64,000 nucleotides of DNA, taken from positions 21,107 to 85,106 of the forward strand of contig CAPRTS010000003.1 of the NCBI GenBank assembly GCA_948695535.1, written 5' to 3'. The DNA is from an uncultured Eubacteriales bacterium. Lineage in GTDB: Bacteria; Bacillota; Clostridia; Christensenellales; UBA1242. Of this stretch, positions 1 to 64,000 are shown in pieces. Positions within the stretch are counted from its first letter, which is position 1, and the number at the start of each line of letters is the position of its first letter. The notes under the pieces were generated by a model. It saw only the letters and a program-made list of their open reading frames with translations, had not been told where the DNA came from and ran no database searches. The position numbers were made by a program, and so were the translations under genes.

Positions 1-2
1 AA

Positions 3-161
3 AACAAGGCGGGAGATATTAAAGATGTTTTAGTACCTTTAACGGCTGATAAGCGTTGTCAAGGTTGTTACATGGACGTACCCGCCGCAATCACCAGTAA
101 AATTTTGGCTGATGGTTGGGCAGTTTGCGAAGAATGCGGAAGGATAATTTATAAAGCATGA
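3..161 (+). CDS. 3' end of a zinc-ribbon protein (COG1579-like C-terminus), truncated by the window edge
   Basis: Frame 3 is open from the window edge. The tail RCQGCYMDVPAAITSKILADGWAVCEECGRIIYKA carries two CxxC pairs. Its TGA overlaps the next ATG (ATGA at 158-161). Confidence 0.45.
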   Translation, partial: NKAGDIKDVLVPLTADKRCQGCYMDVPAAITSKILADGWAVCEECGRIIYKA

Positions 162-1462
162 AAACTTTGGCGCGCTTTGCCGATTTTTACCAAACAATCA
201 ACGCAACCAGTTCGCGATTGGCAAAAGAAGCGATTTTGGCGGACTACCGTGATGACGACGCAATAAAAGAAATTTTGCAATTTTTATTTAATCCGTTTGT
301 GGTCACTGGCATTAGTGCTAAAAAATTGACTAAATCAGTTGCGCCTGCGGGGCAAACTTGTGACAGTTTACACGCTTTGTTAGTTTATTTTCAAACTCAC
401 AACACGGGGCGTGACGAAGATATTGCGGTACTAAAAGATTTCGCTAACCCTTTACCCCCCGAACAACAAGCTTTGGTTTATGGTCTAATTAAGAAAGATA
501 TAACCTTGGGGGCCAACGAAAAAACTTTGAATAAAGTTTTTGGGGCAGGGTTCATTCCGGTATTTAACGTAATGTTAGCGGAAAAGTATGGCGAAAACCG
601 CGATTACGTTGCGGGTAAAGAGTTCATTGTTACCGAAAAATTTGATGGTGTACGGTGTATGCTGATTTTTAATGACGCCGGTATGCCGACTTTTTTTTCG
701 CGAGCGGGGAAGTCGTTTGATGACATGGTTGAACTTAGCTCTGAGGTGCAACAATTGGATCACGATTTGGTGTATGACGGTGAGTTGTTACTGGGTACAG
801 ACCAAGAAATTGACAGTGCCGACCTTTACCGTATGACTGTGAAAGTTACCGCCAAGGACGGGGAGAAGCGGGGGCTGATTTACAATGTTTTTGACGTTTT
901 GCCGCGTCAAGACTTGTTAGCGGGATATTCGCCCATACCGTGTCGTGAACGCAAAGCAAATTTAAGTAAACAGCTATCAAAGTTGTCTTTACCACACATT
1001 AAAAACGTGCCCATCTTGTATCTTGGTGCTGAGGTGAGTAAAATTGATACAATTTGTGATGAATACACCAAAATGGGACGCGAAGGGGTAATGGTTAATT
1101 TAGCAGATGCACCTTACGAATGCAAACGCACCAAGAATTTATTGAAAGTTAAACGTTTTAATGCCGCCGACGTACGGGTGCTGGCTTGGGAAGAAGGGGC
1201 GGGAGCTAACCAAGGTAAGTTAGGTGCGGTTACTGTCGAATTTCTTGCTCCGGACGGGGAAAAATATCAGTGTAAGGTAGGTAGTGGCTTTGCCAAAGAA
1301 GAACGTGAGTATTTCTTTGCTAATCCATCGGCAATCGTTGGTCATATTATTGAAATAGGTTATTTTGAATTGTCTAAAAATCAAAACGATGCGGGGTATT
1401 CTTTGCGCTTTCCTACTTTTAAATGTTTACGTGACGACAAAGACGAAATTTCGATGCATTAA
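158..1462 (+). CDS. ATP-dependent DNA ligase
   Basis: 434-aa ORF with the adenylation motif I TEKFDGVR (KxDG). Also VYDGELL (motif III), EGVMVN (IV), LLKVKR (V) and a C-terminal OB-like GKLGAVTVEF...KVGSGF. Confidence 0.85.
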   Translation: MKTLARFADFYQTINATSSRLAKEAILADYRDDDAIKEILQFLFNPFVVTGISAKKLTKSVAPAGQTCDSLHALLVYFQTHNTGRDEDIAVLKDFANPLPPEQQALVYGLIKKDITLGANEKTLNKVFGAGFIPVFNVMLAEKYGENRDYVAGKEFIVTEKFDGVRCMLIFNDAGMPTFFSRAGKSFDDMVELSSEVQQLDHDLVYDGELLLGTDQEIDSADLYRMTVKVTAKDGEKRGLIYNVFDVLPRQDLLAGYSPIPCRERKANLSKQLSKLSLPHIKNVPILYLGAEVSKIDTICDEYTKMGREGVMVNLADAPYECKRTKNLLKVKRFNAADVRVLAWEEGAGANQGKLGAVTVEFLAPDGEKYQCKVGSGFAKEEREYFFANPSAIVGHIIEIGYFELSKNQNDAGYSLRFPTFKCLRDDKDEISMH

Positions 1463-1478
1463 CAGGGTGTAAAATTGT

Positions 1479-1506
1479 TTGTCATAGCAAAAAATAATGG
1501 TATAAT
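1479..1506 (+). promoter_or_regulatory. sigma-A-type promoter, predicted leaderless rpoZ transcript
   Basis: TTGTCA (1479-1484), 16-nt spacer with TG extension, TATAAT (1501-1506), then 7 nt to ATG 1514. No SD. Confidence 0.5.
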
Positions 1507-1513
1507 TACTATT

Positions 1514-1732
1514 ATGTTATATCCGAAAATTGAAGATTGTATTGCTAAGGCAGGGAATAGTAAATACGTTTTGGCGGCGATGGTGGCTAAGCGAGCCAAA
1601 GATTTAATTACGCGTAATGCGGGACAGTTTACGGTAGGCAAGGAAAAACAAATTTCTTACGCTATGCGGGAAGTTATGGATGGCCGCTTGTTGCCAGTTT
1701 TTGGTGCTAACCAAACGGCTAACGCTAAATAA
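1514..1732 (+). CDS. rpoZ: DNA-directed RNA polymerase subunit omega
   Basis: MLYPKIEDCIAKAGNSKYVLAAMVAKRAKDL matches the RpoZ N-terminal pattern. The start was chosen at the ATG 7 nt after the TATAAT rather than the longer track ORF (1475). Confidence 0.8.
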   Translation: MLYPKIEDCIAKAGNSKYVLAAMVAKRAKDLITRNAGQFTVGKEKQISYAMREVMDGRLLPVFGANQTANAK

Positions 1733-1735
1733 TTT

Positions 1736-3757
1736 ATGGCTAAATACGCCCAAGTTGTCATTGACGCGGTGTTAAGTGATAACCAAAGTTGGGATTATAC
1801 GATTCCGCCGACATTGTCGGTTACGGCGGGATCGTGTGTTACGGTACCGTTTGGTAAACGGGAAATTGATGGTTACGTGTTAGCGGTTAGTGATCAAACA
1901 AAGGTTGCGGAGGATTCAATTAAACCGCTGACGGCGGTGAAAACTGGTATTAGCATCAAGCCCGAGTTGTTGGCTTTATTACCGCAAATTTGTGCTAAGT
2001 TCAAACTGCGTTACATCGATGTTTTGAAACTGTTTATTCCCAGTGCGGTGCGGGGCGGTAAACCCAAACGCAATGGTGAACGGCGAATTCCCGAATATAT
2101 TCATAAGGCCGACCACAAAGTGGTTTTGAATACGGAACAACAATACGCGGTTGAAACTGTTTTGGCGGGTGGAGAGCGTGTTTTTTTATTAAAAGGCGTA
2201 ACGGGCAGTGGTAAAACCGAAGTCTATATGCACATAATCGAACGGGTTTTGGCAGCGGGCAAAACTGCGTTGGTTTTGGTTCCGGAGATCGGCTTAACTC
2301 CGCAAGTATTAGCCAGTTTTAAGGCACGCTTTGGTGATATTGTGGCAATGTTGCATAGTAAGTTATACGGCGGTGAAAAATTTGACGAATGGCTACGCGT
2401 AAGTCAAGGAGCGGCACGGATCGTTATTGGTGCTAGATCGGCAGTGTTTGCTCCGGTAGAAAATTTAGGCGCGATTATAATTGATGAAGAGCACGACGGC
2501 AGTTACCAAAGTGACAGTAATCCCCGTTATCAAACGCACGATATTGCGATTATGCGTGGTAAATGGCATCATTGTCCGGTCGTTTTAGGGTCGGCAACGC
2601 CTTCGATAGAAAGTTACTATTTGGCTAAACAAGGACAGTACCAATTATTAGAATTGACGAAACGAGCCAATGCCGTACCCTTGCCGCCGATTACGTTAGT
2701 TGATATGGCTCACGAAATCCGTTCGGGCAATGGCGGTATTTTTGGTAGGGAAGTGTTAGCGTCATTGTTGCAAACCTTAAAAGCTGGTAATTCGGCTATG
2801 GTGTTTTTGAACCGTCGTGGCTATTCACAAAGTGTGCGTTGTTTACAGTGTGGCTGGACGGCTAAGTGTGAAAACTGTGATGTTTCTATGGTCTATCACC
2901 GCGATGATGAGCAATTGAAATGCCATTATTGTGCGGCGCGGTTACCATTTCCACCACGCTGTCCGCAATGCGGTGGTACCTACCTTAAACATGGCGCTAT
3001 GGGAACACAAAAGATTTGTGCTGAGTTAGAAAAATTGTTATCCCAAGCCGGATTGATAAACGTCCCGGTTTTGCGCATGGATACTGATAATACTCAAGGA
3101 AAAGGCACCTTAGTGAAAATTTTGGAAAAATTTGCCAATTCGTCACCGGCCGTCTTAGTAGGAACGCAAATGATTGCCAAGGGACACCATTTTCCACGGG
3201 TAGACTTGGTGTGCGTAGTTAACGCGGACGGTGGTTTTGTGGCTGACTATCGTGCCAGTGAACGTACTTTTGCTTTGTTGACGCAAGTAGCGGGGAGAGC
3301 AGGGCGAGAAATTGGTACAACCGGCAAAGTGTATATCCAAACCTACATGCCTAACCATTACGTTTATAAATTTGTGCAAAATTACGATTATCCCGGTTTT
3401 TACCAACGAGAGATTGCTGCCCGTCAAGCAACTAAGTATCCGCCGTACGCGACGATTGTGCGGGTGTTGGTATCAGGAACCGTTGATACTAAAATTATTG
3501 AAGTAATTAAAACTATGATGGTGCCTTTGCGTGACTATGATGCGCAACGTAGTGCGTTTATTTATTTGGGAGCAATGAAGTGTCCGTACGGCCGATTACA
3601 AAACAAGTTTCGCTACCAAATTTTGGCTCGCATTCGTCAAGATATGGCCACTGCTACAATTGATTTTATGGAACAAGTTGTACGCAACACAGAAACACAA
3701 TCATTAGCGCGTAGTGTTAAAATCTTTTTTGAAATAAACCCAGCCAATTTGTCGTAA
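1736..3757 (+). CDS. priA: primosomal protein N' (replication restart helicase PriA)
   Basis: Walker A GVTGSGKTEVY, DEEHD box, and the Cys-rich zinc region CLQCGW..CENCD..CHYC..CPQCGG. Confidence 0.9.
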   Translation: MAKYAQVVIDAVLSDNQSWDYTIPPTLSVTAGSCVTVPFGKREIDGYVLAVSDQTKVAEDSIKPLTAVKTGISIKPELLALLPQICAKFKLRYIDVLKLFIPSAVRGGKPKRNGERRIPEYIHKADHKVVLNTEQQYAVETVLAGGERVFLLKGVTGSGKTEVYMHIIERVLAAGKTALVLVPEIGLTPQVLASFKARFGDIVAMLHSKLYGGEKFDEWLRVSQGAARIVIGARSAVFAPVENLGAIIIDEEHDGSYQSDSNPRYQTHDIAIMRGKWHHCPVVLGSATPSIESYYLAKQGQYQLLELTKRANAVPLPPITLVDMAHEIRSGNGGIFGREVLASLLQTLKAGNSAMVFLNRRGYSQSVRCLQCGWTAKCENCDVSMVYHRDDEQLKCHYCAARLPFPPRCPQCGGTYLKHGAMGTQKICAELEKLLSQAGLINVPVLRMDTDNTQGKGTLVKILEKFANSSPAVLVGTQMIAKGHHFPRVDLVCVVNADGGFVADYRASERTFALLTQVAGRAGREIGTTGKVYIQTYMPNHYVYKFVQNYDYPGFYQREIAARQATKYPPYATIVRVLVSGTVDTKIIEVIKTMMVPLRDYDAQRSAFIYLGAMKCPYGRLQNKFRYQILARIRQDMATATIDFMEQVVRNTETQSLARSVKIFFEINPANLS

Positions 3758-3765
3758 ATATAGGT

Positions 3766-5046
3766 ATGGTTCCGGTAGTGGTGGGGCGATCTAAGTCACA
3801 ACGTAAAGTGCGTCGCAAAATGAAACAGCGACGTAAACAACGTCGCCTTGATATTCAAAAAATTGTTGTTAAAATACATAAAATTACCCCAAGATATTGT
3901 GATTTAACGTTGCTTTTGGCAGTTTTGGGACTGACAACCTTTGGTATTTTTATGATTTATTCAGCATCACATTACAACGCTACGGTTTATTATGATGACC
4001 CCTTTTATTACACAGTCAAACAGTTGATTGGTTTAGTAATGGGGGTAATTGGCATTGGTGTCATGTATTTTATTGATTACCATACTTGGCAAAAGTTGGC
4101 GTACTTGATTTTTGGAACGGCAGTATTATTGTTGGTGGTGGTTTTTATCCCCGGTATTGGTATCAACAAGTTAGGGGCAACTCGTTGGGTAGGCGTCGGT
4201 AGTTTTTCTTTACAACCCAGTGAAATCGCTAAATTTGCTTTCGTAATTTTTGCCGCCAAAATTTTTGCGTTGCAACCTAAGGTAAAGACCGTTATGCAAG
4301 CAACCGGAACGGAAACGTCATCTATAAAAGTAACTGACCGCCTGCCAGCACCACGCTGGTGGCAAATTATCGCCGTATTGGCGGCGGGTGGTCTACTGTG
4401 TTTGTTGATCATCTTAGAACCAAATATGTCGATTACCATGACCGTAGGCATTATCATGTTGGTGGTGTTGTTCTTGTGTGGCGTGCGGTTAAAGACTTTG
4501 GCGTTAATTCTGTTACCGGCTTTGGCTGCTGTGGCCGTGATGTTAGTGGCAGAACCATACCGGTTGAAACGTCTGTCGGCGTTCATCGACCCGTGGGCCA
4601 ATCCCAAAGGGGAAGGTTTCCAGTTGATTCAAAGTCTTTATGGCATCGCTAATGGCGGTTTTTGGGGCGTGGGGTATGGTAACAGTGTGCAAAAAAATAT
4701 GTTTTTGCCGTTCGCGGAAAGCGACTTTATCTTTGCCATTATTGCGGAAGAATTCGGTTTAATTGGTTGCTTGGGGTTGTTTGCGGTGTTCGGTTTGATT
4801 ATTTATAAAATTTTCCGCATTGGTACGCAGTGCCGTGACTATTTTGGTCGCTATTTGTGTTTCGGCATTGGTACAGTCATCATGGTGCAAGCGGGGTTGA
4901 ACTTCGCAGTATCGACCGGTTGCATTCCGCCGACGGGGTTGCCATTACCGTTTATTTCGTTCGGTGGCACCAGTTTATTGGTGTTCATGATGGCGATTGG
5001 CATCGTGCTAAATGTAGACAAGCAAAACAAAAAGATGCTATCCTAA
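3766..5046 (+). CDS. SEDS-family peptidoglycan polymerase (FtsW/RodA/SpoVE family)
   Basis: Polytopic membrane protein with SEDS-like segments (SLQPSEIAKF, LEPNMS, FAESDFIFAIIAEEFG, GLPLPFISFGGTS). Basic N-terminal extension. Start uncertain. Confidence 0.85.
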   Translation: MVPVVVGRSKSQRKVRRKMKQRRKQRRLDIQKIVVKIHKITPRYCDLTLLLAVLGLTTFGIFMIYSASHYNATVYYDDPFYYTVKQLIGLVMGVIGIGVMYFIDYHTWQKLAYLIFGTAVLLLVVVFIPGIGINKLGATRWVGVGSFSLQPSEIAKFAFVIFAAKIFALQPKVKTVMQATGTETSSIKVTDRLPAPRWWQIIAVLAAGGLLCLLIILEPNMSITMTVGIIMLVVLFLCGVRLKTLALILLPALAAVAVMLVAEPYRLKRLSAFIDPWANPKGEGFQLIQSLYGIANGGFWGVGYGNSVQKNMFLPFAESDFIFAIIAEEFGLIGCLGLFAVFGLIIYKIFRIGTQCRDYFGRYLCFGIGTVIMVQAGLNFAVSTGCIPPTGLPLPFISFGGTSLLVFMMAIGIVLNVDKQNKKMLS

Positions 5047-5049
5047 GGC

Positions 5050-5601
5050 ATGCCTTCACAAATTACGCATTTAGCGATTGCCAAACACTACTTGGCTTTG
5101 CACCCGCACCAAATTAAAGACGTGCAACGTTTTCTGGACGGCAGTGTCTTACCCGATTTGACGCCCGATAAGGCTGCCAGTCACTGTGGGGTACGCACCG
5201 AAAAGTACGACATCGTTAAACGCAATCGCGAAAAGGTTAACCCCGAATTGTACCGCACAACACACGCGATGAATGACGATTTTAATAAAGGCTGGTATTT
5301 ACATTTATTGACCGATGACCAGTATTATAATTACTTTTTGCGGTCATATTTTGCCGGTGTCGATATGCAACAAGCGTCGATTGATATGTACGAAACTACG
5401 CAACGCGATAATGCGCATTTAATTGCTAAGTACGGCGTTGGTTATGCGGATACGACCGTCGCCCAAGCGTTAATTGACATCAATTTGGCCTACGACCATG
5501 AGCATCACCAACGTTACGGTTATGATTATCAGTTCACGATCCCGTATACGTTGGCGGAGCTGGACGCGTTTGTTGAGCAAATGGCTACCAAGCTGGTTTA
5601 A
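5050..5601 (+). CDS. hypothetical protein (His-rich; weak resemblance to the zinc-dependent phospholipase C-like fold)
   Basis: 183-aa ORF starting 4 nt after the SEDS stop. N-terminus MPSQITHLAIAKHY plus several conserved-looking His/Asp. Family assignment is tentative. Confidence 0.5.
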   Translation: MPSQITHLAIAKHYLALHPHQIKDVQRFLDGSVLPDLTPDKAASHCGVRTEKYDIVKRNREKVNPELYRTTHAMNDDFNKGWYLHLLTDDQYYNYFLRSYFAGVDMQQASIDMYETTQRDNAHLIAKYGVGYADTTVAQALIDINLAYDHEHHQRYGYDYQFTIPYTLAELDAFVEQMATKLV

Positions 5602-6041
5602 TTTTGTAATTTATCAATAAAAAGAATTCCGTCCATGTGGTCCATTTCGTGACCGCAACAAACAGCATCGCGACCGTGAAAAGTTTGGGTGTGAGACTTG
5701 CCGTCGCGGTCTTGGTAGTCGATGGTTACTAAGTGTGGGCGGCGAACCCGACCGCTAATTCCCGGGCAGGACAGACAGCCTTCGCTGGACACGCGCGGAT
5801 TTTTTGCTGTCTTGATTACCGGGTTGATAATTTCTACAATGCCGAATTCGTCAGTTAGTAGTACGGCCATGCGGTATAATACACCGACTTGGACGGCGGC
5901 GATGCCTACGCCATTGGCGTGCAACATAGTTTCTTGCATATCGTCCAATAAAGTATGTAAACGGGGTGAAAAATCCGTAACCAGTTTGCTGTGTTTGCGG
6001 AGTAGTGGGTCGCCTTCTTTAATAATCGTTAATCTTGCCAT
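5598..6041 (-). CDS. def: peptide deformylase
   Basis: Motifs GVGIAAVQVG, EGCLSCPG and HEMDHMDG. Start set at MARLTII, which lies 7 nt after a TATAAT. Confidence 0.9.
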   Translation of the reverse strand: MARLTIIKEGDPLLRKHSKLVTDFSPRLHTLLDDMQETMLHANGVGIAAVQVGVLYRMAVLLTDEFGIVEIINPVIKTAKNPRVSSEGCLSCPGISGRVRRPHLVTIDYQDRDGKSHTQTFHGRDAVCCGHEMDHMDGILFIDKLQN

Positions 6042-6048
6042 CGTTATT

Positions 6049-6077
6049 ATTATAACACCAGATGTGGTGTCTGACAA
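6049..6077 (-). promoter_or_regulatory. promoter of def, predicted leaderless
   Basis: On the minus strand: TTGTCA (6077-6072), N17, TGtTATAAT (hexamer 6054-6049), N7, ATG 6041. Confidence 0.5.
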
Positions 6078-6135
6078 TTAAAAAATAAATATATATAGTA
6101 TTTATTATGATAATAATAAATACAAGATATAGTTT

Positions 6136-6164
6136 TTGCCGAGTTGGGGGTAAAGTGTTATAAT
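6136..6164 (+). promoter_or_regulatory. promoter of fmt, predicted leaderless
   Basis: TTGCCG (6136-6141), N17, TGtTATAAT (hexamer 6159-6164), N7, ATG 6172. No SD. Confidence 0.5.
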
Positions 6165-6171
6165 TATAAAT

Positions 6172-7089
6172 ATGAAGATTGTTTTTATGGGGACGCCGCA
6201 ATTTGCTGCCGACGTGTTGGCGGGGATTTTGTCGCACCATGAAGTGGTTGGCGTGGTGACGCAACCCGACGCGGCGGTAGGTCGTGGTCAACAGGTGCAA
6301 TTTAATCCCGTGAAGCGGTTAGCGCTGGCGAACGGTATTCCGGTTCTGCAACCGCCTAAAATCAGTTTGGATTTGGAACCGTTATTGGCTTGGCAACCCG
6401 AAATTATTGTGACCTGTGCTTTTGGTCAAATTTTACGCCAAAATGTTTTGGACGCGGCGCCACACGGGGTAATTAACGTTCACGGCAGTTTATTGCCACG
6501 CTACCGTGGGGCGGCCCCAATCCAGTGGGCGGTGATTAACGGTGAAACGACCACGGGCATCACCATTGCGCAAACCGAGTTGGGGTTAGACTGTGGGGCG
6601 ATTATTCAGCAAGTTACTACACCAATTGCCCCCAAAGAAACCGCGGGCGATTTGTTTGCCCGGTTACCCAGTATCGCTATTGAGGCTTTATTAACCGCGT
6701 TGGACGCCATCGCGCACGGCACGGCAACCTTTACCCCGCAAGACGACCGTCAAGCCACCAACGCCCCGATGTTGAACAAGACTATGGCCAAAATTGATTG
6801 GCACCAAGACGCGACTAAGATCGCTAATTTGGTGCGCGGTTTGAACCCGTGGCCAGTAGCGTACTTTAATTTGGCTGGTGCGTCCGTAAAAGTTTACGCA
6901 GCAACGGCAGTAGATGGTAATGCTATCGCCGGAACGGTGGTAAATTGTGACCCGAAAAACGGCTTGGTGATTGGTTGTGGTCGTGGTTGTTTGCGTATTG
7001 ACCAATTACAATTAGCGGGTAAAAAGGTTACCACTGGGGCGGCCTTTTGTAACGGTCGTGACCTTAAAAACGTGAAAATTGACGGGTAG
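6172..7089 (+). CDS. fmt: methionyl-tRNA formyltransferase
   Basis: MKIVFMGTPQFAA start, HGSLLPRYRGAAPIQWA motif, and a C-terminal Fmt domain. Confidence 0.9.
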   Translation: MKIVFMGTPQFAADVLAGILSHHEVVGVVTQPDAAVGRGQQVQFNPVKRLALANGIPVLQPPKISLDLEPLLAWQPEIIVTCAFGQILRQNVLDAAPHGVINVHGSLLPRYRGAAPIQWAVINGETTTGITIAQTELGLDCGAIIQQVTTPIAPKETAGDLFARLPSIAIEALLTALDAIAHGTATFTPQDDRQATNAPMLNKTMAKIDWHQDATKIANLVRGLNPWPVAYFNLAGASVKVYAATAVDGNAIAGTVVNCDPKNGLVIGCGRGCLRIDQLQLAGKKVTTGAAFCNGRDLKNVKIDG

Positions 7090-7586
7090 TGGAAAATATG
7101 GGCAAAGTAATTCTAATTTGTGGAAAAATTGCCTGTGGTAAAACATACTATGCCAATAATCTGGCGCAAAAAGTAAAAGCCATAATTTTATCTTGTGACG
7201 AAGTTACTAGCAGGTTATTTGCTAACAATTTAGGTTACAAACACAACCTTATGTCGAAAAATATTCAGCAATACTTGCTTAAAAAATCTGTGGAGTTAGT
7301 CAAATTAGACTGTAACGTTATTTTAGATTGGGGATTTTGGACAGCCGAAGATCGGCAATACTTGCGTAAATTTTATCGGTCGCAAGATATAGCCTGTGAA
7401 TGGCATTATCTGGCGATTGATGAACGTTCGTGGCGAAAAAACATTGAAGAACGTAACCAGCAGGTTTTGGCGGGTAATGGTGGTTCCGCATTCTATGTCG
7501 ATGACGGACTGATGAAAAAATTATTGTCCCAATGGAAAACTCCCTGCCAAGACGAAATTGATGTGTGGTATACCGTTAAACGGTAA
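7089..7586 (+). CDS. P-loop NTPase / small kinase-like protein
   Basis: Walker A ICGKIACGKTY near the N-terminus in a 165-aa ORF. The GTG at 7089 overlaps the fmt stop. Alternative ATG at 7098. Confidence 0.6.
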   Translation: MENMGKVILICGKIACGKTYYANNLAQKVKAIILSCDEVTSRLFANNLGYKHNLMSKNIQQYLLKKSVELVKLDCNVILDWGFWTAEDRQYLRKFYRSQDIACEWHYLAIDERSWRKNIEERNQQVLAGNGGSAFYVDDGLMKKLLSQWKTPCQDEIDVWYTVKR

Positions 7587-7587
7587 A

Positions 7588-7833
7588 CTATTTCCTAAGG
7601 TGGGCGGTAATGATGGTGAAACAGCTGGCGTTAATCGTGATGATAATTTGGTCGCTGGCACAATACCAATTTTTGCCTTGGTGTGAAATTTTGCAGCGCG
7701 GATTTAGGATTTGGTCATGACAAAATTTCACCACGTCGTTGGTAGCTAGGTTAAGATTATTTTTAATTCTTGCCGCGCCCATAGGGGTAGTGTGCAAGCG
7801 GTCAAGGTTGGCGAATAACGTCGCTTCATTCAT
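7588..7833 (-). CDS. DUF3781-like small protein
   Basis: 81 aa. LHTTPMGAARIKNNL...GKNWY...ITINASCFTIITAH matches my recollection of the DUF3781 pattern. Confidence 0.65.
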   Translation of the reverse strand: MNEATLFANLDRLHTTPMGAARIKNNLNLATNDVVKFCHDQILNPRCKISHQGKNWYCASDQIIITINASCFTIITAHLRK

Positions 7834-8656
7834 TTGCTAAACAACCTTTTTCGGTCTTATGGGCAAAATGTCGCCACAAGAGAAAAACAGCAATTGCCGA
7901 GTAGGTTACGGCAACCGTGATGATGGTGGGTGTGGTAAAGACGGCGGGTGAGACAAAGCAAAAGGCGATACTGCAACAATCGACTAAGAGATGGGTAGTA
8001 ACCGCTAGCCACAGATTGTTGGATCTTTTGTAAATTACACCTAAGATTATACCTAAGGCAATTGTCCAAATAATGCGGCACACGATGGTGAGTGCGTTTT
8101 GCCCAAGCATGCCGAAAATATGACCCAACCCAAATAATAATGAAGCAATAATAATCGCCAGCAACGTGGCGTGTTTGGTTTTGTGAGCAATTCTTTCAAT
8201 GATATTCAGTAACAAGGCGCGCACGTACAATTCTTCAATAACACTAACGCCGATGTAATATACTAAGCCTTCGACAATGATTTTTTCTGCTGACGGGGTG
8301 TAGTTGAAGTGACCAATTAAACCTAACGAAAAAACCAGTGCCGAAACGGTAATTAGCATTATCATTGGTAATAAAAAGGTACGCCAGCCACTCCGGAAAT
8401 TGGTTAGCCCCATGGCTTTGAAAAGATTGGGACATAGGTAGCGCAGGGCAATTAAACTGCCGGTAATGACTAACCATTGGTTGATCATAATGGTGAAAAT
8501 AATGGGGGTGATATCGGTTACGTTAATATTGACAAATAGCACAGCCGGGAAAGCGGTAATGTCCATTATGGTCATGCACACGCAAATAATACTGGCCCAA
8601 ATCACTTCTTTGGTGGGAATTAGCGGTTTTTCTGGCCCTTTTGGCGTATGATTCAT
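7826..8656 (-). CDS. CPBP family intramembrane glutamic endopeptidase (CAAX/Abi family)
   Basis: Multi-TM protein with EELYVRALL (EExxxR) and LLFGLGH motifs. Confidence 0.8.
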   Translation of the reverse strand: MNHTPKGPEKPLIPTKEVIWASIICVCMTIMDITAFPAVLFVNINVTDITPIIFTIMINQWLVITGSLIALRYLCPNLFKAMGLTNFRSGWRTFLLPMIMLITVSALVFSLGLIGHFNYTPSAEKIIVEGLVYYIGVSVIEELYVRALLLNIIERIAHKTKHATLLAIIIASLLFGLGHIFGMLGQNALTIVCRIIWTIALGIILGVIYKRSNNLWLAVTTHLLVDCCSIAFCFVSPAVFTTPTIITVAVTYSAIAVFLLWRHFAHKTEKGCLANE

Positions 8657-8722
8657 GATTGTAATAATTTAACCCGTAAACCAATGTCCGACAAGTATTT
8701 TATGGTCGGCACGCTAATTACC

Positions 8723-8751
8723 TTGCGAATTGGGGTGTTTATTGGTACAAT
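8723..8751 (+). promoter_or_regulatory. promoter of rlmN, very short or no leader
   Basis: TTGCGA (8723-8728), N17, TGgTACAAT (hexamer 8746-8751), N9, ATG 8761. No SD. Confidence 0.5.
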
Positions 8752-8760
8752 AGACCCAAG

Positions 8761-9837
8761 ATGCAGTATTTGTACGATTTGAACTTAGCGGAATTGCAAC
8801 AAGCCTTGATTGCGCACGGGGTACCGAAATTTCACGCGGGGCAAATCTTTACCGCGTTACACCAAGGTGTGGCGGTCGACGATATTACCAATATCAGTAA
8901 GGACTTGCGCGCGTGGTTAAAGCAAAATTACCGTTGCGACTTGCCAACCATAGTGACGGAAAAGCGGTCGGTTGATGGGACAAAAAAGTACCTTTTGTCG
9001 TACCAAGACGGTGAACGTACGGATTTAATCGAGTGTGTTTTTTTGACCCAAAATTATGGTAATACGGTTTGTGTGTCGACGCAGGTTGGTTGCCGTATGG
9101 GGTGCCAATTTTGCGCCAGTGGTAAAAACGGGTTAGTGCGTAACTTATCGGCCGGCGAAATTTTGGCGGAAGTCATTTTGGTGAATAAATTAAACGCTAC
9201 CGATAAGGTTCGAGGCGTAACCAACATAGTGTTGATGGGGTCGGGTGAGCCGTTAGACAACTTTGACAATGTGATGCGTTTCTTGGCGTTGGTTACCAGT
9301 GCGGACGGCATCAATATCAGCGCCCGTAATATCAGTTTATCGACTTCGGGGTTGGTACCACAAATTAAAAAGTTTGCCGACTTGGGTACCCAAGTTAATT
9401 TGTGTATTTCATTACATGCCCCCAACGACGTTTTGCGCCAGCAAATTATGCCAATTGCCAAGCGGTATAGCGTGGCAGAAATAATTGATGCCGCGAAATA
9501 TTTTTTTCAAAAAACTCACCGGCGGGTAATCTTTGAGTATTCCTTAATGCTGAAAGACGGCGTTCCGTTCAACTGTAACGTAGCGCAAGCCCGCGAATTA
9601 GCCAATTTAGTGCGTGGTTTTCCCGCCCATATCAATTTGATTAACCTTAATCCGTTGCGGTTTGCGCCCGGGGCGGTCTTAACGCCACCCAGTCGTCCCG
9701 TCGCGATGGCTTTTATGGACGCAGTAATCAAAAGTGGGGTTTCGTGCACGATGCGAAAAAACAAAGGTGATGATATCGACGGGGCGTGTGGGCAATTACG
9801 CCTGCAACATTTGGCTAATTTACCAAGTCAAAGTTAA
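8761..9837 (+). CDS. rlmN: 23S rRNA/tRNA adenine-C2 methyltransferase RlmN (radical SAM)
   Basis: Radical SAM cluster motif CVSTQVGCRMGCQFCASG, GSGEPLDN, and C-terminal GDDIDGACGQL. Confidence 0.9.
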   Translation: MQYLYDLNLAELQQALIAHGVPKFHAGQIFTALHQGVAVDDITNISKDLRAWLKQNYRCDLPTIVTEKRSVDGTKKYLLSYQDGERTDLIECVFLTQNYGNTVCVSTQVGCRMGCQFCASGKNGLVRNLSAGEILAEVILVNKLNATDKVRGVTNIVLMGSGEPLDNFDNVMRFLALVTSADGINISARNISLSTSGLVPQIKKFADLGTQVNLCISLHAPNDVLRQQIMPIAKRYSVAEIIDAAKYFFQKTHRRVIFEYSLMLKDGVPFNCNVAQARELANLVRGFPAHINLINLNPLRFAPGAVLTPPSRPVAMAFMDAVIKSGVSCTMRKNKGDDIDGACGQLRLQHLANLPSQS

Positions 9838-10611
9838 GTCCATAATCATCATGACCACAAAACCAACCGTAAAGCCGAGCGTACTCCAACTGCGGTTTTC
9901 TTTGGCAATGTCAGGAATCAGTTCCCCAATTACGACCGTCAGCATGGCGCCCGCGGCGAAAGTTAATAAGAACGGTAAGATACTGCGTACCGCCATGGTA
10001 ATGAAAAAACCAATCACGGCGGCAATGGGTTCGACGATGCCACTGGCTTGGCCTAAAAAGAACGCTTTGCTTTTTTTCATGCCGTCACGGTAAAGTGGTA
10101 CCGATACGGCTAGGCCGTCAGGAAAATTTTGGATACCGATCCCGACCGCTATCATGATTGCCGTTAATAAATTACTGCCGGCCAGACCCATAGCGAAACT
10201 GCTGAACCCGACACCAATAGCTAAGCCTTCGGGAATATTGTGCAGGGTAACAGTGCTGAAAAGCAGTATACTACGTTTTTTATCGTCGGCGTGGGGTAAT
10301 TTTCGGTCTAAAATCAGGGAAGTTAGTGTGATGAATAAACCACCTACCAAAAAACCAAGGCTGGGTAAAAGCCACGATAGGTTTGGCCAAAGTTCGTTTG
10401 CTAAGTCGATTGCGGGCAAAGTAAGTGACCACAAAGCCGCCGCCACCATAATACCGGCACTAACACCTAACATGATGTCAAGAGCTCGTTTATTGATGTC
10501 TTTATCTTTGAAACAAAAAACAACTGCCGCCCCCAGTACGGTGGCTAGCCAAGCAAAAAGTGCCGCCAGTAGCAGGAGAACAACGGGTGGAATTTGTGCC
10601 AAATTGTCCAT
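9820..10611 (-). CDS. ZIP family metal transporter
   Basis: Multi-TM protein with HNIPEGLAIG and IQNFPDGLAVS ZIP signatures. The ORF is open to a GTG at 10638; the first ATG is at 10611. Confidence 0.8.
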   Translation of the reverse strand: MDNLAQIPPVVLLLLAALFAWLATVLGAAVVFCFKDKDINKRALDIMLGVSAGIMVAAALWSLTLPAIDLANELWPNLSWLLPSLGFLVGGLFITLTSLILDRKLPHADDKKRSILLFSTVTLHNIPEGLAIGVGFSSFAMGLAGSNLLTAIMIAVGIGIQNFPDGLAVSVPLYRDGMKKSKAFFLGQASGIVEPIAAVIGFFITMAVRSILPFLLTFAAGAMLTVVIGELIPDIAKENRSWSTLGFTVGFVVMMIMDLTLTW

Positions 10612-10684
10612 TATCTTTATCTTATGTTGGAAAATCACTTTCTGTTTATTGGCATGGTATGCTATAATCCTCTAGGAGGGTAAA

Positions 10685-11284
10685 ATGCAAGTTTCAATCT
10701 CAATAGAACCATATCTAGGGTTAGATATGTCGATATTAACCCAATATCTTGATAAAATTGTTCGGTTAAAGACTACACAGTTACCAAATTTAAGTATTCA
10801 TTTTGATTATTTCAAGCCAAACGAAACCGTTTTGAATTTACTGAGTAATTACGCTGACCGCATTGATATTTATGTCCATTTAATGGCACCAATGCCACTG
10901 GGTAATCAAAATTTTAAAGTAGTTTCTTTGGATGCAACACAGTATCCCGCGTATGGTGACGAACGACAAGGTATTGTCTTTGACTTGGGGTGTGACGTGT
11001 ATGGGTACGAAGATCTAATTCGTGCTACCAAATATATTACTATTATGACGGTTAAGTGTGGTAAATCGGGTCAAAGTTTTAATGAATCGGCGTTGGCTTT
11101 GGTCCCGAAAATTCGGGCTTTGAATCCGCGAGCGGTCATCACTGTCGATGGGGGTGTTAACGAAACTAACATATCTTTATTAAAAAAAACTGGTGTGGAT
11201 ATTGTAGTAGTTGGCAATTATGCCCGTAAAGCCTACGAAACCGGAACTTTGGCAATTTCATTAAATAGGTTGTTGCGTGATTAA
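10685..11284 (+). CDS. ribulose-phosphate 3-epimerase-like TIM-barrel protein (divergent)
   Basis: Rpe-like spacing of IHFDY, VHLM, IMTVKCGKSGQSF and ITVDGGVN, but the catalytic-site residues look altered. AGGAGG SD upstream. Confidence 0.5.
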   Translation: MQVSISIEPYLGLDMSILTQYLDKIVRLKTTQLPNLSIHFDYFKPNETVLNLLSNYADRIDIYVHLMAPMPLGNQNFKVVSLDATQYPAYGDERQGIVFDLGCDVYGYEDLIRATKYITIMTVKCGKSGQSFNESALALVPKIRALNPRAVITVDGGVNETNISLLKKTGVDIVVVGNYARKAYETGTLAISLNRLLRD

Positions 11285-11301
11285 ATTTACTGTGTTATAA
11301 T
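11273..11301 (+). promoter_or_regulatory. promoter of rpmB, predicted leaderless
   Basis: TTGCGT (11273-11278), N17, TGtTATAAT (hexamer 11296-11301), N7, ATG 11309. Confidence 0.5.
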
Positions 11302-11308
11302 CAAAGTT

Positions 11309-11497
11309 ATGAGCAGAGTATGTGATTTGTGTGGAAAAGACAAACTGGCGGGTAACACTGTGTCGCACAGTAACCGTCGCGCACCGAAAAAAAGTGTGCC
11401 TAACTTACAAAAGGAAACTATCGTTTGTGACGATGGGGCAAAAGTGACTTTGAAAGTTTGCACTAAGTGCAAAAAAACCTTAAATAAAATCGGGTGA
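11309..11497 (+). CDS. rpmB: 50S ribosomal protein L28
   Basis: MSRVCDLCGKDKLAGNTVSHSNRRAPKKSVPNLQ is a typical L28 sequence. Confidence 0.9.
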   Translation: MSRVCDLCGKDKLAGNTVSHSNRRAPKKSVPNLQKETIVCDDGAKVTLKVCTKCKKTLNKIG

Positions 11498-11503
11498 TGC
11501 TTG

Positions 11504-11845
11504 ATGGCAATCAGTACCTCTAATTTATACGGCAATATCGCTATTTCGCGTAAGGCAATCCGTTCCGTTGCGGGGATTGCGGCTTTGGAATGTTATGGCG
11601 TATGGGGTGTCGGTAATAAACGTGTGGTGCGTAATGCTGCCAGTGAATTTCGCATTAAAAATGGTGTTCGGGTTTGGGTCGGCAAAAACAAAGTTGGTAT
11701 TTATATTGACTTGCTTTTGTGTTTCGGTGTGCCAATCGACGCTATTATTACCTCGGTTCGTAACGCAATTAAATATAAAGTGGAAAATTTCAGCGGAATG
11801 GAAGTGCTTTTCGTTGATATTCGCGTAATGGGGATTCGTAAATAA
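11504..11845 (+). CDS. Asp23/Gls24 family envelope stress protein
   Basis: GNIAISRKAIRSVAGIAALECYGV plus an Asp23-like C-terminus. Canonical position upstream of the DAK2 gene. Confidence 0.85.
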   Translation: MAISTSNLYGNIAISRKAIRSVAGIAALECYGVWGVGNKRVVRNAASEFRIKNGVRVWVGKNKVGIYIDLLLCFGVPIDAIITSVRNAIKYKVENFSGMEVLFVDIRVMGIRK

Positions 11846-11858
11846 AAGGAAAATTAAA

Positions 11859-13604
11859 ATGAGTAACACTAAAACAACAGCAAAAACCACTAAAAAGTCT
11901 ACTAATAATAAAACTGCTACCACTAAGTCGGCCAGTCCCGTTAAGGATAAAAAGGCAACCGCCATTACTACCTTAAACGGCAGCACTTTGAAAAAAATGT
12001 TCATTGGTGCGTACAATTTGTTAGATAAGAACAAAAATTTTATCAACAGTTTGAATGTTTTCCCCGTGCCGGACGGTGATACTGGCTTGAATATGAGTTT
12101 AACGTTACGGTCGGCTATCACCGAAGTCGAAAACATTAATACCAACAACATGGTAGAACTGACCGACGGCATTGCTCGTGGGGCTTTGAAAGGCGCCCGC
12201 GGTAACAGCGGCGTTATTACCAGCCAAATCTTGAAAGGTATGATGTCGGTGTTTGGAAAAGGCAACAATGATAACAAAATTACTACCAAAATTTTTGCTC
12301 AAGCCATGACGGAAGGAGCCAAAACCGCTTATTCAGCGGTTACTTTGCCGAAAGAAGGCACGATTTTAACGGTTATTCGCGTAATGGCAGAAGAAGCCGA
12401 AAAGATTGCCCGTAATACCACGGATTTTATCGCTTTCTTGCAAAAAGTTATTGATGCTGGGGAAATGATTTTGTCAAAAACACCCGACATGTTGCCGGTT
12501 TTGAAAAAAGCTGGGGTAGTTGATGCGGGCGGTCGCGGAGTGATTACCATTTTTATGGGTTGTTTGGCGACTTTGCAGGGTAACTTAGAGTTGATGGAAG
12601 TGAAAAACGACAAGGATACCACTGTTTTCCGAGATACAGCAGATGAAGTTGCTGAAATTGAAGATATTAGCGAAATTGAATTCGCCTACTGTACCGAATT
12701 TTTTGTGGTTAATATGAAAAAGACGACCACAACTGCTAGCATCGATAAATTCCGCGTTCGCTTAATGGAATTAGGTGACAGCGTTATTTGTGTCGGTGAC
12801 TTAAACATGATTAAAGTGCATGTACATACGAACACCCCGAACTTAGCGTTAGGTGCGGCGTTGGAGTTAGGTGAAATTACCAAAATTAAGATTGAAAATA
12901 TGTTGGAACAAAACCGTGAATTGCGTAACAGCCGTAATATTCCCGATAAAGAACAAGGTTTGGTCATGGTGGCAACGGGTGAAGGTATTCGGGCTTTGTT
13001 ACGTGACTTGGGAGTGGACTTCGTGATCAAAGGTGGACAAACCAGCAACCCCAGTGCGGAAGAAATTGCTACGGCATGTGACCGCGTGCACGCGAAAAAT
13101 GTTTTTGTGTTCCCCAACAACAAGAATATTGTCTTGGCGGCAATGAATGCCCAGTCGTTAACTAAGAAAAACATTGTGATTATCCCGACCAGTAGTGTTT
13201 GTGAAGGTATCGCAGCGGCAATTGCGTTCTCGCCTGATTGTACTATTGAAGAAAATACACAAACGTTTTTAACAACGATTAAAGCGGTGGTTTCGGCATC
13301 GGTAACCTATGCAGTACGGGACACCAAAATGGATAATTTGGATATTAAAAAAGGCGATATTATCGGTTTAGACGAAAAAGCCATAATCGCCAAAGGTAAG
13401 AACCCGGCCGAAGTTGCTGTTAAACTGTGCGAAAAATTAGTTACCGAAGAAACTGGTTCGATCACTTTGTATTTTGGTGAGGAAGTTAAAGAAAGTGATG
13501 CTACTGCTGTTGGTGAAAAAATTCAAAATAAATACCCGGCAACTGATGTTACCGTAGTCAACGGGGGACAAAGCATTTATTATTATTTGTTGGCTATTGA
13601 ATAA
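11859..13604 (+). CDS. DAK2 domain fusion protein (YloV-like)
   Basis: DAK2 motifs PVPDGDTGLNM and GARGNSGVI with a long YloV-type C-terminal domain. About 38 aa of K/T-rich N-terminal low-complexity extension. Confidence 0.85.
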   Translation: MSNTKTTAKTTKKSTNNKTATTKSASPVKDKKATAITTLNGSTLKKMFIGAYNLLDKNKNFINSLNVFPVPDGDTGLNMSLTLRSAITEVENINTNNMVELTDGIARGALKGARGNSGVITSQILKGMMSVFGKGNNDNKITTKIFAQAMTEGAKTAYSAVTLPKEGTILTVIRVMAEEAEKIARNTTDFIAFLQKVIDAGEMILSKTPDMLPVLKKAGVVDAGGRGVITIFMGCLATLQGNLELMEVKNDKDTTVFRDTADEVAEIEDISEIEFAYCTEFFVVNMKKTTTTASIDKFRVRLMELGDSVICVGDLNMIKVHVHTNTPNLALGAALELGEITKIKIENMLEQNRELRNSRNIPDKEQGLVMVATGEGIRALLRDLGVDFVIKGGQTSNPSAEEIATACDRVHAKNVFVFPNNKNIVLAAMNAQSLTKKNIVIIPTSSVCEGIAAAIAFSPDCTIEENTQTFLTTIKAVVSASVTYAVRDTKMDNLDIKKGDIIGLDEKAIIAKGKNPAEVAVKLCEKLVTEETGSITLYFGEEVKESDATAVGEKIQNKYPATDVTVVNGGQSIYYYLLAIE

Positions 13605-13651
13605 TTTAATTTTCGACAAATTTTGCACAAAGTTGCTTCATAGAGTTGGCT

Positions 13652-15136
13652 ATGAAGCAATTTTTAACCAAACTTGAAATTGGTGAACAAACGGTAATGG
13701 TTAGTGGTCTTTACCACAACAGTAAGTTGGTACGTCCGCAAGGTTTGTTTTTCGCGTTGTCGGGGGCAAGTTATATTGCGGAGGCGGTAGACAATGGCGC
13801 AACGGTGGTCATCACCGAAGTTGGGGTCGAAGTTCCCCAATCGGTCACGCATATTGTGGTTGATGATGTGCGCGAAAGTATGGCTTTGGTGAGTAAACAA
13901 TTTTATGGTAACGTAGTCGATCAAATGCGTGTGACCGGGATAGTTGGCACAAACGGTAAAACTACCACTGCGTATTTAGTACGGCACATTTTAGAAATGG
14001 CCACGGGAAAAAATGTCGGCTTAATTGGCACAACCGGAATTTATGGTGCGGGTCAACAGTGGAATGGTGTTACCACCTTAACAACTCCTGATCCTATTGA
14101 ATTGCATCAAGCGTTGTCCGCGATGTACCACAACGGCGTTCGTGATGTGGTTATGGAAGTTTCGGCACACGCTATTTATTACCGCAAAGTAGCAGGGATC
14201 AGTTATGCGGGGGTGATTTTTACCAATATTACGCAAGACCATTTGGACTTTTTTCAAACCTTTGAACACTACAAAAATACTAAAATTCTATTTTTTCGGG
14301 AATTAAAAACAGGCACAGTGGTCATCAATGCGGACGACAAATACGGTTTGGCGGTGGCGGACGCCGTGCGTAATAAACCAATGGTTAAAGCAATTTCTTA
14401 TTCCTTGAGGCAAGATACGATTGTGGGTACTGCGCAATGGGCGTTTGTTGATCAGGTCAAACTGACGGTAACGGGTAGTGATTTTAATCTAAGCAAAGTT
14501 GGTGCTTGTCATTTGGCCTTGCCGGGTTTGTACAATGTTTACAACGCCGTTGCGGCCGCCTTACTGTGTAACGACTACGGAGTAAAATGGCCTTTGGTGC
14601 AAGAAGCATTAAGCACTGTATCGGCTGTGCCGGGGCGTTTTAATACTTACAACATTAAAGGAGTAACCGCGATTATTGATTACGCTCATACGCCGGATGG
14701 GTTGGAAAAATTACTGACCAACGCCAAAGCCTTATTACCGGCGAAAGCTCACTTAACCGTTGTTTTCGGTTGCGGTGGTGACCGTGATCGCAGTAAGCGC
14801 CCGTTAATGGGTAAAATTGCGGCACAAATTGCCGACCACGTTGTCTTGACCAGTGACAATCCTCGTAACGAAGAACCCGACGCAATTATTGACGAAATTG
14901 AACGCGGTATTGTGACTATGGATGTAGCACACATGACTGCCAATTTGGACGGTACAGTTAATCAGCACGTACGTTTTGTGGATCGTGTTCAAGCCATCAA
15001 TTACGCAATTGAACACGCTGCGGTCGGCGACATTGTGGTTATAGCGGGTAAAGGACACGAAAACTATATTGATATTAAAGGGCAAAAAATTCCGTATATG
15101 GACCGCAAAGTGTTAGATAATATTTTACGGGGGTAA
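13652..15136 (+). CDS. murE: UDP-N-acetylmuramoyl-L-alanyl-D-glutamate--2,6-diaminopimelate ligase
   Basis: GTNGKTTT P-loop, the DNPRNEEP motif typical of the DAP-type, and GKGHE. Alternative TTG start at 13646. Confidence 0.9.
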   Translation: MKQFLTKLEIGEQTVMVSGLYHNSKLVRPQGLFFALSGASYIAEAVDNGATVVITEVGVEVPQSVTHIVVDDVRESMALVSKQFYGNVVDQMRVTGIVGTNGKTTTAYLVRHILEMATGKNVGLIGTTGIYGAGQQWNGVTTLTTPDPIELHQALSAMYHNGVRDVVMEVSAHAIYYRKVAGISYAGVIFTNITQDHLDFFQTFEHYKNTKILFFRELKTGTVVINADDKYGLAVADAVRNKPMVKAISYSLRQDTIVGTAQWAFVDQVKLTVTGSDFNLSKVGACHLALPGLYNVYNAVAAALLCNDYGVKWPLVQEALSTVSAVPGRFNTYNIKGVTAIIDYAHTPDGLEKLLTNAKALLPAKAHLTVVFGCGGDRDRSKRPLMGKIAAQIADHVVLTSDNPRNEEPDAIIDEIERGIVTMDVAHMTANLDGTVNQHVRFVDRVQAINYAIEHAAVGDIVVIAGKGHENYIDIKGQKIPYMDRKVLDNILRG

Positions 15137-15141
15137 ATGCG

Positions 15142-16125
15142 GTGGTTATCAAAACCGATTTGTGGTTAGTGTTATTGTCGTTTGTGCTGGCATTGTTGTG
15201 CGGTTTTATTTTTGTGCCACTTTTACAACGCTTAAAAGCGGGCCAGTCAATTTTGCGTTACGTTGAATTGCACGCGAACAAAGCGGGAACCCCAACCATG
15301 GGCGGTATAATCTTTATTTTGCCAATTGTCAGCGTCGCGGCTGTCTTGGTTGATTGGCAAACTACGCCCTTAGCAATTATGTTGATAGTTGCCAGTTTTG
15401 GTTACGGGTTAGTTGGCTTCTTGGATGATTTTTTGAAAATTAAACACCACCAAAATTTGGGCTTGCGGGCTTATCAAAAAATTATTGGCCAGTTAGGCAT
15501 CGCGTTGTTGGTGGCGTGGTTTTATACGCGGAGCAATCCTGCTGGTGAAATTTGGGTGCCGTTTTTTAACTGTTATTGGCAGATCGGCGGCGTTGGTATC
15601 TTTGCGTTAACCTTGTTAATTTTGGTAGCCACCACCAATGCGGTTAACTTGACGGATGGTCTTGATGGTTTGGCCGGTAGTACCAGTTTAGTTTACCTAT
15701 TGTTTTTATACGCACTGTTATCCTTAACGGATTGGGGTGATGAAATTGTCATTATCAGTCACATAATTGCGATTAGTATTGGCAGTTTGGCGGCCTATTT
15801 GCTTTTCAACACCAAAAAAGCATCCGTTTTCATGGGTGACACAGGGTCGTTATTTTTGGGTGGTTTAATTGCCATGGTTTCGTTATTCAGTGGTTTAGGG
15901 TTAGTTATTGTCGTGTTGGGCATTATGTTCGTGTGGTCAGCGTTAAGTACTATGTTGCAAGTTGCTTTCTTTAAAATAACCAAAGGTAAACGCATTTTCC
16001 GTATGGCACCATTTCATCACCATTTAGAGCAACGCGGTTGGCAGGAACCAAAAATTGTTGCTTTATACGTCATGATTACCGCGGTAATGGGCGTGGTCTT
16101 AATCTTGTCGTTAATGTATGTGTAA
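15142..16125 (+). CDS. mraY: phospho-N-acetylmuramoyl-pentapeptide transferase
   Basis: GTPTMGG, NAVNLTDGLDGLA, MGDTGSL and APFHHHLE motifs. GTG start. Confidence 0.9.
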   Translation: MVIKTDLWLVLLSFVLALLCGFIFVPLLQRLKAGQSILRYVELHANKAGTPTMGGIIFILPIVSVAAVLVDWQTTPLAIMLIVASFGYGLVGFLDDFLKIKHHQNLGLRAYQKIIGQLGIALLVAWFYTRSNPAGEIWVPFFNCYWQIGGVGIFALTLLILVATTNAVNLTDGLDGLAGSTSLVYLLFLYALLSLTDWGDEIVIISHIIAISIGSLAAYLLFNTKKASVFMGDTGSLFLGGLIAMVSLFSGLGLVIVVLGIMFVWSALSTMLQVAFFKITKGKRIFRMAPFHHHLEQRGWQEPKIVALYVMITAVMGVVLILSLMYV

Positions 16126-16150
16126 ATAATGATGTGCATATAAATGGGCT

Positions 16151-17434
16151 ATGAAAGCCAAAATAATCGGTTATGGTGTCAGCGGCAAGGCAGCAGAAAG
16201 CTTTTTAGCGGCGCGACAAATTGAAACCGTAGTGGTTGCCGATGCCGAAGAAGTAGTTCCGTTGGATTACGATTTTTGTGTACTATCTCCAGGTGTTCCA
16301 TTAGCCAAAGTTAAAACGGAAGATGTTCCGGTTGTCGCCGAAGTTGAGTTACCTTTTTATCTTGATAAAAATATTAAACCACGTTGTGTAATTGCCGTGA
16401 CGGGTACTAATGGTAAAACGACCGTAGTTAAACAAATCACGCAGATGTGCCAAACCGCGGGTAAAGCGGTGGTAATGTGTGGGAACGTCGGTGTACCGGT
16501 TTCGCGGGTTGCCGAACAACTTAATGACCACATTGCCGTTATTGAAGTGTCGTCCTTTATGTTAGAACAGACACAAATTTTGCGACCGCAGATCGCAGTG
16601 TTAACTAATATTACGTCGGATCATTTAGACCGTCACCAAACTATGGCGGAATACGTGCGTTGCAAGCAACAAATTGTGGCAAATCAAAAACGTGGTGACA
16701 TTTTAATCGTGAATTGGGACGATGCTAATGCACGTGCCGTAGGACAAGCGGTGGCCAAGACTCGCGTTACCAAAGTAATTTGGTACAGCACAAGCGAACC
16801 CGTCACGGGCTACTATGTGCGCAAAGGACAAATTTACGAACGTTTAGGGTGGCGAACGCGCTCGCTTTTTGCCGCCACTGACTTGGGTGGTATGCCACAC
16901 ACCTTGTCAAACGCGTTAGCCGTAGTGGCGGTAGGCCGACGGTTAGGTGTACCTTTGTCGGCAATTAAAACTGCAACCCGTTACCGTGAACAAGAACACC
17001 GGATCGCTTTGGTTGCCGATCAGCAAGGGGTGGCTTACTACGACGACAGTAAGGCCACCAACATGGCGGCGACCATAGCGGCAACGCAAGCCTTTCAATT
17101 ACCGGTTTGTTTGATTTTGTGTGGGCTAACCAAGGGACAAGATTATCACGAATTATTTAGTGCTTTGCCAGCAACCGTGCAGAGTATTATTGTGTTCGGG
17201 GCTTGTCAAGAAACCGTTACCGCGGTTGCCAGAGAAGTCGGTTTTAAGGCAGTGTATCCAGTGCCTGATTTAACTGCTGCTGTGGCTAAGGCAGCAAGTA
17301 TAGCACCACGTCCCGGCGTAGTACTATTTAGTCCCGCAGGTAGTAGTTTTGACCAGTTCCACGATTACGCTGCCCGGGGTAACGCTTTCCAAACTGCGGT
17401 ACGTAATTTAGTTATGGTAACGCCACAATGTTAG
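16151..17434 (+). CDS. murD: UDP-N-acetylmuramoylalanine--D-glutamate ligase
   Basis: VTGTNGKTT, NITSDHLDRH and DDSKATN motifs, within dcw context. Confidence 0.9.
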   Translation: MKAKIIGYGVSGKAAESFLAARQIETVVVADAEEVVPLDYDFCVLSPGVPLAKVKTEDVPVVAEVELPFYLDKNIKPRCVIAVTGTNGKTTVVKQITQMCQTAGKAVVMCGNVGVPVSRVAEQLNDHIAVIEVSSFMLEQTQILRPQIAVLTNITSDHLDRHQTMAEYVRCKQQIVANQKRGDILIVNWDDANARAVGQAVAKTRVTKVIWYSTSEPVTGYYVRKGQIYERLGWRTRSLFAATDLGGMPHTLSNALAVVAVGRRLGVPLSAIKTATRYREQEHRIALVADQQGVAYYDDSKATNMAATIAATQAFQLPVCLILCGLTKGQDYHELFSALPATVQSIIVFGACQETVTAVAREVGFKAVYPVPDLTAAVAKAASIAPRPGVVLFSPAGSSFDQFHDYAARGNAFQTAVRNLVMVTPQC

Positions 17435-18743
17435 CGCCCAATTGCTGTAAATCCTTAACAATGTCTTGGTGACCACGGGCGATATAATCGGCGTGGTCAA
17501 TAGTGCAAGTCCCCTTAGTGGCCAAGGCAGCAATAACCAAAGCAACACCACCGCGTAAATCCGTAGCGTTTAACTTTGTTCCCGTGCAAACGGCGGGGGC
17601 TGGTACTCGGTAAGCACTGGGACAAAGGTTCGGGGTTGGTTGGGCTTGTAACTCGGTAACGCCGCAAATGTGGGCTTGGTTGCCTTGGATAGTAATTTTG
17701 GCACCTAATTTAATCAGTTCTGGTAGGTAGCGAAAACGATTTTCAAAAAGATTTTCGGTGATAGTACTGCGACCGTGTGTGAGTGCCAGTAGTACGCAAA
17801 ATTGACTTTGTAAATCAGTTGGGAAACCCGGGTAGGGAGCAGTATGAACCATAAAATTATGGTGGCGGCGACGTTTAGCAATAATGTGTAAAGTATCAGT
17901 CGAAGTCGTAATTTTGGCACCAAGTAACTTCAATTTATTGATTAAATTGACGTTGTGAGCGGGAACAACGTTGCGTAAAATTACGTCCCCACCAGTCGCT
18001 GTGACAGCGATTAAGTATGTTCCCGTGTTGATGCGGTCGGGAATTGGAGTATAGTCGGTACCGTGTAATTGGGCGACACTGGTGACCGTAATGGTGTCGG
18101 TACCGGCGCCGGTTATTTGGGCGCCACATTGGTTTAAAAAATTACAAAGGTCAACAATCTCCGGCTCTTTGGCAACGCCAATAATTTGGTAAGTGTTACC
18201 CGCACAACCTAAGGTTGTGGCTTGAATAATGTTTTCGGTAGCCCCGACCGATGGAAAGTCTAAGGTCAGTACAGTGGTACGACGTTTGGGTTTGGGGGTG
18301 TAGGTCGCAGTAATAGTGGTGGCTGAAGTTTTAATTTTAACCCCAATTTGTCGTAGTAAGTTAAGGTGCAAATCAATGGGGCGACTGCCGATCGAACAAC
18401 CGCCGGGATAAGGTAATTTAACGGCACCTAAGCGTGCCAACAAGGCGCCCATAACAAAAATGCTGCCACGAATTTGTCGGGCGGCAGTTGCGTCAATTTG
18501 GTGCGTAGTAGGTCGTTGCACGTCAATTTTAACGGTATCACTTTGGCGATGAATGTGGCACCCCAAGCCAGCTAAAATATGTAGCATTTGCCGTAGGTCG
18601 GTAATTTGGGGCACGTGACGCAAGCGTACACTGCCGTTAACCATTAAGCACGCGGTCATAATTGGTAATAGACTATTTTTGGCACCATCAATAGTGATTG
18701 TGCCATACAATGGGCGACCGCCTGTGATTTGTATCTTCGACAT
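17412..18743 (-). CDS. murA: UDP-N-acetylglucosamine 1-carboxyvinyltransferase
   Basis: MSKIQITGGRPLYGTITIDGAKNS start, the GGCSIGSRPIDLH active-site loop, and a full-length EPT fold. Its 3' end overlaps murD by 23 nt. Confidence 0.9.
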   Translation of the reverse strand: MSKIQITGGRPLYGTITIDGAKNSLLPIMTACLMVNGSVRLRHVPQITDLRQMLHILAGLGCHIHRQSDTVKIDVQRPTTHQIDATAARQIRGSIFVMGALLARLGAVKLPYPGGCSIGSRPIDLHLNLLRQIGVKIKTSATTITATYTPKPKRRTTVLTLDFPSVGATENIIQATTLGCAGNTYQIIGVAKEPEIVDLCNFLNQCGAQITGAGTDTITVTSVAQLHGTDYTPIPDRINTGTYLIAVTATGGDVILRNVVPAHNVNLINKLKLLGAKITTSTDTLHIIAKRRRHHNFMVHTAPYPGFPTDLQSQFCVLLALTHGRSTITENLFENRFRYLPELIKLGAKITIQGNQAHICGVTELQAQPTPNLCPSAYRVPAPAVCTGTKLNATDLRGGVALVIAALATKGTCTIDHADYIARGHQDIVKDLQQLGANIVALP

Positions 18744-18758
18744 TAATTCATATTATGT

Positions 18759-18787
18759 TTGACCACGCGGTCAGTGTGACTTATAAT
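18759..18787 (+). promoter_or_regulatory. promoter of the FtsQ-like gene, predicted leaderless
   Basis: TTGACC (18759-18764), N17, TATAAT (18782-18787), N7, ATG 18795. Confidence 0.5.
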
Positions 18788-18794
18788 TTAATTG

Positions 18795-19598
18795 ATGAAA
18801 AGTAAGGTTTTGTTGACCATGCTGATTATCCTGGTTGTCTTGGCAGGACTTGGCATTATGTGCGGTACCATTTTTGTAGTGCGTGATGTCGAAGTTGTTG
18901 ACGCCAATCCCGCGACAATTTTGTCGGCGGAAGAAAAAAACAACATTGTTACTAAAACTGAATTACATGGCAAAAATATTTTGTTCAGTATTAACCAAAA
19001 CAAGATTAAAGCCAATATTAAGGCTTGTGATCCAATGTATAAAGTCCACAGTATTAAAACTGAATTTCCTAACAAAGTGGTTATCAAAATTTCGCGGCGC
19101 GTACCAATTTATTGGGATCAGGTTAACAGCAAATATTATGATGCGGACATGTACGTTGTTAAGGAAATGGGGACAACGCCAACCGATTGCGTGGATATTA
19201 CGGGAGCCAATTTGCAATTAAAAGAAGACGTGAATTATGGTGACCTTGCTGTGGGTAAAACCAGTACCGATAACCGTAAAATTAACCAATTAAAACTTGT
19301 GGCGGCTTATTTCCCAACTTTAAGTGGGTTTACGCTTAAATATAATGACGATGCCGCACACGTCGGTGGCAAGTTAATTTGCTTACATCTTACCGTGGCT
19401 TATGGGGTGACTTTTGAACTTAAAACCATGGCTGACGATGACTTTGCGCACCTGTTGGCGTTTGTGAATACGGTTTATCAAAACGAAGCTAAACAAGCGA
19501 CCGGTAATTACAAAGCGATGTATCACCAGTCGGGCAAATGTACCGTTAAATACACCGATCTTGGCGGTAATGGAGAAAAAACTTATGTTGAAAAATAA
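18795..19598 (+). CDS. FtsQ/DivIB-like cell division protein (N-terminal TM plus POTRA)
   Basis: One N-terminal TM helix, then a POTRA-like VRDVEVVDANP...FPNKVVIKISRRVPI. Position after the mur genes. Confidence 0.6.
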   Translation: MKSKVLLTMLIILVVLAGLGIMCGTIFVVRDVEVVDANPATILSAEEKNNIVTKTELHGKNILFSINQNKIKANIKACDPMYKVHSIKTEFPNKVVIKISRRVPIYWDQVNSKYYDADMYVVKEMGTTPTDCVDITGANLQLKEDVNYGDLAVGKTSTDNRKINQLKLVAAYFPTLSGFTLKYNDDAAHVGGKLICLHLTVAYGVTFELKTMADDDFAHLLAFVNTVYQNEAKQATGNYKAMYHQSGKCTVKYTDLGGNGEKTYVEK

Positions 19599-20667
19599 TG
19601 TAGCAGTCATTTATTTTGACGATATGCAGATAGTGGGACGTATCGCGTCCGTGTCTTATGGTAAGGCGATTACGCCGTTGGTTACCATACGTAAGGATTA
19701 CAGCGGTATCATGGACAATGTTTTTACTGACCGCGAAGAGTTTAAGGCTACGTTCAGTGAAGTCTTAACCGAAATGGTGGCGGGGGTTAATCGTCTGCCG
19801 ACCGTACTTTATATTGGTGTGCCAAATCAATTCTGCCATGTGGAGACACAAAGCAGTGAAATTGAGTTTGACCGCATGACTAAGGTTAACAAGCACCATA
19901 TTCAAGCCTTGTGGGAAGATGCTCAATTTAATACCGAGCACCGCGAAGTGATCGCTAAAAAGGCTTTATATTTCAAATTAGAAGAATACGAAGATGTATT
20001 ATTAGATGCGATTGGTGTGGCAACGGTGGGTTTATCGATGGTCGCCAGCGTGATCTCGGTAAGTAATGAATTGCGCCCAGTAATCAATAGTACGGCCGTT
20101 AACCGCTTAGGTTTTACCGATTTTGCTTTTGTTAATTTGGCGGACGCAGAGTTATTTATGATCCCCGAAAAAGATCGTGACGCGGGCTGCAGTTTAATTC
20201 GTAGTGATTTCTTTTCGACTTCGGTGGCAAACATTATCGGTGATGGGGTAACGCAATTATCGCACTTTAATCTTGGCATGGGGCATTTAGTCAGTGAAAT
20301 TGCCGATAACTTTGGCTTGGATTACGAATCAGCACGACAATTGTTGTTACGGGCGACACCAACTTACGAAATGTTGTTGGAAGAAACATATACCGCCAAT
20401 GGTGATACCATTCCAGCGGGAATTTTTAACGAATTTATCGCCAAAAGAATTAACGAATTTGGTAACCGTTTGTCGAACTTTGATACCGCACGTATCGTTT
20501 ATTTGTCTGGTGGTAATTACGACCAGATTTACGGTATCAGCAGTGTTTTAGCCAATATATGCGAACGCCGTTTTTATCAATGTCAAGATGTTTTGAACGG
20601 AGCAACCAGTTATCCAGAAAATACATTAAACGCCTTGATTCGTTTCGTCGTGGCGAAAAATAGTTGA
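19585..20667 (+). CDS. FtsA-like actin-fold protein with degenerate nucleotide-binding motifs
   Basis: Collinear with the FtsA layout (IYFDD... for DIG, GCSLIRSDFFSTSV for DIGGGTT, VYLSGGN for TGG). The phosphate-binding Gly motifs are not conserved. Overlaps the FtsQ-like stop by 14 nt. Confidence 0.5.
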   Translation: MLKNNVAVIYFDDMQIVGRIASVSYGKAITPLVTIRKDYSGIMDNVFTDREEFKATFSEVLTEMVAGVNRLPTVLYIGVPNQFCHVETQSSEIEFDRMTKVNKHHIQALWEDAQFNTEHREVIAKKALYFKLEEYEDVLLDAIGVATVGLSMVASVISVSNELRPVINSTAVNRLGFTDFAFVNLADAELFMIPEKDRDAGCSLIRSDFFSTSVANIIGDGVTQLSHFNLGMGHLVSEIADNFGLDYESARQLLLRATPTYEMLLEETYTANGDTIPAGIFNEFIAKRINEFGNRLSNFDTARIVYLSGGNYDQIYGISSVLANICERRFYQCQDVLNGATSYPENTLNALIRFVVAKNS

Positions 20668-20742
20668 TTTTTTTTGCGTTAGGGTCTTGAAATTTATAAA
20701 GTAATAGTTTACTCTTTTAGTAAAAATAAAGGAGAAATTATT

Positions 20743-21702
20743 ATGTATGATACATTTGCACAAAGTGAAGCCGAATTCGCCTCAGCCTATTTGAGTTACA
20801 AATTGGAACGTGGTGGCGCCCCGTTTGCCAGCCAAGACGAATTGCTGGGGGCGGCTTTGGCCTTTGCCAACACTCATGGTTACGGGGAATGTTTCCCTAA
20901 ACTGAAAAAATTTATGTTTAACGATTTTGCGACCGTAACCACTCAGTTGCAAGATTTAATTAGTAATGAAAACGGGGACGCGAAAAAAGTTGGAGTAATT
21001 CGCTATGGTAATAAATTATTGCCGACTTATGATTTCCGCGATATTGGTGATGCCGCCAGTGCAGTACCATTTATGCATTATTTAAGTCATCATGAATTTC
21101 CTACGCCAAAAGAAGTCAACTATGGGGCAGAAATTAATCCGCAGTATCGTTTTAACGCGGCGGCAGGTGCCGAATATTTGACGGACTTTTTAGCGGATAA
21201 GTTTGCTGCCTACGAAACTGAACATGGTAAAGGCACAGCAACGACCGTGCAATTGAACAATGGTTACGCGAATAGTGGAAAAACATTACGCGTCCTGGAA
21301 AACAAGGCGTTCTTCCAAGGTTTTAACCAAGTAGCCACGCGTTTCTTGGCAGATTTGATGACGAATAACGATGGCTTTGCCCAAATTTCCAACCAAGCAG
21401 GTGGCAATTTGGCTTACAATAACTGGTGCCGTTTATTGGCCGGATTCCCCATTTTACAACGCTTTATACGGAATGTTGATGTTGATGGTAAGGAATTTAC
21501 TATGACGTTGACTCCGCAAAGTGTACGTGTGGAAGAAGTGCAATTTGCTCCGCATTTGGTGGCTGCTGAACAAGCCGACGGCTGTCGTCATACGCAAATT
21601 GACTTGTTAACAGGATTTAGCATGCCGGCTCCCAAGTTGCAACATTGCACAGTTAGTACTTCACATTTGGCTCGCGAAGTTAATGAACGGTTGCGACCGT
21701 AA
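20743..21702 (+). CDS. hypothetical protein, no recognisable family
   Basis: 319-aa ORF with a strong SD AAAGGAGA 8 nt upstream. Soluble-looking, no motif I can name. Confidence 0.7.
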   Translation: MYDTFAQSEAEFASAYLSYKLERGGAPFASQDELLGAALAFANTHGYGECFPKLKKFMFNDFATVTTQLQDLISNENGDAKKVGVIRYGNKLLPTYDFRDIGDAASAVPFMHYLSHHEFPTPKEVNYGAEINPQYRFNAAAGAEYLTDFLADKFAAYETEHGKGTATTVQLNNGYANSGKTLRVLENKAFFQGFNQVATRFLADLMTNNDGFAQISNQAGGNLAYNNWCRLLAGFPILQRFIRNVDVDGKEFTMTLTPQSVRVEEVQFAPHLVAAEQADGCRHTQIDLLTGFSMPAPKLQHCTVSTSHLAREVNERLRP

Positions 21703-21716
21703 ATTAAAAGGGTAAA

Positions 21717-22982
21717 ATGAAATTACGTTATTTAGTCGGTTTTGGTGACCCTTGGCAGTGCTTTGCTAAGTATTACGCTAAGGTTGGGCAAGTTACGCCC
21801 GTTTATGCTACGCGCTTGTTAGTGATGCTTAATGAACCTAAACAATTACTTTATCATTTACAACGTAACGACGATTCGGTCTTGGCACAACATATTGCCA
21901 ATATCTGCGACGAACGGTCACCTTTCATTAAAGATATCAAAAAAATTTTTTCGGCATCACAAATGGCAGTGTGGTGCAGTAGTTATCAACAGTTGTTACG
22001 AGAAGGAGTTAACTTTGAACGTTTTTTTAATCCGTTTTATACCTTCCAAAAAATTCAACGCCGCGATGGGCAACAATCTAGTATCGCTCGCGCTTATCAA
22101 GACCCACATGATTTCATGATGAATCAAAAACTATTGGACGCTTTACGACTGGATACTTGTCCGGCCACCACCAGCGAAGGACGCGCCTTGTGGACGTATA
22201 CTAAATTGTGTTCGGTGTTGAAATATGACGAAGGTTACATGTATCACGAATACCGTGACAATTTGAATGATTATCCTGACCGCAGTTTTGAATTAGTTGA
22301 ACAAGTAACCCCGGCAACGCCGATAACTTGCTATAATTTTTCGCGCATAGCCGTAAAATTATTGAACCAAATTCCTGGTATCAAGGCAACAATCATCGCA
22401 TTGGGCAAAAATCTTGGCCATTTTCGTTTTGGTTTTTATTCGGATAAAATGTCGGTTGACATAGAAGCTATTAATGCGGTGGGCAGTTTTAATGATTTGG
22501 CACGTGCCAAGTTGGGTATGCCCCCCAAAGGGATAAAGGCAATTTATGGTGAAAATTTAGTAAATCATTTATTGGCTGAGGTAGTGACACCGTGGCTCAA
22601 AACCCAACCGCAACCAATTACACAATATCTAACGTCACTGAAAAAAATTCCCAGTACGTCATCACCAACGCCGATCGATTTCCCAATGTTGCTGAAAACT
22701 TTGCAAGCCCACAATATTACGGGAACTGATGCTTTGCAAGTAATGTTAAACATGAATGTTAAGTTCGCGCAAGAAAGGTACGTTATGGCACGGGCGGGTA
22801 CAGTAACGAAACAGGGTGTGACGCCGTATTTGTTTGTGCGGCAAGGTGAAAAAATCATTGCAGTAGATTTAGAAAAAATGAACATTGAGCCTTGCGATGC
22901 TGATTTGTTACGCCGTTACTTAGCCAAAGATGCGGTAGTCTACGCTGACGATGATCACACTTTGGGCGACCTGTGCCGTTGA
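21717..22982 (+). CDS. hypothetical protein, no recognisable family
   Basis: 421-aa ORF 14 nt downstream of the previous gene and followed by an intrinsic terminator. No motif I can name. Confidence 0.7.
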   Translation: MKLRYLVGFGDPWQCFAKYYAKVGQVTPVYATRLLVMLNEPKQLLYHLQRNDDSVLAQHIANICDERSPFIKDIKKIFSASQMAVWCSSYQQLLREGVNFERFFNPFYTFQKIQRRDGQQSSIARAYQDPHDFMMNQKLLDALRLDTCPATTSEGRALWTYTKLCSVLKYDEGYMYHEYRDNLNDYPDRSFELVEQVTPATPITCYNFSRIAVKLLNQIPGIKATIIALGKNLGHFRFGFYSDKMSVDIEAINAVGSFNDLARAKLGMPPKGIKAIYGENLVNHLLAEVVTPWLKTQPQPITQYLTSLKKIPSTSSPTPIDFPMLLKTLQAHNITGTDALQVMLNMNVKFAQERYVMARAGTVTKQGVTPYLFVRQGEKIIAVDLEKMNIEPCDADLLRRYLAKDAVVYADDDHTLGDLCR

Positions 22983-23004
22983 CACTGAACTAATCAACAA
23001 TTTT

Positions 23005-23030
23005 AACTCACCAACAGGTGAGTTTTTTTA
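23005..23030 (+). terminator. rho-independent terminator
   Basis: Stem AACTCACC / GGTGAGTT with loop AACA, followed by a T-run, 23 nt after the 21717-22982 stop. Confidence 0.6.
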
Positions 23031-23058
23031 TCGTTAAAGACTTAAAAAATACTTGACA

Positions 23059-23075
23059 GGGGGGGGGGGGGGGGG
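23059..23075. repeat. G17 homopolymer tract
   Basis: 17 consecutive G directly abutting a TTGACA hexamer (23053-23058), 78 nt upstream of ATG 23153. Confidence 0.95.
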
Positions 23076-23152
23076 ATGTACCATTGTTAATAATTGCACA
23101 GGTAACCAAAACGGTAACGACGTGTGCAAAGAAAATAAAAGGATAAAAAACA

Positions 23153-24520
23153 ATGGCAAAATTGGGTAAACAATGGGGCGTAGTAATTGGGTGTTGGTGC
23201 GTGACATTGGTATTGGCGGTTACGGGGGTGTGCCTGGCGCTGACTATCCCCAGCAAAGCCGTGGACGATGAAACTTTTGTAAGGGTGGCAGAAATTTGGG
23301 AAAACCCAAATCACGTGCAAGAATTGTACAACGCGTTAACCGGTCAAAGCGGGGCGACTTTGGCTGACGTTAAAGCGTTAGTGCCGGACGCGGACAGTGC
23401 CTTTGACGCGGCGCAAATTCGTGCCAACAACAACGAAAAAAATATTATCTTAACTTTTGGTGGCCAAGAATGGCACGTGTGCTACTTATCCAATGATACC
23501 GACGGTAACCCGATTTTGACCTTGTGGGCGTTAAATAGTGTTGCGGAAAATCTTAGGCCTTTTATTGGTGGTGTCACTAACGACAGTGAAATGAGTAATA
23601 TTGCGGATCCGGAATGCCGGGCTAATTATAACACCTGGTATTCACGAGCCGTGGTCAATAACGGTGGACGCTATATTGGTGAACAGAAAAACGAAGATAC
23701 CGGTTTCTACGAACATTGTTGGCTAGAATACGAGCCGGTGACGGATTATGCGTTGCAAGAATTCTTACCTGGTGGTAAATACGCGACGGCCATCGTTACG
23801 CCGCAACACGTGGCTTGGCAAACCGAACGTCAGTCGAGTACTAATAGGCATAACTTAAATATTAAACTGGACGATAATTTATGGTTACCGCATACGTTGG
23901 AAATTGGCTACGATTACCAACTCCAATCCACTCCGTCGTACGGTAATTGGCGCTTGAATACGAATGGTAATGCCCAAGGTCCGGTGGCGGAGTTAAGTTT
24001 GCTTCGTGGTGCGTTTGGTTATGATTATGTTTATCAAGTACGTTATGTACAGAAAAATGGGAGCAGTTATTATACTCCGCTTAAATTTTCGCCTGCCAGT
24101 GTTGTCCCGGCCTTGCATTTGAATTTGAACGCGGACGAATTGCACGTACATGATTATCAAGAAACAAAAGTCGTCCCGGCCACGTGTATAGAACAAGGTT
24201 ACACGAAACATACTTGCATTTGCGGTGACAGTTACCAGAGTGATTTCACGGCCAAAATCGACCATGATTGGGGCGAATGGGTAACCGCACAAGAACCAAC
24301 CGCGACCAAGGAAGGCCTTGCTAAACGTCAATGTCAATACGGTTGCGGAACGACCGAACAGAAAATTATAGCGGCCTTGGGCGGTAGTGACGCCGACACC
24401 AACCACGATACAGTCAAAACTTGGGCAATTGTCGGTGGTGTATCCGGCGGCGTGTTAGTTTTAGGCGGTGGTACAATCAGTTGGCTATACATTATTCGCA
24501 AACGCAAGTCGCTTAAATAA
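23153..24520 (+). CDS. membrane-anchored extracytoplasmic protein (N-terminal signal/anchor, Cys-rich module, C-terminal TM anchor)
   Basis: N-terminal hydrophobic segment. FGGQEWHV...ILTLWAL and PALHLNL resemble the DUF6273-type fold. Cys-rich module ATCIEQGYTKHTCICG...HDWGEW...RQCQYGCG. C-terminal TM helix plus RKRKSLK tail. Confidence 0.75.
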   Translation: MAKLGKQWGVVIGCWCVTLVLAVTGVCLALTIPSKAVDDETFVRVAEIWENPNHVQELYNALTGQSGATLADVKALVPDADSAFDAAQIRANNNEKNIILTFGGQEWHVCYLSNDTDGNPILTLWALNSVAENLRPFIGGVTNDSEMSNIADPECRANYNTWYSRAVVNNGGRYIGEQKNEDTGFYEHCWLEYEPVTDYALQEFLPGGKYATAIVTPQHVAWQTERQSSTNRHNLNIKLDDNLWLPHTLEIGYDYQLQSTPSYGNWRLNTNGNAQGPVAELSLLRGAFGYDYVYQVRYVQKNGSSYYTPLKFSPASVVPALHLNLNADELHVHDYQETKVVPATCIEQGYTKHTCICGDSYQSDFTAKIDHDWGEWVTAQEPTATKEGLAKRQCQYGCGTTEQKIIAALGGSDADTNHDTVKTWAIVGGVSGGVLVLGGGTISWLYIIRKRKSLK

Positions 24521-24565
24521 ATCCAACACAAACCAAACCCCGTGTTTGTTCACGAAGATTATATT

Positions 24566-25213
24566 TCATTCGCTGTAATTGCCGACGGTGGCGACGGTTA
24601 AAATTTGGACATCGGCGACGCCGGCTGCCCGTAAGGCATCACGGCACGCGCCCGTCGTCGCACCAGTAGTATAAACGTCATCAATCAGCAAAATGTTTTG
24701 GTCGCGCACATCAGTCACGTGCTCGGGCGGTACGGCAAAAGCGCCTTGCATGTTCTTGGCACGCGTGGCGGCGTCCATGTGTTTTTGAATAACAGTTTTG
24801 CGGGTACGCAGTAAAACATCGTCGCGGACTGGTAAATCCAGATAGGTGGCTAACTCCCGCGCCAACAATAAACTTTGGTTAAAACCGCGTTCGCGAAAAC
24901 GACTTTTCGCCAAAGGCACCGGCACGATAATAAAAGTCTTGTCTTGCTTTTGAATACAGTGCAGATAAATGGCGGCCAAGTACGGTGCCAAGGCTTTCGC
25001 GACCAGACCGTTGTCGTTGTACTTCAAACTTAAAATCATACTGCGCACCGGTTCAGCATAACGAAATGGTGCATAATGGGTGGTAGTGGCTTCTGACATA
25101 ATTGGTAACTTGTTCATACACCGGGTACATAAATATGGATTGTCGGAATGTTGAATTTCTTGACCACAGGCTTGGCAAGTATAATTTGGTAACCACCAGT
25201 CCCAAAAGTTCAT
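24566..25213 (-). CDS. comFC: ComF family protein (ComFC-like phosphoribosyltransferase)
   Basis: N-terminal zinc finger CQACG...CTRC and the PRTase motif ILLIDDVYTTGATT. The ORF is open to a TTG at 25252; the first ATG is at 25213. Confidence 0.75.
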   Translation of the reverse strand: MNFWDWWLPNYTCQACGQEIQHSDNPYLCTRCMNKLPIMSEATTTHYAPFRYAEPVRSMILSLKYNDNGLVAKALAPYLAAIYLHCIQKQDKTFIIVPVPLAKSRFRERGFNQSLLLARELATYLDLPVRDDVLLRTRKTVIQKHMDAATRAKNMQGAFAVPPEHVTDVRDQNILLIDDVYTTGATTGACRDALRAAGVADVQILTVATVGNYSE

Positions 25214-25270
25214 ACGCCAGCATATAACCTTGACGGTGGCTAGGCCAAGCAAATTTTCATGGCGTGGACA

Positions 25271-25300
25271 TTGACAAGTATTTGGCCAGCAGTGTACAAT
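25271..25300 (+). promoter_or_regulatory. promoter, predicted leaderless transcript of 25309 gene
   Basis: TTGACA (25271-25276), N18, TACAAT (25295-25300), N8, ATG 25309. Confidence 0.5.
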
Positions 25301-25308
25301 AGGCGATT

Positions 25309-25722
25309 ATGAAAAAATTGAGTAAAGTTTTACCATTTACCAATGGTTTGAAAAAATATGCACCCGAAATAATTGGTATGGCTGCGGGCGCGGTCTTGGG
25401 CACCGTGGGAGTTAATCTTTATACCGATGTTATTCACCCTGCATCGGGAAAAGTAGTGCCGGCGGAAACGGAAATTAAATTAACCAAAGCCCAAAAGCAA
25501 GAAGTGTTATACGTTTTACGCGAATTACGCGGTTTGTTAGACGATCAGCAAGGCGACGATTCGTTATGGGTTAATACGCAGGTAGCAACTAAATTAAGTC
25601 TTACCTTAGGTGAACCAATTAGTACCCGTAATACTGCCGAATTATTAGCCATTATTGATGCCGCGATTGCCGAACTGTACACGGCCGCAACCCAAACTGC
25701 TGATAACGGCCTTAAACGATAA
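25309..25722 (+). CDS. hypothetical small membrane protein
   Basis: 137 aa with one N-terminal TM segment (IIGMAAGAVLGTVGVNLY). Lies upstream of the ABC exporter gene. Confidence 0.6.
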   Translation: MKKLSKVLPFTNGLKKYAPEIIGMAAGAVLGTVGVNLYTDVIHPASGKVVPAETEIKLTKAQKQEVLYVLRELRGLLDDQQGDDSLWVNTQVATKLSLTLGEPISTRNTAELLAIIDAAIAELYTAATQTADNGLKR

Positions 25723-25727
25723 AAATA

Positions 25728-27512
25728 TTGATAAATGTTGTTAATATAACTTATACTGATTTGGTGGCTAAAACAAAAGACAAACGCAAACGCGATTATT
25801 TTCTTTGGTCGTTGAAGTATCTGCGTCCGTACAAGGGGTGGATGTTTATTTGTTTGTTGAGTTGCGCTGTGGCGGCGGTATTAGCGTTTATGTTCCCAAT
25901 TTTTACCCAAAAAATGCTGGCGGCGTTCGCCCAAGAAAAAGGCAAAGTGTTATTGATCAGTGCGGGCTTGTTGTTATTGTTACAAGTGTTACGTTCCGTG
26001 GTGCATATACTTTTGTGGGGAACGACTGCGGATAAACTGCGGGCCAGGTTGAACAAAGATATTCGCCACAACATTATCAGCAGTATTTTCCAGTTACGGA
26101 CTAAGAATTTTGATTTATACGGTAGTGGCAAGTTAATCCAAGTAGTGGCTTCGGATACGGTTGCCTTGTCGGGACTTTACACCAATATTGTTGATGTCAG
26201 TATGTGTATTTTGGAAAATATCGCGGTTTTCGTTTATATCTTTACCGCAAATTATATTTTAGGTTTTTACTGCTTGTTGGAATTTGTAGTAGTTTGCTTG
26301 GTTTACCATATCCGGATCCGGTCGCGTATCCGTGGACAAATTAAGTTAAAACAAGTTAATGATAAAAGCATAGGTTTAGTAAACGAAACTATTCGCGGAG
26401 TAAGGGATATTAAAAATTACAATATCCAGTCCGCAATGTTGAATAAAGTTGATGAATCGTTAACTGATTTGGAAAAAACCGATGCTAAATTAGGCAGTAA
26501 ACAATATCGACTTCGCCGCGTAACCCAAATCGTACAAAATTTAATGGCTTTCTTATTTATTCCCTTGGCCTTATTGTTGATTCATTTTAACTTAACGACT
26601 TTCGCTGCGGCTTTCACGATATTTGTTTTCCGTAACTCAACCAGCAATGTTATCGAGTGGATTATGAGCAGTTGGGAATATACTAAAGATGGTGGCGTTT
26701 ATGCCGAACGTATTTATCAAGTGATCTATGGCTTTCACGAAGGTTTTGAAGAATTTCCTGCCCAAGACGCTTTTGCTGCCTTGCCCGCCAATCTTGACAT
26801 TGTCATTAAGGATTTATCTTTTGCTTACGATGACTCGTTAACGGTGTTGAAAAAATTCAACCTTAATATTCCCTTTGGCACTACGGTGGCCATTGTTGGC
26901 GAAAGCGGTGAAGGCAAAAGCACGATACTTAAACTGCTGAATAAAACTTACGACGTGCCACGTGGACATATATTTATTGGCGGGCAAGACCTTAGTGATT
27001 TTTCCCAAGCCACGTTACGCGACATTATCACCATTGTGCCACAAGACCCGTACGTTTTTAATTTCTCGATTTTAGACAATCTAAAAATTGTCAAGCCTAA
27101 TGCCAGCTCTAGACAAATCCAACAAGCCTGCCAACAAGCACAAATTCATGATTTTATCATGGCGCAACCCGACGGCTATGAGACAGTTTTAGGCGAGAAC
27201 GGCACGAAACTTTCCGGTGGGCAAAAACAACGTTTGGCGATTGCCCGAGCCTTTTTAAAGGACAGTCCTATTCTAATTTTTGACGAAACGACCAGTGCAC
27301 TGGACAACGAAAATCAAAATAAAATTAAGGAAGCAATCAGTAATATCGGTCACAACAAAACGGTTATCATCGTGGCACATCGGCTGTCGACGATTGTTGA
27401 TACCGATGTTATCCACGTAATGAAAAACGGGATGATTGCTGCCAGCGGTACGCATAAACAACTGTTAGCAACTTGCCCAGAATACCGAAAATTATACCAG
27501 CACGAATCTTAA
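25728..27512 (+). CDS. ABC transporter, fused permease/ATP-binding protein (exporter type)
   Basis: N-terminal 6-TM domain, Walker A GESGEGKST, signature LSGGQKQR, Walker B ILIFDETTSALD. TTG start. Confidence 0.85.
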   Translation: MINVVNITYTDLVAKTKDKRKRDYFLWSLKYLRPYKGWMFICLLSCAVAAVLAFMFPIFTQKMLAAFAQEKGKVLLISAGLLLLLQVLRSVVHILLWGTTADKLRARLNKDIRHNIISSIFQLRTKNFDLYGSGKLIQVVASDTVALSGLYTNIVDVSMCILENIAVFVYIFTANYILGFYCLLEFVVVCLVYHIRIRSRIRGQIKLKQVNDKSIGLVNETIRGVRDIKNYNIQSAMLNKVDESLTDLEKTDAKLGSKQYRLRRVTQIVQNLMAFLFIPLALLLIHFNLTTFAAAFTIFVFRNSTSNVIEWIMSSWEYTKDGGVYAERIYQVIYGFHEGFEEFPAQDAFAALPANLDIVIKDLSFAYDDSLTVLKKFNLNIPFGTTVAIVGESGEGKSTILKLLNKTYDVPRGHIFIGGQDLSDFSQATLRDIITIVPQDPYVFNFSILDNLKIVKPNASSRQIQQACQQAQIHDFIMAQPDGYETVLGENGTKLSGGQKQRLAIARAFLKDSPILIFDETTSALDNENQNKIKEAISNIGHNKTVIIVAHRLSTIVDTDVIHVMKNGMIAASGTHKQLLATCPEYRKLYQHES

Positions 27513-27649
27513 AGAAAACATTTGTGCATTAGAGGTCGAATCAATAAGCTAACAATAAAAGGCGGAGTGATATGGTGGAAAAGGTGACCAAGCAAGTAAT
27601 TGACCAACGCATTAAATACTTGCGCCGCGGTCGACTGAACGAGCGATGT

Positions 27650-27706
27650 TGGTACTCCCAAGGGGAATCGAACCCGTGCTGGCGAAGCCATCTGCGAGTT
27701 CGGAGT
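27650..27706 (-). other. truncated tRNA-like element (acceptor plus T-arm, no D-arm and no proper anticodon arm)
   Basis: The reverse complement ends GGGTTCGATTCCCCTTGGGAGTACCA (T-loop plus CCA). Only 57 nt lie between a matching 5' acceptor strand (ACTCCGA, one mismatch) and the CCA. The T stem has a C-C mismatch. Confidence 0.4.
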
Positions 27707-27730
27707 GGGTTGCGTTTTGATATATTGTGT

Positions 27731-27805
27731 TGGTACTCCCAGCGAGAGTCGAACTCGCGATTACACCGTGAGAGGGTGTCGTCTTAACCGCTTGACCATG
27801 GGAGC
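27731..27805 (-). tRNA. tRNA-Glu (anticodon CTC)
   Basis: Reverse complement: GCTCCCATGGTCAAGCGGTTAAGACGACACCCTCTCACGGTGTAATCGCGAGTTCGACTCTCGCTGGGAGTACCA. It folds as a cloverleaf with anticodon stem ACACC/GGTGT, loop CTCTCAC and an encoded CCA. Confidence 0.85.
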
Positions 27806-27815
27806 AAAGCAGTAT

Positions 27816-27844
27816 TTGAATTATAGCGGAAGACGTGCTATATT
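27816..27844 (+). promoter_or_regulatory. promoter of rimO, predicted leaderless
   Basis: TTGAAT (27816-27821), N17, TGcTATATT (hexamer 27839-27844), N5, ATG 27850. Confidence 0.5.
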
Positions 27845-27849
27845 GCAAT

Positions 27850-29118
27850 ATGAATTTTACACCAAAGAAGGTTTGCATTACGACTTTGGGCTGCGACAAG
27901 AACCGTGCCGACAGCGAACAGTTGGCGGGGTACTTAAAAGCGGCCGGCTGTCAAATGGTGGCCGACGACGCGGACGCCGACATTATTATCGTTAACACTT
28001 GTGGTTTTATTAACGCGGCGCGCCAAGAAAGTATTGACGTTATTACCGACAAGTTGCGTTACTTGCCACGGGCGGAATTGGTGGTTTGTGGTTGTATTGT
28101 GGAGAATAATCGTGCCGAGTTGGCCGCCGGTTTACCCGAAGTCGCGATTTGGTGGGGAACCAAAAATTACCACGGTTTGGCACAGTTATTGTGTGGCGAA
28201 AGTGCGACGGAAATTGTCACCATTGCCGGTGCACCTAAGTTATTGTCGACGCCACCCAGTTATGCTTACATTAAAATTGCTGATGGTTGTAATCGCCGGT
28301 GTGCTTTTTGTACCATTCCGTTAATCCGTGGTAATTATGTGTCACGTCCAGTAGCGGATATCGTTGCGGAAGTGCGTCATTTTGCGACGTTAGGCGTTCC
28401 GGAATTTATTCTGGTCGCCCAGGACGTAACCTTATATGGCGTCGACCTAAAAACTAATCTTGTGCAATTGCTACGTGCGATTACGGCGGTGGACGGCGTT
28501 AAACGCGTGCGGTTGCATTATTGTTATCCCGAACTCTTGACCGACGAATTACTGAACGAAATAGCCGGTAACGACAAAATTGTAAAGTACTTAGATATTC
28601 CGTTTCAACATTGTAACCCGCGCATTTTACGTTTGATGCATCGCCATGGTGACCCCGTCAGTTACACGGCTTTGATTCAAAAAATTCGTAACCTAATGCC
28701 GACGGTAACCTTGCGGGCGACGATGATGGTGGGTTTCCCGACCGAAACTGATGTCGAGTTTGCCGAGTTAGTGGCTTTCTTAAAAGCCGTTAAATTGGAC
28801 TACGTTGGTTTCTTTGCTTATTCGCGGGAAAAGGGTACGGCCGCCTACGCGTTGCCACAAGTGCCAGCCAAGGTGAAACGACAACGCCTGCGTACAGTGA
28901 CTGCTGTACAACAACAAATCTTAGATGCGCGCCAAGTTGCCCGTTGCGGTGAACGGGTGCGCGTGGTTTGTGACGCCGTGGTGGACGGGATAGCGCGTTG
29001 TCGCACTTTTGGACAAAGTCCGGATGTTGATCCTTGTATTTTTGTAACCGGTGACTTGGTAATTGGTCAAGAATATGATATTGTGTTAATAGGAGCCGGT
29101 AATGGAAAACTTATTTGA
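27850..29118 (+). CDS. rimO: ribosomal protein S12 methylthiotransferase RimO (radical SAM MTTase)
   Basis: N-terminal TTLGCDKNRADSE, radical SAM CNRRCAFC, and a C-terminal TRAM-like domain. Start taken at MNFTPKK after the -10 box. Confidence 0.85.
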   Translation: MNFTPKKVCITTLGCDKNRADSEQLAGYLKAAGCQMVADDADADIIIVNTCGFINAARQESIDVITDKLRYLPRAELVVCGCIVENNRAELAAGLPEVAIWWGTKNYHGLAQLLCGESATEIVTIAGAPKLLSTPPSYAYIKIADGCNRRCAFCTIPLIRGNYVSRPVADIVAEVRHFATLGVPEFILVAQDVTLYGVDLKTNLVQLLRAITAVDGVKRVRLHYCYPELLTDELLNEIAGNDKIVKYLDIPFQHCNPRILRLMHRHGDPVSYTALIQKIRNLMPTVTLRATMMVGFPTETDVEFAELVAFLKAVKLDYVGFFAYSREKGTAAYALPQVPAKVKRQRLRTVTAVQQQILDARQVARCGERVRVVCDAVVDGIARCRTFGQSPDVDPCIFVTGDLVIGQEYDIVLIGAGNGKLI

Positions 29119-30325
29119 AAATCTACACCAAGCCAGCAAACCCTTAGCGGAACGTATGCGCCCGCAAGTATTAAGCGAGTTTGTTGGGCAACAACACTTG
29201 CTGGCAAAAGGTAAGTTATTACGGCGTTTGATTGAGGCGGGACGCGTGCCCAGTGTTATTTTCTATGGTGCTCCGGGCACGGGCAAGACGACTTTGGCAC
29301 GCATTATTGCCGACAGCAGTAACGCCAATTTTGTTAAACTTAACGCGGTAGCTACCGGTGTGGCCGAGGTTAAAAATGTAATTGAACAAGCCAAACACGA
29401 TTTTGAATTATACGGCAAGAAAACTTACTTGTTGTTGGATGAATGTCACCGTTGGAACAAAGCCCAAAGTGATTCGTTATTGGGGGCGTTGGAAGAAGGC
29501 TATTTGTTATTGGTTGGTTGCACGACGGAAAATCCCAGTTACAGTATGACGCGGGCGATTGTTTCGCGCTGTTCCGTGTTTGAATTCAAACGACTAAGCG
29601 AAGGCGAAATTAAAACCATTTTGCAACGCGCAATTAAAAGTTCACAAGGTTTAGCAACGTATAATTTGCAACTTGATGCTGACGCGTTAACTTATTTCGC
29701 TACGGCGTGCGGTGGCGACGTGCGCAGTGCTTTGAATGGTTTAGAATTATGTGCGGTTACCAGTCACCCGAATGCTGATGGGCAAATTATGGTTAACAAA
29801 GCCGTGGCGGCGGAGTGCTTGCAAAAAAAAGCCTTGAATTTAGATGAAGATGTTTATTATCACATTTTAAGTGCCTTTTGTAAAAGCCTGCGAGGTAGTG
29901 ATGTTACAGCAGCTTTGTATTATGCTAACCGCTTGATTGCCGCCGGTATTGAACCGCAAATTTTAGCACGGCGCACGATAGCTCATGCCAGTGAAGACGT
30001 GGGGTTGGCGGATCCGCAGGCTTTGGTACAGGCTAACGCTGCTTTATACGCGCTGGATAATCTAGGTATGCCCGAAGGTAACTTAGCGTTGACGCAAGCC
30101 ATCATTTACGTATGTCAAGCACCAAAAGACAACCGTGTGGTAGTGGCCATGAACGCAGCTCAAAATGATGCCGTTAACCACCCCGATGATCGGGTGCCTG
30201 ACTACCTAAAAAATCACACTGCCGCCAGTAAAAATTATAAATACCCACATGATTTTGGTGGTTATGTCGAGCAACAATATTTACCCGACAGTTTGGTGGG
30301 ACGTAATTATTTCCCGACCAAGTAA
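29102..30325 (+). CDS. rarA: replication-associated recombination protein A (MgsA/RarA AAA+ ATPase)
   Basis: RPQVLSEFVGQQHL, Walker A GAPGTGKTTLA, LLDECHRWNK, and the C-terminal MgsA domain YKYPHDF. Overlaps the rimO stop by 17 nt. Confidence 0.9.
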   Translation: MENLFENLHQASKPLAERMRPQVLSEFVGQQHLLAKGKLLRRLIEAGRVPSVIFYGAPGTGKTTLARIIADSSNANFVKLNAVATGVAEVKNVIEQAKHDFELYGKKTYLLLDECHRWNKAQSDSLLGALEEGYLLLVGCTTENPSYSMTRAIVSRCSVFEFKRLSEGEIKTILQRAIKSSQGLATYNLQLDADALTYFATACGGDVRSALNGLELCAVTSHPNADGQIMVNKAVAAECLQKKALNLDEDVYYHILSAFCKSLRGSDVTAALYYANRLIAAGIEPQILARRTIAHASEDVGLADPQALVQANAALYALDNLGMPEGNLALTQAIIYVCQAPKDNRVVVAMNAAQNDAVNHPDDRVPDYLKNHTAASKNYKYPHDFGGYVEQQYLPDSLVGRNYFPTK

Positions 30326-30412
30326 CCAGGGAGTAGTGCAATAGTGTTATGGTGGGTAAGTAACTTCTGAGTAAAAACTGATTGTCTAAAATGTTGTGAT
30401 TGATATATACTA

Positions 30413-33400
30413 ATGTTGACTATGGGGGGAACACCAAAGAAGGTAGCAATGTTGCGAGCATTGTGGCTCTGCTTGGCAGTGTTTTTTTCCCTGTTAGCTG
30501 TAACCGCAACCAGCAACTTATTGGGTACTGTCGCTCGTGAAGAGCGTGGGGGGACATTGGAACCCAGTAATAACGTATATGAAGATCCGGACTTATACAC
30601 CGAATGGATTAACTTAGTTTCGGGTGAAGAATATGGGTTTTCGAACCATCCGTTTGGCACCAAAACAATTTACATTATGGACGAAGGCGAGTTAGCCAAT
30701 CTTAATCGCGCTTTAACCATGAACGTCAACGATTACTCGGGGTATACATTTATTTTAGCAAGCGACCTTGATATGTCGAAAAAATATCCTTCCAGTGAAA
30801 GTAAAGAACCAGTCCCTGCCGTATGGACACCAATTAACACCACGCCGGGAACTAACACCGGAATTATTTTTGATGGTAATGGGAAGAAAATCAGTAACTT
30901 GTTAATGATTATGAATGACGACGAAACTGTAACTGACGGAGTTAGGGCAAACAATGGTTTCGGTTTCTTTGGTAATTTAACGGGCTGCACGGTACGCAAT
31001 GTAACGTTTGAAAATCCGGTCATTAAATATACATATGTTGGGGACAGCAAAACCTCAACTGACCCAGAACGTCCTACTGCTCCCGTGCCAGTGGGAATTG
31101 GTGTGGTCGCGGGAATCGCGGAAAATGCTTACGTGAACAAGGTGAATATTGTTAACCCACAAATAACGGTGACAACCAATAATGCTAATGGTCACAGTCT
31201 TTACGTGGGTGGTGTGGTTGGCAAAATGGTTTACGACGCTTATGATGCGACGCCGTTGTTGCAAAGCGTAACCAACCCTGATGACCCTACTGACGTTGAG
31301 CACCGTTGGGGGGTTGACACGGTGACGGTAACTGCGGGCGAAGGTACTAAATTTGACGTAACGGTGACCCCGGGGTCAGAGACTTATAATCAAACTTACG
31401 GTATGGCAACCTTTGGTTATATTGGTGGAGTAGTCGGTTACAACAATTCGGCCAAGGTTATTAACAGCAAGGTGCAAGGGCTAAATATTAATCCGCAAAT
31501 TCCGGAAAATGCTTTCGGTAATTATTACGTTGGTGGGTTGGCCGGTTTCTCTATGCTGCGTGTTAAAACCTTAAACGATGTGGTCTTGGCCGGGGTAATT
31601 AACAACGTAATTATCGACAGCACGGTCACCAGCGGTAATGTTAACACTGATAGTATTGCTAGGACTGTTTATTCCGTGCATTCGGGGGCTTTGGTTGGTC
31701 AAATTTATGATAGTTGGGTGTACAATAATATCGCCATTAACGATGACAAATCTTTGCCGCTGTATGGCTCGTTTTGGAATCGTAAGTATAATATTTTTTA
31801 TGACTCTTGTTTGGGTTACTTCGATTATGAAAGGCTTTTAGGTAGTGATTATTTCTTGATCGGTGAAGAAACTGTGCTGGCGGGGGAAACTGTTACAACG
31901 CTTGATTTTAGTCGGTGTAAACCACAGTTGTATGGTTATTATTGGGTGTGTCGTCATCACACAGTAAAAGACGATAAAGTTATTTTCCCTTATCTAAGTG
32001 ACAATTCTGAAAACGAAAATTTTGAACTTTACGCCAACCAGTATAACTTTCAAATGACTAAGCAGGAATTTGCAACTTTCAAAAACGGGGCAGTGTTTGG
32101 CAAGTTTGCTGATTTTGAAAATAAGGACGGAAATTTCTTCGAAATCGGTAAACAAAGAGTGTTGTACGAAGCTCCTTACCGCGGTACGGCAGAACCCGGT
32201 AAGGGGGACTATAACGACCAAACAAGAATACGAAAAGCGGTTAACGAATTGCGAGTATGGAAAGTGGATGAGAACGGCGAACCCGGATTTGGCGATAATT
32301 TGGGTTACGATTACGATGTTGTTTTTCATGCCAATGGCGAGAATATGAAACACGACTTTGGCGATGCGGGGCGTGCCAATGCCGGGTGGGTGCAAAAGGG
32401 CGAATATGAATACATGGATACAATTTTGACCCAAAAAATTAAAAAATATAAGTATAAAGAAAAAATTGAATCTTTAACTGGCCAAGAAATGCCGACTTGC
32501 GAAGGTTGGAAATTTGATGGTTGGTATGCTGATGCCGATTGCCAAGATCGTGACGAAAGTGAGCAGTTTAATTTTGCTACTGCCGAGATGAAAGGAAGCA
32601 CCATTAATCTTTATGCGAAGTGGGTAGTTAAAACGTACGATGTGGAATATTACCTAGACGAAAATGATGCGGAGCCTTATCGTGTTGACCACGGAGTTGT
32701 TTATGGCAGTTATATAATGAAACCGGCCGATCCTGAATTACCAGCAACTGAACAGTTTTTAGGTAAGTCGTTTGCTGGCTATTGGTATTACTTAGAAGCT
32801 TATTACGAATACGATGAAAATGGAAACCCAGTGGGGGAACCGGAGTACCGCGAAGCTGGTGAATGGGTGTTTGATAATGTTGAGAATTACAGCCCGATGC
32901 CGGGACAAGTCTTGAAATTATACGCAGGTATTCAAGACGATTTCGTAATCTTACGGGAAGTGATGGAATCAACGGAGGTTCAATTTGCGTTAACTCACCA
33001 AGATTGTTATACTGCGGATAGTTTCAAAATTTTTCAAACCGCTTATGATAACGGGCGGGCTGTTATGGAAGCGTCAAGCAATTTACCGGATGACCAAACA
33101 GTTAGTCAAGTTGTTGCTACCATACGGGACACCTTGGCAGCCTTAGTCGTTAACATTGAAGCTTTTAAGGCCTTGCCACCTTTTGACGAAAACGTTGACC
33201 AAAATCGTTATCCATTCTTGTATCAAGATTACGATGCTGCGAGTCCCGATTTTCACCCTTATCGTGACTATACTGATGCTAAACGTGCAGCCTTGAATTA
33301 TTTGAATGTGGAAATTGCCAATCCGGATATGTTGCATAATGTGGAACGCTACTTATATATCCGCGATACTTTGCTGAGTAAATACAATAATTTGGCGTTT

Positions 33401-33865
33401 AACCCTAATCCTAATTTGGGAATGAATACAGAATTGGTTAACGCCGTCAAGCAGGGTTATACACAAATTATGCAAACGATTGATGACATAAACCCTGATG
33501 ATTATACAAAACAAAGTTGGGATAATGTTAACTTTAACTTGGTAATTGACGATTTTAAAAAAACTTTCAAAAGTGATTACCAAAATCCCTATATTGCTGA
33601 TATGAAAAAGGCGATCGATAATTACCATGCAGCCAAGGCACAGTTGGTACGTAACCAAGGTAATACTGACGTGCCTAATGCAACAGTAGGTAAAAAATCG
33701 GGAGTTGCTTCGCAAATAATAATTGGCGTAATGGTTTTCTTACTGGCGATTGGCGGTGTCAGTGGTTACATTGGCTTTGATCTATACATGAACAAGAAGG
33801 TTAAACCCAAAAAAGAACAAGCCGAAAAGGCTGAACGTGCGGCCGCCGATGATACTTACATCTAA
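30413..33865 (+). CDS. large cell-surface protein with GLUG-type motifs, a Listeria/Bacteroides B-repeat and a C-terminal membrane anchor
   Basis: Signal peptide. Repeated GGVVG/GGLAG segments (YVGGVVGKM, YIGGVVGYNN, YVGGLAGFS). B-repeat CEGWKFDGWYADADC...INLYAKW. C-terminal TM helix plus a K/E-rich tail. Confidence 0.8.
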   Translation: MLTMGGTPKKVAMLRALWLCLAVFFSLLAVTATSNLLGTVAREERGGTLEPSNNVYEDPDLYTEWINLVSGEEYGFSNHPFGTKTIYIMDEGELANLNRALTMNVNDYSGYTFILASDLDMSKKYPSSESKEPVPAVWTPINTTPGTNTGIIFDGNGKKISNLLMIMNDDETVTDGVRANNGFGFFGNLTGCTVRNVTFENPVIKYTYVGDSKTSTDPERPTAPVPVGIGVVAGIAENAYVNKVNIVNPQITVTTNNANGHSLYVGGVVGKMVYDAYDATPLLQSVTNPDDPTDVEHRWGVDTVTVTAGEGTKFDVTVTPGSETYNQTYGMATFGYIGGVVGYNNSAKVINSKVQGLNINPQIPENAFGNYYVGGLAGFSMLRVKTLNDVVLAGVINNVIIDSTVTSGNVNTDSIARTVYSVHSGALVGQIYDSWVYNNIAINDDKSLPLYGSFWNRKYNIFYDSCLGYFDYERLLGSDYFLIGEETVLAGETVTTLDFSRCKPQLYGYYWVCRHHTVKDDKVIFPYLSDNSENENFELYANQYNFQMTKQEFATFKNGAVFGKFADFENKDGNFFEIGKQRVLYEAPYRGTAEPGKGDYNDQTRIRKAVNELRVWKVDENGEPGFGDNLGYDYDVVFHANGENMKHDFGDAGRANAGWVQKGEYEYMDTILTQKIKKYKYKEKIESLTGQEMPTCEGWKFDGWYADADCQDRDESEQFNFATAEMKGSTINLYAKWVVKTYDVEYYLDENDAEPYRVDHGVVYGSYIMKPADPELPATEQFLGKSFAGYWYYLEAYYEYDENGNPVGEPEYREAGEWVFDNVENYSPMPGQVLKLYAGIQDDFVILREVMESTEVQFALTHQDCYTADSFKIFQTAYDNGRAVMEASSNLPDDQTVSQVVATIRDTLAALVVNIEAFKALPPFDENVDQNRYPFLYQDYDAASPDFHPYRDYTDAKRAALNYLNVEIANPDMLHNVERYLYIRDTLLSKYNNLAFNPNPNLGMNTELVNAVKQGYTQIMQTIDDINPDDYTKQSWDNVNFNLVIDDFKKTFKSDYQNPYIADMKKAIDNYHAAKAQLVRNQGNTDVPNATVGKKSGVASQIIIGVMVFLLAIGGVSGYIGFDLYMNKKVKPKKEQAEKAERAAADDTYI

Positions 33866-33876
33866 AAAAAATGTGC

Positions 33877-33905
33877 TTTACAAATTAAATTAAATATAGT
33901 ATTAT
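33877..33905 (+). promoter_or_regulatory. putative promoter of the infA-rpmJ-rpsM operon
   Basis: TTTACA (33877-33882), N17, TATTAT (33900-33905). A leader of about 35 nt carries AGGAGG (33934-33939). Confidence 0.4.
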
Positions 33906-33946
33906 AACAAATATTGTAGGTTCGCCTGCTGGTAGGAGGGGTGTTT

Positions 33947-34195
33947 TTGAGTAAAGATGACGCGATTGAAGTAGAAGGCAAGGTAATTGAAGTGATGCGT
34001 AATGCTAAATTCAAGGTAATGCTGGCTAATGGTCATGTGATTATGGCGTACTTATCGGGAAAACTTTACAAAAACAACATTAAGATCTTGGAGGGTGATA
34101 TGGTGAAATTGGAAATTTCGCCTTATGACCTGAGCAATGGTCGTATTACCTGGCGGAGCAAGGCCTCGGTAGAAAACGGAGGAAATGGACAATGA
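33947..34195 (+). CDS. infA: translation initiation factor IF-1
   Basis: [41 protein letters not shown] start 7 nt after AGGAGG. About 10 aa of C-terminal extension. Confidence 0.9.
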
Positions 34196-34326
34196 AAGTA
34201 AGAAGCGGTGTAAAACCTATGTGCAACAAATGCAAGGTTATTAAACGCGACGGTACTGTACGGGTAATTTGCGAAAATCCTAAGCACAAGCAACGACAAC
34301 CCCGACCGTCCAAATCGCCCCGATAA
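34192..34326 (+). CDS. rpmJ: 50S ribosomal protein L36
   Basis: Absent from the ORF track (under 60 aa). [36 protein letters not shown] plus a PRPSKSPR tail. ATGA overlap with the infA stop. Confidence 0.85.
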
Positions 34327-34402
34327 GGCAAATTTTCACGCGTTCCTCGCGGCTATTGGGAAGGCGTGTTTTATAGATTAAAAAAAAGAAGAGGAGAAAA
34401 TA

Positions 34403-34774
34403 ATGGCAAGAATTAGTGGTGTGGATATACCCAAAGACAAATGCATTAAGTATGCTTTGACGTATATCTATGGCATTGGCGAAAAAACGGCCGACAAAAT
34501 TTGTGCGGTCTGCAAGGTTGACCCGGCAGTACGTACCAAAGATGTCCCCGAAGCCAAAATTAACGAGATTAGAACTTATATTGATAAGAACATTAAAACC
34601 GAAGGCGATTTGCGTCGTGAAGTATCTTTGGATATTAAACGCTTAACCGAAATTGGTTGCTATCGCGGCATTCGTCATCGTAAGGGATTACCCGTTCGCG
34701 GGCAATCGACCAAACAAAACGCGCGCACTCGTAAAGGTCCCAAGAAAATGGTTATCAGGACCAAGTCGGCGTAA
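34403..34774 (+). CDS. rpsM: 30S ribosomal protein S13
   Basis: [13 protein letters not shown]...[17 protein letters not shown], with a GAGGAG SD. Confidence 0.95.
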
Positions 34775-34792
34775 GGAATTAGGAGGATATAA

Positions 34793-35209
34793 ATGGCAGA
34801 AGCAAAATCAAATGCACCGATGAAAAAAAAGCCAACCACCAGGCGTAAACAGAAAAAAACGCTGTCCGCTAAGGGGAAGGCTTACATCAATTCTTCATTT
34901 AATAACACAATTGTTACGTTGACTGACGAAAAGGGCAACGTTATTAACTGGGCTAGTGCGGGGGCTGCCGGCTTTAAGGGCAGTCGTAAATCTACCCCCT
35001 TTGCGGCACAAACTACGGCGGAAAAAGCAGCTGCTGCCGCCAAAGATTTAGGTTTATTAAAGGTCGATGTCTTTGTTAAAGGACCGGGGGCTGGTCGCGA
35101 AAACGCGATTCGTGCTTTGAATACAGCCGGGTTGGAGGTGTTGTCGATTACTGATACGTCACCAGTGGCACATAATGGTTGCCGTCCGCCCAAAAGAAGG
35201 AGGAAATAA
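34793..35209 (+). CDS. rpsK: 30S ribosomal protein S11
   Basis: [18 protein letters not shown]...[19 protein letters not shown], with an AGGAGG SD. Confidence 0.95.
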
Positions 35210-35211
35210 TG

Positions 35212-35832
35212 ATGGCCAGATATATTGGTCCCGATTGCCGACTTTGCCGTCGCGAGGGTTGCAAGTTGTTTTTGAAAGGCGAACGTTGTTTGTCGGCAAA
35301 ATGTGCTATGGAAAAGCGTCCCGTTGTGCCGGGGCAACATGGTTTAGCACGCAAAAAGGAAAAAGAATACGGTACACAGTTGCGTGAAAAGCAAAAAGTT
35401 AAACGAGCTTACGGTTTGCAAGAAAAACAATTCCACGAATTGTACGTAAAAGCGGCTAACGCCAAGGGACGTACAGGTGATAATTTGTTAACCTATTTGG
35501 AACGTCGCTTGGATAACGTGGTCTATCGCATGGGAATTGCTGACAGTCGCAGTGAATCCCGTCAATTAGTTACGCATGGTCACATTACCGTTAATGGTAA
35601 AGATGTTAACATTCCGTCTTACTTGGTAGATAAAGGTGACATTATTGCGATTAAAGAAACCAAAAAAGATTTGGAAATTTTCAAAGTCTTGAAAGACCAA
35701 AAGATGAGTTTACCAAAATGGTTGGAATTTTCGGGGGCGAAATTAACCGGTAAGGTTCTTGAATTACCAACTCGCGAAGATATCGATTTGAATATTCAAG
35801 AGAACTTAATTATCGAGTTGTATTCGAAATAA
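35212..35832 (+). CDS. rpsD: 30S ribosomal protein S4
   Basis: MARYIGPDCRLCRREG...LERRLDNVVYR. AGGAGG lies upstream, within the rpsK 3' end. Confidence 0.95.
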   Translation: MARYIGPDCRLCRREGCKLFLKGERCLSAKCAMEKRPVVPGQHGLARKKEKEYGTQLREKQKVKRAYGLQEKQFHELYVKAANAKGRTGDNLLTYLERRLDNVVYRMGIADSRSESRQLVTHGHITVNGKDVNIPSYLVDKGDIIAIKETKKDLEIFKVLKDQKMSLPKWLEFSGAKLTGKVLELPTREDIDLNIQENLIIELYSK

Positions 35833-35859
35833 AAAGTGAAATAAAGGGAGAAAACAATT

Positions 35860-36828
35860 ATGTTAAAGATGGAATTAACAAAACCAAAAATCACGATTAC
35901 CGAGAGTACAGGTGCTAAAAGTGCACGTTTCGTCATCGAACCGTTAGAACGTAGTTACGGTACTACGTTAGGTAATATGATTCGTCGCGTTGCTTTGGGT
36001 AATTTGCCGGGAACAGCGGTGACAGCAATCCGAATCGCGGGGGTAAACAACGAATTTTCAACCGTTAAAGGTGTGGTTGAAGATGTCACCGATATTGTTT
36101 TGAACGTCAAGAGTTTGATCTTGAAAGCCTTGACCGATGACATGGAATATACGACGACAATGCACATCAACAAAAAAACGGCTGGCCCAATTTATGCCAA
36201 AGACATCGAACACGACAGTTTAATTGAAGTTTGCAACCCTGATTTAGTGATTGCTACCTTGGATAGTAATGTTGAATTCAAAATGGAATTGTCAGTTGCT
36301 CGTGGACGTGGTTATGTAGTGGCTAAGGATCAGAAAGGTGCGCACGACAGTATTGGTTACATCGCCGTTGACAGTTTGTACAGCCCAGTAGTTAAATGTA
36401 ACTATTTTGTTGAGCCCAGTCGGGTTGGTGGCGATATGAACTATGATAAATTAACTATTGAATTAACCACTAACGGCAGTGCCGAAGCAAAAGAAGTAGT
36501 TGCTTTGGCGGCTAAATTAGTTCAAGACCATTTGAACTTAATGATCAACATGGTGGCGGGTATGGCCGACCACAATACTTTCGTGGAAAGTAAAGAAGAA
36601 ACCGTGGAAAAGATTTTTGAAACCAGCATCGAAGATATGGAATTATCGCCACGAAGTGCTAACTGCTTGAACCGCGCTAACATTAAAACGATTCGCGATT
36701 TAACCAGCAAAACCAAGGAAGATATGTTGCGGGTACGTAACTTAGGCTCCAAGAGTTTGGATGAAATTATTTCTAAGTTGGCAAGTTTGGGCTTGTCATT
36801 ACGTGCCGAAGAGGAGGGGAACTTTTAA
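35860..36828 (+). CDS. rpoA: DNA-directed RNA polymerase subunit alpha
   Basis: [18 protein letters not shown], and the C-terminal domain [25 protein letters not shown]. Confidence 0.95.
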
Positions 36829-37337
36829 TGAAACCGAAGAAATTAGGACGAGAAACCGCCCAGCATATGGCGATTTTGCGTAGCCAAGTTTCAACGTTGT
36901 TTTGGACAGGACGCGTAGAAACTACTTTGGCCCGTGCCAAGGCTACTGCTTCATTAGCGGAAAAATATCTGACCTTAGCAATCAACACTTATGCGGATAC
37001 TAAAACCGTAGAAAAAGATTTTACCAACGACAAAGGTGTTAAGAGTAAACGCAAAGTGTTAGTCGATGGCCCCAAGAAATTGGCTGCACGTCGTAAATTG
37101 ATGGGCTTGGTTTATGATTTGCAAGAAATTCGTAATAAAGACGAAAGCAAAAAAAGTTTTGAAAAACGTACACAAAACATCAATCATCCCATTATTGAAA
37201 AAGTTTTTAACGAGTTAGCACCTAAGTACGCTAAACGTATTAAAGAAGTTGGTACCGCAGGTGGCTACACACGGGTTTTAAAATTAGGTGTACGCAAAGG
37301 TGACGATGCCATGCGCGCGATGGTCGAATTAGTTTAG
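36828..37337 (+). CDS. rplQ: 50S ribosomal protein L17 (longer than usual, with an internal insertion)
   Basis: [32 protein letters not shown] and [15 protein letters not shown] overlap with rpoA. Confidence 0.9.
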
Positions 37338-37588
37338 CCAACTTCGTCAATACGAACTTCGCCGCACAAAACGTCATTGTAGGAGTAAGAAAGACACGGG
37401 ATTCGTTCCGTGTTTTTTATTGCCGTTTTTAAGCGCACAACAAAGATACTGGGGAAGGTATTCTCGATAGTTCCCGCATATTGCGAAACGCGTTTACGAC
37501 CACGGCAAACCGACATATTAATGTCTTTGCCGGTCATGGCTTCAATTTTGGCTTTGATAGCCGCTAAGGATTGTGATTTTTTACGCAT
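37334..37588 (-). CDS. veg: Veg protein
   Basis: [22 protein letters not shown]...[18 protein letters not shown] matches the Veg/DUF1021 pattern. First ATG taken as the start. Confidence 0.8.
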
Positions 37589-37630
37589 ACTTTGATTATT
37601 GCCCAAATATTCATTTTATAGGGGGAAAAT

Positions 37631-39151
37631 ATGGAAGTAATTTATGATAATTTGGCCGGGCAAGAATTGGTAATGGTGGATAACGTACAACTGAAATCCG
37701 AACACAAAACCGAGTTACCGACTAACGCAAAAAAAGTAATGGGAGTAAATTGCCAAGTATTGGCGCAAACCAGTACAGTACAAGATAACGAAGTTACCAT
37801 AGGTGGCAATTTGGTAATGCGTTTGGTGTTTATCAATGAACTAGACAAGTATGACAGCCAAGATATTGTGCAACCTTTTGAAAAGAAAATAACGGTTAAG
37901 GATTTGACGGGAATTACTAACGTTGCGGGTGAGACGCAAATAACGTCGTGTCAATGGGCTATTCAAGAAAATGCTTTACAAGTAACAGTAATTCTCGAGG
38001 TAGCCATTAGTGGTGTTAAAGAAAAGAATACTCGTTTGGTTAGCGATTTAGCCGGGGAAGTGGAAGTCCGTAAGTTAGAACAAAAAATTTTGACTTTTAA
38101 TGCTTTATTGGCTGATCAATTTACTATTGAAGATCAAATTGAATTGGATAGTAATTGCGAAGGTGTTTTGGGCGTTGATGCTAATGCTTTCGTTAAAGAT
38201 GTTGCCGCCAGTGATGGTAAAGTAACAATTAAAGGTGTAGTAGCCGTTAATGTCATGGGGGTTAAAACCGTAGACAGTAGCAGTGAACCTTATAATACCG
38301 TGCACGAAATTGATTTTGCTAAGTCCTTAGTGGTGACTGGCACTACCGCTGAAGATTTGGCAACGGGAACAGCCAAGATTAATGGCGTAACTATGCACAT
38401 CGAAAGTGGTAATAAAGGTTCAGTACTGGTTTTGAAAATTGATTTGCAATTCCGTGGCTGTTCTTATGTTTATAGAGATTGTCAATCGGTAGTCGATGCT
38501 ATTTCTTTTGATAAAGAATTGGCCTTTGAAACTTCACAATTTGAACACGTTGAAATTTTGCCACAAGTCAATACGACTGTGGATCTAGAAAACAACATGA
38601 ATTTACCGGCAACGATGCCTTATGTTGCCCGCGTCTTAGCGGTAGATGGGGTAAAGGTTAACAATTTAGAAATCAACGCAACTGATGGTAAAGCCGTTAT
38701 AACTGGGGTTTTAGTAGCCAACGTTTTAGTTGAAAACGAGGAACACTTATCCAGCAATTACGTGGCCGAAGCACCTTTCCAAACGCACGTGCGTTGGGAT
38801 GCTTTAGATGGTGAATACCAAGTTACTGCTGCGGTTGTCCCGTTGTTAATGAATGTGAAAGCACGTCGTGGGGTAGAATTGTTGCTTGATGCCAAATTGG
38901 GTATTTCTCTACAAGCACGTACCAACAAAGTCACGACCATGGTTACCGCAGTTGTAATTGGTAAGGATAAAACCGACGATGGCAGTGCAATTCGCATCTA
39001 CATTATTGGTGACAAAGAAAACCTTTGGGATTTAGCGAAGCGTACCAATTTAAGTTGTGCTGAACTGTTGAAACAAAACCCTAATTTAGAAAATGGTTGT
39101 ACTCCCGGAGAACGTATTGTTGTTTATCGACACGAAAAAGTGGCTTTATAA
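37631..39151 (+). CDS. DUF3794 (SPOCS) domain protein with C-terminal LysM
   Basis: Repeated beta-rich SPOCS-like modules. C-terminal LysM YIIGDKENLWDLAKRTNLSCAELLKQNP. Confidence 0.75.
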   Translation: MEVIYDNLAGQELVMVDNVQLKSEHKTELPTNAKKVMGVNCQVLAQTSTVQDNEVTIGGNLVMRLVFINELDKYDSQDIVQPFEKKITVKDLTGITNVAGETQITSCQWAIQENALQVTVILEVAISGVKEKNTRLVSDLAGEVEVRKLEQKILTFNALLADQFTIEDQIELDSNCEGVLGVDANAFVKDVAASDGKVTIKGVVAVNVMGVKTVDSSSEPYNTVHEIDFAKSLVVTGTTAEDLATGTAKINGVTMHIESGNKGSVLVLKIDLQFRGCSYVYRDCQSVVDAISFDKELAFETSQFEHVEILPQVNTTVDLENNMNLPATMPYVARVLAVDGVKVNNLEINATDGKAVITGVLVANVLVENEEHLSSNYVAEAPFQTHVRWDALDGEYQVTAAVVPLLMNVKARRGVELLLDAKLGISLQARTNKVTTMVTAVVIGKDKTDDGSAIRIYIIGDKENLWDLAKRTNLSCAELLKQNPNLENGCTPGERIVVYRHEKVAL

Positions 39152-41170
39152 GCGCGGTTTGAATCCACGTAACGTTAGCGCGTTAGCAACCACACATAAA
39201 GACGATAAACTCATGGCTAAGGAAGCGAACATGGGATTCAAAGCTAAATGTAACCACGGATACAAAACGCCTGCTGCCAAAGGGATACACAAAGCGTTAT
39301 AGAAAAACGCCCAAAATAAACTGAGTTTGATATTGGTGATGGTGCGATGACCTAGTTGCAGTGCTGTCACTAAATCGTTTAAGGAATTTTTAATTAACAC
39401 CATACCTGCTGCATCCATTGCAATATCCGTGCCACTGCCGATTGCCACCCCAACGTGGGCGGCTTTCAAGGCGGGGGAGTCATTGATGCCGTCGCCAACC
39501 ATCAACACGCGACGGCCTTTGGCTTTTAAGTTTTCAACGTGTTGGTACTTTTCGGCAGGAAGAACATTAGCAATGATTTTACTAATTCCCACACTGCGGG
39601 CAAAGGCAGCGGCCGTTGCGGTATTGTCGCCAGTTAACATAATAACGTCCAGTCCCAGGGCACGCAAGTGCTTGATAGCGGTAATACTGTCGGGACGTAA
39701 GGTATCCGCTAAGGCAATAATACCCAGTAATTTATCCTCAGTCGCGCAAATAATTGGGGTTTGACCTTGGGCAGCATATTCTTGGGTTAAAGCATCGGCG
39801 CGAGTTTTGTCTGCGTTATGCAAATAAGGAGCAACAAATTTAGCATTCCCAACGTATAAATTGCGACCGCCAATTTGAGCCTTGGCACCCCGGCCTGGTA
39901 TTTCGGTAAAATTGCGGGCTTCTAAGTAACTACCTTGTTGTTGCGTAAAGTGGTTGACAATTGCTTTAGCCAATGGGTGTTGACTGTAACGTTCAATACT
40001 GGCACAAAATTGTAATAAGTTAATGCTGGACAAATTATTCTGTAAGGGACGCACGGCAGTAACGGTTAATTCGCCCGTGGTGATAGTGCCGGTTTTATCT
40101 AACACAATGGTATTGATGTGGGCTAGGGTCTCTAAGTTTTCGGCGTCTTTAATTAAAATACCGTGCTCAGCAGCTTTGCCGGTGGCTACCATGATGGCTA
40201 GTGGAGTAGCCAAACCTAACGCACAGGGACAAGATATAACCAGTACGCTGATGGCAAAATTAAACGCGGTGGCAAAGTCGCGCCCGACGCTCCACCAAAT
40301 AATAAAAGTTACCAAAGCAATGACGATAACGATGGGTACAAATACGCCACTTACGCGGTCTGCGATTTTGGCAATAGGGGCTTGGGAGTTACTGGCTTTC
40401 TCAACTAGCGTAACAATTTGCGCCAAAGTAGTGTCCGCACCGACCTTGGTGGCACGGCAGGTGAAAGTGCCGTCTTGGTTAGTAGTGGCGGAAATAACCA
40501 TATCCCCAACTGTTTTAGTTACGGGTAAACTTTCACCAGTAATAACAGCTTGGTTTAATAACCCGTGGCCAGTAATTATTTCCGCGTCAACCGGAACTAT
40601 ATCGCCAGGGCGGATCATTATGATGTCACCCACTTGCAAGTCACTTACTGCTATGGTTCGCTGTTGGCCATCTATCATGACGGTACAAGTTTTAGGAGCC
40701 AGTTGTACCAATTTGTTAATCTCATTACTGGTCTTAATTTTGGCACGGTGTTCAAAATACTTGCCTAAGGAAACCAGAGTTACAATTGTGGCGCTACCTT
40801 CAAAATATAACGCATGTATTGTTGGGTCAGTAAATATTAACAGGACAATTACGATAATGCCGTAAAAGTAAGCAGCGCTGGCACCAATGGCCACCAAAGT
40901 ATCCATATTGGGAACCCCCTTAAACAATGCCTTAAAGCCGCGGGAAAAGAAGTGAAAATTAACTACTAAAATAGCAGTTGTTAAAACTAACTGGATTAAA
41001 GCCACCCACAACAAGTGCCTCGTTAAGTGCATAGTACTCATTGCGATGACCATCAACGGCACTAATAATACCAACGAAATAAGTAGTTGGCGTAATTCTT
41101 TTTTTAGGGTAAGACGCTGCTGGTCAATTACTGACACTGGCGTCGGTGGCCGTTCGCTCGCTGGCGCCAT
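39146..41170 (-). CDS. copA: copper-translocating P-type ATPase core (no in-frame metal-binding domain)
   Basis: CPCALGLATP, DKTGTITTG, TGDN and GDGINDSPAL motifs. The frame is open up to 41230 and the first ATG is at 41170. The frame overlaps the upstream HMA ORF. Confidence 0.85.
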   Translation of the reverse strand: MAPASERPPTPVSVIDQQRLTLKKELRQLLISLVLLVPLMVIAMSTMHLTRHLLWVALIQLVLTTAILVVNFHFFSRGFKALFKGVPNMDTLVAIGASAAYFYGIIVIVLLIFTDPTIHALYFEGSATIVTLVSLGKYFEHRAKIKTSNEINKLVQLAPKTCTVMIDGQQRTIAVSDLQVGDIIMIRPGDIVPVDAEIITGHGLLNQAVITGESLPVTKTVGDMVISATTNQDGTFTCRATKVGADTTLAQIVTLVEKASNSQAPIAKIADRVSGVFVPIVIVIALVTFIIWWSVGRDFATAFNFAISVLVISCPCALGLATPLAIMVATGKAAEHGILIKDAENLETLAHINTIVLDKTGTITTGELTVTAVRPLQNNLSSINLLQFCASIERYSQHPLAKAIVNHFTQQQGSYLEARNFTEIPGRGAKAQIGGRNLYVGNAKFVAPYLHNADKTRADALTQEYAAQGQTPIICATEDKLLGIIALADTLRPDSITAIKHLRALGLDVIMLTGDNTATAAAFARSVGISKIIANVLPAEKYQHVENLKAKGRRVLMVGDGINDSPALKAAHVGVAIGSGTDIAMDAAGMVLIKNSLNDLVTALQLGHRTITNIKLSLFWAFFYNALCIPLAAGVLYPWLHLALNPMFASLAMSLSSLCVVANALTLRGFKPRL

Positions 41171-41357
41171 AACCAATACTGGTGACCTTGTCAATAATTG
41201 CTTGTGGGGTGATACGGTCGTCAAAATCAACAGTCATGGTCGCGGAAACCAAGTTAACATTAACTTTGCGGACACCCTTCATTTTCTTTACCGTTTTTTG
41301 TATGTTTTGTTGACAACCGGCACAAACCATACCGGTAACATTAAATTCTTTTTCCAT
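41124..41357 (-). CDS. copZ: heavy-metal-associated (HMA) copper chaperone-like domain protein
   Basis: MEKEFNVTGMVCAGCQQNIQKTV... carries the GMxCxxC motif. Ends in a frame offset by 1 nt from the ATPase frame. Confidence 0.8.
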   Translation of the reverse strand: MEKEFNVTGMVCAGCQQNIQKTVKKMKGVRKVNVNLVSATMTVDFDDRITPQAIIDKVTSIGYGASERTATDASVSN

Positions 41358-41363
41358 ATCTTT

Positions 41364-41391
41364 ATTATATTGCCGAAATTTTTTTTGGCAA
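41364..41391 (-). promoter_or_regulatory. promoter of copZ/copA, predicted leaderless
   Basis: On the minus strand: TTGCCA (41391-41386), N16, TATAAT (41369-41364), N6, ATG 41357. The spacer forms an imperfect inverted repeat TTGCCGAAA / TTTTGGCAA. Confidence 0.5.
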
Positions 41392-41406
41392 ATCCTTTTA
41401 TCTATA

Positions 41407-41435
41407 TTGACAAATATCGCAAATTTTGGTAGCAT
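41407..41435 (+). promoter_or_regulatory. putative promoter of the giant coiled-coil gene
   Basis: TTGACA (41407-41412), N17, TGgTAGCAT (hexamer 41430-41435). A short leader carries a GGGGA SD-like element before ATG 41460. Confidence 0.4.
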
Positions 41436-41459
41436 TATACTTAATAATAGGGGAAAAAT

Positions 41460-44400
41460 ATGGAGAAATTTTTATTAAATCCTTTAACGAACGAAAATGG
41501 ACAGCCAAACGCTTGGGCATGGGCCTTATGCATTATTGCGGCAGTAATTGTTTTTGCTACCATTATGGTGTTGATTTGGCAATTATATGGTCGTTATAAA
41601 AAACGTCGTCAAGCCCAAGAAATTGCTAATGCACAACCGGTGACGGAAACACCAGAAGTTGAACCCGGTCAATTTGAAAAGCGCATTGATGATACGGAAT
41701 TGCAATATTATGATCAAGATAAGGCCAAGGAAGAGGAAGCCCGAATTCAGGCTTTGTTGGTTGAAGAAGAAAAACAACGTAAGGATTTGGAAGCCAAAGA
41801 ACGTGAATTAGAATTAAAACAACAACGCGAAGAAGAAGAACGTTTAGAACGCGAACGGTTGTCTGCGGAACGTGAAGCCGAAAAAGAAAGACAACGTGAA
41901 GAAAAGGAACGGGCTAAAGCGGACAAAGAAGCCGCTAAACAAGCCCGCAAAAACCGTAATAAAGAAGCAAATTTCTTCGCTGATTATGACGACGAAGAAA
42001 CGGCCGATGCTTTCAATGCTCGTGATGATGAACCAGTAGTGAATTTCTGGGCAGATGCGCAAAACGACAATAAGCCGGCAGAAAATAAGGTTGTAGAACC
42101 CGTAGTCGCAACTGACCCACGCTTAGAACAAGTTTTGGCGGAATTAGAAAATCAAAAACAGGCGGAACAAGACAAGTTTGCCAGTTTAATGGCTGAATTG
42201 GAAAACCAAAAGCAAGAAACTGCACGTTTGAAAGACGAATTGGACGCTAAACAAAAAGCTGACGATGCGATTGCGCAAGCAAAAAAAGAAATGGAACAAA
42301 TGATTAAAGATAGCCAAACGCAAATGGATAACATCGCTGAACAAAAGAATATTAAAAACGCTGATCAAGATTTATTAAACGAAATTAAAAACATTATGGC
42401 GGCGGAACGTGAGTCGCAAGAAAAACGCTTGCGTGAACAAGAAAACAGTTTGGCGGCCGTTTTGGCGGCTATGGAAGACGAACGTCGTGCCAAAGAAGAA
42501 AATCAACGTAATGCGCAACAAGAAGCCCAAAAGGAAGATGAATTTGTTAAATTGCAAAACCAATACCAAGACGCGATTGCGCAAATGCAAGACAAATTTC
42601 AACAAATGTTGAATGACGCGAACGCTCAAAAAATTGATAACGCTGCCAGTGTGGAAAACGCTTACCAAGCCCAATTGGAACGTGAACGTGCCGAAACGGC
42701 AACCTTAATTGAACAAATGCAACGCGAAGTTGACAAAATGAACGCTGAGCGTGAAGCCGAACGTCGCGAATACGAAGCCAAGCAAAAAGAGCTTAACGCG
42801 GCAATGGAAGATGCTTTACGCACGCAAAGAGTTGAATTTGATCAAGCACAACAACAAGCCAATAACCAAAATTTAGAGAAGATTTTGCAAGATATGGAAA
42901 ACCAACGTGCGCAAGAACAAGAAATGTTTGCCAATATTTTGAACGAAATTGCGGCTGGCCGCGAAGATACTAATCAAGCCAAGGCGGCTATGGAACAAAT
43001 GGTTCGGGAAAGCGAAGCACGCATTGATAAATTGGAACAACAAACGGCTCGTGGTTTGGATGAAGAAAGTTTGGCGGCTTTGCGTGAAGTACTGGCGGCA
43101 GAACGTGCAGATCAGGAAAAATTGTTAGCACAATACCAAGAAGAAGTAGCCACTTTGCGTGAAACAATTATTGCTAACCAAAATGATAATCCAAATGGTG
43201 ATGGTAACCAAATGGTTTATACGGCTCGTGACCCCGAGGCTGACGCGGAAATGATGGCACAAATTGAAGCCATGCAAAACGAAATTCGTAAAATGTCGGC
43301 GGATAAGGAAGCCGAAAAGGACGCTTATGAACAACGTCATGCCGAATTATTGGACGCTTTGAACCGTACCATTGTTACGGGGGAAAACGCACAAACGCAG
43401 GAAACGCAATTAGCAGAACAAGAAAGTGTCGATCGTATTTTGCAAGATATTGAAGCCCAAAAACAAATGGAACAAGAACGTTTTGCTAATATTATGAATG
43501 AACTGGCGGAAAGTCGCGAAGACACTAAGAAAGCGCAAGAAGCGATGCAACAACTGATTCAAGAAAGCAGTGACTTGATTAACCAATTAAGTAGTAAAAA
43601 CGAAGTGCGGGGTGTTGACGACGAAACCTTAGCGGCCTTAAAGGATGTTTTGGCGGCGGAACGTGAGGCCCAAGAAAAGCGCTTGGCGGAAAACGAAGAA
43701 AACTTACGCATGGTGGTGGCGGCGATTGAAGAACAGCAACAATATTTGACCGAAGAGCAAAATAAGCAGGCTGAATACGAAAAAACTATTGCTGACTTAC
43801 GCGCTAAGTACGAAGCCGAAATGGCGGAACTACGTAATGATTTATCGGCTAAAACCGCCGAAGTAGATAACTTGCAACAAGAATTGGCCAAAGATGATGA
43901 GGTTGCGGAAATTGCCGATAACAATAACACGGAAACCGTCACAGTAACTGATGGTGATGCTGACGATAATGATGATACTGCTAAGCAAGTGGAATATAAT
44001 GAGGAGGACGAAGTGATTAACGAAGAAGTTTTGGCGCAGTTAGCCAAGATGCAAGAGGAAATCGAAAAATTGGAAAAGGAACGTGAAGCCGAACGTGCCG
44101 AATTTGAAAGAAAGTATGACGAATTAAACAAAGTGCTGGACGACTCCTTAAAAGTGCAACGACTGGAAATGGAACTGGCCAAAGAAAAAGAAGTCAATGA
44201 ATTAAAAATGCAACAGGCCTTGGACGCGCAACGTGCGGAAATCGAAGCCGCCAAAGAGAAAGAATTAGCGGAACAACGTCGGGCTTTGGTTGAAGAAAAA
44301 GGTAACGATAACGAACAAACTAATGCCATCTTGGCGGAATTTAAGGACGAAATTAATCGTCAATACGAAGATTTCTTGGCTTTATTAAACAACAAAAAGG

Positions 44401-45785
44401 CCGAAGAAGAAAACGCTAAGAATGAATACGATGCTTTATTGGCTCAGTCTGGTGATGACAACAAACAAGATATTCAAGAAATGTTGGAACAATTACGTGA
44501 AGAACGCAAGGCTGCTCGTGAAGAAGCCCAAGCATTGCGTGAGGAATTAGAAGCTCAACGGATTGAAAGCGAAGCTAAATTGATGAAACAATTGTCCGAA
44601 GTTAAAGAAGGTTTGGTCAACGAATTATCCAGCGAATTGGAAATTAAAGAAAAATTTGACTCTTTGGAACAAGAAGTCGAAAACCATAACCAAGAAAAAT
44701 TAAAACAGAATGAAGCCGAAGAAGCCCGTATTAAACAAGAGTACGAAGAATACAAACAAAAAATTGCGGACGAAGTAATGGCTTTGGAAGAAAAGAACGC
44801 GGCTTTACAAGCGGAGTTAGAAAAAACTCGCCAAGAACAAGCCCAAGGCGATGAAGCCAAGCAAGCGGAATACGAAGAAAACGAAAGACGTTTGCGCGAG
44901 AAATATATGCAATTGCGTAGCGAACTGATGAAAGAAGCCCAACAAGTTTCTAAACAAACTGAGGAAATCGAAGCGGAAAAACGTGCGATTGAAGACAAGA
45001 AACGCGATTTGGAAGAAGAAAAAACTCGTTTGCAAAACGAAGTTGAAATGCTGAAACAACAAGTTTTGGAAATTAAAACTCAAGATGATGGCCAAGGTGA
45101 ACAAGTAACGGAAGAACAATTGGCTTTGGTGCGCGAACAACTGGAAACTGAGTATAAGAACCGCGAAAAAGAAATGTTGGATAAATTGGAACAAGAAAAA
45201 CAAGCCTTAGTGGCGCGTGAAGCCCAATTAAAATTAAAAGAAACCAATATTGAACGCGAAGAAGAACGCATCAAGGAACAATCTATGGCGGTCACCACGA
45301 TGATTACTAATCGCGAATACACTAAGGAAGAACGCGAGCGTTTGGTTCTGGATTACACTTTGAAATTGCAAGATTTGGAAGAACGTTTGAAACAAAACGA
45401 GAAGGCCTTGCGTGAAAATAATCGTGAATTCATCCCCTTGCGCCGTATTAAAAATACCTTAGATCGTGATATGCGCTTGTTACGTAAACGCGAAGCCATA
45501 GTTGCCAAGCAAGAAGTGTTGGTATATGGTGTTAACAACATCTCGACAGTTGATCCCGAAAAAATTAAAAAGTTGGAACAAGATATTAAGCAATTAACTG
45601 GTTTGCAACAAAGTGTAGCGAACTGCGAAACGATCTTGAATAAAAACAAAGACCGTTATCCAACTTTGGAAAATTTGGATAAAGTATTACGAGCCCAAAA
45701 CGAACAAATTCGTAACGATTTGGAAGAAGTCAAGGCAGCCATGGCCATGTTTGGCGATAACGGGGAAAACGGCGAACAAAAATAA
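41460..45785 (+). CDS. giant (1441 aa) membrane-anchored coiled-coil protein, unknown family
   Basis: Uninterrupted 4326-nt ORF. One N-terminal TM helix (WAWALCIIAAVIVFATIMVLIWQLY) followed by RYKKRRQ. About 1390 aa are E/K/Q/A/R-rich with three D/N-rich linkers. No NTPase or enzyme motifs seen. Confidence 0.85.
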   Translation: MEKFLLNPLTNENGQPNAWAWALCIIAAVIVFATIMVLIWQLYGRYKKRRQAQEIANAQPVTETPEVEPGQFEKRIDDTELQYYDQDKAKEEEARIQALLVEEEKQRKDLEAKERELELKQQREEEERLERERLSAEREAEKERQREEKERAKADKEAAKQARKNRNKEANFFADYDDEETADAFNARDDEPVVNFWADAQNDNKPAENKVVEPVVATDPRLEQVLAELENQKQAEQDKFASLMAELENQKQETARLKDELDAKQKADDAIAQAKKEMEQMIKDSQTQMDNIAEQKNIKNADQDLLNEIKNIMAAERESQEKRLREQENSLAAVLAAMEDERRAKEENQRNAQQEAQKEDEFVKLQNQYQDAIAQMQDKFQQMLNDANAQKIDNAASVENAYQAQLERERAETATLIEQMQREVDKMNAEREAERREYEAKQKELNAAMEDALRTQRVEFDQAQQQANNQNLEKILQDMENQRAQEQEMFANILNEIAAGREDTNQAKAAMEQMVRESEARIDKLEQQTARGLDEESLAALREVLAAERADQEKLLAQYQEEVATLRETIIANQNDNPNGDGNQMVYTARDPEADAEMMAQIEAMQNEIRKMSADKEAEKDAYEQRHAELLDALNRTIVTGENAQTQETQLAEQESVDRILQDIEAQKQMEQERFANIMNELAESREDTKKAQEAMQQLIQESSDLINQLSSKNEVRGVDDETLAALKDVLAAEREAQEKRLAENEENLRMVVAAIEEQQQYLTEEQNKQAEYEKTIADLRAKYEAEMAELRNDLSAKTAEVDNLQQELAKDDEVAEIADNNNTETVTVTDGDADDNDDTAKQVEYNEEDEVINEEVLAQLAKMQEEIEKLEKEREAERAEFERKYDELNKVLDDSLKVQRLEMELAKEKEVNELKMQQALDAQRAEIEAAKEKELAEQRRALVEEKGNDNEQTNAILAEFKDEINRQYEDFLALLNNKKAEEENAKNEYDALLAQSGDDNKQDIQEMLEQLREERKAAREEAQALREELEAQRIESEAKLMKQLSEVKEGLVNELSSELEIKEKFDSLEQEVENHNQEKLKQNEAEEARIKQEYEEYKQKIADEVMALEEKNAALQAELEKTRQEQAQGDEAKQAEYEENERRLREKYMQLRSELMKEAQQVSKQTEEIEAEKRAIEDKKRDLEEEKTRLQNEVEMLKQQVLEIKTQDDGQGEQVTEEQLALVREQLETEYKNREKEMLDKLEQEKQALVAREAQLKLKETNIEREEERIKEQSMAVTTMITNREYTKEERERLVLDYTLKLQDLEERLKQNEKALRENNREFIPLRRIKNTLDRDMRLLRKREAIVAKQEVLVYGVNNISTVDPEKIKKLEQDIKQLTGLQQSVANCETILNKNKDRYPTLENLDKVLRAQNEQIRNDLEEVKAAMAMFGDNGENGEQK
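42123..44175 (+). repeat. three divergent tandem super-repeats (modules A and B) inside the coiled-coil CDS
   Basis: Module A starts at 42123, 42873 and 43428 (L-Q-D-hydrophobic-E-x-Q+..EQ..FA.. then L.A/E..+..AAER..QEK.L). Module B starts at 42708, 43263 and 44040 (MQ.E+.K...+EAE+..+E.+..EL). Confidence 0.7.
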
Positions 45786-46183
45786 TGCGCTGTTTAGGAA
45801 TTGATTATGGCAGACGTAGAATTGGGTTGGCATTGTCCGACCCAACTTTACTTATTGCTTCGCCATTGGCTGTTATTGAAAATCGCGGTATTAAGAAAAC
45901 CACTGCGCAAATTTTGGCGATGATGGAGCAATACGCAGTTGGGCAGATTGTGGTGGGTTTGCCCTTACACGCTAACGGTGACGAAAGTGAAATGTCGCGG
46001 GAAGCACGGCAATTTGGTCAGTTTTTTGCCGATTTAGGTTTCCCCGTGACATGGGTTGACGAACGATATACTTCGCTTACGGCAGAAGAGATGATTGGCA
46101 AGAACCCGCGCCGTAAAGAATTAGTTGACAAAGTGGCGGCTTCCATTATACTACAAATGTATCTTGATGAAAGGAGAAAGTAG
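45785..46183 (+). CDS. ruvX: putative pre-16S rRNA nuclease / Holliday junction resolvase-like YqgF
   Basis: MRCLGIDYGRRRIGLALSDP...VVGLPLHANGDESE...DERYTS. TAATG overlap with the upstream stop. Confidence 0.85.
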   Translation: MRCLGIDYGRRRIGLALSDPTLLIASPLAVIENRGIKKTTAQILAMMEQYAVGQIVVGLPLHANGDESEMSREARQFGQFFADLGFPVTWVDERYTSLTAEEMIGKNPRRKELVDKVAASIILQMYLDERRK

Positions 46184-46186
46184 TAG

Positions 46187-46375
46187 ATGAAGGCAAAAAT
46201 TACGAATACCTGTATCTGTTGTGGTACTTGTGCGGCAATTTGTCCGGTTGCGGCGATTAGTTTAGCTCCAACTGGTGACAAATACCAGGTTGATCCGCAG
46301 AAATGCATTGGTTGTGGCGCGTGCATTAACGCTTGCCCGGTTGAGGCAATTGTGGCGGATAAGGAAGCTAAGTAA
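46187..46375 (+). CDS. 2x[4Fe-4S] ferredoxin
   Basis: CICCGTCAAICP and CIGCGACINACP cluster motifs in 62 aa, with a GGAGA SD. Confidence 0.85.
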   Translation: MKAKITNTCICCGTCAAICPVAAISLAPTGDKYQVDPQKCIGCGACINACPVEAIVADKEAK

Positions 46376-46662
46376 TGTTTTACGAAAGTACTTTGGAAAA
46401 ATTGTTGGATCCCAACAATACGGATACTATTGAATTGCAACCGATGGGGGGCGAAAAAGTTCAGTTTGAGCAAATTGCGGTAGTAAATTATGAAAGAGCA
46501 CTATACGCTATTATGCGTCCATTAGAATTGAAAGAAGAACAAGTGGTTGTCTTCCGTTTAGACGAAAATGATGAAGAAAGTTTGGAACTGATTGACGACG
46601 AAAATTTAGCACAAAAAGTTTTGGAGGTATACAAAAATGACAGCGAAGAAACTGATGAATAA
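46375..46662 (+). CDS. DUF1292 family protein
   Basis: FEQIAVVNYERALYAIMRP...VVVFRLDENDEESLELIDDE is the typical DUF1292 pattern. Conserved position after ruvX in Bacillota. Confidence 0.75.
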   Translation: MFYESTLEKLLDPNNTDTIELQPMGGEKVQFEQIAVVNYERALYAIMRPLELKEEQVVVFRLDENDEESLELIDDENLAQKVLEVYKNDSEETDE

Positions 46663-46681
46663 GGAAGTTATTTGGCATGCA

Positions 46682-47188
46682 ATGAACCCTAGCCGCGTAA
46701 CACCGGAAGAATTTGTGGCGGTGATCGAAATTCCGCGGGGCAGTAAAAAGAAATACGAATTGGACAAAGAAACCGGCATGATTATTTTAGATCGTGTGTT
46801 ACGAACAGCAACGCATTATCCGTGTTCTTATGGTTTTATCCCTTTAACTTTGTCGGAAGACGGTGACCCATTAGATGTGATGGTGATTTGTTCGGAAACT
46901 TTGGATCCTAACACCTTGGTTAAATGTCGTCCCATTGGTTTAATTGAAATGATTGACAAAGGCGAACGTGACGAAAAAATTATTGCGGTGGCGGTGGACG
47001 ACCCGTACGTTAACCATTATCAAGATATTAAAGATGTGCCAGCGGTGATGATTAACGAAATTGAACATTTCTTGAAAGTTTACAAAAATACGACCGATAA
47101 GGTTGAAGTTTTCAAACCGAAGGCAAAAGCCGATGCCACGAAGATCATCAAAGTAGCAATTGACACTTACCAAAAAGACGTGTTATAA
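46682..47188 (+). CDS. ppa: inorganic pyrophosphatase (family I)
   Basis: VIEIPRGSKKKYELDKETG, YGFIP.T..EDGDPLDV, DEKIIAV. Start ambiguous (in-frame ATGs at 46637, 46655 and 46682). Confidence 0.85.
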   Translation: MNPSRVTPEEFVAVIEIPRGSKKKYELDKETGMIILDRVLRTATHYPCSYGFIPLTLSEDGDPLDVMVICSETLDPNTLVKCRPIGLIEMIDKGERDEKIIAVAVDDPYVNHYQDIKDVPAVMINEIEHFLKVYKNTTDKVEVFKPKAKADATKIIKVAIDTYQKDVL

Positions 47189-47189
47189 T
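47160..47189 (+). promoter_or_regulatory. promoter of the rpsB-tsf operon, embedded in the ppa 3' end
   Basis: TTGACA (47160-47165), N18, TGtTATAAT (hexamer 47184-47189). A leader of about 95 nt ends in AAGGAGG (47281-47287). Confidence 0.5.
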
Positions 47190-47208
47190 ACTAAACATTA
47201 AAATTTCA

Positions 47209-47270
47209 CTTTGGTGTGAGCGTTTACTTGTTGCGGCGAAACCGTTTAGCGAACGCGAAGACCACCAAAG
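47209..47270 (+). promoter_or_regulatory. structured 5' leader of rpsB (possible S2 autoregulatory element)
   Basis: 8-bp long-range helix CTTTGGTG (47209-47216) / CACCAAAG (47263-47270). It encloses an inner helix GCGTT (47220-47224) / AACGC (47252-47256). Confidence 0.3.
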
Positions 47271-47292
47271 GCAGACAAACAAGGAGGAAAAT

Positions 47293-48135
47293 ATGTCAGT
47301 AATTTCAATGAAACAATTATTAGAGTCGGGGGTGCACTTTGGCCATCAAGTAAGTAAGTGGAACCCAAAGATGAAGAAATATATCTTTACCGCGCGCAAT
47401 AATGTCCACATCCTAAATTTGGAACAAACTACCGTCTTGATTGATCGGGCTTACGAATTTTTGCGTGATCAAGTTGCGAAAGGTAAAAAAGTACTGTTTG
47501 TTGGTACTAAAAAGCAAGCTGAAGAGGCAATCAAAACCGAAGCCGAACGTTGTGGTGCGTATTATGTTAACAGCCGCTTCTTAGGCGGTACGTTAACGAA
47601 CTTTGCAACGATTCGCAGTCGCGTTGAGCGCATGAATAAATTGCACACTATGGAAAAGATGGGTGAATTTGCCTATTTGCCTAAAAAAGAAGTTGCCAAA
47701 TTAATGGATGAACGGGATAAACTGGAAAAAAATTTGCGCGGTATTGCGGAAATGACTTCTTTACCGGGAGTAGTGGTAGTTGTCGATTCGAAAAAAGAAC
47801 ACATCGCGGTAGGTGAAGCGCGTAAATTAGGTATCCCAGTAATTGGTATTATTGACACTAACTGCGACCCTGATGATGTTGACATTATTATTCCCGCTAA
47901 TGATGATGCTACCCGCAGTGTTAGTTTGATTTTAGCTGCTTTGGCAGACGCAGTAATTGAAGCCAAAGAAGGTGTAGAGTTACGTTCTACCGTCGGGGAA
48001 AAAGAAACCGTTTCAATGGCAACCGCTATTCGTTCCAAGGCAGTCTTGGAACCAGTAGAAAAGAAAGACGAAGAATACATTAAGGCACCTAAGGTTGTGT
48101 CCGAAAAAGTTAAAAATGAAAATGGAGATAAATAA
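47293..48135 (+). CDS. rpsB: 30S ribosomal protein S2 (with C-terminal extension)
   Basis: LLESGVHFGHQVSKWNPKM, LFVGTKKQA and IDTNCDPD motifs. Confidence 0.95.
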   Translation: MSVISMKQLLESGVHFGHQVSKWNPKMKKYIFTARNNVHILNLEQTTVLIDRAYEFLRDQVAKGKKVLFVGTKKQAEEAIKTEAERCGAYYVNSRFLGGTLTNFATIRSRVERMNKLHTMEKMGEFAYLPKKEVAKLMDERDKLEKNLRGIAEMTSLPGVVVVVDSKKEHIAVGEARKLGIPVIGIIDTNCDPDDVDIIIPANDDATRSVSLILAALADAVIEAKEGVELRSTVGEKETVSMATAIRSKAVLEPVEKKDEEYIKAPKVVSEKVKNENGDK

Positions 48136-48136
48136 A

Positions 48137-48787
48137 ATGAACAATGACATTATGAAATTAAAAGAAGCGACCGGGGCCGGAGTTTTAGATTGTAAGAAAG
48201 CCTTAGACGAAACTAAGGGTAATTACGACAAAGCGGTTGCTTTGTTGCGCGAAAAAGGACAAGCCAAGGCGTTGAAAAAAGGCGCCAGCGATCGCATTGC
48301 GGCCGAAGGGGTAGTGGGTTCTTATATTCACTTAGGTGGCAAAATTGGCGTTTTGGTAGAAATTAACTGTGAAACTGATTTCGCCCAAAAAAGTGATAAG
48401 TTTAATCAATTAGTTAAGGATGTTGCTATGCACATCGCGGCAGCGAACCCCAAATACGTTAATGCCAAAGAGGTACCAGCGGACGAATTGAACAAAGAAA
48501 AAGAAATTTTGAAAAAGCAGGCGTTGAAAGAGGGTAAACCGGCCGCAATTATTGACAAAATGGTGGAAGGGCGTATTAAAAAATACTATCAAGATTTTTG
48601 CTTAATGGATCAGGCCTTTATTAAAGACCCGTCAAAAACAATTGCGGACGTAGTTAACGAAACAATTGCTTTCGTCGGTGAAAAAATTACGGTTCGTCGT
48701 TTTGTACGTTACGAAATGGGTGAAGGTATTGAAAAGCAAACGCAAGATTTTGCTGCTGAGGTTTCCAAAACAATTGCAGCTAAGTAA
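48137..48787 (+). CDS. tsf: elongation factor Ts (short form)
   Basis: IMKLKEATGAGVLDCKKALDET.GNYDKAV..LREKG and VEINCETDF. ATG 9 nt after GGAG. The track ORF starts further upstream, inside rpsB. Confidence 0.9.
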   Translation: MNNDIMKLKEATGAGVLDCKKALDETKGNYDKAVALLREKGQAKALKKGASDRIAAEGVVGSYIHLGGKIGVLVEINCETDFAQKSDKFNQLVKDVAMHIAAANPKYVNAKEVPADELNKEKEILKKQALKEGKPAAIIDKMVEGRIKKYYQDFCLMDQAFIKDPSKTIADVVNETIAFVGEKITVRRFVRYEMGEGIEKQTQDFAAEVSKTIAAK

Positions 48788-48796
48788 GGGGGGATT

Positions 48797-49372
48797 ATGG
48801 ATTATCTAAACGATAAATTAAATCTTATATTGGCTTCTTATGAAGAAAAACTTAATAAACGTTTCGATTTTTTAAAAAATGAATTTATTGCAATTCGTGC
48901 GGGGCGTGTGGATACACGTATTGTCGAACGGGTTACGGTCGATTACTTTGGCACAATGACCCCAATTAAAAATTTAGCCAATATCTCTTGCGCCGATGCC
49001 CGTACAATTGTCATTAATCCTTGGGATGCTTCTGTATTATCACCAATGGTTAAGGCCTTAGGTGCGGCCAATTTGGGAACGGCACCCGTTGATGATGGTC
49101 GTATTATTCGTATGGTTTTTCCGCAATTAACTGAGGAAAGCCGTAAGGATTTGGTTAAAAAAGTGCGTAAAATTGCGGAAGAATCGCGAGTTGGTATGCG
49201 TAACGAACGTCGTGATGCGCTTGATCAAGTGAAAAAAACTAACAACGAAACTAAATTGAGTGAAGATGATGTCAAAAACATCGAATCCGATATTCAAAAA
49301 TTGTTAGATGATTACATTGGTAATGTAGACGCGGTTTTGGCACAAAAAGAAAAAGATATTATGACCATTTAA
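48797..49372 (+). CDS. frr: ribosome recycling factor
   Basis: FIAIRAGRVDTRIVERVTVDYFG, NLGTAPVDDGRIIRMVFPQLTEESR and IRNERRDA-like motifs. Confidence 0.9.
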   Translation: MDYLNDKLNLILASYEEKLNKRFDFLKNEFIAIRAGRVDTRIVERVTVDYFGTMTPIKNLANISCADARTIVINPWDASVLSPMVKALGAANLGTAPVDDGRIIRMVFPQLTEESRKDLVKKVRKIAEESRVGMRNERRDALDQVKKTNNETKLSEDDVKNIESDIQKLLDDYIGNVDAVLAQKEKDIMTI

Positions 49373-49425
49373 GTCGCAAGAAAGACATAGACGGATAATA
49401 ATATTTGTATTATAATATATGCTAT

Positions 49426-50379
49426 ATGGCGATGTCGAATTTTAACAAACGATTAATAACGTCCATTTGTCTGGTGGTGGCATTTGCGGGCATCTTTTTG
49501 TTGCGGGCGTGGGTAGTAAACGTCGGCATGTATGTTTTTGATGCAGTAGCGTTAGTAGCAACAGCCATTGGTATTTGGGAACTTTGCAATGCAAAACAAC
49601 TAAATCGTCGTGGTGCCAACGCTTACGTTGCGTGGATTGTGTGTGGCTTAATTTATTTTTTCTACATTATTGGAGCGGCTATTTTGTCACCACATTTACC
49701 TTGGTGGTTGCAGTTGCTAGTTTCATTAATGATAATTGGCATATTTGTATTATTCATTGGCTTGTCTAATTTATTAGACAAAAAAATGGCCAAAGAATGT
49801 GCTCTGCAAAAAAAAGACTTTAATCGCGAGGCTTGGGGTGGGGCGTGGGATTTGTTGCAAATGATTATTTACCCGGGAGCTTTATTCGCGTGTGCCATAA
49901 TTTTGAATCACATGACTGAACATCATTTGGGTTTGCTGGGTTTATTATTGATTGTGTTCACTTCTTGTTTGTCGGATACATTGGCTTATACGGCGGGCAT
50001 GGTTCTAGGTCGGGGTGCCGCCAAGATGGCACCTAAAATCAGTCCTAATAAAACGTGGGTTGGCTTTGTGGGGAGTTTATTTGGTGGCGTCTTGGGAGCA
50101 TTGATTGTTGTCTGGATTATTAGTGCGGACAAAGTGGCTGCTGATTATTTAATTCAAAAGTTTGGTGATGCAGTGATGGTACAACTTTGTTTCGCAATAA
50201 TTGGCTTAATTAGTGCTTTTGTAACCGCAATGGGTGATCTGTTCGCAAGTTACATAAAACGTAAAGCCAATATAAAGGATTTTAGCCATATCTTGCCGGG
50301 ACATGGTGGTGTGTTGGATCGTTTCGATGGCATTATTTTTAATGTCCCGTTCATATTGTTGATAATGGGGATAATATAA
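49426..50379 (+). CDS. cdsA: phosphatidate cytidylyltransferase
   Basis: Multi-TM protein with SDTLAYTAG..LG and the C-terminal KRKANIKDFSHILPGHGGVLDRFD signature. Start uncertain (TTG at 49405 also in frame). Confidence 0.8.
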   Translation: MAMSNFNKRLITSICLVVAFAGIFLLRAWVVNVGMYVFDAVALVATAIGIWELCNAKQLNRRGANAYVAWIVCGLIYFFYIIGAAILSPHLPWWLQLLVSLMIIGIFVLFIGLSNLLDKKMAKECALQKKDFNREAWGGAWDLLQMIIYPGALFACAIILNHMTEHHLGLLGLLLIVFTSCLSDTLAYTAGMVLGRGAAKMAPKISPNKTWVGFVGSLFGGVLGALIVVWIISADKVAADYLIQKFGDAVMVQLCFAIIGLISAFVTAMGDLFASYIKRKANIKDFSHILPGHGGVLDRFDGIIFNVPFILLIMGII

Positions 50380-50382
50380 GCA

Positions 50383-51579
50383 ATGGCACAATTTCTTGGC
50401 GTTTTACAGACCGTTGGCTATTTAGCATTAGCCATTTTGTTGCTGATGTTGATGATTACTATCCACGAATTCGGCCACTATATTACCGCCAAATTGTTAC
50501 GGTTTAAGGTTTATGAGTTCTCCATTGGTATGGGAAAGCAAATTTACAAAAAAGTTAAAAAGAATGGTGAAATTTTTTCAATTCGTTTGATTCCTGTTGG
50601 TGGTTATTGTGCTTTTGGTGAAGATGATCCTAACATACCCGATACGGATCCTAATTCTTTTAACAACAAAGCCCCCTGGAAACGTTTAATAGTACTGTTT
50701 TCGGGTGCATTTTTTAATTTCATCTCGGCCATTATCTTTGCGGTAATTTTATTATGCTTAGTTGGCTATGGACGAGTAATAGTAGTAGGTACCGAATTTA
50801 ACAATCGGGACTATGGTTCTGTTGAGGGTGCTGCCGAAAAAATAACTTTGACAGAAATTTTGAATGCACCAGCAAACGCAGTAACTGTCGATGGTACAGG
50901 ATTTGTTTTTACTGATACAATGCAAATTGAGAGTATCAATGGTCATCAAATGAATTTAATGCCAACCACGGGAGCCAATACAATTTTACAAAATGCTAAA
51001 ACGGGTAACGACGTTAATTTGGCGGTAATTGTGTCAGGGCAAAAAGAACGCGTAGCGGTAACCATTAAAGGTATTACCGAGCGGCAATGGTCGGCTATCG
51101 GTAATGCGGGATACGCCTTGCCACCTGACGAAGGAATTTACCACAATTTTGGCGGGGCGTTACTGAAAGCAGTGCCGTTTTCTTTTGAAATTGCTGGTAT
51201 GGTTTTGCAAATATTGGGGCAACTGGTAACCGGACAACTGGGGATGAATGCGGTCGGAGGTACTGTGGCGACCGTGTCCGTCATGGGTTCCAGCATCGGT
51301 CAAGCTTTGGCTTTACCGGCGGATATGGCGTTTGCACAAATATGTTTTTTAATTACCTTAATTAGCATTAATTTAGCGGTATTTAACTGGTTGCCGATTC
51401 CCTCATTGGATGGGGCAAGAATGGTTTTTGTAATTATTGAATGGATTCGTGGTAAACCCGTTAACCGTAATTTGGAAGCCAAAATTCACGCGATTGGCAT
51501 TATCTGTTTGATGGGTTTTGTGGTTTTTGCGGATTTATTTTGGGTTATTAACAGTTTGAGTATGCATATGCTGCTGTGA
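50383..51579 (+). CDS. rseP: RIP metalloprotease RseP/YluC-like (M50 family)
   Basis: HEFGHY zinc motif in TM1. C-terminal NWLPIPSLDGAR motif. The central PDZ-like region is divergent. Confidence 0.8.
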   Translation: MAQFLGVLQTVGYLALAILLLMLMITIHEFGHYITAKLLRFKVYEFSIGMGKQIYKKVKKNGEIFSIRLIPVGGYCAFGEDDPNIPDTDPNSFNNKAPWKRLIVLFSGAFFNFISAIIFAVILLCLVGYGRVIVVGTEFNNRDYGSVEGAAEKITLTEILNAPANAVTVDGTGFVFTDTMQIESINGHQMNLMPTTGANTILQNAKTGNDVNLAVIVSGQKERVAVTIKGITERQWSAIGNAGYALPPDEGIYHNFGGALLKAVPFSFEIAGMVLQILGQLVTGQLGMNAVGGTVATVSVMGSSIGQALALPADMAFAQICFLITLISINLAVFNWLPIPSLDGARMVFVIIEWIRGKPVNRNLEAKIHAIGIICLMGFVVFADLFWVINSLSMHMLL

Positions 51580-51590
51580 AGGTGGTAGAT

Positions 51591-52076
51591 ATGAAAAACG
51601 TTGAAGAATTTTTGTACTATAACGAGAACCAAAATTACGCTTACTTAAAGTTTGTTAATTGTACGTATTACCAAATAAAACAGCGTCTGGTGGTGCACTA
51701 TATTTACGCCGAAGAAATTGAGCAACAATTACTAACCTTAAAAAAACGTTTAGAAACTTTGTTTATACAACAAGTAGGCTTACCAATTAAGTACGAATTT
51801 GTCTATAAAAAAGTTTATGCCGATGTTTTAACTTTGCAATTAGAAATTGTGTCCTTTTTGCACCGTCGTTTTGGCGCTTTATCACGGGGAACGACGGACG
51901 AAAATGTACAAGTCCGGTTGGTCAACAATTCTTTACAAATTAACTTGTTTTTACCACCAATACTTATTGACTTTCTCCATAACAGTCAGCAATGGCATAA
52001 ATTTCAACAGGGTTTGAAAAGTAAATGCTTTTACGACTTTCAATTTTTTATGAATCCAACGGAAAAACTTGCGTAA
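51591..52076 (+). CDS. hypothetical protein
   Basis: 162-aa ORF with a GAAGGTGG SD 5-6 nt upstream of ATG 51591. No family recognised. Confidence 0.55.
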   Translation: MKNVEEFLYYNENQNYAYLKFVNCTYYQIKQRLVVHYIYAEEIEQQLLTLKKRLETLFIQQVGLPIKYEFVYKKVYADVLTLQLEIVSFLHRRFGALSRGTTDENVQVRLVNNSLQINLFLPPILIDFLHNSQQWHKFQQGLKSKCFYDFQFFMNPTEKLA

Positions 52077-52091
52077 TTTGGGGGTAACGAC

Positions 52092-52859
52092 TTAAAGCCG
52101 GTGTTTAATATTGGCTAACGCGTTTTTTTCTAAACGGGAAACTTGGGCTTGGCTGATCCCAATTTCGTTACTGATTTCCATTTGGGTTTTGCCGTCGTAG
52201 TATCGGCGTAACAAAATGTCACGTTCTTTGTGTACCAAATTATTGATTGCATCGTGCAGTAATTTATTGCCTAACCAATCATCACAGGTGCTGGTTTCGG
52301 CAGGTAATTGTTCTAACATGGATATACTGTCGGCATTATGTTCGCCAAGTGGTTCGTCCAAGGAAGTAACATTGCCGGTCGCTGCCAAAGCAAAATAAAC
52401 ATTACTTAACGATTCACCCAGCGTTGCGGCTACTTCTTCCATGGTTACTTCACGAGATAATTGTTTAGTTAAGCGTTCGGCCGTTTGCAATGCTCGGTAG
52501 GCGGTGTCACGAATACTGCGGGAAACATGTATACCACTTTCGTCACGCAAAAAACGGCGTATTTCGCCAATGATCATTGGTACAGCGTAAGTGGAAAATT
52601 TAACATTAAATTTAGGGTTAAAATTATCAATGGCTTTAATCAGCCCAATGCACCCAACTTGGAAAATGTCATCAGCATCACCTTTGGCATGAATGTATTT
52701 TTGAATAACTGATAGTACTAACCGCAAATTAGCAAAAATAAATTGCTGTCGGGCATCCGCATCGCGTTGTCGAATGCGTTCCAACATTGCTAAGGTTTCG
52801 GCGTTAGTGTATTGGGGCAGGATACTGGTATCAATGCCCACAATATCAACTCTTTTCAT
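52092..52859 (-). CDS. sigG: sporulation-type sigma-70 family factor, SigG-like
   Basis: NLRLVLSVIQKY, FSTYAVPMIIGEIRRFLRD, HVSRSIRDTAYRAL and GKTQMEISNEIGISQAQVSRLEKNAL closely follow the SigG/SigF pattern (ISQAQVSRLEK is as in SigG). Confidence 0.75.
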   Translation of the reverse strand: MKRVDIVGIDTSILPQYTNAETLAMLERIRQRDADARQQFIFANLRLVLSVIQKYIHAKGDADDIFQVGCIGLIKAIDNFNPKFNVKFSTYAVPMIIGEIRRFLRDESGIHVSRSIRDTAYRALQTAERLTKQLSREVTMEEVAATLGESLSNVYFALAATGNVTSLDEPLGEHNADSISMLEQLPAETSTCDDWLGNKLLHDAINNLVHKERDILLRRYYDGKTQMEISNEIGISQAQVSRLEKNALANIKHRL

Positions 52860-52930
52860 TAGTATAATTTTTTCCAATAGAACTGAAATTATTCTCAAAT
52901 CTTGTCAACTATTGTCATATATATAATACA

Positions 52931-53254
52931 ATGAGTGTTGAATTGTCATTTTGTGAACTGCGTACCAAAATGGTGATCAACGTGGTTGATGGCAAGGCGT
53001 TAGGACGAATTGTCGATATTGTTTTCTCACGGGAAACCTCCAAAGTGGTGGGTGTAGTTGTTCCCGGGGACAAAGGGTTTCATTTATGGGGGCGCAAAGG
53101 CGATTTATTTATCCCTTACGACCGTATTATTCGTATTGGAATTGATGTCGTTTTGGTTGAATTACGACCATTAAGTGGTTATCAACACCGTGGCGAAGAC
53201 TGTCGTCCAAGTCATAGCGAATGTAGCAGTTGTAACTTGTTACCACCACATTAA
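52931..53254 (+). CDS. YlmC/YmxH family sporulation protein (PRC-barrel) with a Cys/His-rich C-terminal tail
   Basis: FCELRTKMVINVVDGKALGRIVDIVF...VVGVVVPG...IPYDRIIRIGIDVVLVE is the family pattern. An extra tail of about 25 aa follows. Confidence 0.8.
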   Translation: MSVELSFCELRTKMVINVVDGKALGRIVDIVFSRETSKVVGVVVPGDKGFHLWGRKGDLFIPYDRIIRIGIDVVLVELRPLSGYQHRGEDCRPSHSECSSCNLLPPH

Positions 53255-56200
53255 GAACGTTTACGAAAACGAGTTTGTTTGGCTTTGAAAGCGTCAATAT
53301 CACCCGTTGGTTCTGGACTGTCAATAACCAGTTCACCATTATCAGCGTCGGGGTTACGGTGATAAAGTTTAGTATAACCGCATTTTACTGCTTCGGCCAT
53401 AATGCCCATACCGTTGGACATATCAATACCTTGGTTGATACAAGTAGCCATCGCGATAACCAGAGACGGGCCATGGTAAGCGGTGGCTTCTTTGAAGACG
53501 CGTAAAGTGTGTTCCATGTTTGCCCCCATTGCGACTTGGGCTACGTAAACGTGGGGGTATTGCATCATCATGCCGCCCAAATCTTTTTTATCGGTGGTTT
53601 TACCACGCGCTGCAAATTTGGCAATAGCTCCTTTGGGTGTTGCTTTACTGGCTTGCCCACCAGTGTTTGAATAGACTTCAGTATCCAGTACTAGAATGTT
53701 AATATCTTCGTGGGACGATAATACGTGGTCTAAACCGCCAAAACCGATATCATAAGCCCAGCCGTCACCACCAATTACCCAAACAATTTGGTCAGTTTTG
53801 CCCTGTAAATTTAAAGCCTTACGCAAACCAAAACCAAACTCAGCATTATCTTCGAATAAACTGTTAGCCCACGCCGGGCCATGGCCTTGGTCATTTTTGG
53901 CGTACGGGCAAGTGGGGGAACTGCCACCATATATTGACGAACAACCGGTTGCATTAGCAATGATTAATTTATCGCCGTATAGCTGAGTTAACAATTTAAT
54001 ATAAGGTGTTTCTCCACAACCCGCACAGGCTCCTGAAAATTCAAATAACGGACGGTTAAATTGTGCCAACTTAACGTTAGTCGGGGTAACTTTGGTGTCC
54101 GGTAGAGTCAAACTGAACGCGTAATTCTCGTCTTCGTGAACCTGGTCAAAAGGTTTCATAACTATGGCTTTGTTGCGAGCAGGACAAACTTGAGCACAAG
54201 AGCCACACCCCGTGCAGTCGTGTGGTGAAATTTGTACGCGGTACTTTGCGTTAGGTTGATTTGGTACACCGATGGCTTTGATCGTTTGAAAACTATCGGG
54301 AGTTGGTTGGTCGGTTAAGACTGGACGAATTGTGGCGTGCGGACAAACCATAGCACAACGGTTACATTGGATACAGTGTTCGGGTAGCCATTGGGGCAGA
54401 CTGGTGGCAATGTCGCGTTTTTCGTACTGGGTAGTTGCGGTCGGGGCTTGCCCGTCGGGGGTAAAAGCCGAAACCGGTAAGGAGTCGCCTTCTAAACTGT
54501 TAATCAAATCGATGTTGGTCTTTTTTGCTGGTTTAGTGGTTGTGGCGGTTACGGTTAAAGTGTTGACGTCAATCGCGTGCAACGCTGTTTCGGCACTATC
54601 AACCGCGCGGTTGTTCATCTCGACCACGGCCGGACCTTTTTTACCGTAGGTTTTGACAATTGACGCTTTTAACAACTCTTTGCTACGTTGATAATCAATC
54701 AAGTTGATTAACTTAAAAAAAGCAGCCTGCATAATGGTATTAATGCGACCACCAAGCCCCAATTCCTTGGCAATTTGATAGGCATTAATAATGTAAAAAT
54801 TGATGTGTTTATCCCGCAATGTCTGTTTGACATTATTAGGTAATATAGCATCAATGCTGTCCGCGTTATAAGTGGTGTTCAACAAAAAAGTTCCGCCATC
54901 AACGATGCCAGCCAGCATGTCAAACTTAGTTAAAAATGTTTGGTTATGGCACGCGACAAAAGTTGGGTGTGTTACTAAGTAAGCACTATGTATTGGCTGT
55001 TTACCAAAGCGTAAATGCGAAATGGTGGTACCGCCACTTTTCTTGCTGTCGTAGGCAAAGTAGGCCTGACAGTATAAATCGGTATTATCGCCGATAATAG
55101 CACAACTGTTTTTATTGGCTCCGACCGTGCCGTCACTGCCTAAACCGTAAAAGCGACAACCACCTTGTGGGTGTAAATCGGGACGTGGAATAACGGTTAA
55201 AGATGTGTGACAGACGTCATCGTTAATACCAACCGTAAACTGTTCACGCGGTGACGGGGCGGTAGCATTGGCGTAAATAGCCGCGACCATGTCAGGAGTG
55301 AATTCTTTACCGGCTAAGCCGTAACGTCCCGCGATGACTTTATTAACTTTTACTGTGGCCTTAACGTCCAAATATAGCGGGTCACCAACTGCACCATTTT
55401 CTTTGGTACGATCTAAAACGGTGATTGTTTTCACGCTGGCGGGTAAGGCTTGGCGCAAGTGCTCTGCCGAAAATGGTCGGTATAAACGCACTTTGATTAA
55501 ACCAAATTTACCATTTAACTTGGGTAAAGTTTCGGCAATCGTTTCACAAGCAGATCCCATTGCTATAATAATGTGTTCGGCGTTAGGATCGCCAATGTAA
55601 TCAAACAAATGATAATTGCGTCCCGTCAATTTGGCAAATTTCTCGAAATATTTTGAAACAATTTTCGGCAATTCGGCTACGTAGGTGGCGGCAGCTTCGC
55701 GGTGTTGGAAAAAAGTATCACTGTTTTCGGTAGTGCCGTACGCCACGGGGTGCTCGGGATTCAAAGCGCGGGTTCGTAAATGCGTCAAGGCTTTATAATT
55801 TAACATTTTTTCGGCAACAGTACTGTCGGGAACAGCTATTTTATTAAACTCGTGACTGGTACGGAAACCATCAAAAAAGTGCATAAATGGGTAACTGGCT
55901 TCGATCGCAGCTAGGTGGGCAATTAAAGCTAAGTCGGCATTTTCTTGCACCGAATTTGAAACCAACATGGCAATGCCAGTACTGCGACAAGCGTAAATGT
56001 CGCTGTGGTCACCGAAAATAGATAAAGCGTGTGTAGCGACCGTACGGGCGGCCACGTGCACGACGGCGGGTAATAATTCGCCAACCATTTTGTAAAGGTT
56101 TGGTATCATTAACAGTAAACCTTGACTGGAAGTAAAGGTGGTTCCTAAGGTACCGCCAAGTAGTAAACCATGCAAGGTCCCCGCGGCACCCGCTTCGCTT

Positions 56201-56388
56201 TGCATTTCGATTACTTCGGGAACTTGACCCAACAAGTTGGGTTGGCCTTTGGCCGCCCATTGGTCACAGTATTCCGCCATGTCGGAACTAGGGGTAATGG
56301 GGTAAATAGCAGCGGCCTCAGTTAATAAGTAGGCCATGCGTGCCGTTGCTTCGTTGCCAGAAATAGTTACTAAGTTTTCTTTTTTCAT
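53251..56388 (-). CDS. nifJ: pyruvate:ferredoxin (flavodoxin) oxidoreductase
   Basis: GNEATARMAYLLTEAAAIYPITPSS, two ferredoxin motifs (CIQCNRCAMVCP and CTGCGSCAQVCP), and the TPP site GGDGWAYDIGFGGLDHV. Confidence 0.9.
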   Translation of the reverse strand: MKKENLVTISGNEATARMAYLLTEAAAIYPITPSSDMAEYCDQWAAKGQPNLLGQVPEVIEMQSEAGAAGTLHGLLLGGTLGTTFTSSQGLLLMIPNLYKMVGELLPAVVHVAARTVATHALSIFGDHSDIYACRSTGIAMLVSNSVQENADLALIAHLAAIEASYPFMHFFDGFRTSHEFNKIAVPDSTVAEKMLNYKALTHLRTRALNPEHPVAYGTTENSDTFFQHREAAATYVAELPKIVSKYFEKFAKLTGRNYHLFDYIGDPNAEHIIIAMGSACETIAETLPKLNGKFGLIKVRLYRPFSAEHLRQALPASVKTITVLDRTKENGAVGDPLYLDVKATVKVNKVIAGRYGLAGKEFTPDMVAAIYANATAPSPREQFTVGINDDVCHTSLTVIPRPDLHPQGGCRFYGLGSDGTVGANKNSCAIIGDNTDLYCQAYFAYDSKKSGGTTISHLRFGKQPIHSAYLVTHPTFVACHNQTFLTKFDMLAGIVDGGTFLLNTTYNADSIDAILPNNVKQTLRDKHINFYIINAYQIAKELGLGGRINTIMQAAFFKLINLIDYQRSKELLKASIVKTYGKKGPAVVEMNNRAVDSAETALHAIDVNTLTVTATTTKPAKKTNIDLINSLEGDSLPVSAFTPDGQAPTATTQYEKRDIATSLPQWLPEHCIQCNRCAMVCPHATIRPVLTDQPTPDSFQTIKAIGVPNQPNAKYRVQISPHDCTGCGSCAQVCPARNKAIVMKPFDQVHEDENYAFSLTLPDTKVTPTNVKLAQFNRPLFEFSGACAGCGETPYIKLLTQLYGDKLIIANATGCSSIYGGSSPTCPYAKNDQGHGPAWANSLFEDNAEFGFGLRKALNLQGKTDQIVWVIGGDGWAYDIGFGGLDHVLSSHEDINILVLDTEVYSNTGGQASKATPKGAIAKFAARGKTTDKKDLGGMMMQYPHVYVAQVAMGANMEHTLRVFKEATAYHGPSLVIAMATCINQGIDMSNGMGIMAEAVKCGYTKLYHRNPDADNGELVIDSPEPTGDIDAFKAKQTRFRKRS

Positions 56389-56394
56389 ATAGCC

Positions 56395-56423
56395 ACTATA
56401 CCACATTTTTATTGTGGGCGCAA
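56395..56423 (-). promoter_or_regulatory. promoter of PFOR gene, predicted leaderless
   Basis: On the minus strand: TTGCGC (56423-56418), N17, TGgTATAGT (hexamer 56400-56395), N6, ATG 56388. Confidence 0.5.
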
Positions 56424-56477
56424 AAGGTATTGCCCGTCATTAGATGACAAATTTATTAAATTTGCATATATGAAGTT

Positions 56478-57518
56478 ATGCAAAATATCGCAGTTGTTTT
56501 TGGCGGCCAAAGTACAGAACACGACGTTTCAATTTTAACGGGCTTACATTTGGCACAGCACGTTACGGATGACTATCACGTTATATTGGTTTATTTAACT
56601 AAAAATAATCGTTTTGTATACGGTAGCCGTAAAATTGATGATTACATTTCGGGCAAGGCTGGTCGTGCTAGGCTTTTTAAGCGGTGGGATAAAATCGCGT
56701 GTGTGGTAAATTGCTGTCACGGTGGTGCGGGGGAAGATGGTACTTTGGCGGCGGTTTTGAAATTCTATAATTTACCAGTCACCAGTTGTGACCCACTTGC
56801 GGCATGGCAGCAACAAAGTAAAATTGCTACACGTGAAAAGTTGACAGCGGCGGGCTTTAAGCAACCACGCTTCCAAGTGTTTACTGATTTGGCGTTGTCG
56901 TCATTAAAACTACCACTACCAGTAGTGGTTAAACCCGATTTGCAAGGTAGTTCTATTGGGGTTGCGGTAGCACATAATCAAGACGAATTACGCACAGCGA
57001 TAAAAACTGCGTTGGCGTTAGGCTCACGCGTAATTGTGGAAGAATTAATTACGGAAATGCAAGAAGTTAACATTGCCGTTATGCGCAGTAACGGTAAAAT
57101 CATTACTTCGGGATTAGAGTTGGTGGGTAAACAACAGTTTTTTTCGTTTGCTGATAAATATTATAATACTGACAGCGGTTTTATTAAAAAAGGTACAGTA
57201 ACGCCTGATACGGTGTATTTGAATAAAATTGCTCCGCAGGTTGAAAAGTTGGCGGTAGCAGCTTACCAGTTATTTGCCTCGCGCGGGGTGGTGCGAACCG
57301 ATTTTATGGTTAGTGGTGAACAAATCATTTTGAACGAAAACAATACCGTGCCGGGCTTTATGGCCTACCACCTTTGGTTGAAAAAAGGCATACCTTACGG
57401 GGTGGTTATTGATGATATGATCAAAGACGCTATTAACCAACACCAAAAACAACATTTTATTACTGAATATCAAAGCGAAATATTACGTAAAAATCGACAA
57501 TTAGTTCTTGAAATTTAA
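56478..57518 (+). CDS. ddl: D-alanine--D-alanine ligase
   Basis: IAVVFGGQSTEHDVSILTG, HGGAGEDGTLA and an ATP-grasp core with a C-terminal NTVPGF motif. Confidence 0.9.
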   Translation: MQNIAVVFGGQSTEHDVSILTGLHLAQHVTDDYHVILVYLTKNNRFVYGSRKIDDYISGKAGRARLFKRWDKIACVVNCCHGGAGEDGTLAAVLKFYNLPVTSCDPLAAWQQQSKIATREKLTAAGFKQPRFQVFTDLALSSLKLPLPVVVKPDLQGSSIGVAVAHNQDELRTAIKTALALGSRVIVEELITEMQEVNIAVMRSNGKIITSGLELVGKQQFFSFADKYYNTDSGFIKKGTVTPDTVYLNKIAPQVEKLAVAAYQLFASRGVVRTDFMVSGEQIILNENNTVPGFMAYHLWLKKGIPYGVVIDDMIKDAINQHQKQHFITEYQSEILRKNRQLVLEI

Positions 57519-57536
57519 TGACAATTATGGTACAAT
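57508..57536 (+). promoter_or_regulatory. promoter of the GH95-like gene, inside the ddl 3' end
   Basis: TTGAAA (57508-57513), N17, TGgTACAAT (hexamer 57531-57536), N12, ATG 57549. No SD. Confidence 0.45.
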
Positions 57537-57548
57537 TTTACTTGTATT

Positions 57549-59936
57549 ATGGATAAATACGATAGTTCAATTTTATTAAGCAAAGCACCCGCCGTATTTA
57601 TGGCGAATGCGTTTTTAGACGGCAGTATCTTGGGTAATGGTAAAGTCGGTTTAGCGATCCTTGGCGCAATTTCTAACGAACAAATTTTGGTTAATCATGC
57701 CGGGCTACAACATCATGGTAAAAATGGTGTTTTGCAAGATATTAGTGACGATTTTTCAGTGTTGCGTAAGAAATTTGCGGACGGTAAAATTATAGAAGCC
57801 GAGCAAATTTTAGCCAAAGCTTTTGTCAAAAAGAATTGTCGTTTAGCCCCGGGACAACCGCAACCAATGGTTAAGATTAAATTAGATTTTTTTAACACCG
57901 GTGTAATTACTAACTATGAGCGTTTAACCGATATGAAAAACGGCGAGTTAGCGGTTGGCTTCCTGGCTGATGGTAAAGAGCAAACCTTGCGTCGTTTATC
58001 TTTGTCCAAGGCAACTGACATCATGGCGTACAATGTTACCAAAAACAATGGCAAAATTCGCGTGACCATCCAGTTACAGCCTTGTGATCCAGACAACAAA
58101 TTTAATGTGGTTAAGTACGAAAATGGTTATTTCTATTTTAGTTCTCGTGCAGAAAATGGGCGCGATTATGGTTTAGTTATGCGTTTAATGGTGACGGGCG
58201 GTAATATTGCCGTAGCCAATAACGTGGTGACAATTAAAGACGCTACCGATTTAACAATATTAGCAAAACCATTTATTAACGCTGATGCGAGTGTTGAATT
58301 TGGCAAAATTAAAATGGAATTGTCCTTAATAAAGGATAGTTACAACAAACTGGCTACTAAAAATGCGGTACAATACAAAAAAGCATTTGAAGATTGCAGT
58401 TTGGCTTTGAATACAACCAAAACCGACGCCGACATTAAAGAGTTTATTGAACGTACTAATAATAATGAATTGACGGCGGATTTATTAGAACGCTTGTGGA
58501 ATTTTGCCAAGTATTTATGTATTTGTTTAGATGGGGCGTTGTTATCTCCTGCGGGACTGTGGTGTGCGGATAACGATTGCGACCATGGGGTTGCTTCTTG
58601 GGATGGTGTGGCACAGTTGTTGTATTCTGGCATTCAAAAGACCGTCAATCCGTCCGCCATAGTGTCATTCTTAGACTACTTAATGGCTTACGAATCCGAC
58701 TTGAAAAAAAATGCTGCTCGGGTTTATGGTATGCGTGGTTATTTTGTGCCACGAATTACGGCCTTGGATTCGGCAAGTTTTGGGGCAGTCGACGCCGCAA
58801 CTTTGCACTTTGTGGCTTCATCAGCCTTAGCCGCCGATTTGTTTTACGAATATTATTTAACCACGGGTGACGAAAAAACTCTACGTAGCAAAATTTTCCC
58901 GTTCATGCGTAATGTTTTTGAATTTTATTCCGATTTCTTAAAGTTAGACGCTTCGGGAAAGTACGTTACGATCCCCAGTTACAGCCCAAATGCAACTCCG
59001 GGTAACTTGGTGGCAGGGCGTCCATTGGTGAACTTTGCAATGTCGTCATCTTCAACTATTGATTTCTTAGCCTTGCGCAGTTTGTTGGAAAATTTAATTA
59101 GTGCGGCTACCTTGTTGAAAACCGCCAAAGATGATCTTGCCGTTTGGCAAGATATGTTGGTGAAATTACCGGACTTAACCGTCAACGGGCAAGGGTGCTT
59201 AAAAGAATATACGAATTCTGTTTTTGTTGATAAAGTAGAAAACGCGGGAGTTATGCATGGCTATGGTTTGTACCCATTAAAGCATTTCTTGAATAAAGAT
59301 CCGCAAATTTTGTATCGTCCTAATGTTGTGCAAGGTGCAAACCCCGAAGTGGAAATTGCGGCCAGCGTGGCGGCGGCAAATGCGATTAAAACTCGCGTGG
59401 ATATGGCATCGTCTTATCAACCAACCGCTAATTTGATTATGGCGGCTTGCCAATTAACTCACGCTGACGATGTTAATGCCGTCTACAATCTGTTAATTAG
59501 AATAATCAGCAGTTCAGCAACGCCGTCAGGTTTATTTTTATCGAACGATTGGCGTGGTTCGGGTATGACTACCAATGATAAGCCTAATTTAGATGTAGCT
59601 GTTTCGTTGGGTTTGGGTACCGCGATTACCGAATGCGTTGTGCAAAGTACGGCCTCGGTTTTGAAAATTTTGCCAGTATTGTTGGAGCCGTTAATGGTCG
59701 GTAATGTTAAGAATTTAGCAACTGATTTTGCTGCTAAAATTTCAATGAACTGGGACGCCGTTAAAGGGAAATTAAATTTGAAAATTATGCCGACCAAAAA
59801 CGCGACCATTAAAATTATTTTTAACGATACTTTCCGTAAATTACGCAGTAAAGATTGGCAGTGGAATAAACAAATCAATGGTATAGAGACTGTAAATTTG
59901 GTGGCGGGTAAAACTGTATCAATAGATCTTGGCTAA
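57549..59936 (+). CDS. glycoside hydrolase family 95-like protein (six-hairpin type), cytoplasmic
   Basis: N-terminal GNGKVGLAILG...EQILVNHAGL resembles the GH95 GNGRLGAM...E.IQLNE..LW. The central LLSPAGLW...ASWDG...YGMRGYF is collinear with the GH95 catalytic region. No signal peptide. Tentative. Confidence 0.45.
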   Translation: MDKYDSSILLSKAPAVFMANAFLDGSILGNGKVGLAILGAISNEQILVNHAGLQHHGKNGVLQDISDDFSVLRKKFADGKIIEAEQILAKAFVKKNCRLAPGQPQPMVKIKLDFFNTGVITNYERLTDMKNGELAVGFLADGKEQTLRRLSLSKATDIMAYNVTKNNGKIRVTIQLQPCDPDNKFNVVKYENGYFYFSSRAENGRDYGLVMRLMVTGGNIAVANNVVTIKDATDLTILAKPFINADASVEFGKIKMELSLIKDSYNKLATKNAVQYKKAFEDCSLALNTTKTDADIKEFIERTNNNELTADLLERLWNFAKYLCICLDGALLSPAGLWCADNDCDHGVASWDGVAQLLYSGIQKTVNPSAIVSFLDYLMAYESDLKKNAARVYGMRGYFVPRITALDSASFGAVDAATLHFVASSALAADLFYEYYLTTGDEKTLRSKIFPFMRNVFEFYSDFLKLDASGKYVTIPSYSPNATPGNLVAGRPLVNFAMSSSSTIDFLALRSLLENLISAATLLKTAKDDLAVWQDMLVKLPDLTVNGQGCLKEYTNSVFVDKVENAGVMHGYGLYPLKHFLNKDPQILYRPNVVQGANPEVEIAASVAAANAIKTRVDMASSYQPTANLIMAACQLTHADDVNAVYNLLIRIISSSATPSGLFLSNDWRGSGMTTNDKPNLDVAVSLGLGTAITECVVQSTASVLKILPVLLEPLMVGNVKNLATDFAAKISMNWDAVKGKLNLKIMPTKNATIKIIFNDTFRKLRSKDWQWNKQINGIETVNLVAGKTVSIDLG

Positions 59937-59954
59937 AACGCATATAAATAAGTT

Positions 59955-60989
59955 ATGCCGACTATTGTTTTAACGGGTGGTGGCACAGCTGGACACGTTT
60001 TACCGCACATTGCTTTGTTACCTTTTTTGCGTGAAAAATTTGACCACGTCATTTATGTCGGGGGTGATGGAGTAGAACGTGACTTGGCCAAGACAAATGG
60101 TATACCTTTTTACCGAGTGACGACCGTTAAATTAAGACGCAAGTTGACCTTAAAAAATTTGTTAATTCCTTTCCGTTTACTGAAAGGAATTCGTGAGGCT
60201 AAACAAATTTTGCGCAAAGTAAAACCCGATATTGTTTTTTCAAAAGGCGGTTTTGTGGCTTTGCCGGTAGTTTACGCTGCTGCCAGTTTGGGTATTAAAG
60301 TCATTGCTCATGAGAGTGATATGTCGTTAGGCTTGGCTAATCGTTTGACCGCTAAAAAATGTACAGTAGTGGCAACAACTTTTCCCCTTAAAGACCAACG
60401 TTACCATAACTTGGTGCAAACTGGGGCAATAATTCGTCCCAGTATCTATCATGGCGATGCCCGCCGAATTGCTTTGCCGAGTAACGGACTGCCAAATTTA
60501 TTAGTTATGGGTGGCAGTCTGGGGGCGGCAGCCATTAATAATGCCGTGTCAAAAGCTCTACCTAAATTATGCCGCTGTTACAATGTCTTACACCTGACGG
60601 GGCGAGGTAAAGCCCTTAACCAACCAGCTTTGGCTAACTACCAACAAGTTGAATACTTAGTTGACCCTGCTGATGCATTGGCTTGGGCAGACATTGTGGT
60701 AGCCCGCAGTGGGTCAGGAACAGTGTCCGAGTTGTTGGCATTACGTAAACCAGCAGTTTATATTCCTTTACCCAAAACGGAGAGTCGTGGCGACCAAATT
60801 GAAAATGCTGAGTATTTACAGAGTTTAGGCGTGGGTGTGCTTTTACCACAAACGGAATTAACTACCGAACGATTATTGGGCACCATTGACCAAGTCTATG
60901 CACAAAGTAGTTTAATAAAAGCAAATTGTGCCAAACAGACTTGGATTGACGGTACCGCCAAAATACTTAGTTATTTACAACGTAATTAG
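59955..60989 (+). CDS. murG: undecaprenyldiphospho-muramoylpentapeptide beta-N-acetylglucosaminyltransferase
   Basis: LTGGGTAGHVLPHIAL, AHESDMSLGLANRL and VARSGSGTVSELLALRKPAVYIPLP motifs. Confidence 0.9.
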   Translation: MPTIVLTGGGTAGHVLPHIALLPFLREKFDHVIYVGGDGVERDLAKTNGIPFYRVTTVKLRRKLTLKNLLIPFRLLKGIREAKQILRKVKPDIVFSKGGFVALPVVYAAASLGIKVIAHESDMSLGLANRLTAKKCTVVATTFPLKDQRYHNLVQTGAIIRPSIYHGDARRIALPSNGLPNLLVMGGSLGAAAINNAVSKALPKLCRCYNVLHLTGRGKALNQPALANYQQVEYLVDPADALAWADIVVARSGSGTVSELLALRKPAVYIPLPKTESRGDQIENAEYLQSLGVGVLLPQTELTTERLLGTIDQVYAQSSLIKANCAKQTWIDGTAKILSYLQRN

Positions 60990-61599
60990 TATCTTCGTTT
61001 AAGCGTTCGCTTATAATTTGGCTGATCGAAATTTCGTAGGCGGTGCGCGTTTCAGTTAAACCGGAATCTAATCGTTTTTGGTATTCACGACTTTGTATGC
61101 GACCAATAATTTCGACTTGCTCGCCAATGTTTAAATTTTTAGCAAAACGGGCGTTACGACCCCAAGCAATGGCGGGTAAATAGTCGCTTTTGTTGTTGCT
61201 GCGGTTGCAAGCAATCAATAAGTCAGCAATCTCGCGATTAAACGGGGTAGTACGATAAATTGGCATTTTGCAAACGTAACCCGTTAATTCAATTTGGTTA
61301 GGGTTGGTTTCGTCAATTTCTTCGCTGATTTCATTGACAAAGACCGACAACATTAACCGACTGCGTCCGTTGTCAAGTTTGTTGTAACTGCGGAATTCGC
61401 CCAGTACCGCGATGTTACAGCCTAAGGTAATATTGTGCTTAGCAATTAAGTCTTTATGAATCGTCAAGGGGATTGTGTCTACGATGTTAGACAATCGCCT
61501 TACCGATAATTGCAAATTGCAATATTCGCTCCCATAAAATTCGTCTCCGTTGGTGGGTTCGTTTACCACCAGTCCATATAGATACACTCTGTTTTCCAT
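60967..61599 (-). CDS. SSB-like protein with two tandem OB-fold halves
   Basis: Two halves share one pattern. First half: NRVYLYGLVVNEP...LSVRRLSNIVDTIPLTI...IAVLGEFRS. Second half: NQIELTGYVCKMPIYRTTPFNREIADLLIACNR...DYLPAIAWGRNARF...GRIQSREY. No acidic C-terminal tip. AAGGAGAA SD. Confidence 0.55.
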   Translation of the reverse strand: MENRVYLYGLVVNEPTNGDEFYGSEYCNLQLSVRRLSNIVDTIPLTIHKDLIAKHNITLGCNIAVLGEFRSYNKLDNGRSRLMLSVFVNEISEEIDETNPNQIELTGYVCKMPIYRTTPFNREIADLLIACNRSNNKSDYLPAIAWGRNARFAKNLNIGEQVEIIGRIQSREYQKRLDSGLTETRTAYEISISQIISERLNEDTNYVVNN

Positions 61600-61776
61600 T
61601 TTTTTGTTTTTCTCCTTTTATTTTTTGGGTGTATTTTCTCATCTTAGGTGATAATCTCGCCAAGTGCAACGACGAATAATGCCGAAATTGCACATACTTT
61701 GTCGAAATTTATCTTAATTTAACATAACAATTTTAATTTAATTTACTTTACTGCCACTTTGTTGTAATTTTTAACT

Positions 61777-63321
61777 ATGATTGCGGTAAAAAGTTTTGGT
61801 ATCAGCGGTGTTGATGGCTATGTGGTAGATGTTGAAGTTGATATCGCTAAGGGGTTACCTGGTTATACATTAGTGGGGTTGCCTGACAACGCAATCAAGG
61901 AAGGTAAGGAACGCGTTAAAAGTGCAATTTTGAATATTGGTCAAAAATTTCCTCTCGGTAATGTTGTGATAAACTTAGCTCCCGCCAGTACCAAAAAAGA
62001 AGGTGCCAACTACGATTTACCAATAGCAATTGGTATTTTGGCGAATACTTTATGTTTTACGAAGAAACTGAGTGAGTGGGCCTTTGTTGGGGAATTATCA
62101 TTAAACGGTGAAATACGGCGTGTAGATGGTGTATTACCTTTCTTGCTGACAGCTGTGAAAGAAAATATCAAAAATGTGATTGTTCCTGACGATAATTACG
62201 ATGAGGCGTGTTTTGTGGACGGAGTGAATGTTTTTACTGCTAAAAATTTGGCTACGGTGCTTGATTGTTTTATTAGCGAAAACAGCCCGGAAATAATTTT
62301 GCGGCGGGTTGTCCCAGTAGATTTCAATACCATTCTGCAAGACGCCAAGTATACGTGTGACATGAAGTATGTGCGTGGCCAATTCGTGGCCAAGCGAGCA
62401 TTAGAAATTGCGGCTGCGGGCGGGCACAATATTTTGTTAATTGGCCCGCCGGGTAGTGGAAAAACTATGTTAGCCAAATGCTTTCAAACGATTTTACCGC
62501 AACTAACATTTGCAGAAAGCTTAGAAACTACTAAAATTCATAGTTGTGCGGGTATGCTGGACGCACAACATGGTATTGTTTTAACCCGACCATTCCGCAG
62601 TCCTCACCATACAGCGTCCGCAGTGGCTTTGGCCGGTGGTGGAAAATACGCCCGCCCAGGAGAAATCTCATTGGCACATAATGGGGTGTTGTTTCTTGAC
62701 GAGATGCCCGAATATAATCGTAGTTGCTTGGAACTGTTGCGGCAACCATTAGAAGATAATTGTATTACTATTTCTCGGGCAGCGGTAACTGTTGACTATC
62801 CCGCATCCTTTGTTTTGGTGGCCAGCATGAATCCGTGTCCGTGCGGTTATTATGGCAGTCGGCTTAACCAATGCCATTGTACCCAATCTAGCATACAAAA
62901 ATATCTAGGCAAAATTTCCGGGCCTTTGTTGGATCGTATTGATTTACATATTGAGGTTGATCAAGTTACTTATGACGATTTGACAAATACGCAATTAGCT
63001 GAAGATAGTGCCACAATTCGGCAACGTGTAATGCAAGCTCGTTTGCTACAAAATGAACGTTTTCAAAGTTGCAAGATTCACTGTAACGCGAAAATGGACG
63101 CTCAAATGGTAAAAGAATATTGTCAACTTGATGCCGAAGGCGAAAAGATTTTAAAAACCGCCTTTACAAATTTGCATTTATCGGCTCGGGCTTACACCCG
63201 CATTCTAAAAGTGGCACGAACTATTGCTGACTTGGCGGGGGCGGTCAATATTTCGGCCGCCAACATCAGCGAGGCGGTATCTTATCGCAGTTTAGATCGC
63301 TTTAATCGGGGACAATTATGA
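61777..63321 (+). CDS. comM: YifB/ComM family Mg-chelatase-like ATPase
   Basis: N-terminal Lon-like domain, Walker A LIGPPGSGKTM, GVLFLDEMPEY, and a C-terminal ChlI-like domain. Confidence 0.85.
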   Translation: MIAVKSFGISGVDGYVVDVEVDIAKGLPGYTLVGLPDNAIKEGKERVKSAILNIGQKFPLGNVVINLAPASTKKEGANYDLPIAIGILANTLCFTKKLSEWAFVGELSLNGEIRRVDGVLPFLLTAVKENIKNVIVPDDNYDEACFVDGVNVFTAKNLATVLDCFISENSPEIILRRVVPVDFNTILQDAKYTCDMKYVRGQFVAKRALEIAAAGGHNILLIGPPGSGKTMLAKCFQTILPQLTFAESLETTKIHSCAGMLDAQHGIVLTRPFRSPHHTASAVALAGGGKYARPGEISLAHNGVLFLDEMPEYNRSCLELLRQPLEDNCITISRAAVTVDYPASFVLVASMNPCPCGYYGSRLNQCHCTQSSIQKYLGKISGPLLDRIDLHIEVDQVTYDDLTNTQLAEDSATIRQRVMQARLLQNERFQSCKIHCNAKMDAQMVKEYCQLDAEGEKILKTAFTNLHLSARAYTRILKVARTIADLAGAVNISAANISEAVSYRSLDRFNRGQL

Positions 63322-64000
63322 CCGCTGTGAAAATTATTAAACGCGGTGACAGCGAATACCCCCGTTCTTTGTTGGCTTTAAAGCATCCTCCCGCATTGTT
63401 ATATGCCAAAGGAAATATAGAACTTTTAACACGCCCCATGGTGTCGGTAGTTGGTACTCGTGATTGCACGCGGTACGGATTGATGGTGGCAAAAGAACTT
63501 GGTGAGCAATGTGCATCTGCCGGTATTTGTGTGGTATCTGGCTTAGCCGAGGGTATTGATGCCGCGGCTCACCGTGGTGCTATGGGCAATACTATTGCGG
63601 TTTTAGGTAACGGCTTAGATTGCTATTATCCAGTCATTAACAAGGAATTGCAAGACGAAATTGCTGAACATGGTTTATTATTAAGCGAGTATCCGTTAGG
63701 TTACCATGGCGATAAAACAACGTTTCCGCAACGTAACCGCATTGTCGCGGCCTTAGGTCGGGTAGTGGTGGCGGTAGAGGCTGATAAGCATAGCGGGACT
63801 TTAATTACGGTACGGGCGGCACAAGCCTTGGCGAAACAAATTTTTGCGGTTCCAGGTAATATTAACTGCTATGCCAGTCAAGGTACTAATGATTTAATTG
63901 CCAAAGGTGTTGCCAAAATGCTGACGGCACCGACCGACGTATTGGCGTGTTTTGGCTCGGCGGAGACGGTTAAGGACGAAACAAATACTCGGCAAGTGAC
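63318..64000 (+). CDS. dprA: DNA processing protein DprA (3' end truncated by the window edge)
   Basis: YPRSLLALKHPPALLYAKGN...VSVVGTRDCTRYG...GLAEGIDAAAHRGA...FPQRNRIVA. ATGA overlap with the comM stop. Confidence 0.85.
   Translation, partial: MTAVKIIKRGDSEYPRSLLALKHPPALLYAKGNIELLTRPMVSVVGTRDCTRYGLMVAKELGEQCASAGICVVSGLAEGIDAAAHRGAMGNTIAVLGNGLDCYYPVINKELQDEIAEHGLLLSEYPLGYHGDKTTFPQRNRIVAALGRVVVAVEADKHSGTLITVRAAQALAKQIFAVPGNINCYASQGTNDLIAKGVAKMLTAPTDVLACFGSAETVKDETNTRQV

What the first reader, a model, noticed from the sequence alone, without database searches (positions are those of the whole stretch)
1479..61779. Recurrent -35/N17/-10/N5-9/ATG layout implies widespread leaderless mRNAs, while translation-machinery genes keep strong SDs
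At least eleven operon-leading genes have a sigma-A-type promoter whose -10 box ends 5-9 nt before the ATG, with no SD. They are listed here with the gap between the -10 box and the ATG.
- rpoZ: TATAAT 1501-1506, ATG 1514
- def: minus strand, TATAAT 6054-6049, ATG 6041
- fmt: TATAAT 6159-6164, ATG 6172
- rlmN: TACAAT 8746-8751, ATG 8761
- rpmB: TATAAT 11296-11301, ATG 11309
- FtsQ-like: TATAAT 18782-18787, ATG 18795
- 25309 gene: TACAAT 25295-25300, ATG 25309
- rimO: TATATT 27839-27844, ATG 27850
- copZ: minus strand, TATAAT 41369-41364, ATG 41357
- PFOR: minus strand, TATAGT 56400-56395, ATG 56388
- comM: TAATTT 61765-61770, ATG 61777
Most have a TTGnnn -35 box at a 16-18 nt spacing, and many have a TG extension. 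Weaker versions precede murD, murA, ddl, murG and cdsA. In contrast, infA, rpsM, rpsK, rpsD, rpoA, rpsB, tsf, frr and the unknown gene at 20743 carry clear GGAGG-type SDs. Such a dual initiation regime is not what I would expect for Bacillota, where SD use is usually very high. The pattern also helps fix true start codons for rpoZ, def, rimO and PFOR.
Basis: partly seen in the sequence, partly recalled or inferred. Interest (0 to 1): 0.6.

Follow-up and report, generated by a model that had tools for sequence, protein, structure and literature searches.

The report
Leaderless-type promoters in a Clostridia lineage
In this uncultured gut Clostridia lineage, about four in ten transcription units carry a standard promoter so close to the start codon that the mRNA should have no leader and no ribosome-binding site; the layout is known from other bacteria but is rare in this group.

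Summary
All 11 boxes and ATGs sit at the stated coordinates.

**Statistics**
- With a promoter score, 12-13 of 32 unit-leading genes have a sigma-A-type promoter whose -10 box ends 5-9 nt before the start codon.
- Every other 5-nt offset bin holds 0-2 genes. Shuffled upstream regions give 0.2.

**Relatives**
- Eleven loci from relatives (58-95% Fmt identity) keep the -35 box, the TG extension, the -10 box and the exact gap. The spacer and gap sequences drift.
- In about 80 ordinary Clostridia loci the same genes are SD-led. def is leaderless-type in 6/6 family loci against 0/63 others, fmt in 6/6 against 0/76, and rpmB in 6/6 against 0/9.
- rlmN has the promoter only where it heads a unit. Where it follows fmt it has an SD-like sequence instead.

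**Interpretation**
- Transcription most likely starts at or 1-3 nt before the AUG, giving leaderless mRNAs. No 5' ends were mapped.
- The layout matches GeneMarkS-2 "group C", which covers 3.4% of Firmicutes. Leaderless genes with a TG-extended -10 box are already described in Lactobacillales. I therefore call this a new member of a known kind.
- The "translation machinery keeps SD" contrast is only partly right: rpmB, def, fmt, rimO and rlmN are leaderless-type.
- A second, unexplained "CATA" element precedes the mur and ddl genes.

The parts
1479..1516 (+). rpoZ unit: TTGTCA-16-TGgTATAAT, 7-nt gap, ATG 1514
   Evidence: (11/12 consensus). Kept in 5/5 relatives as TGnTATAAT + 7 nt + ATG. 0/4 in other Clostridia, which have an SD.
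6039..6077 (-). def unit: TTGTCA-17-TGtTATAAT, 7-nt gap, ATG 6041
   Evidence: 6/6 relatives keep TGnTATAAT + 7 nt. 0/63 in other loci, of which 62/63 have an SD.
6136..6174 (+). fmt unit: TTGCCG-17-TGtTATAAT, 7-nt gap, ATG 6172; back to back with the def promoter
   Evidence: 6/6 relatives have TGnTAnnnT + 6-7 nt; the start is GTG in L085 and L086. 0/76 in other loci. The universal Fmt N-terminus MKIVFMGTP fixes the start.
8654..8694 (-). CPBP (Rce1-like) protease unit: TTGTCG-17-TAAATT, 9-nt gap, ATG 8656
   Evidence: Identical in L081; L083 diverges. This is a weaker member.
8723..8763 (+). rlmN unit: TTGCGA-17-TGgTACAAT, 9-nt gap, ATG 8761
   Evidence: Present in L081 and L083, where rlmN heads a unit. 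In L082, L084, L085 and L086 rlmN follows fmt directly and carries GGTGG/GGAG-like sequences instead.
11273..11311 (+). rpmB (L28) unit: TTGCGT-17-TGtTATAAT, 7-nt gap, ATG 11309; the -35 box overlaps the end of rpe
   Evidence: 6/6 relatives keep TGtTATAnT + 7 nt. Other Clostridia: 0/9 leaderless-type and 9/9 with an SD.
18759..18797 (+). FtsQ-like (POTRA) unit: TTGACC-17-TATAAT, 7-nt gap, ATG 18795
   Evidence: (11/12). L087 has TATACT + 7 nt.
25271..25311 (+). Gene 25309 unit: TTGACA-18-TACAAT, 8-nt gap, ATG 25309
   Evidence: (11/12). Conserved in L087.
25728..25766 (+).
   Evidence: L087 has TTGATT, then TATAAT + 6 nt + GTG, and its gene is called at that GTG.
27816..27852 (+). rimO unit: TTGAAT-17-TGcTATATT, 5-nt gap, ATG 27850
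   Evidence: L087 is identical. L088 has a different upstream context but keeps TTGAAT-17-TATTAT + gcaat + ATG.
41355..41391 (-). copZ unit: TTGCCA-16-TATAAT, 6-nt gap, ATG 41357; an inverted repeat lies in the spacer
   Evidence: (11/12). The CopZ model aligns from residue 3. No relative was available.
49388..49428 (+). cdsA unit: TAGACG-17-TATAAT, 9-nt gap, ATG 49426
   Evidence: L089 has TATAAT + 9 nt. L090 has TTGTCA-18-TATACT + 5 nt. L091 has TGaTATTAT + 7 nt.
56386..56423 (-). PFOR unit: TTGCGC-17-TGgTATAGT, 6-nt gap, ATG 56388
   Evidence: 3/3 relatives keep TGnTATAnT + 6 nt + ATG. The upstream ATG 56406 lies inside the -10 box and is not conserved. Homologues are 1041-1048 aa.
61740..61779 (+). 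comM (yifB) unit: TGtTGTAAT at 61760-61768, 8-nt gap, ATG 61777; no good -35 box
Evidence: Relatives have TGnTGTAGT or TGcTATTGT + 8-9 nt.
57508..57551 (+). GH95-like gene: TTGAAA-17-TGgTACAAT, 12-nt gap, ATG 57549; expected leader about 5 nt, no SD
   Evidence: The gap is 12 nt in L089, 9 in L090 and 8 in L091, all with TGcTATAAT or TGgTACAAT.
30382..30424 (+). Large unknown gene: TTGTCT-18-TATACT, 10-nt gap to ATG 30422; ATG 30413 is not conserved
   Evidence: (L087 reads ATA at the 30413 position).
5015..5052 (+). Gene 5050: TAGACA-18-TGcTATCCT, 5-nt gap, ATG 5050; lies inside the end of ftsW and may be an internal promoter
   Evidence: Relatives have TGnTATCAT, TGnTATCCT or TGcTAGAAT at 5-9 nt.
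13639..13654 (+). murE: CATAGA + 7 nt + ATG 13652 (CATA class)
   Evidence: 7/7 genomes.
16137..16153 (+). murD: CATATA + 8 nt + ATG 16151 (CATA class)
   Evidence: 6/6 genomes.
18741..18780 (-). murA: GTCACA-17-CATAAT + 8 nt + ATG 18743; face to face with the ftsQ-like promoter in a 51-nt intergenic region
56465..56480 (+). ddl: CATATA + 7 nt + ATG 56478 (CATA class)
   Evidence: 4/4 genomes.
59941..59957 (+). murG: CATATA + 8 nt + ATG 59955 (CATA class)
   Evidence: 4/4 genomes.
10609..10626 (-). ZIP transporter: CATAAGAT (TAAGAT + 7 nt) + ATG 10611
   Evidence: All 7 genomes have a TAnnnT hexamer 5-8 nt before the ATG.
10640..10687 (+). Contrast case, rpe: TGcTATAAT (10660-10668), then a short leader with GGAGGG, ATG 10685
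   Evidence: (dG -10.7). An SD-like G-rich box is visible in 5 of 6 relatives at the aligned start, and 5/6 pass dG <= -7.
33877..33949 (+). Contrast case, infA operon: TTTACA-17-TATTAT, about 35-nt leader, GGAGGGG SD, TTG 33947
   Evidence: (dG -13.3).
47160..47295 (+). Contrast case, rpsB-tsf: perfect TTGACA-18-TGnTATAAT, about 97-nt leader, AAGGAGG SD, ATG 47293
   Evidence: 12/12; dG -11.2.

Best explanation
The window comes from an uncultured, spore-forming Clostridia lineage that NCBI names only "Eubacteriales" or "Clostridia bacterium". In it, a large share of transcription units are transcribed from ordinary sigma-A promoters placed so that RNA polymerase starts at the A of the start codon or 1-3 nt before it.

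Proposed mechanism:
- The promoter has a TTGnnn -35 box, a 16-18 nt spacer, often a TGn extension, and a TAnnnT -10 box.
- The resulting mRNAs begin with AUG and have no Shine-Dalgarno sequence.
- They are presumably read by the leaderless route, in which a 70S ribosome or a 30S-IF2-fMet-tRNA complex binds the 5'-terminal AUG directly.
- Units that keep a leader (rpe, infA-rpmJ-rpsM-rpsK-rpsD-rpoA-rplQ, rpsB-tsf-frr) and part of the internal cistrons use canonical GGAGG sites, so the ribosome still has a normal anti-SD.

Shown here: the motif anatomy, its positional enrichment, its conservation in relatives, and its absence at the same genes in other Clostridia.

Inferred: the position of the 5' end and the mode of translation.
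For: **Position.**
- 12-13 of 32 leading genes have a promoter scoring >=9.5 with the -10 box ending 5-9 nt before the start. Other offset bins hold 0-2 genes and shuffles give 0.21.
- The gap distribution (5 to 9 nt, mode 7) matches the usual -10-to-start distance. It also matches the 6-8 nt reported for group C genomes (PMC6028130).

**Full promoter anatomy, not just AT-richness.** A TTGnnn box sits at 16-18 nt in 14 of the 17 units I list, and a TG extension in 9.

**Footprinting.** In 11 loci of relatives, rpoZ, def, fmt, rpmB, rimO, PFOR, cdsA, ftsQ-like, the 25309 gene and the ABC transporter keep the boxes and the gap while the spacer and gap sequences change.

**Ortholog contrast.**

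| Gene | Family loci, leaderless-type | Other loci, leaderless-type | Other loci with SD |
|---|---|---|---|
| def | 6/6 | 0/63 | 62/63 |
| fmt | 6/6 | 0/76 | 65/76 |
| rpmB | 6/6 | 0/9 | 9/9 |
| rpoZ | 5/5 | 0/4 | 4/4 |

**Family-wide, annotation-free.**
- A leaderless-type site occurs at 19.6% of ORFs in the window, 16.8% in family loci and 1.4% in other Clostridia (p=2e-8 and 4e-18).
- A strong SD occurs at 55%, 52% and 77% respectively.

**Natural experiment.** rlmN has the promoter only where it heads a unit.

**Start codons.**
- They are ATG in 16 of the 17 units; the ABC transporter uses GTG.
- No in-frame alternative start with a strong SD lies within 40 codons, with one exception: a GTG at +96 in gene 25309 (dG -7.8), judged unlikely because it would remove 32 residues of an N-terminus that L087 keeps at 92% identity.
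- N-termini match homologues.
Against: - No 5' end has been mapped. A -10 box 9-12 nt from the ATG (rlmN, cdsA, CPBP, 30422, 57549) more likely gives a 2-5 nt leader than none.
- rpoZ, rpmB, cdsA and the gene at 5050 lie 3-53 nt behind a co-directional gene with no clear terminator. Read-through transcripts would carry them as SD-less internal cistrons, so another SD-independent route must also operate. priA and ftsW show the same.
- comM and CPBP have weak boxes.
- The sample is 64 kb plus about 220 kb of relatives, much of it syntenic. It is not a whole genome, and the relatives are not independent of each other.
Confidence: 0.8

Rival explanations
1. The boxes are real promoters but give short leaders of 1-12 nt rather than truly leaderless mRNAs. 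Translation then uses an SD-independent route on an unstructured, AU-rich 5' end.
For: Gaps of 9-12 nt occur at rlmN, cdsA, CPBP, 30422 and 57549. Many internal genes without an SD (priA, ftsW, rseP, murG) must already be translated without an SD.
Against: The modal gap is 7 nt, and 6-7 nt in the best-conserved sites (rpoZ, def, fmt, rpmB, PFOR, copZ). That puts the usual start position on or next to the A of the ATG. Leaders of 5 nt or less are conventionally counted as leaderless anyway.
Confidence: 0.12
2. The TATAAT-like boxes are not promoters. They are AT-rich translation-initiation signals on transcripts that start further upstream, comparable to the non-SD signals of Bacteroidota.
For: Several of the genes follow a co-directional gene closely (rpoZ, rpmB, cdsA, the gene at 5050). 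The CATA class lacks a convincing -35 box.
Against: - TTGnnn boxes sit at exactly 16-18 nt, and TGn extensions are conserved with them in relatives.
- Divergent gene pairs share intergenic regions of only 51-130 nt, which leaves no room for other promoters (def/fmt, murA/ftsQ-like, CPBP/rlmN).
- rlmN loses the box when it becomes an internal gene.
- In L088 the rimO boxes follow a different upstream context.
Confidence: 0.05
3. The pattern is a by-product of AT-rich intergenic DNA, or of start codons chosen to fit the pattern.
For: The consensus scan finds about as many weak promoter-like sites as shuffles do in two of its three 20-kb scans: 39 vs 40.2 and 41 vs 45.3. In the first scan it finds more, 53 vs 39.6, sd 6.2.
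Against: - Shuffles give 0.21 genes against 12 observed, and other offsets give 0-2.
- The annotation-free tests treat the window and the controls alike.
- Starts are confirmed by N-terminal conservation and by protein lengths in relatives.
- The 80 control loci, processed in the same way, do not show the pattern.
Confidence: 0.02

Closest known systems
GeneMarkS-2 "group C" bacterial genomes (Actinobacteria such as M. tuberculosis, Deinococcus-Thermus; PMC6028130)
   Same: [quoted passage not shown] 25-50% of operons are predicted leaderless. The remaining genes use SD sites. Gene finders that know only about RBSs miscall the starts.
   Different: Those genomes are mostly high-GC, with a degenerate TANNNT box and a weak -35 box. 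This window is 43% GC, uses genetic code 11, and has full TTGnnn/TGnTATAAT promoters. Code-11 group C genomes are reported to be almost all high-GC (MetaGeneMark-2 preprint). Only 3.4% of Firmicutes fall in group C.
Leaderless genes of Lactococcus/Streptococcus, Oenococcus/Leuconostoc and Mycoplasma (Zheng et al. 2011, PMC3160421)
   Same: These are also Bacillota. The signal is TAtAAT with a strong TG peak just upstream, placed about 10 nt before the start codon.
   Different: Those are Bacilli and Mollicutes. The share of leaderless genes reported for Firmicutes averages 4.2%, with a maximum of 16.6%. Here it is about 20% of ORFs and about 40% of units, in a spore-forming Clostridia lineage that the paper does not mention.
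Experimentally mapped Clostridia transcriptomes (C. difficile 630, C. autoethanogenum)
   Same: Same class of organism, the same sigma-A promoter consensus and the same GGAGG SD.
   Different: Leaderless transcripts are 6 of 1646 mapped starts in C. difficile and about 2% in C. autoethanogenum. About 90% of C. difficile leaders carry an RBS. The orthologues of def, fmt, rpmB and rpoZ in 80 other loci are SD-led.

Membership tests
Group C-type genome organisation (bacterial leaderless plus SD; GeneMarkS-2) | A -10 (Pribnow) motif localised about 6-8 nt before the starts of first genes in operons | tested here: met
   The peak lies at gaps of 5-9 nt, mode 7, covering 12-13 of 32 leading genes. 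Other offset bins hold 0-2 genes. The same holds in 11 family loci.
Group C-type genome organisation (bacterial leaderless plus SD; GeneMarkS-2) | A substantial fraction (25-50%) of operons is leaderless | tested here: inconclusive
   The fraction is 38-41% of leading genes in this 64-kb window, and up to about 60% if the weak and CATA-class sites count. A whole genome was not available, and GeneMarkS-2 itself could not be run.
Group C-type genome organisation (bacterial leaderless plus SD; GeneMarkS-2) | The remaining genes use an SD-type RBS | tested here: inconclusive
   A strong SD (dG <= -7) is found at about 22 of 60 genes and an intermediate one at about 14. About 24 genes have none, including the internal genes priA, ftsW and rseP.
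Leaderless mRNA | The transcript's 5' end lies at the start codon or within a few nucleotides of it | not testable with these tools
   Only promoter geometry is available. No 5'-end data exist for this organism.
Leaderless mRNA | An AUG start codon and no SD upstream | tested here: met
   The start is ATG in 16 of the 17 units; the ABC transporter uses GTG. Two relatives use GTG for fmt. Duplex energies at the 14 genes tested are +0.8 to -5.4 kcal/mol, against -7 to -13 for SD genes.
Sigma-A/sigma-70 promoter with extended -10 | A TTGACA-like -35 box, a 16-18 nt spacer, a TGn extension and a TATAAT-like -10 box with A2 and T6 | tested here: met
   The table shows these features. Independent consensus scans give 9-11 of 12 matches for 13 of the sites. 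The PFOR -35 box (TTGCGC) falls below that tool's cut-off, and comM has no -35 box.
Sigma-A/sigma-70 promoter (applied to the CATA class before the mur and ddl genes) | T at -12 and T at -7 of the -10 hexamer, with a -35 box at 16-18 nt | tested here: not met
   The hexamers are CATATA, CATAGA, CATAAG or CATAAT. Position -7 is often A or G. -35 boxes are weak, or sit 20-21 nt away at murE. I therefore do not file these as standard sigma-A promoters.

The most novel reading that the evidence does not exclude
A whole family of mid-GC, spore-forming gut Clostridia has switched conserved housekeeping genes from SD-led to leaderless initiation. These include a ribosomal protein gene and the def/fmt pair. 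The switch is recent enough that single genes flip with operon context, as rlmN does. The family also uses a second, non-canonical "CATA" -10-like element in the same register for its mur and ddl cell-wall genes, possibly read by another sigma factor. That would offer a natural series for studying how initiation regimes turn over outside the high-GC phyla.
Probability: 0.25. Interest if true: 0.55.

Novelty: new member of a known kind. Interest (0 to 1): 0.4.

Why it matters
**Practical.** Gene finders that expect an RBS miscall starts in this lineage. Public calls include:
- Fmt shortened by 5 residues (P0001);
- PFOR lengthened by 6 residues (P0241) and by 15 (L089);
- RimO lengthened by about 40 residues (P0122);
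- Def lengthened by 3 residues (L083).

The promoter-to-ATG rule fixes these starts.

**Biological.**
- It extends frequent leaderless initiation to a Clostridia lineage with full-consensus promoters.
- It shows that the same orthologous genes are SD-led in neighbouring lineages.
- It offers a context-dependent case (rlmN) for studying how SD sites and leaderless promoters replace each other.

It is not a new mechanism.

Tried and rejected
- **Crude count.** Counting TATAAT-like hexamers before every in-frame ATG was swamped by internal ATGs and was uninformative. I replaced it with first-ATG and candidate-start tests.
- **Genome-contig scan.** It failed as a search for relatives, but I used the 80 loci as the control set.
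- **Exact look-up.** The window's Fmt was not on record, because the public call starts at M6.
- **Taxon name.** Cluster members carry only "Eubacteriales bacterium", "Clostridia bacterium" or a mis-binned "Prevotella sp.". The nearest named PFORs are Christensenellaceae at 61-62%.
- **GeneMarkS-2 supplement.** The tables listing which Firmicutes are group C are not held.
- **Rfam.** It found only tRNA-Glu, so no known leader RNAs explain the SD-less genes.
- **CATA element.** I considered it as the -35 box of a sigma-F/G promoter, as a sigma-E/K -10 box, or as the start site of an upstream promoter. None fits all orthologues.
- **copZ start.** ATG 41435 is rejected on CopZ length and model alignment.

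Full report
**What is there**

The window is 42.9% G+C. Its only RNA gene is tRNA-Glu.

It holds about 60 genes, which I named with NCBIfam and with Pfam hits on syntenic relatives:
- an ATP-dependent ligase, rpoZ, priA, ftsW, def, fmt, rlmN, rpe, rpmB, asp23, fakA;
- murE, mraY, murD, murA and an FtsQ-like gene;
- comF, an ABC exporter, rimO and rarA;
- infA, rpmJ, rpsM, rpsK, rpsD, rpoA, rplQ and veg;
- copZ and copA, ruvX, a ferredoxin and ppa;
- rpsB, tsf, frr, cdsA and rseP;
- a SigF/G-type sigma factor, ylmC, PFOR, ddl, a GH95-like gene, murG, an SSB-like gene, comM and dprA.

The gaps are 7, 7, 7, 9, 7, 7, 8, 5, 6, 6 and 6 nt.

**Is it more than chance?**

I scored every position with a simple sigma-A model: a -10 matrix, a bonus for TG, and the best -35 box at 16-18 nt.

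- Of 32 genes that head a transcription unit, 12 have a site scoring >=9.5 whose -10 box ends 5-9 nt before the start codon.
- Every other 5-nt offset bin out to 90 nt holds 0 or 1 genes.
- Two thousand dinucleotide shuffles of the upstream 60 nt give a mean of 0.21 and a maximum of 3.
- With corrected starts, the count is 13 at thresholds 8-9 and still 8 at threshold 13. Other bins hold 0-2.
- The tool's own consensus scan found eight sites with at least 11 of 12 matches in 1-60 kb. Five are rpoZ, def, ftsQ-like, the 25309 gene and copZ. The other three are the leadered rpsB promoter, a ferredoxin promoter and an antisense match.

- Among ORFs of at least 80 codons, the first ATG has such a site in 8/85 cases in the window. 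In 80 other loci it does so in 29/2651 cases (p=1e-5).
- Allowing any candidate start gives the table below.

| Set | ORFs with a leaderless-type site | ORFs with a strong SD at some candidate start |
|---|---|---|
| Window | 10/51 (19.6%) | 55% |
| Eleven loci of relatives | 33/196 (16.8%) | 52% |
| Eighty other loci | 16/1182 (1.4%) | 77% |

For the leaderless-type sites, the comparison with the other loci gives p=2e-8 for the window and p=4e-18 for the relatives. The 77% SD figure agrees with the 78% published for Clostridia (PMC10783764).

**Relatives**

I used these as the control set.

Protein searches found a populated family at 58-95% (Fmt), about 70-99% (RimO) and 75-100% (PFOR) identity. 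It is separated by a gap from ordinary Clostridia at about 42-57%. NCBI names these genomes only "Eubacteriales bacterium" or "Clostridia bacterium".

I fetched eleven syntenic loci, L081-L091. Their upstream regions, aligned on the conserved N-termini, are a clear footprint.

- **rpoZ:** TTTGTC, then TGnTATAAT + 7 nt + ATG in all five relatives, with different spacer and gap sequences.
- **def:** TGnTATAAT + 7 nt in six of six relatives.
- **rpmB:** TGtTATAnT + 7 nt in six of six relatives.
- **fmt:** TGnTAnnnT + 6-7 nt in six of six relatives, with a GTG start in two.
- **rimO:** TTGAAT-17-TATATT or TATTAT + gcaat + ATG. This holds even in L088, where the upstream neighbour differs.
- **PFOR:** TGnTATAnT + 6 nt in the window and all three relatives.
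- **cdsA, ftsQ-like, the 25309 gene, comM and the GH95-like gene:** similarly conserved.
- **ABC exporter:** starts at GTG 25764, 6 nt after TATACT. L087 has TATAAT + 6 nt + GTG.

**Ortholog contrast**

At the aligned starts of the same genes:

| Gene | Family loci, leaderless-type | Other loci, leaderless-type | Other loci with SD |
|---|---|---|---|
| def | 6/6 | 0/63 | 62/63 |
| fmt | 6/6 | 0/76 | 65/76 |
| rpmB | 6/6 | 0/9 | 9/9 |
| rpoZ | 5/5 | 0/4 | 4/4 |

The layout is therefore a property of this lineage, not of these genes.

rlmN provides a natural experiment.
- In the window, L081 and L083, an inserted divergent gene makes rlmN head a unit. There it has TGgTACAAT + 9 nt.
- In L082, L084, L085 and L086 it follows fmt directly. 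There it has GGTGG/GGAG-like sequences and no box.

**Are the starts right?**

- The Fmt N-terminus MKIVFMGTP is universal.
- The L28, RpoZ and Def N-termini match homologues.
- Relatives call rpoZ at 70-72 aa and def at 147 aa.
- PFOR homologues are 1041-1048 aa, which fits ATG 56388. ATG 56406 lies inside the -10 box and is not conserved.
- No in-frame alternative within 40 codons has a strong SD. The one exception is a GTG at +96 in the 25309 gene, which would remove 32 residues of an N-terminus that L087 keeps at 92% identity, so it is unlikely.

**Mechanism**

A -10 box ending 6-8 nt before the A of the ATG places the usual sigma-A start position on that A or next to it. Gaps of 9-12 nt would leave 2-5 nt.

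The most likely reading is leaderless, or nearly leaderless, mRNAs translated from a 5'-terminal AUG. I give this a confidence of 0.8. This step is inferred, because no 5' ends were mapped.

Canonical SDs elsewhere show that the anti-SD is intact:
- AAGGAGG before rpsB and rpsD;
- GGAGGGG before infA;
- a -7 to -13 kcal/mol duplex with a CCUCC tail at these and the other SD genes.

Leadered promoters also exist:
- rpe has a short leader with an SD, conserved in relatives;
- infA has a leader of about 35 nt;
- rpsB has a perfect consensus promoter and a leader of about 97 nt.

In L088, rpsL, rpsG and fusA are SD-led.

"Translation machinery keeps SD" does not hold for rpmB, def, fmt, rimO or rlmN. 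Many internal genes (priA, ftsW, rseP) have neither an SD nor a promoter.

The regime is also not unheard of in Bacillota.
- GeneMarkS-2 defines exactly this organisation as group C: a Pribnow box 6-8 nt from first-gene starts, and 25-50% of operons leaderless. It finds group C in 36 of 1064 Firmicutes (PMC6028130).
- Zheng et al. describe leaderless genes with a TG-extended TAtAAT in Lactobacillales and Mycoplasma. The average is 4.2% of genes and the maximum 16.6% (PMC3160421).

It is unusual for Clostridia and for mid-GC, code-11 genomes. I found no paper on this lineage. The verdict is a new member of a known kind.

**Unexplained**

"CATA" lies 13-15 nt before the ATG of murE, murD, murA, ddl, murG, the ZIP gene and ylmC.
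- That is seven genes. There are none at distances 4-12 or 16-25, and about 0.6 are expected.
- The element is kept in every orthologue seen: murE 7/7, murD 6/6, ddl 4/4, murG 4/4 and murA 2/2.
- It also precedes an unrelated gene directly after a terminator in L088.
- It sits in the register of the TATAAT boxes. However, it lacks T at -12, often lacks T at -7, and has no regular -35 box.

It could be a weak sigma-A variant or the target of another sigma factor. I could not decide between these.

Noticed in passing
window 13639-13654, 16137-16153, 18741-18757, 56465-56480, 59941-59957, 10609-10626, 52916-52933; L088 5590-5618: "CATA" sits 13-15 nt before the ATG of all five mur/ddl genes that have their own signal, and also before zip and ylmC. 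It is conserved in every orthologue. It lies in the same register as the TATAAT boxes but is not a canonical -10 box.
   Followed up: partly
window 41124-41233 (minus strand): The copZ ORF (77 aa, HMA domain) overlaps the copA reading frame, which is open from 41233, with a +1 offset. The copZ stop is the TGA in AAT TGA CCA. This could be two overlapping genes, with copA starting at ATG 41171. It could also be a frameshifted or recoded CopA with an N-terminal metal-binding domain.
   Followed up: partly
window 41370-41391: A 9-bp inverted repeat, TTGCCGAAATTTTTTTTGGCAA, fills the spacer of the copZ promoter. It is a candidate copper-repressor operator.
   Followed up: no
window 27816-27848: The tRNA-Glu(CTC) promoter (TTGCAA-17-TATAAT, minus strand, 27848-27820) and the rimO promoter (27816-27844, plus strand) overlap back to back within 33 nt.
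   Followed up: partly
window 6041-6172, 18743-18795, 8656-8761, 56388-56478: Divergent gene pairs share very short intergenic regions (51-130 nt) that contain two facing leaderless-type promoters and little else.
   Followed up: partly
public proteins P0001, P0241, P0122; loci L082, L083, L089: Public gene calls in this family are often wrong at the 5' end. Fmt is called at 300 or 313 aa instead of 305. PFOR is called at 1051 or 1060 aa instead of 1045. RimO is called at 463 aa instead of 422. Def is called at 150 aa instead of 147. Some false starts are ATGs that lie inside the -10 box.
   Followed up: yes
L081 1687-3264, L082 2353-3882, L084 1889-3322, L086 212-1651: The primary sigma factor of the relatives is long (477-525 aa). 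In L085 the call is 363 aa. I did not examine the extra N-terminal part.
   Followed up: no
L081 3308, L082 3924, L084 3364, L085 2367, L086 1712: The Zn_ribbon_9 gene just left of the window is leaderless-type in 5/5 relatives (TTGCTT-17-TGnTATnAT + 5-6 nt + ATG). Its start lies outside the window.
   Followed up: partly
window 41460-45785 and 30422-33865: Two very large proteins (1441 and about 1147 aa) have no NCBIfam hit. The first begins with a hydrophobic segment.
   Followed up: no
window 53251-56388: The PFOR is a short form (1045 aa against a 1167-position model, matched in two stretches). This form is shared by the whole family (1041-1048 aa).
   Followed up: no
window 1736, 3766, 50383: The internal genes priA, ftsW and rseP start 3-8 nt after the preceding stop codon, with no SD in the window or in relatives. 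SD-independent re-initiation therefore seems common here.
   Followed up: partly

Follow-up and report, generated by a model that had tools for sequence, protein, structure and literature searches.

Two lineage-restricted genes, one encoding a candidate thiol enzyme, in a variable slot beside an FtsA-like gene of an uncultured Eubacteriales bacterium

In many Firmicutes ftsZ follows ftsA, and small sets of poorly characterised, taxon-restricted genes are found among the divIB and ftsA genes of Firmicute dcw clusters; in Bacillus subtilis, ylxW-ylxX-sbp lie between divIB and ftsA. The composition of the dcw cluster also varies in Clostridia (PMC10693644). A comparable pair of genes is present in the window analysed here, a 64-kb stretch of DNA from an uncultured Eubacteriales bacterium that belongs to a Clostridia lineage of gut and rumen. 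No sequence relationship was found between this pair and the lineage-specific dcw genes described elsewhere, from which it also differs in being placed 3' of the FtsA-like gene, in a slot that some close relatives leave empty. For the second gene of the pair, the described systems of most relevance are the vasohibins, which need a small alpha-helical partner (PMC4866520), and CPR-C4, a 'dark' thiol enzyme that has proved to be a real protease, with a relationship that is invisible at the sequence level (PMC9108980).

The pair comprises ORF A (20743-21702, + strand), encoding a soluble protein of 319 aa, and ORF B (21717-22982, + strand), encoding a soluble, multi-domain protein of 421 aa; both are present as the first-pass annotation of the window had stated. 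They are genuine genes, since both have homologues in a sister species, with dN (0.27-0.32) well under the saturated dS, and since the pair has a strong Shine-Dalgarno (SD) sequence and a terminator. The SD, AAAGGAGA at 20728-20735 (+), lies 7 nt upstream of the ATG of ORF A. Its strength had been remarked upon, as had the leaderless character of nearby genes, and many of these indeed have no SD, their start codon being immediately preceded by a -10 box (e.g. those starting at 6172, 8761, 18792 and 25309). The terminator, at 23005-23031 (+), is a hairpin of -8.5 kcal/mol, AACTCACC-AACA-GGTGAGTT, followed by T7; it is as clean as had been claimed, but is not the only such structure in the window, a second intergenic hairpin with T6 being found at about 37397-37418, 3' of the L17 gene. 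The two genes form an SD-led bicistron with a terminator in both the window species and its sister. The 75-nt gap ahead of ORF A contains a weak promoter-like element, TTGAAA-17-TACTCT (20687-20715, +), which was read from the sequence, the consensus promoter scan having made no call there, and which is kept as a TATGCT variant in the alignment of the window with the sister-species locus L001.

Upstream of the pair, a Pfam search bore out the murE, mraY and murD genes and the POTRA protein that had been listed; that list did not include a murA-type gene, which separates murD from the POTRA gene and is encoded on the minus strand. The POTRA protein is FtsQ/DivIB-like (18792-19598, +), having an N-terminal TM segment and a POTRA_1 domain (PF08478, E = 1.5e-5, exceeding the curated cut-off), and its gene is in the same place in all the relatives examined. 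Immediately 5' of its start is a leaderless-type promoter-like site, TTGACC-17-TATAAT (18759-18787, +), with 11 of 12 matches to the consensus. The -10 box of this site ends 5-8 nt ahead of the TTG/ATG start, and it is probably here that the FtsQ-like/FtsA-like transcription unit begins.

The gene that follows (19570-20667, +, starting at 19570 or 19585) encodes a highly divergent protein, strongly conserved inside the lineage, whose identification as FtsA-like survives in part. A profile of 24 sequences ranked S. aureus FtsA (3WT0/3WQT) first in the PDB, with a collinear alignment over about 290 residues (38-325 against 55-357), but only at E = 0.04 (0.037-0.057 for these entries); the protein had no match in Pfam, NCBIfam or a single-sequence PDB search, and comparison with E. 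coli FtsA by hhalign was negative. The gene follows that of a POTRA FtsQ-like protein, as does ftsA, and its product keeps the position of the C-terminal 'LSGGN' adenosine motif. However, it falls outside every curated FtsA/PilM/MreB model, and its phosphate motifs deviate, with FDD in place of DIG and RSDFFST in place of a DIGGGT-type sequence. None of its 41 homologues has a Pfam domain (0/41), and one is named FtsA by JGI. The protein is conserved in at least 41 clusters yet invisible to Pfam and NCBIfam, so that an inventory of division genes in such Clostridia MAGs from gut and rumen would wrongly list FtsA as missing. The dcw cluster as a whole is fragmented in the window clade: ftsW/spoVE, which comes after priA, is 10 kb upstream, the orientation of murA is inverted, and neither murG nor ftsI is present in the cluster.

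The order FakA-murE-mraY-murD-(murA)-FtsQ-like-FtsA-like is kept in nine related lineages. The slot beyond it, which has as its conserved far border a convergent gene for a ComF-like phosphoribosyltransferase (24566-25252, -; in the same position in loci L001, L017, L018, L019 and L026), varies by lineage and is sometimes empty. In the window and L001 (2/9) it contains ORF A, ORF B and a surface protein gene ahead of the ComF-like gene on the minus strand; in L004, L005 and L006 (3/9), ORF B comes right after the FtsA-like gene and is accompanied by a partner of about 70 aa; L017 has an 86-aa EncFtn-like gene, and L018 genes for a 269-aa protein and a rubrerythrin; in L019 and L026 (2/9) nothing precedes the convergent ComF-like gene. 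In none of the nine lineages, those with an empty slot included, is ftsZ found after the FtsA-like gene (0/9), and tblastn with B. subtilis FtsZ detected none across loci L001-L019 and the 64-kb window. The query for this search was validated by its recovery of an E. coli FtsZ control at 1.7e-89.

The first-pass annotation had described the pair as occupying the slot where ftsZ is expected; this was an expectation rather than an observation, and one that the relatives contradict. It had further offered, as an alternative, that ftsZ was displaced by insertion of the pair. Insertion is upheld, in that the slot is variable, empty in two lineages, and does contain inserted material. Displacement of ftsZ from an ancestral place after ftsA is contradicted by the present data and appears extremely improbable: no lineage has ftsZ there, neither the relatives with an empty slot (L019 and L026) nor those with other cargo (L017 and L018), and the dcw cluster was already fragmented in the window clade. 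We think it reasonably probable that ORF A and ORF B are lineage-restricted, fast-evolving accessory genes in a variable slot 3' of a conserved FtsQ-like/FtsA-like unit, and neither stand-ins for ftsZ nor displacers of it. A pair that resembled an ftsZ replacement would then be cargo, and no unusual division mechanism would be needed.

The possibility that either gene is a disguised ftsZ was also rejected, as the motif scan found no GGG[TS]G[TS]G tubulin motif in either protein and there was no tblastn similarity. The scans for motifs and hydrophobicity agree with the earlier statement that the pair lacks a tubulin signature, a TM segment and an enzyme motif: there is no TM-grade hydrophobic stretch (maximum KD19 of 0.7 in ORF A and 1.4 in ORF B), nor a conserved NTP-binding motif in either. 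The sequence GYANSGKT of ORF A (aa 174-181), considered as a Walker A motif, is a chance match within an insertion that is missing from the sister species. It likewise holds that neither protein belongs to a recognised family, no match having been found in Pfam, NCBIfam, PHROGs, PADLOC or PDB sequences. PHROGs gave only noise for the pair, at E >= 0.01; kinship with phage tail proteins, raised by weak PHROG and Pre_tape_measure matches (E about 0.01-0.02), was dismissed, as tblastn against 50,697 phage records produced no match and BFVD gave nothing informative.

The two ORFs represent separate, unrelated families, brought together in the window species and its sister alone; profile searches of all the fetched loci never found ORF A adjoining ORF B outside the window lineage. 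It was also considered whether ORF A is fused into the long (539-543 aa) forms of ORF B, but BLASTP of ORF A against P0006 revealed no similarity. ORF A belongs to a Clostridia family of about 290 aa, without a family or structure match in Pfam, NCBIfam, PHROGs, PADLOC or the PDB; its AF2 model, built from 3 sequences only, is unusable (pLDDT 43). Outside these two species it was never seen to follow an FtsA-like gene, and its relatives are found in unrelated and mutually different neighbourhoods with no conserved neighbours. Two unknown genes near the relative in L014, of 355 aa and 261 aa, were compared with the FtsA-like and FtsQ-like genes as possible equivalents and rejected. ORF A would most likely be a soluble protein that was acquired independently and is simply included in the transcription unit.

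The ORF B family has about 18 known loci, in two clades. In five of the nine lineages the gene comes directly after the FtsA-like gene, with a gap of 1-12 nt in three of them (L004-L006), and in the other four it is missing from that slot. The second clade has a short form, found between pth/mfd and rplJ; an extra N-terminal helical domain is confined to those forms whose genes lie beside the FtsA-like gene. The genes of the slot evolve quickly: identity to the sister species is 59% for ORF A and 64% for ORF B (56-64% for the pair) and 28% for the surface protein, against 81-96% for neighbouring genes, with the FtsA-like protein at 91%, and the dN of ORF B is 5-6 times that of the FtsA-like gene.

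These data bear on the proposal, made from position, that the two proteins are lineage-specific division, morphogenesis or sporulation factors. Linkage to dcw genes is not conserved for ORF A outside the two sister species, and for ORF B it is partial (5/9 lineages). In its strongest form the proposal would have ORF B, possibly together with ORF A, serve as a dedicated factor for division or sporulation, co-expressed with the FtsA-like protein and acting on it or on FtsZ, for instance by processing or cross-linking a divisome component. The tight spacing in L004-L006 argues for more than passive co-location, and the restriction of the extra N-terminal domain to the dcw-linked forms is in keeping with such a role; the sequence scan found no terminator between the FtsA-like gene and ORF A, and the organism sporulates, with SpoIIIA genes in L002 and SipL in the window. 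Nevertheless, four lineages retain the FtsQ-like/FtsA-like pair with no ORF B in the slot, the second clade keeps its short form at the pth/mfd-rplJ site, the relatives of ORF A have no division-gene neighbours in common, ORF B accumulates nonsynonymous changes several times faster than the gene it would serve, and the promoter-like element ahead of ORF A is conserved. A dedicated role of this kind is hence unlikely, although a link of ORF B to the divisome is possible.

In eight loci, from both clades, a partner HMM detects a gene for a helical protein of about 70 aa 3' of ORF B, overlapping or abutting its stop codon. This protein is the ancestral companion of ORF B and has been lost in the window lineage; the alternative, that it persists unnoticed in the window, whether within ORF A or ORF B or at another place, was discarded since the HMM matched nothing but the partner genes. 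A two-gene unit in which the stop and start codons overlap (as in L004, 4070-4291) recalls a mobile toxin/immunity or defence-type conflict module, to which ORF A would be further cargo. The occupation of different genome sites in the two clades, a tandem duplication in L008, the patchy occurrence in the FtsA-like slot and the fast evolution would all suit such a module. However, a defence system is rejected by the negative PADLOC result, tblastn of phages and plasmids found no match to the pair, and a mobile island bounded by repeats is rejected in turn, there being no flanking repeats and no GC shift. The position is moreover stable within each clade, which looks like vertical inheritance, and the window lineage keeps ORF B without its partner, which would be odd for a toxin. 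We regard a conflict module as distinctly improbable, and continue to favour accessory genes residing in a variable slot.

What ORF B itself might do is suggested by its conserved residues. Four domains can be delimited: an N-terminal helical domain (aa 1-109), an alpha/beta core (aa 137-277), a second helical region (aa 279-349) and a C-terminal beta domain (aa 356-409). Cys205 (22329-22331), His235 (22419-22421) and Asp248 (22458-22460), which delimit a putative catalytic segment at 22329-22460 (+), are invariant among 13 sequences, with identities as low as 32%, as are Cys148 and Cys165. Their order fits a Cys...His...Asp/Glu/Asn triad, with a spacing of C-30-H-13-D. In the AF2 model (pLDDT 76.5, pTM 0.67; local pLDDT 63-92), Cys205 is at the N-terminus of a helix (205-216) that is followed by strands at 223-229, 236-241 and 246-249; His235 opens the second of these strands and Asp248 is within the third, the order rather than the inter-residue distances having been read from the model. 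Around 22 of the top 50 Foldseek matches in the PDB are thiol enzymes of the papain/transglutaminase fold (USPs, VASH1/2-SVBP, the transglutaminase 4xz7 and the NAT-like GdmF), all of them weak, with a best E-value of 0.16 and TM-scores of at most 0.27. On the basis of the invariant residues, their layout in the model, the triad spacing and these weak matches, ORF B looks like a new family of cysteine-dependent (thiol) enzymes.

It shares with the transglutaminase-like/papain-like superfamily (PF01841, BTLCP, PNGase and arylamine N-acetyltransferases) an ordered, invariant Cys-His-Asp, which the model would place on the helix and strands of an alpha+beta core, but differs in its additional N-terminal helical and C-terminal beta domains, in the invariant Cys148 and Cys165, and in having no significant sequence or fold match. 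None of 10 members matched Pfam at E <= 10, a PDB profile search returned nothing relevant, and hhalign against core segments of PNGase and TGM2 gave a probability of about 0.1%. As a cytoplasmic thiol enzyme of papain/transglutaminase-like plan, ORF B would employ Cys205 as the nucleophile, with His235 and Asp248 on the next strands, and its activity would be that of a protease, deamidase or transamidase on proteins or peptides; the N-terminal helical domain and the small partner could supply targeting or regulation.

A different interpretation of the same residues is that ORF B is not an enzyme, but a scaffold or regulator in which C148, C165, C205 and H235 bind a structural metal, with the C-terminal part perhaps being winged-helix-like. 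That four Cys and His residues are invariant, that no enzyme family matches significantly, and that residues 323-374 have weak profile matches to Z-alpha/winged-helix domains (E = 0.6-0.8) are all compatible with this. The winged-helix matches are not significant, however, and a CCCH site leaves the invariant Asp unexplained; the modelled placement of Cys205 exactly at the N-terminus of a helix, with the His and Asp on the next strands, is a catalytic layout rather than that of a typical zinc knuckle. A metal site is therefore rather doubtful, and a thiol enzyme remains the preferred interpretation of ORF B.

Within that interpretation, the closest comparison is with vasohibins and CPR-C4, which have Cys-to-His spacings of C-35-H (VASH1) and C-32-H, respectively (PMC4866520, PMC9108980), close to the 30 of ORF B. 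VASH1/2-SVBP chains (6jzd, 6j4s, 6jze, 6qby and 6j8n) recur among the weak Foldseek matches (E = 0.7-1.0, TM <= 0.27), and most ORF B genes likewise precede that of the small helical partner, a protein of no evident kinship with SVBP; the window's ORF B has no partner gene. The third triad residue also differs, being a side-chain Asp rather than a backbone carbonyl or Ser. It is conceivable, but very unlikely, that ORF B founds a new family of vasohibin-like, partner-assisted thiol peptidases, recruited in one Clostridia clade into a divergent FtsA operon, where it would post-translationally trim or modify the tail of FtsZ or of the FtsA-like protein, much as vasohibin-SVBP detyrosinates tubulin. 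The FtsA-like neighbour, in which the nucleotide-binding motifs are altered, would then belong to the same remodelled divisome. Being compact and uncurated, with a clean Cys-His-Asp and often a tiny helical partner, the family lends itself readily to structure determination and activity-based probing.

The third gene of the fast-evolving island (23153-24520, +) encodes a hypervariable, membrane-anchored surface protein with an N-terminal signal/anchor and a C-terminal TM segment, of which only the first ~45 aa are conserved relative to the sister species. Upstream of it, at 23053-23075 (+), is a TTGACA followed by a G17 homopolymer, which lies outside the pair and marks where the variable island has its boundary; the poly-G tract is kept, at G16-G19, in the sister-species loci L001 and L002.

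The window derives from an uncultured Clostridia/Eubacteriales lineage, its closest public contigs being titled 'uncultured Clostridia bacterium' and 'Eubacteriales bacterium'; the sporulation genes found were SipL in the window and SpoIIIA in the sister-species locus L002. The dcw cluster in the window is already broken up: ftsW/spoVE (3766-5046) sits behind priA, and none of ftsI, murG, mraZ and rsmH adjoins murE. The gene order runs through FakA (11859-13604), murE (13646-15136), mraY (15142-16125), murD (16151-17434), an inverted murA-type gene of the EPSP-synthase fold (minus strand, 17412-18743), an FtsQ-like gene with a POTRA domain (18792-19598) and an FtsA-like gene encoding 360-366 aa (19570-20667). 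ORF A (20743-21702) and ORF B (21717-22982) follow, closed by a terminator, and then a gene for a 455-aa membrane-anchored protein (23153-24520) and, convergent with it on the minus strand, one for a ComF-like phosphoribosyltransferase (24566-25252). All nine related lineages keep the inverted murA-type gene in this place, after murD and ahead of the FtsQ-like gene, with its 3' end overlapping that of murD by 23 nt (17412-17434 in the window).

ORF A and ORF B lie where the first-pass annotation had placed them, and both are real genes, with dN values of 0.27-0.32 against saturated dS relative to their sister-species homologues. As originally described, neither has a tubulin signature or a hydrophobic stretch of transmembrane grade, nor did we find a conserved nucleotide-binding motif in either; the impression that they belong to no recognised family was borne out by Pfam, NCBIfam, PHROGs, PADLOC and PDB sequences, where neither is matched. 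They represent independent families. Identity to the sister species is 81-96% in the flanking genes and 91% in the FtsA-like gene, falling to 59% in ORF A, 64% in ORF B and 28% in the surface protein, such that these three genes form a fast-evolving island with conserved borders. No GC shift or flanking repeats were detected at the island, and its genes have no phage, plasmid or defence relatives.

The slot between the FtsA-like and ComF-like genes was compared across nine lineages sharing the order FakA-murE-mraY-murD-(murA)-FtsQ-like-FtsA-like, and differs in content among them. In the window and sister species (L001-L003, L007) it holds ORF A, ORF B and the hypervariable surface protein, ahead of the minus-strand ComF-like gene; in L004, L005 and L006, ORF B follows at a gap of 1-12 nt and precedes a gene for a 70-73-aa protein. 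L017 carries an 86-aa EncFtn-like gene, and L018 a 269-aa protein and a rubrerythrin, in each case followed by the minus-strand ComF-like gene, which comes immediately in L019 and L026. None of the nine lineages' loci has ftsZ, and neither does any part of the 64-kb window; the tblastn query recovered E. coli FtsZ as a positive control. The content of the slot therefore varies, and the common ancestor of these lineages had no ftsZ there. The proposal that the pair displaced ftsZ is rejected, as no lineage has ftsZ after the FtsA-like gene. The original observation was largely correct and its interpretation only partly right: the reading as an insertion stands, whereas those as an ftsZ replacement or as conserved division factors do not. 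Past the slot, too, the lineages differ in arrangement, and L018 has a Cas9 gene (14534-17050) approximately 5 kb downstream of it.

About 18 loci encoding the ORF B family are known. One clade is dcw-linked and has an extra N-terminal helical domain of ~106 aa, to which some members add a further ~125-aa extension (539-543 aa in total). The other is a short form of 333-360 aa, found between divergent pth/mfd and rplJ-rplL (L009-L011 and L020); L008 has two short copies in tandem (693-1712 and 1795-2763). At eight loci, spanning both clades, a gene for a 70-79-aa helical protein abuts or overlaps the ORF B stop codon (including L004 4070-4291, L005 11245-11457, L006 11629-11841, L008 2766-2996, L009 10969-11208 and L020 7038-7265). 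This small partner, which has only weak RuvA_C/UBA-like matches (E = 0.002-0.1), occurs in neither the window nor its sister species. ORF B and the small partner constitute the older unit.

All 13 ORF B sequences compared, some with as little as 32% identity, keep C205, H235 and D248 unchanged, and likewise C148, C165, D243 and E250. An AF2 model (pLDDT 76.5, pTM 0.67) places C205 at the N-terminal end of helix 205-216; H235 stands at the head of strand 236-241, D248 lies within strand 246-249, and strand 223-229 precedes both of these strands. The papain/transglutaminase-like core has this order, its superfamily being one defined by a Cys-His-Asp/Glu triad (PMC4866520). We give ORF B a roughly even chance of being a Cys-His-Asp enzyme of the cytoplasm that has a protein or peptide as substrate, its specificity conferred by the N-terminal domain, the small partner or both. 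The short gap separating it from the FtsA-like gene in three lineages might, speculatively, reflect a divisome substrate. Vasohibin-SVBP, a thiol peptidase with a small helical partner acting on the tubulin tail, may offer a parallel, as a lead only.

A word-indexed search found two relatives of ORF A, and an exhaustive HMMER search 21, mostly ~290 aa long. They share motifs including E-x-x-FLS-x-Y, L-x-PTY-x-F and GNL-x-(Y/F)-NN, and match nothing in Pfam, PHROG or PDB; an AF2 model based on just three sequences was unusable (pLDDT 43). Each relative has surroundings of its own (near spo0A in L013; near murB/spoIVB/dacB/degV in L014), and none adjoins a homologue of ORF B or the FtsA-like gene. 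ORF A is therefore most likely an independently acquired member of this uncharacterised clostridial family. In L013, a partial copy (680-1222) lies in tandem directly upstream of a full one (1238-2116). The giant proteins P0024 (2579 aa; profile positions 260-311), P0029 (1755 aa; 231-292) and P0030 (963 aa; 206-237) also match short stretches of the ORF A profile repeatedly, 6-14 times, and this part of ORF A may be a repeat-type module.

The FtsA-like gene has no Pfam or NCBIfam match even at E <= 10 and no PDB match with a single-sequence query, and hhalign against E. coli FtsA was negative. Its product, strongly conserved within the lineage, has 41 homologous clusters (40-67% identity), none with a Pfam domain and one named FtsA by JGI. 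Searching PDB with a 24-sequence profile ranked S. aureus FtsA top (3WT0 and 3WQT, E = 0.037-0.057), the alignment being collinear over ~290 residues. The protein's phosphate-1 and phosphate-2 motifs (FDD and RSDFFST) differ from the actin-fold consensus. It is likely, if weakly demonstrated, that this is a remote FtsA homologue; automated annotation would call FtsA absent in these MAGs. What is new here is a pair of protein families absent from curated collections, one of them probably having a new thiol-enzyme architecture, and adjoining them a probable FtsA homologue invisible to Pfam.

The strong Shine-Dalgarno (SD) sequence reported for ORF A is present (AAAGGAGA, 20728-20735), as is the hairpin and T7 terminator after ORF B (23005-23031). 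The latter is not the only clean one in the window, however, because a second intergenic terminator, CACGGGA-TTCG-TTCCGTG with T6, lies at 37397-37418, 3' of the L17 gene. Describing neighbouring genes as leaderless was reasonable, since many lack an SD and carry a -10 box immediately ahead of the start. Near-consensus boxes (TATAAT or TACAAT) end 5-8 nt before the SD-less starts at 6172, 8761, 18792/18795 and 25309, which suggests that leaderless mRNAs are frequent in this organism. For the FtsQ-like gene, the promoter of this type is complete (TTGACC-17-TATAAT).

Upstream of the surface protein gene (23153-24520), TTGACA is directly followed by a G17 homopolymer (23053-23075). The arrangement is kept with G16-G19 in the sister species (L001, about 11390-11420; L002, about 11390-11440, where the assembly breaks at the tract into an N-run and then poly-C), and only the first ~45 aa of the encoded protein are conserved. 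The tract is a candidate slipped-strand phase-variation switch. Elsewhere in the window, a 1441-aa ORF (41460-45785) lies in a region with a very strong AT skew of 0.31-0.33, compared with about 0 in other parts, and a 1150-aa protein (30413-33865) carries a Listeria-Bacteroides repeat; these features point to large repetitive surface proteins.

Follow-up and report, generated by a model that had tools for sequence, protein, structure and literature searches.

The run of 17 consecutive G residues preceding the gene for a 455-aa surface protein in the 64-kb stretch of DNA that we analyzed (referred to below as the window) is probably a slippage-driven promoter-spacer phase switch of this gene. 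Two sets of observations lead us to this reading: the length of the tract differs between strains, and six of the seven genes of the related family that we examined carry a repeat at their 5' side. The anatomy of the site, its polymorphism in length, the fit of the G14 allele to the consensus, and the repeats of homologous genes are seen directly in the sequences; the transcriptional start site, an effect of tract length on transcription, and the reversibility of the switch within a clone are inferred. The mechanism proposed is most likely classical promoter-spacer SSR phase variation, a known kind of process; those of its features that can be recognized in silico, i.e., the length of the repeat, its position between consensus hexamers, its polymorphism between strains, and a surface protein as the product, are all found at this locus.

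The features of the locus, and the repeats of the homologous genes discussed further below, are compiled in Table 1. Read along the sequence, AAAAAATAC is followed by TTGACA, G17, and ATGTACCATTGTTAATAATTGC. At the level of consensus motifs, the repeat occupies the interval between a -35 and a -10 region (TTGACA-(G)n-A-TG-TACCAT). TACCAT matches TATAAT at four of its six positions, and the TG in front of it is directly adjacent rather than in the canonical TGn arrangement. A consensus scan calls TTGACA-17-TACCAT (10/12) as a promoter in the G14 allele present in assembly GCA_948651415.1 (L002), and it calls no promoter at the TTGACA-polyG site of the G17 window. The 3-nt offset between the tract and TACCAT lies within the 3-9 nt range of the 28 TTGACA-polyG extended -10 promoters found among the matches listed from other genomes, and at most promoter-class loci among these matches, TTGACA-polyG is preceded by A/T-rich DNA similar to that of the window. 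TTGACA-18-TACAAT (11/12), which precedes the gene at 25309 in the same window, indicates that the host uses TTGACA-type consensus promoters. The stem-loop in the leader has a z score of -3.6 when compared with shuffled sequences; the stem-loop, or the direct repeat in its loop, could act as an mRNA stabilizer or as a site for a regulator. No Rfam family was detected in or near this region, the sole Rfam match of the window being a tRNA-Glu (27731-27805).

Table 1. Features of the G-tract locus and of repeats in homologous genes (positions are those of the window unless another locus is named).
Feature	Locus	Position	Strand	Remark
Intrinsic terminator of upstream gene	window	23005..23031	+	stem-loop 23005-23024, then T run
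A/T-rich stretch CGTTAAAGACTTAAAAAATAC	window	23032..23052	+	abuts -35 upstream; UP-element-like; putative function
-35 hexamer TTGACA	window	23053..23058	+	perfect consensus; called as -35 of the 10/12 promoter in the G14 allele
G17 homopolymer	window	23059..23075	+	putative hypermutable promoter spacer
Proposed -10, TG + TACCAT	window	23077..23084 (hexamer 23079-23084)	+	spacer = tract length + 3
Extended -10-like TGTTAATAAT	window	23085..23094	+	possible secondary promoter, -35-independent
Leader stem-loop TTGCACA...TGTGCAA	window	23094..23129	+	loop holds GGTAAC-N6-GGTAAC; MFE -14.6 kcal/mol
Shine-Dalgarno core AGGA	window	23140..23143	+	9 nt upstream of ATG; from sequence
Surface-protein gene, 455 aa	window	23153..24520	+	signal peptide/anchor, ectodomain, Cys-rich module, TM anchor, basic tail
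Terminator, then TTGACA-C-G10-CAAATA-TGATAAAAT	L146 (P0022)	342-372		promoter spacer of 20 to extended -10
ATG, then G11 in coding sequence	L145 (P0007)	367-410		out of frame as assembled
G10 where signal-peptide coding region ends	L147/L148 (P0023)	561-657		out of frame as assembled
ATG, then (GCAA)10	L136, L140-143 (P0002 group)	L136 2918-2972		out of frame as assembled
ATG, then (GCAA)13	L137 (P0003)	6-80		out of frame as assembled
No repeat	L144 (P0004)

Much of what the first-pass annotation of this DNA had described is borne out. Its coordinates for TTGACA and for the 17 G residues are exact, and it was right in regarding the tract as the only long homopolymer in the window, in seeing an insulated transcription unit behind a terminator located just upstream (an 8-bp stem with 4 GC pairs, a 4-nt loop, and a T-rich tail, in agreement with the consensus), and in predicting a membrane-anchored extracytoplasmic product (hydrophobic segments at residues 7-37 and 430-448, followed by the basic tail RKRKSLK). 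It had also paired TTGACA with the -10-like element TGTTAATAAT. The position given for this element, 58 nt before the ATG at 23153, is correct; the pairing fails, since it would require a spacer of 29-30 nt with the G17 tract and one of 26-27 nt with the G14 tract, so that TGTTAATAAT does not qualify as the partner of TTGACA at any tract length observed. As a second -10-like element, TGTTAATAAT could give rise to transcription that is independent of the tract.

We propose that the gene is expressed from a promoter of the sigma-A/sigma-70 type in which the G tract would make up almost the whole spacer, the order being an A/T-rich stretch, TTGACA, (G)n, A, and TG-TACCAT. Slipped-strand mispairing at replication would add or remove G residues. 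Tracts of G13 to G15, which correspond to spacers of 16-18 nt, would allow transcription of the gene, and longer or shorter tracts would result in weak or no transcription. The G17 tract of the window, with its 20-nt spacer, is predicted to represent a weak or OFF state, and under this model most of the alleles observed (spacers of 19-21 nt) would be OFF as well. The outcome would be a heritable, reversible, and stochastic ON/OFF or graded expression of the membrane-anchored surface protein.

A tract of this kind stands out from the remainder of the window. The 64 kb contain 38 runs of five G residues and five runs of six, none with a length of 7-16, and a single one of 17; runs of C do not exceed 6 nt and those of A or T do not exceed 8 nt. 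Given that G accounts for 0.242 of the bases, about 2e-6 runs of 17 or more G residues are expected in 64 kb. Apart from the tract, no simple-sequence repeat exceeded 3.8 copies in a TRF analysis of the window. With G17 here and G14-G17 elsewhere, the tract lies in the size range of hypermutable homopolymers (roughly 8-9 nt or more).

Alleles of the tract were found via exact-protein look-ups with the 455-aa protein and the 421-aa protein encoded upstream. The locus was recovered in this way from about 14 independent samples or assemblies, including ERR3199xxx, SRR25641218/9, SRR29817831, SRR32195098, GCA_948651415.1, and GCA_948536715.1. Between flanks that are 99.5-100% identical, these assemblies possess tracts of G14, G15, G16, and G17, values that call for caution because short-read assemblies are unreliable in the consensus length that they give for a long poly-G tract. 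The locus is covered from side to side by two contigs, namely that of ERR3199695 (G17), which equals the window over 7368 nt with no differences, and that of GCA_948651415.1 (G14). Most contigs break at the tract (about 11 samples): those from the left side stop in it or just past it (G15, G16, G16+, G17, and G17), and those from the right side begin just past it. One contig end (L003) is garbled and starts with GGCCCCCCCCCACG. The breaks are compatible with heterogeneity of tract length within the samples, and equally with sequencing errors in homopolymers. A flank-anchored scan of JGI metagenomes for further alleles gave no matches. As the tract is located internally, has unique sequence on both sides, and recurs across independent assemblies, it is a genuine feature of the genome.

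The alleles observed give spacers of 17, 19, 20, 20, 20, and 21 nt, and optimal spacing is seen in one assembly only, that with the G14 tract. Two types of junction occur among the strains, Gn-ATG and Gn-AATG; the junction Gn-A-ATGTACC was reached from both sides in SRR-series strains that are 99.5-99.7% identical to the window. Over 7371 aligned nt, the G14 assembly deviates from the window at only two sites, both of which are situated within 23053-23094: the tract differs by 3 nt in length, and a T (23090) is replaced by an A inside TTAATAAT, a SNP that falls in the TGTTAATAAT element. All of the divergence between these two sequences is thus concentrated in the promoter. As far as sequence comparison goes, the suggestion of a spacing switch that the first-pass annotation had made is upheld by tract lengths of G14 to G17 among strains and MAGs with conserved flanks, by divergence confined to the promoter, and by the repeats in six of the seven family genes.

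These seven genes comprise that of the window and six further members of the family. In six of the seven, we found a slippery repeat at the promoter or at the 5' end of the coding region: a poly-G promoter spacer in two genes, poly-G in the 5' coding region in two, and (GCAA)n in the 5' coding region in another two. The (GCAA)n repeats belong to the two nearest homologs, and the poly-G repeats of L145, L146, and L147/L148 to more distant ones. Like the window, L146 displays a terminator followed by TTGACA-polyG. A simulated change by one repeat unit restores a long ORF in all four coding-region cases, and the restored products open with a proper signal peptide, in which a charged N-terminus leads into a hydrophobic core, and continue with the conserved beginning of the ectodomain ('...FV.V.EIY.N..NVQ.LYNA'). 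The (GCAA)n locus contains 10 units in five of five assemblies, with no variation in length among them. Repeats of this type are otherwise nearly absent from the DNA retrieved for the family. Three repeat types distributed over six of seven genes are, to judge from the sequences, the hallmark of a family of phase-variable genes; this spread of repeats across the family constitutes the strongest argument that the G17 tract of the window is functional. Because the start codons of the (GCAA)n homologs have been called downstream of an out-of-frame repeat, their annotated N-termini are probably wrong; L136 and L137, the two nearest homologs, are cases in point.

An exact scan of species-representative genomes for TTGACA followed by G12 yielded at least 119 loci; among the matches listed, none overlaps the window or comes from its species, and two classes, promoters and coding-region tracts, can be discerned. 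In the first class, among the matches listed, an A/T-rich stretch is followed by TTGACA, G12-26, and a -10 region a few bases further on. An extended -10 element (TGn plus a TAnnnT-like hexamer with at least 4/6 matches) starts 3-9 nt past the tract at 28 of the 104 analyzable sites (27%) among the matches listed, compared with 1.7% at control positions, for which other positions in the same loci were used. Lipoproteins, type IV pilin-like proteins, and large secreted proteins account for most products of the first ORFs downstream of these promoters, and where paralogous promoters share their flanks, the tracts are unequal, e.g., G13, G16, and G19 (both among the matches listed). Single genomes can possess at least 6-8 TTGACA-polyG promoters, many of them ahead of prepilin-like genes, with tracts of G13 to G19 in near-identical flanks; examples are the Bacilli MAG Lapin-002 bin26 (L033, L035, L047, L053, L079, L089) and the MAG E02 bin238 (L023, L040, L043, L119, L128, L135). 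Two cultured bacteria are represented as well, Anaerocaecibacter muris (CLA-AA-M11) with TTGACA-G14-TATGTTATACT ahead of a lipoprotein gene (L030, 2983-3017, minus strand) and Helicobacter labacensis with TTGACA-G16-TGATATAAT (L052). Some sites come from records that bear the label of a complete MAG chromosome; the isolate name of one such record contains 'hicanu'. The spacers of the first class have their mode at 19 nt, and many measure 19-20 nt, in a distribution from which the G>=12 query excludes short spacers. We considered this mode as a sign of a longer spacer optimum and rejected it, since the query drops the short side. Among the matches listed, TTGACA-polyG-extended -10 is thus a recurrent layout before genes for pilin-like proteins, lipoproteins, and other secreted proteins in many host-associated lineages.

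The second class consists of TTGACA-G12-13 tracts in type IV pilin-like genes, where they lie within the part that encodes the signal peptide (...G12...FTMAEILLSL); its hosts are a Fusobacterium MAG with at least 11 loci and Melainabacteria/Gastranaerophilales MAGs (L018, L019, L031, L044, L051, L059, L061, L087, L105, L121, L122, L125-127, L132). To judge from the sequences, these genes seem to form a large pilin family with phase variation at the level of translation.

It is unlikely, in our judgment, that the G tract is a neutral mutational hotspot and that transcription proceeds with little effect of tract length from the -35-independent extended -10 element TGTTAATAAT (23085-94). This element is plausible as an extended -10-like sequence, TACCAT is weak as a -10 hexamer, and most alleles place TACCAT at a non-optimal distance from TTGACA. 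However, a neutral G17 tract would be very improbable in 64 kb that contain no other G or C run of more than 6 nt; the tract is inserted exactly between a perfect -35 region and a -10-like hexamer, and a 5' repeat of its own is found in six of the seven family genes. Moreover, the hexamer within TGTTAATAAT lacks one of two canonical features, the T at position 6 or the TGn register, and at 12-13 nt from the tract the element falls outside the 3-9 nt of the promoter class among the matches listed.

Among the matches listed, unrelated genomes share one succession of elements (A/T-rich stretch, TTGACA, Gn, extended -10 region, and RBS), for which the spacer model is the simplest explanation. We regard it as distinctly improbable that the tract regulates the gene in some other manner, be it as a G-quadruplex, as A-like DNA, as a protein-binding site, or as part of the 5' UTR of a transcript from an upstream promoter. 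Tracts of G15 or longer can in principle fold into an intramolecular quadruplex, and the many promoter-class spacers of 19-20 nt, instead of 17 nt, among the matches listed could be a hint of an unusual geometry; the spacer distribution, lacking its short side as a result of the G>=12 query, is nevertheless no evidence of a shifted optimum. The ~28 nt between the terminator and TTGACA do not contain a convincing promoter. A sequencing or assembly artefact, such as the poly-G of two-color chemistry that the first-pass annotation had raised, is an almost negligible prospect despite the contig breaks and the garbled contig end, given that contigs of independent samples, which represent at least five run series and two NCBI MAGs, approach the internal, uniquely flanked tract from either side and that similar TTGACA-polyG sites are found in complete-labelled MAG chromosomes and in cultured isolates.

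As a putative promoter-spacer switch, the G tract has its closest documented counterpart in tp0126 of Treponema pallidum, which encodes an OmpW homolog. In this gene, the -35 and -10 regions are separated by poly-G, transcription is optimal at a spacing of 17 nt, and the length of the tract varies within and between isolates (PMC7864442). The likeness, which tp0126 shares with tprE/G/J and tprL, consists in a poly-G tract within the sigma-70-type promoter of a surface-protein gene; the differences are that the T. pallidum tracts comprise about 8-12 G residues, whereas those described here comprise 14-17 and form nearly the entire spacer, and that T. pallidum is a pathogen from another phylum, whereas we deal with a gut commensal known from sequence alone. 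In Neisseria meningitidis, slippage in the spacer homopolymers of porA (poly-G) and opc (poly-C) leads to high, intermediate, or no expression. These genes resemble that of the window in possessing a homopolymer in the -35/-10 spacer of a gene for an outer-surface protein, but they belong to a Gram-negative bacterium, their tracts of 9-14 nt form only part of the spacer, and they have been tested experimentally. Promoter homopolymers likewise set the spacing of promoter or activator elements ahead of genes for variable surface proteins in Mycoplasma hyorhinis (vlp; poly-A) and Bordetella (fim; poly-C). Both employ a base other than G, and the Bordetella system needs the activator BvgA, for which there is no implied equivalent here. 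SSR-mediated transcriptional phase variation in Neisseria has been reviewed (PMC5953494).

A translational route of switching is known from the tetranucleotide repeats of the Haemophilus influenzae type and from Bifidobacterium breve, where slippage of an intragenic G tract switches pili (PMC9187656). This is the route used by homologs of the window protein, whose (GCAA)10-13 or G10-11 repeats are located just past the start and are one unit out of frame; the gene in the window, in contrast, has no intragenic repeat, and its own repeat is predicted to act on transcription. As far as our searches of the literature show, neither switches of this kind in uncultured gut Clostridia, nor convergent repeats across a lectin-like family, nor the breadth of the TTGACA-polyG layout have been described.

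Studies of phase variation in gut commensals have dealt mainly with invertible promoters, in Bacteroides and in a small number of cultured Firmicutes. The locus analyzed here would represent a pathogen-style contingency locus in uncultured Clostridia, within a protein family marked by convergent gain of repeats. Its lectin-like surface proteins are probably under fluctuating selection exerted by IgA, phage, or host glycans. In MAGs, the 5' ends of genes of this family are probably misannotated in a systematic manner, with starts called past out-of-frame repeats, and the breaking of contigs at such tracts fragments MAGs at the very host-interaction loci of most interest. It is quite possible, although we advance this only tentatively, that uncultured host-associated bacteria possess a large and unsurveyed layer of contingency loci built on repeats, of which the switch in the window is one instance. 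Such a layer may consist, on the one hand, of several poly-G-spacer promoters per genome (G12-26) before genes for pilin-like proteins, lipoproteins, and large secreted proteins; among the matches listed, poly-G promoters are present in Clostridia, RF39-like Bacilli, Kiritimatiellia, Lentisphaerae, an 'Alphaproteobacteria' MAG, and A. muris. On the other hand, it may include the DUF6273-related lectin-like family, which would have gained three repeat solutions independently. If true, slippage switches would rank beside invertible promoters among the main routes by which gut commensals vary their surface. The cultured strains of A. muris, a relative of the host, and H. labacensis are possible experimental systems for poly-G-spacer promoters.

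With its N-terminal signal or anchor segment and its C-terminal TM anchor, the 455-aa protein is predicted to be surface-located, and its relatives are multi-domain surface proteins. It is restricted to its lineage; the nearest homologs are 33% and 28% identical. No Pfam match was obtained for it even at E<=1, nor an NCBIfam-type match. Of 15 relatives in an alignment (26-31% identity), seven match PF19789 (DUF6273), with a best E value of 1.2e-7. By this alignment, the ectodomain is related to DUF6273-bearing proteins, and we do not assign the 455-aa protein itself to DUF6273. According to a published analysis, DUF6273 is C-type-lectin-like and is often targeted by diversity-generating retroelements (PMC10743442). 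An AlphaFold2 model of the 455-aa protein was poor (mean pLDDT of 52), and a Foldseek search of the PDB with this poor model returned nothing at E<=0.001; a profile search of PDB sequences with the protein gave no matches. A Cys-rich module of ~80 aa (residues ~330-412; window 24140-24390), which matches no Pfam model, is present in 13,960 library proteins (E<=0.001), typically giant surface proteins; the best matches have up to 44 stretches per protein and lengths of up to 7583 aa.

The next gene downstream converges from the minus strand, which makes the 455-aa gene a monocistronic unit. Upstream, genes for a 319-aa and a 421-aa protein without Pfam matches occupy 20743-22982, between an ORF at 19561-20667 and the terminator, and both are kept beside the locus in all assemblies. 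The wider context is a dcw cluster with murE, mraY, murD, and unannotated ORFs at the ftsQ/ftsA positions; the MurE protein of the window has 69% identity with its counterpart in an 'Eubacteriales bacterium' MAG and 42-49% with those of Christensenellaceae MAGs. By these MurE neighbors, the host belongs to an uncultured lineage of Eubacteriales/Clostridia and is a distant relative of Christensenellaceae. Two very large ORFs, at 30413-33865 (1150 aa) and 41460-45785 (1441 aa), gave no NCBIfam match at E<=1e-5. At several loci (window 25271-25311; L136 2881-2920; L145 about 340-369), -10 boxes end 6-8 nt before the ATG with no visible Shine-Dalgarno sequence, an arrangement which suggests that leaderless mRNAs are common in the lineage of the host. 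The plus strand of the window is rich in G (15472 G vs. 11968 C) and carries nearly all of the long ORFs, a bias compatible with a leading-strand segment of a Bacillota-type chromosome.
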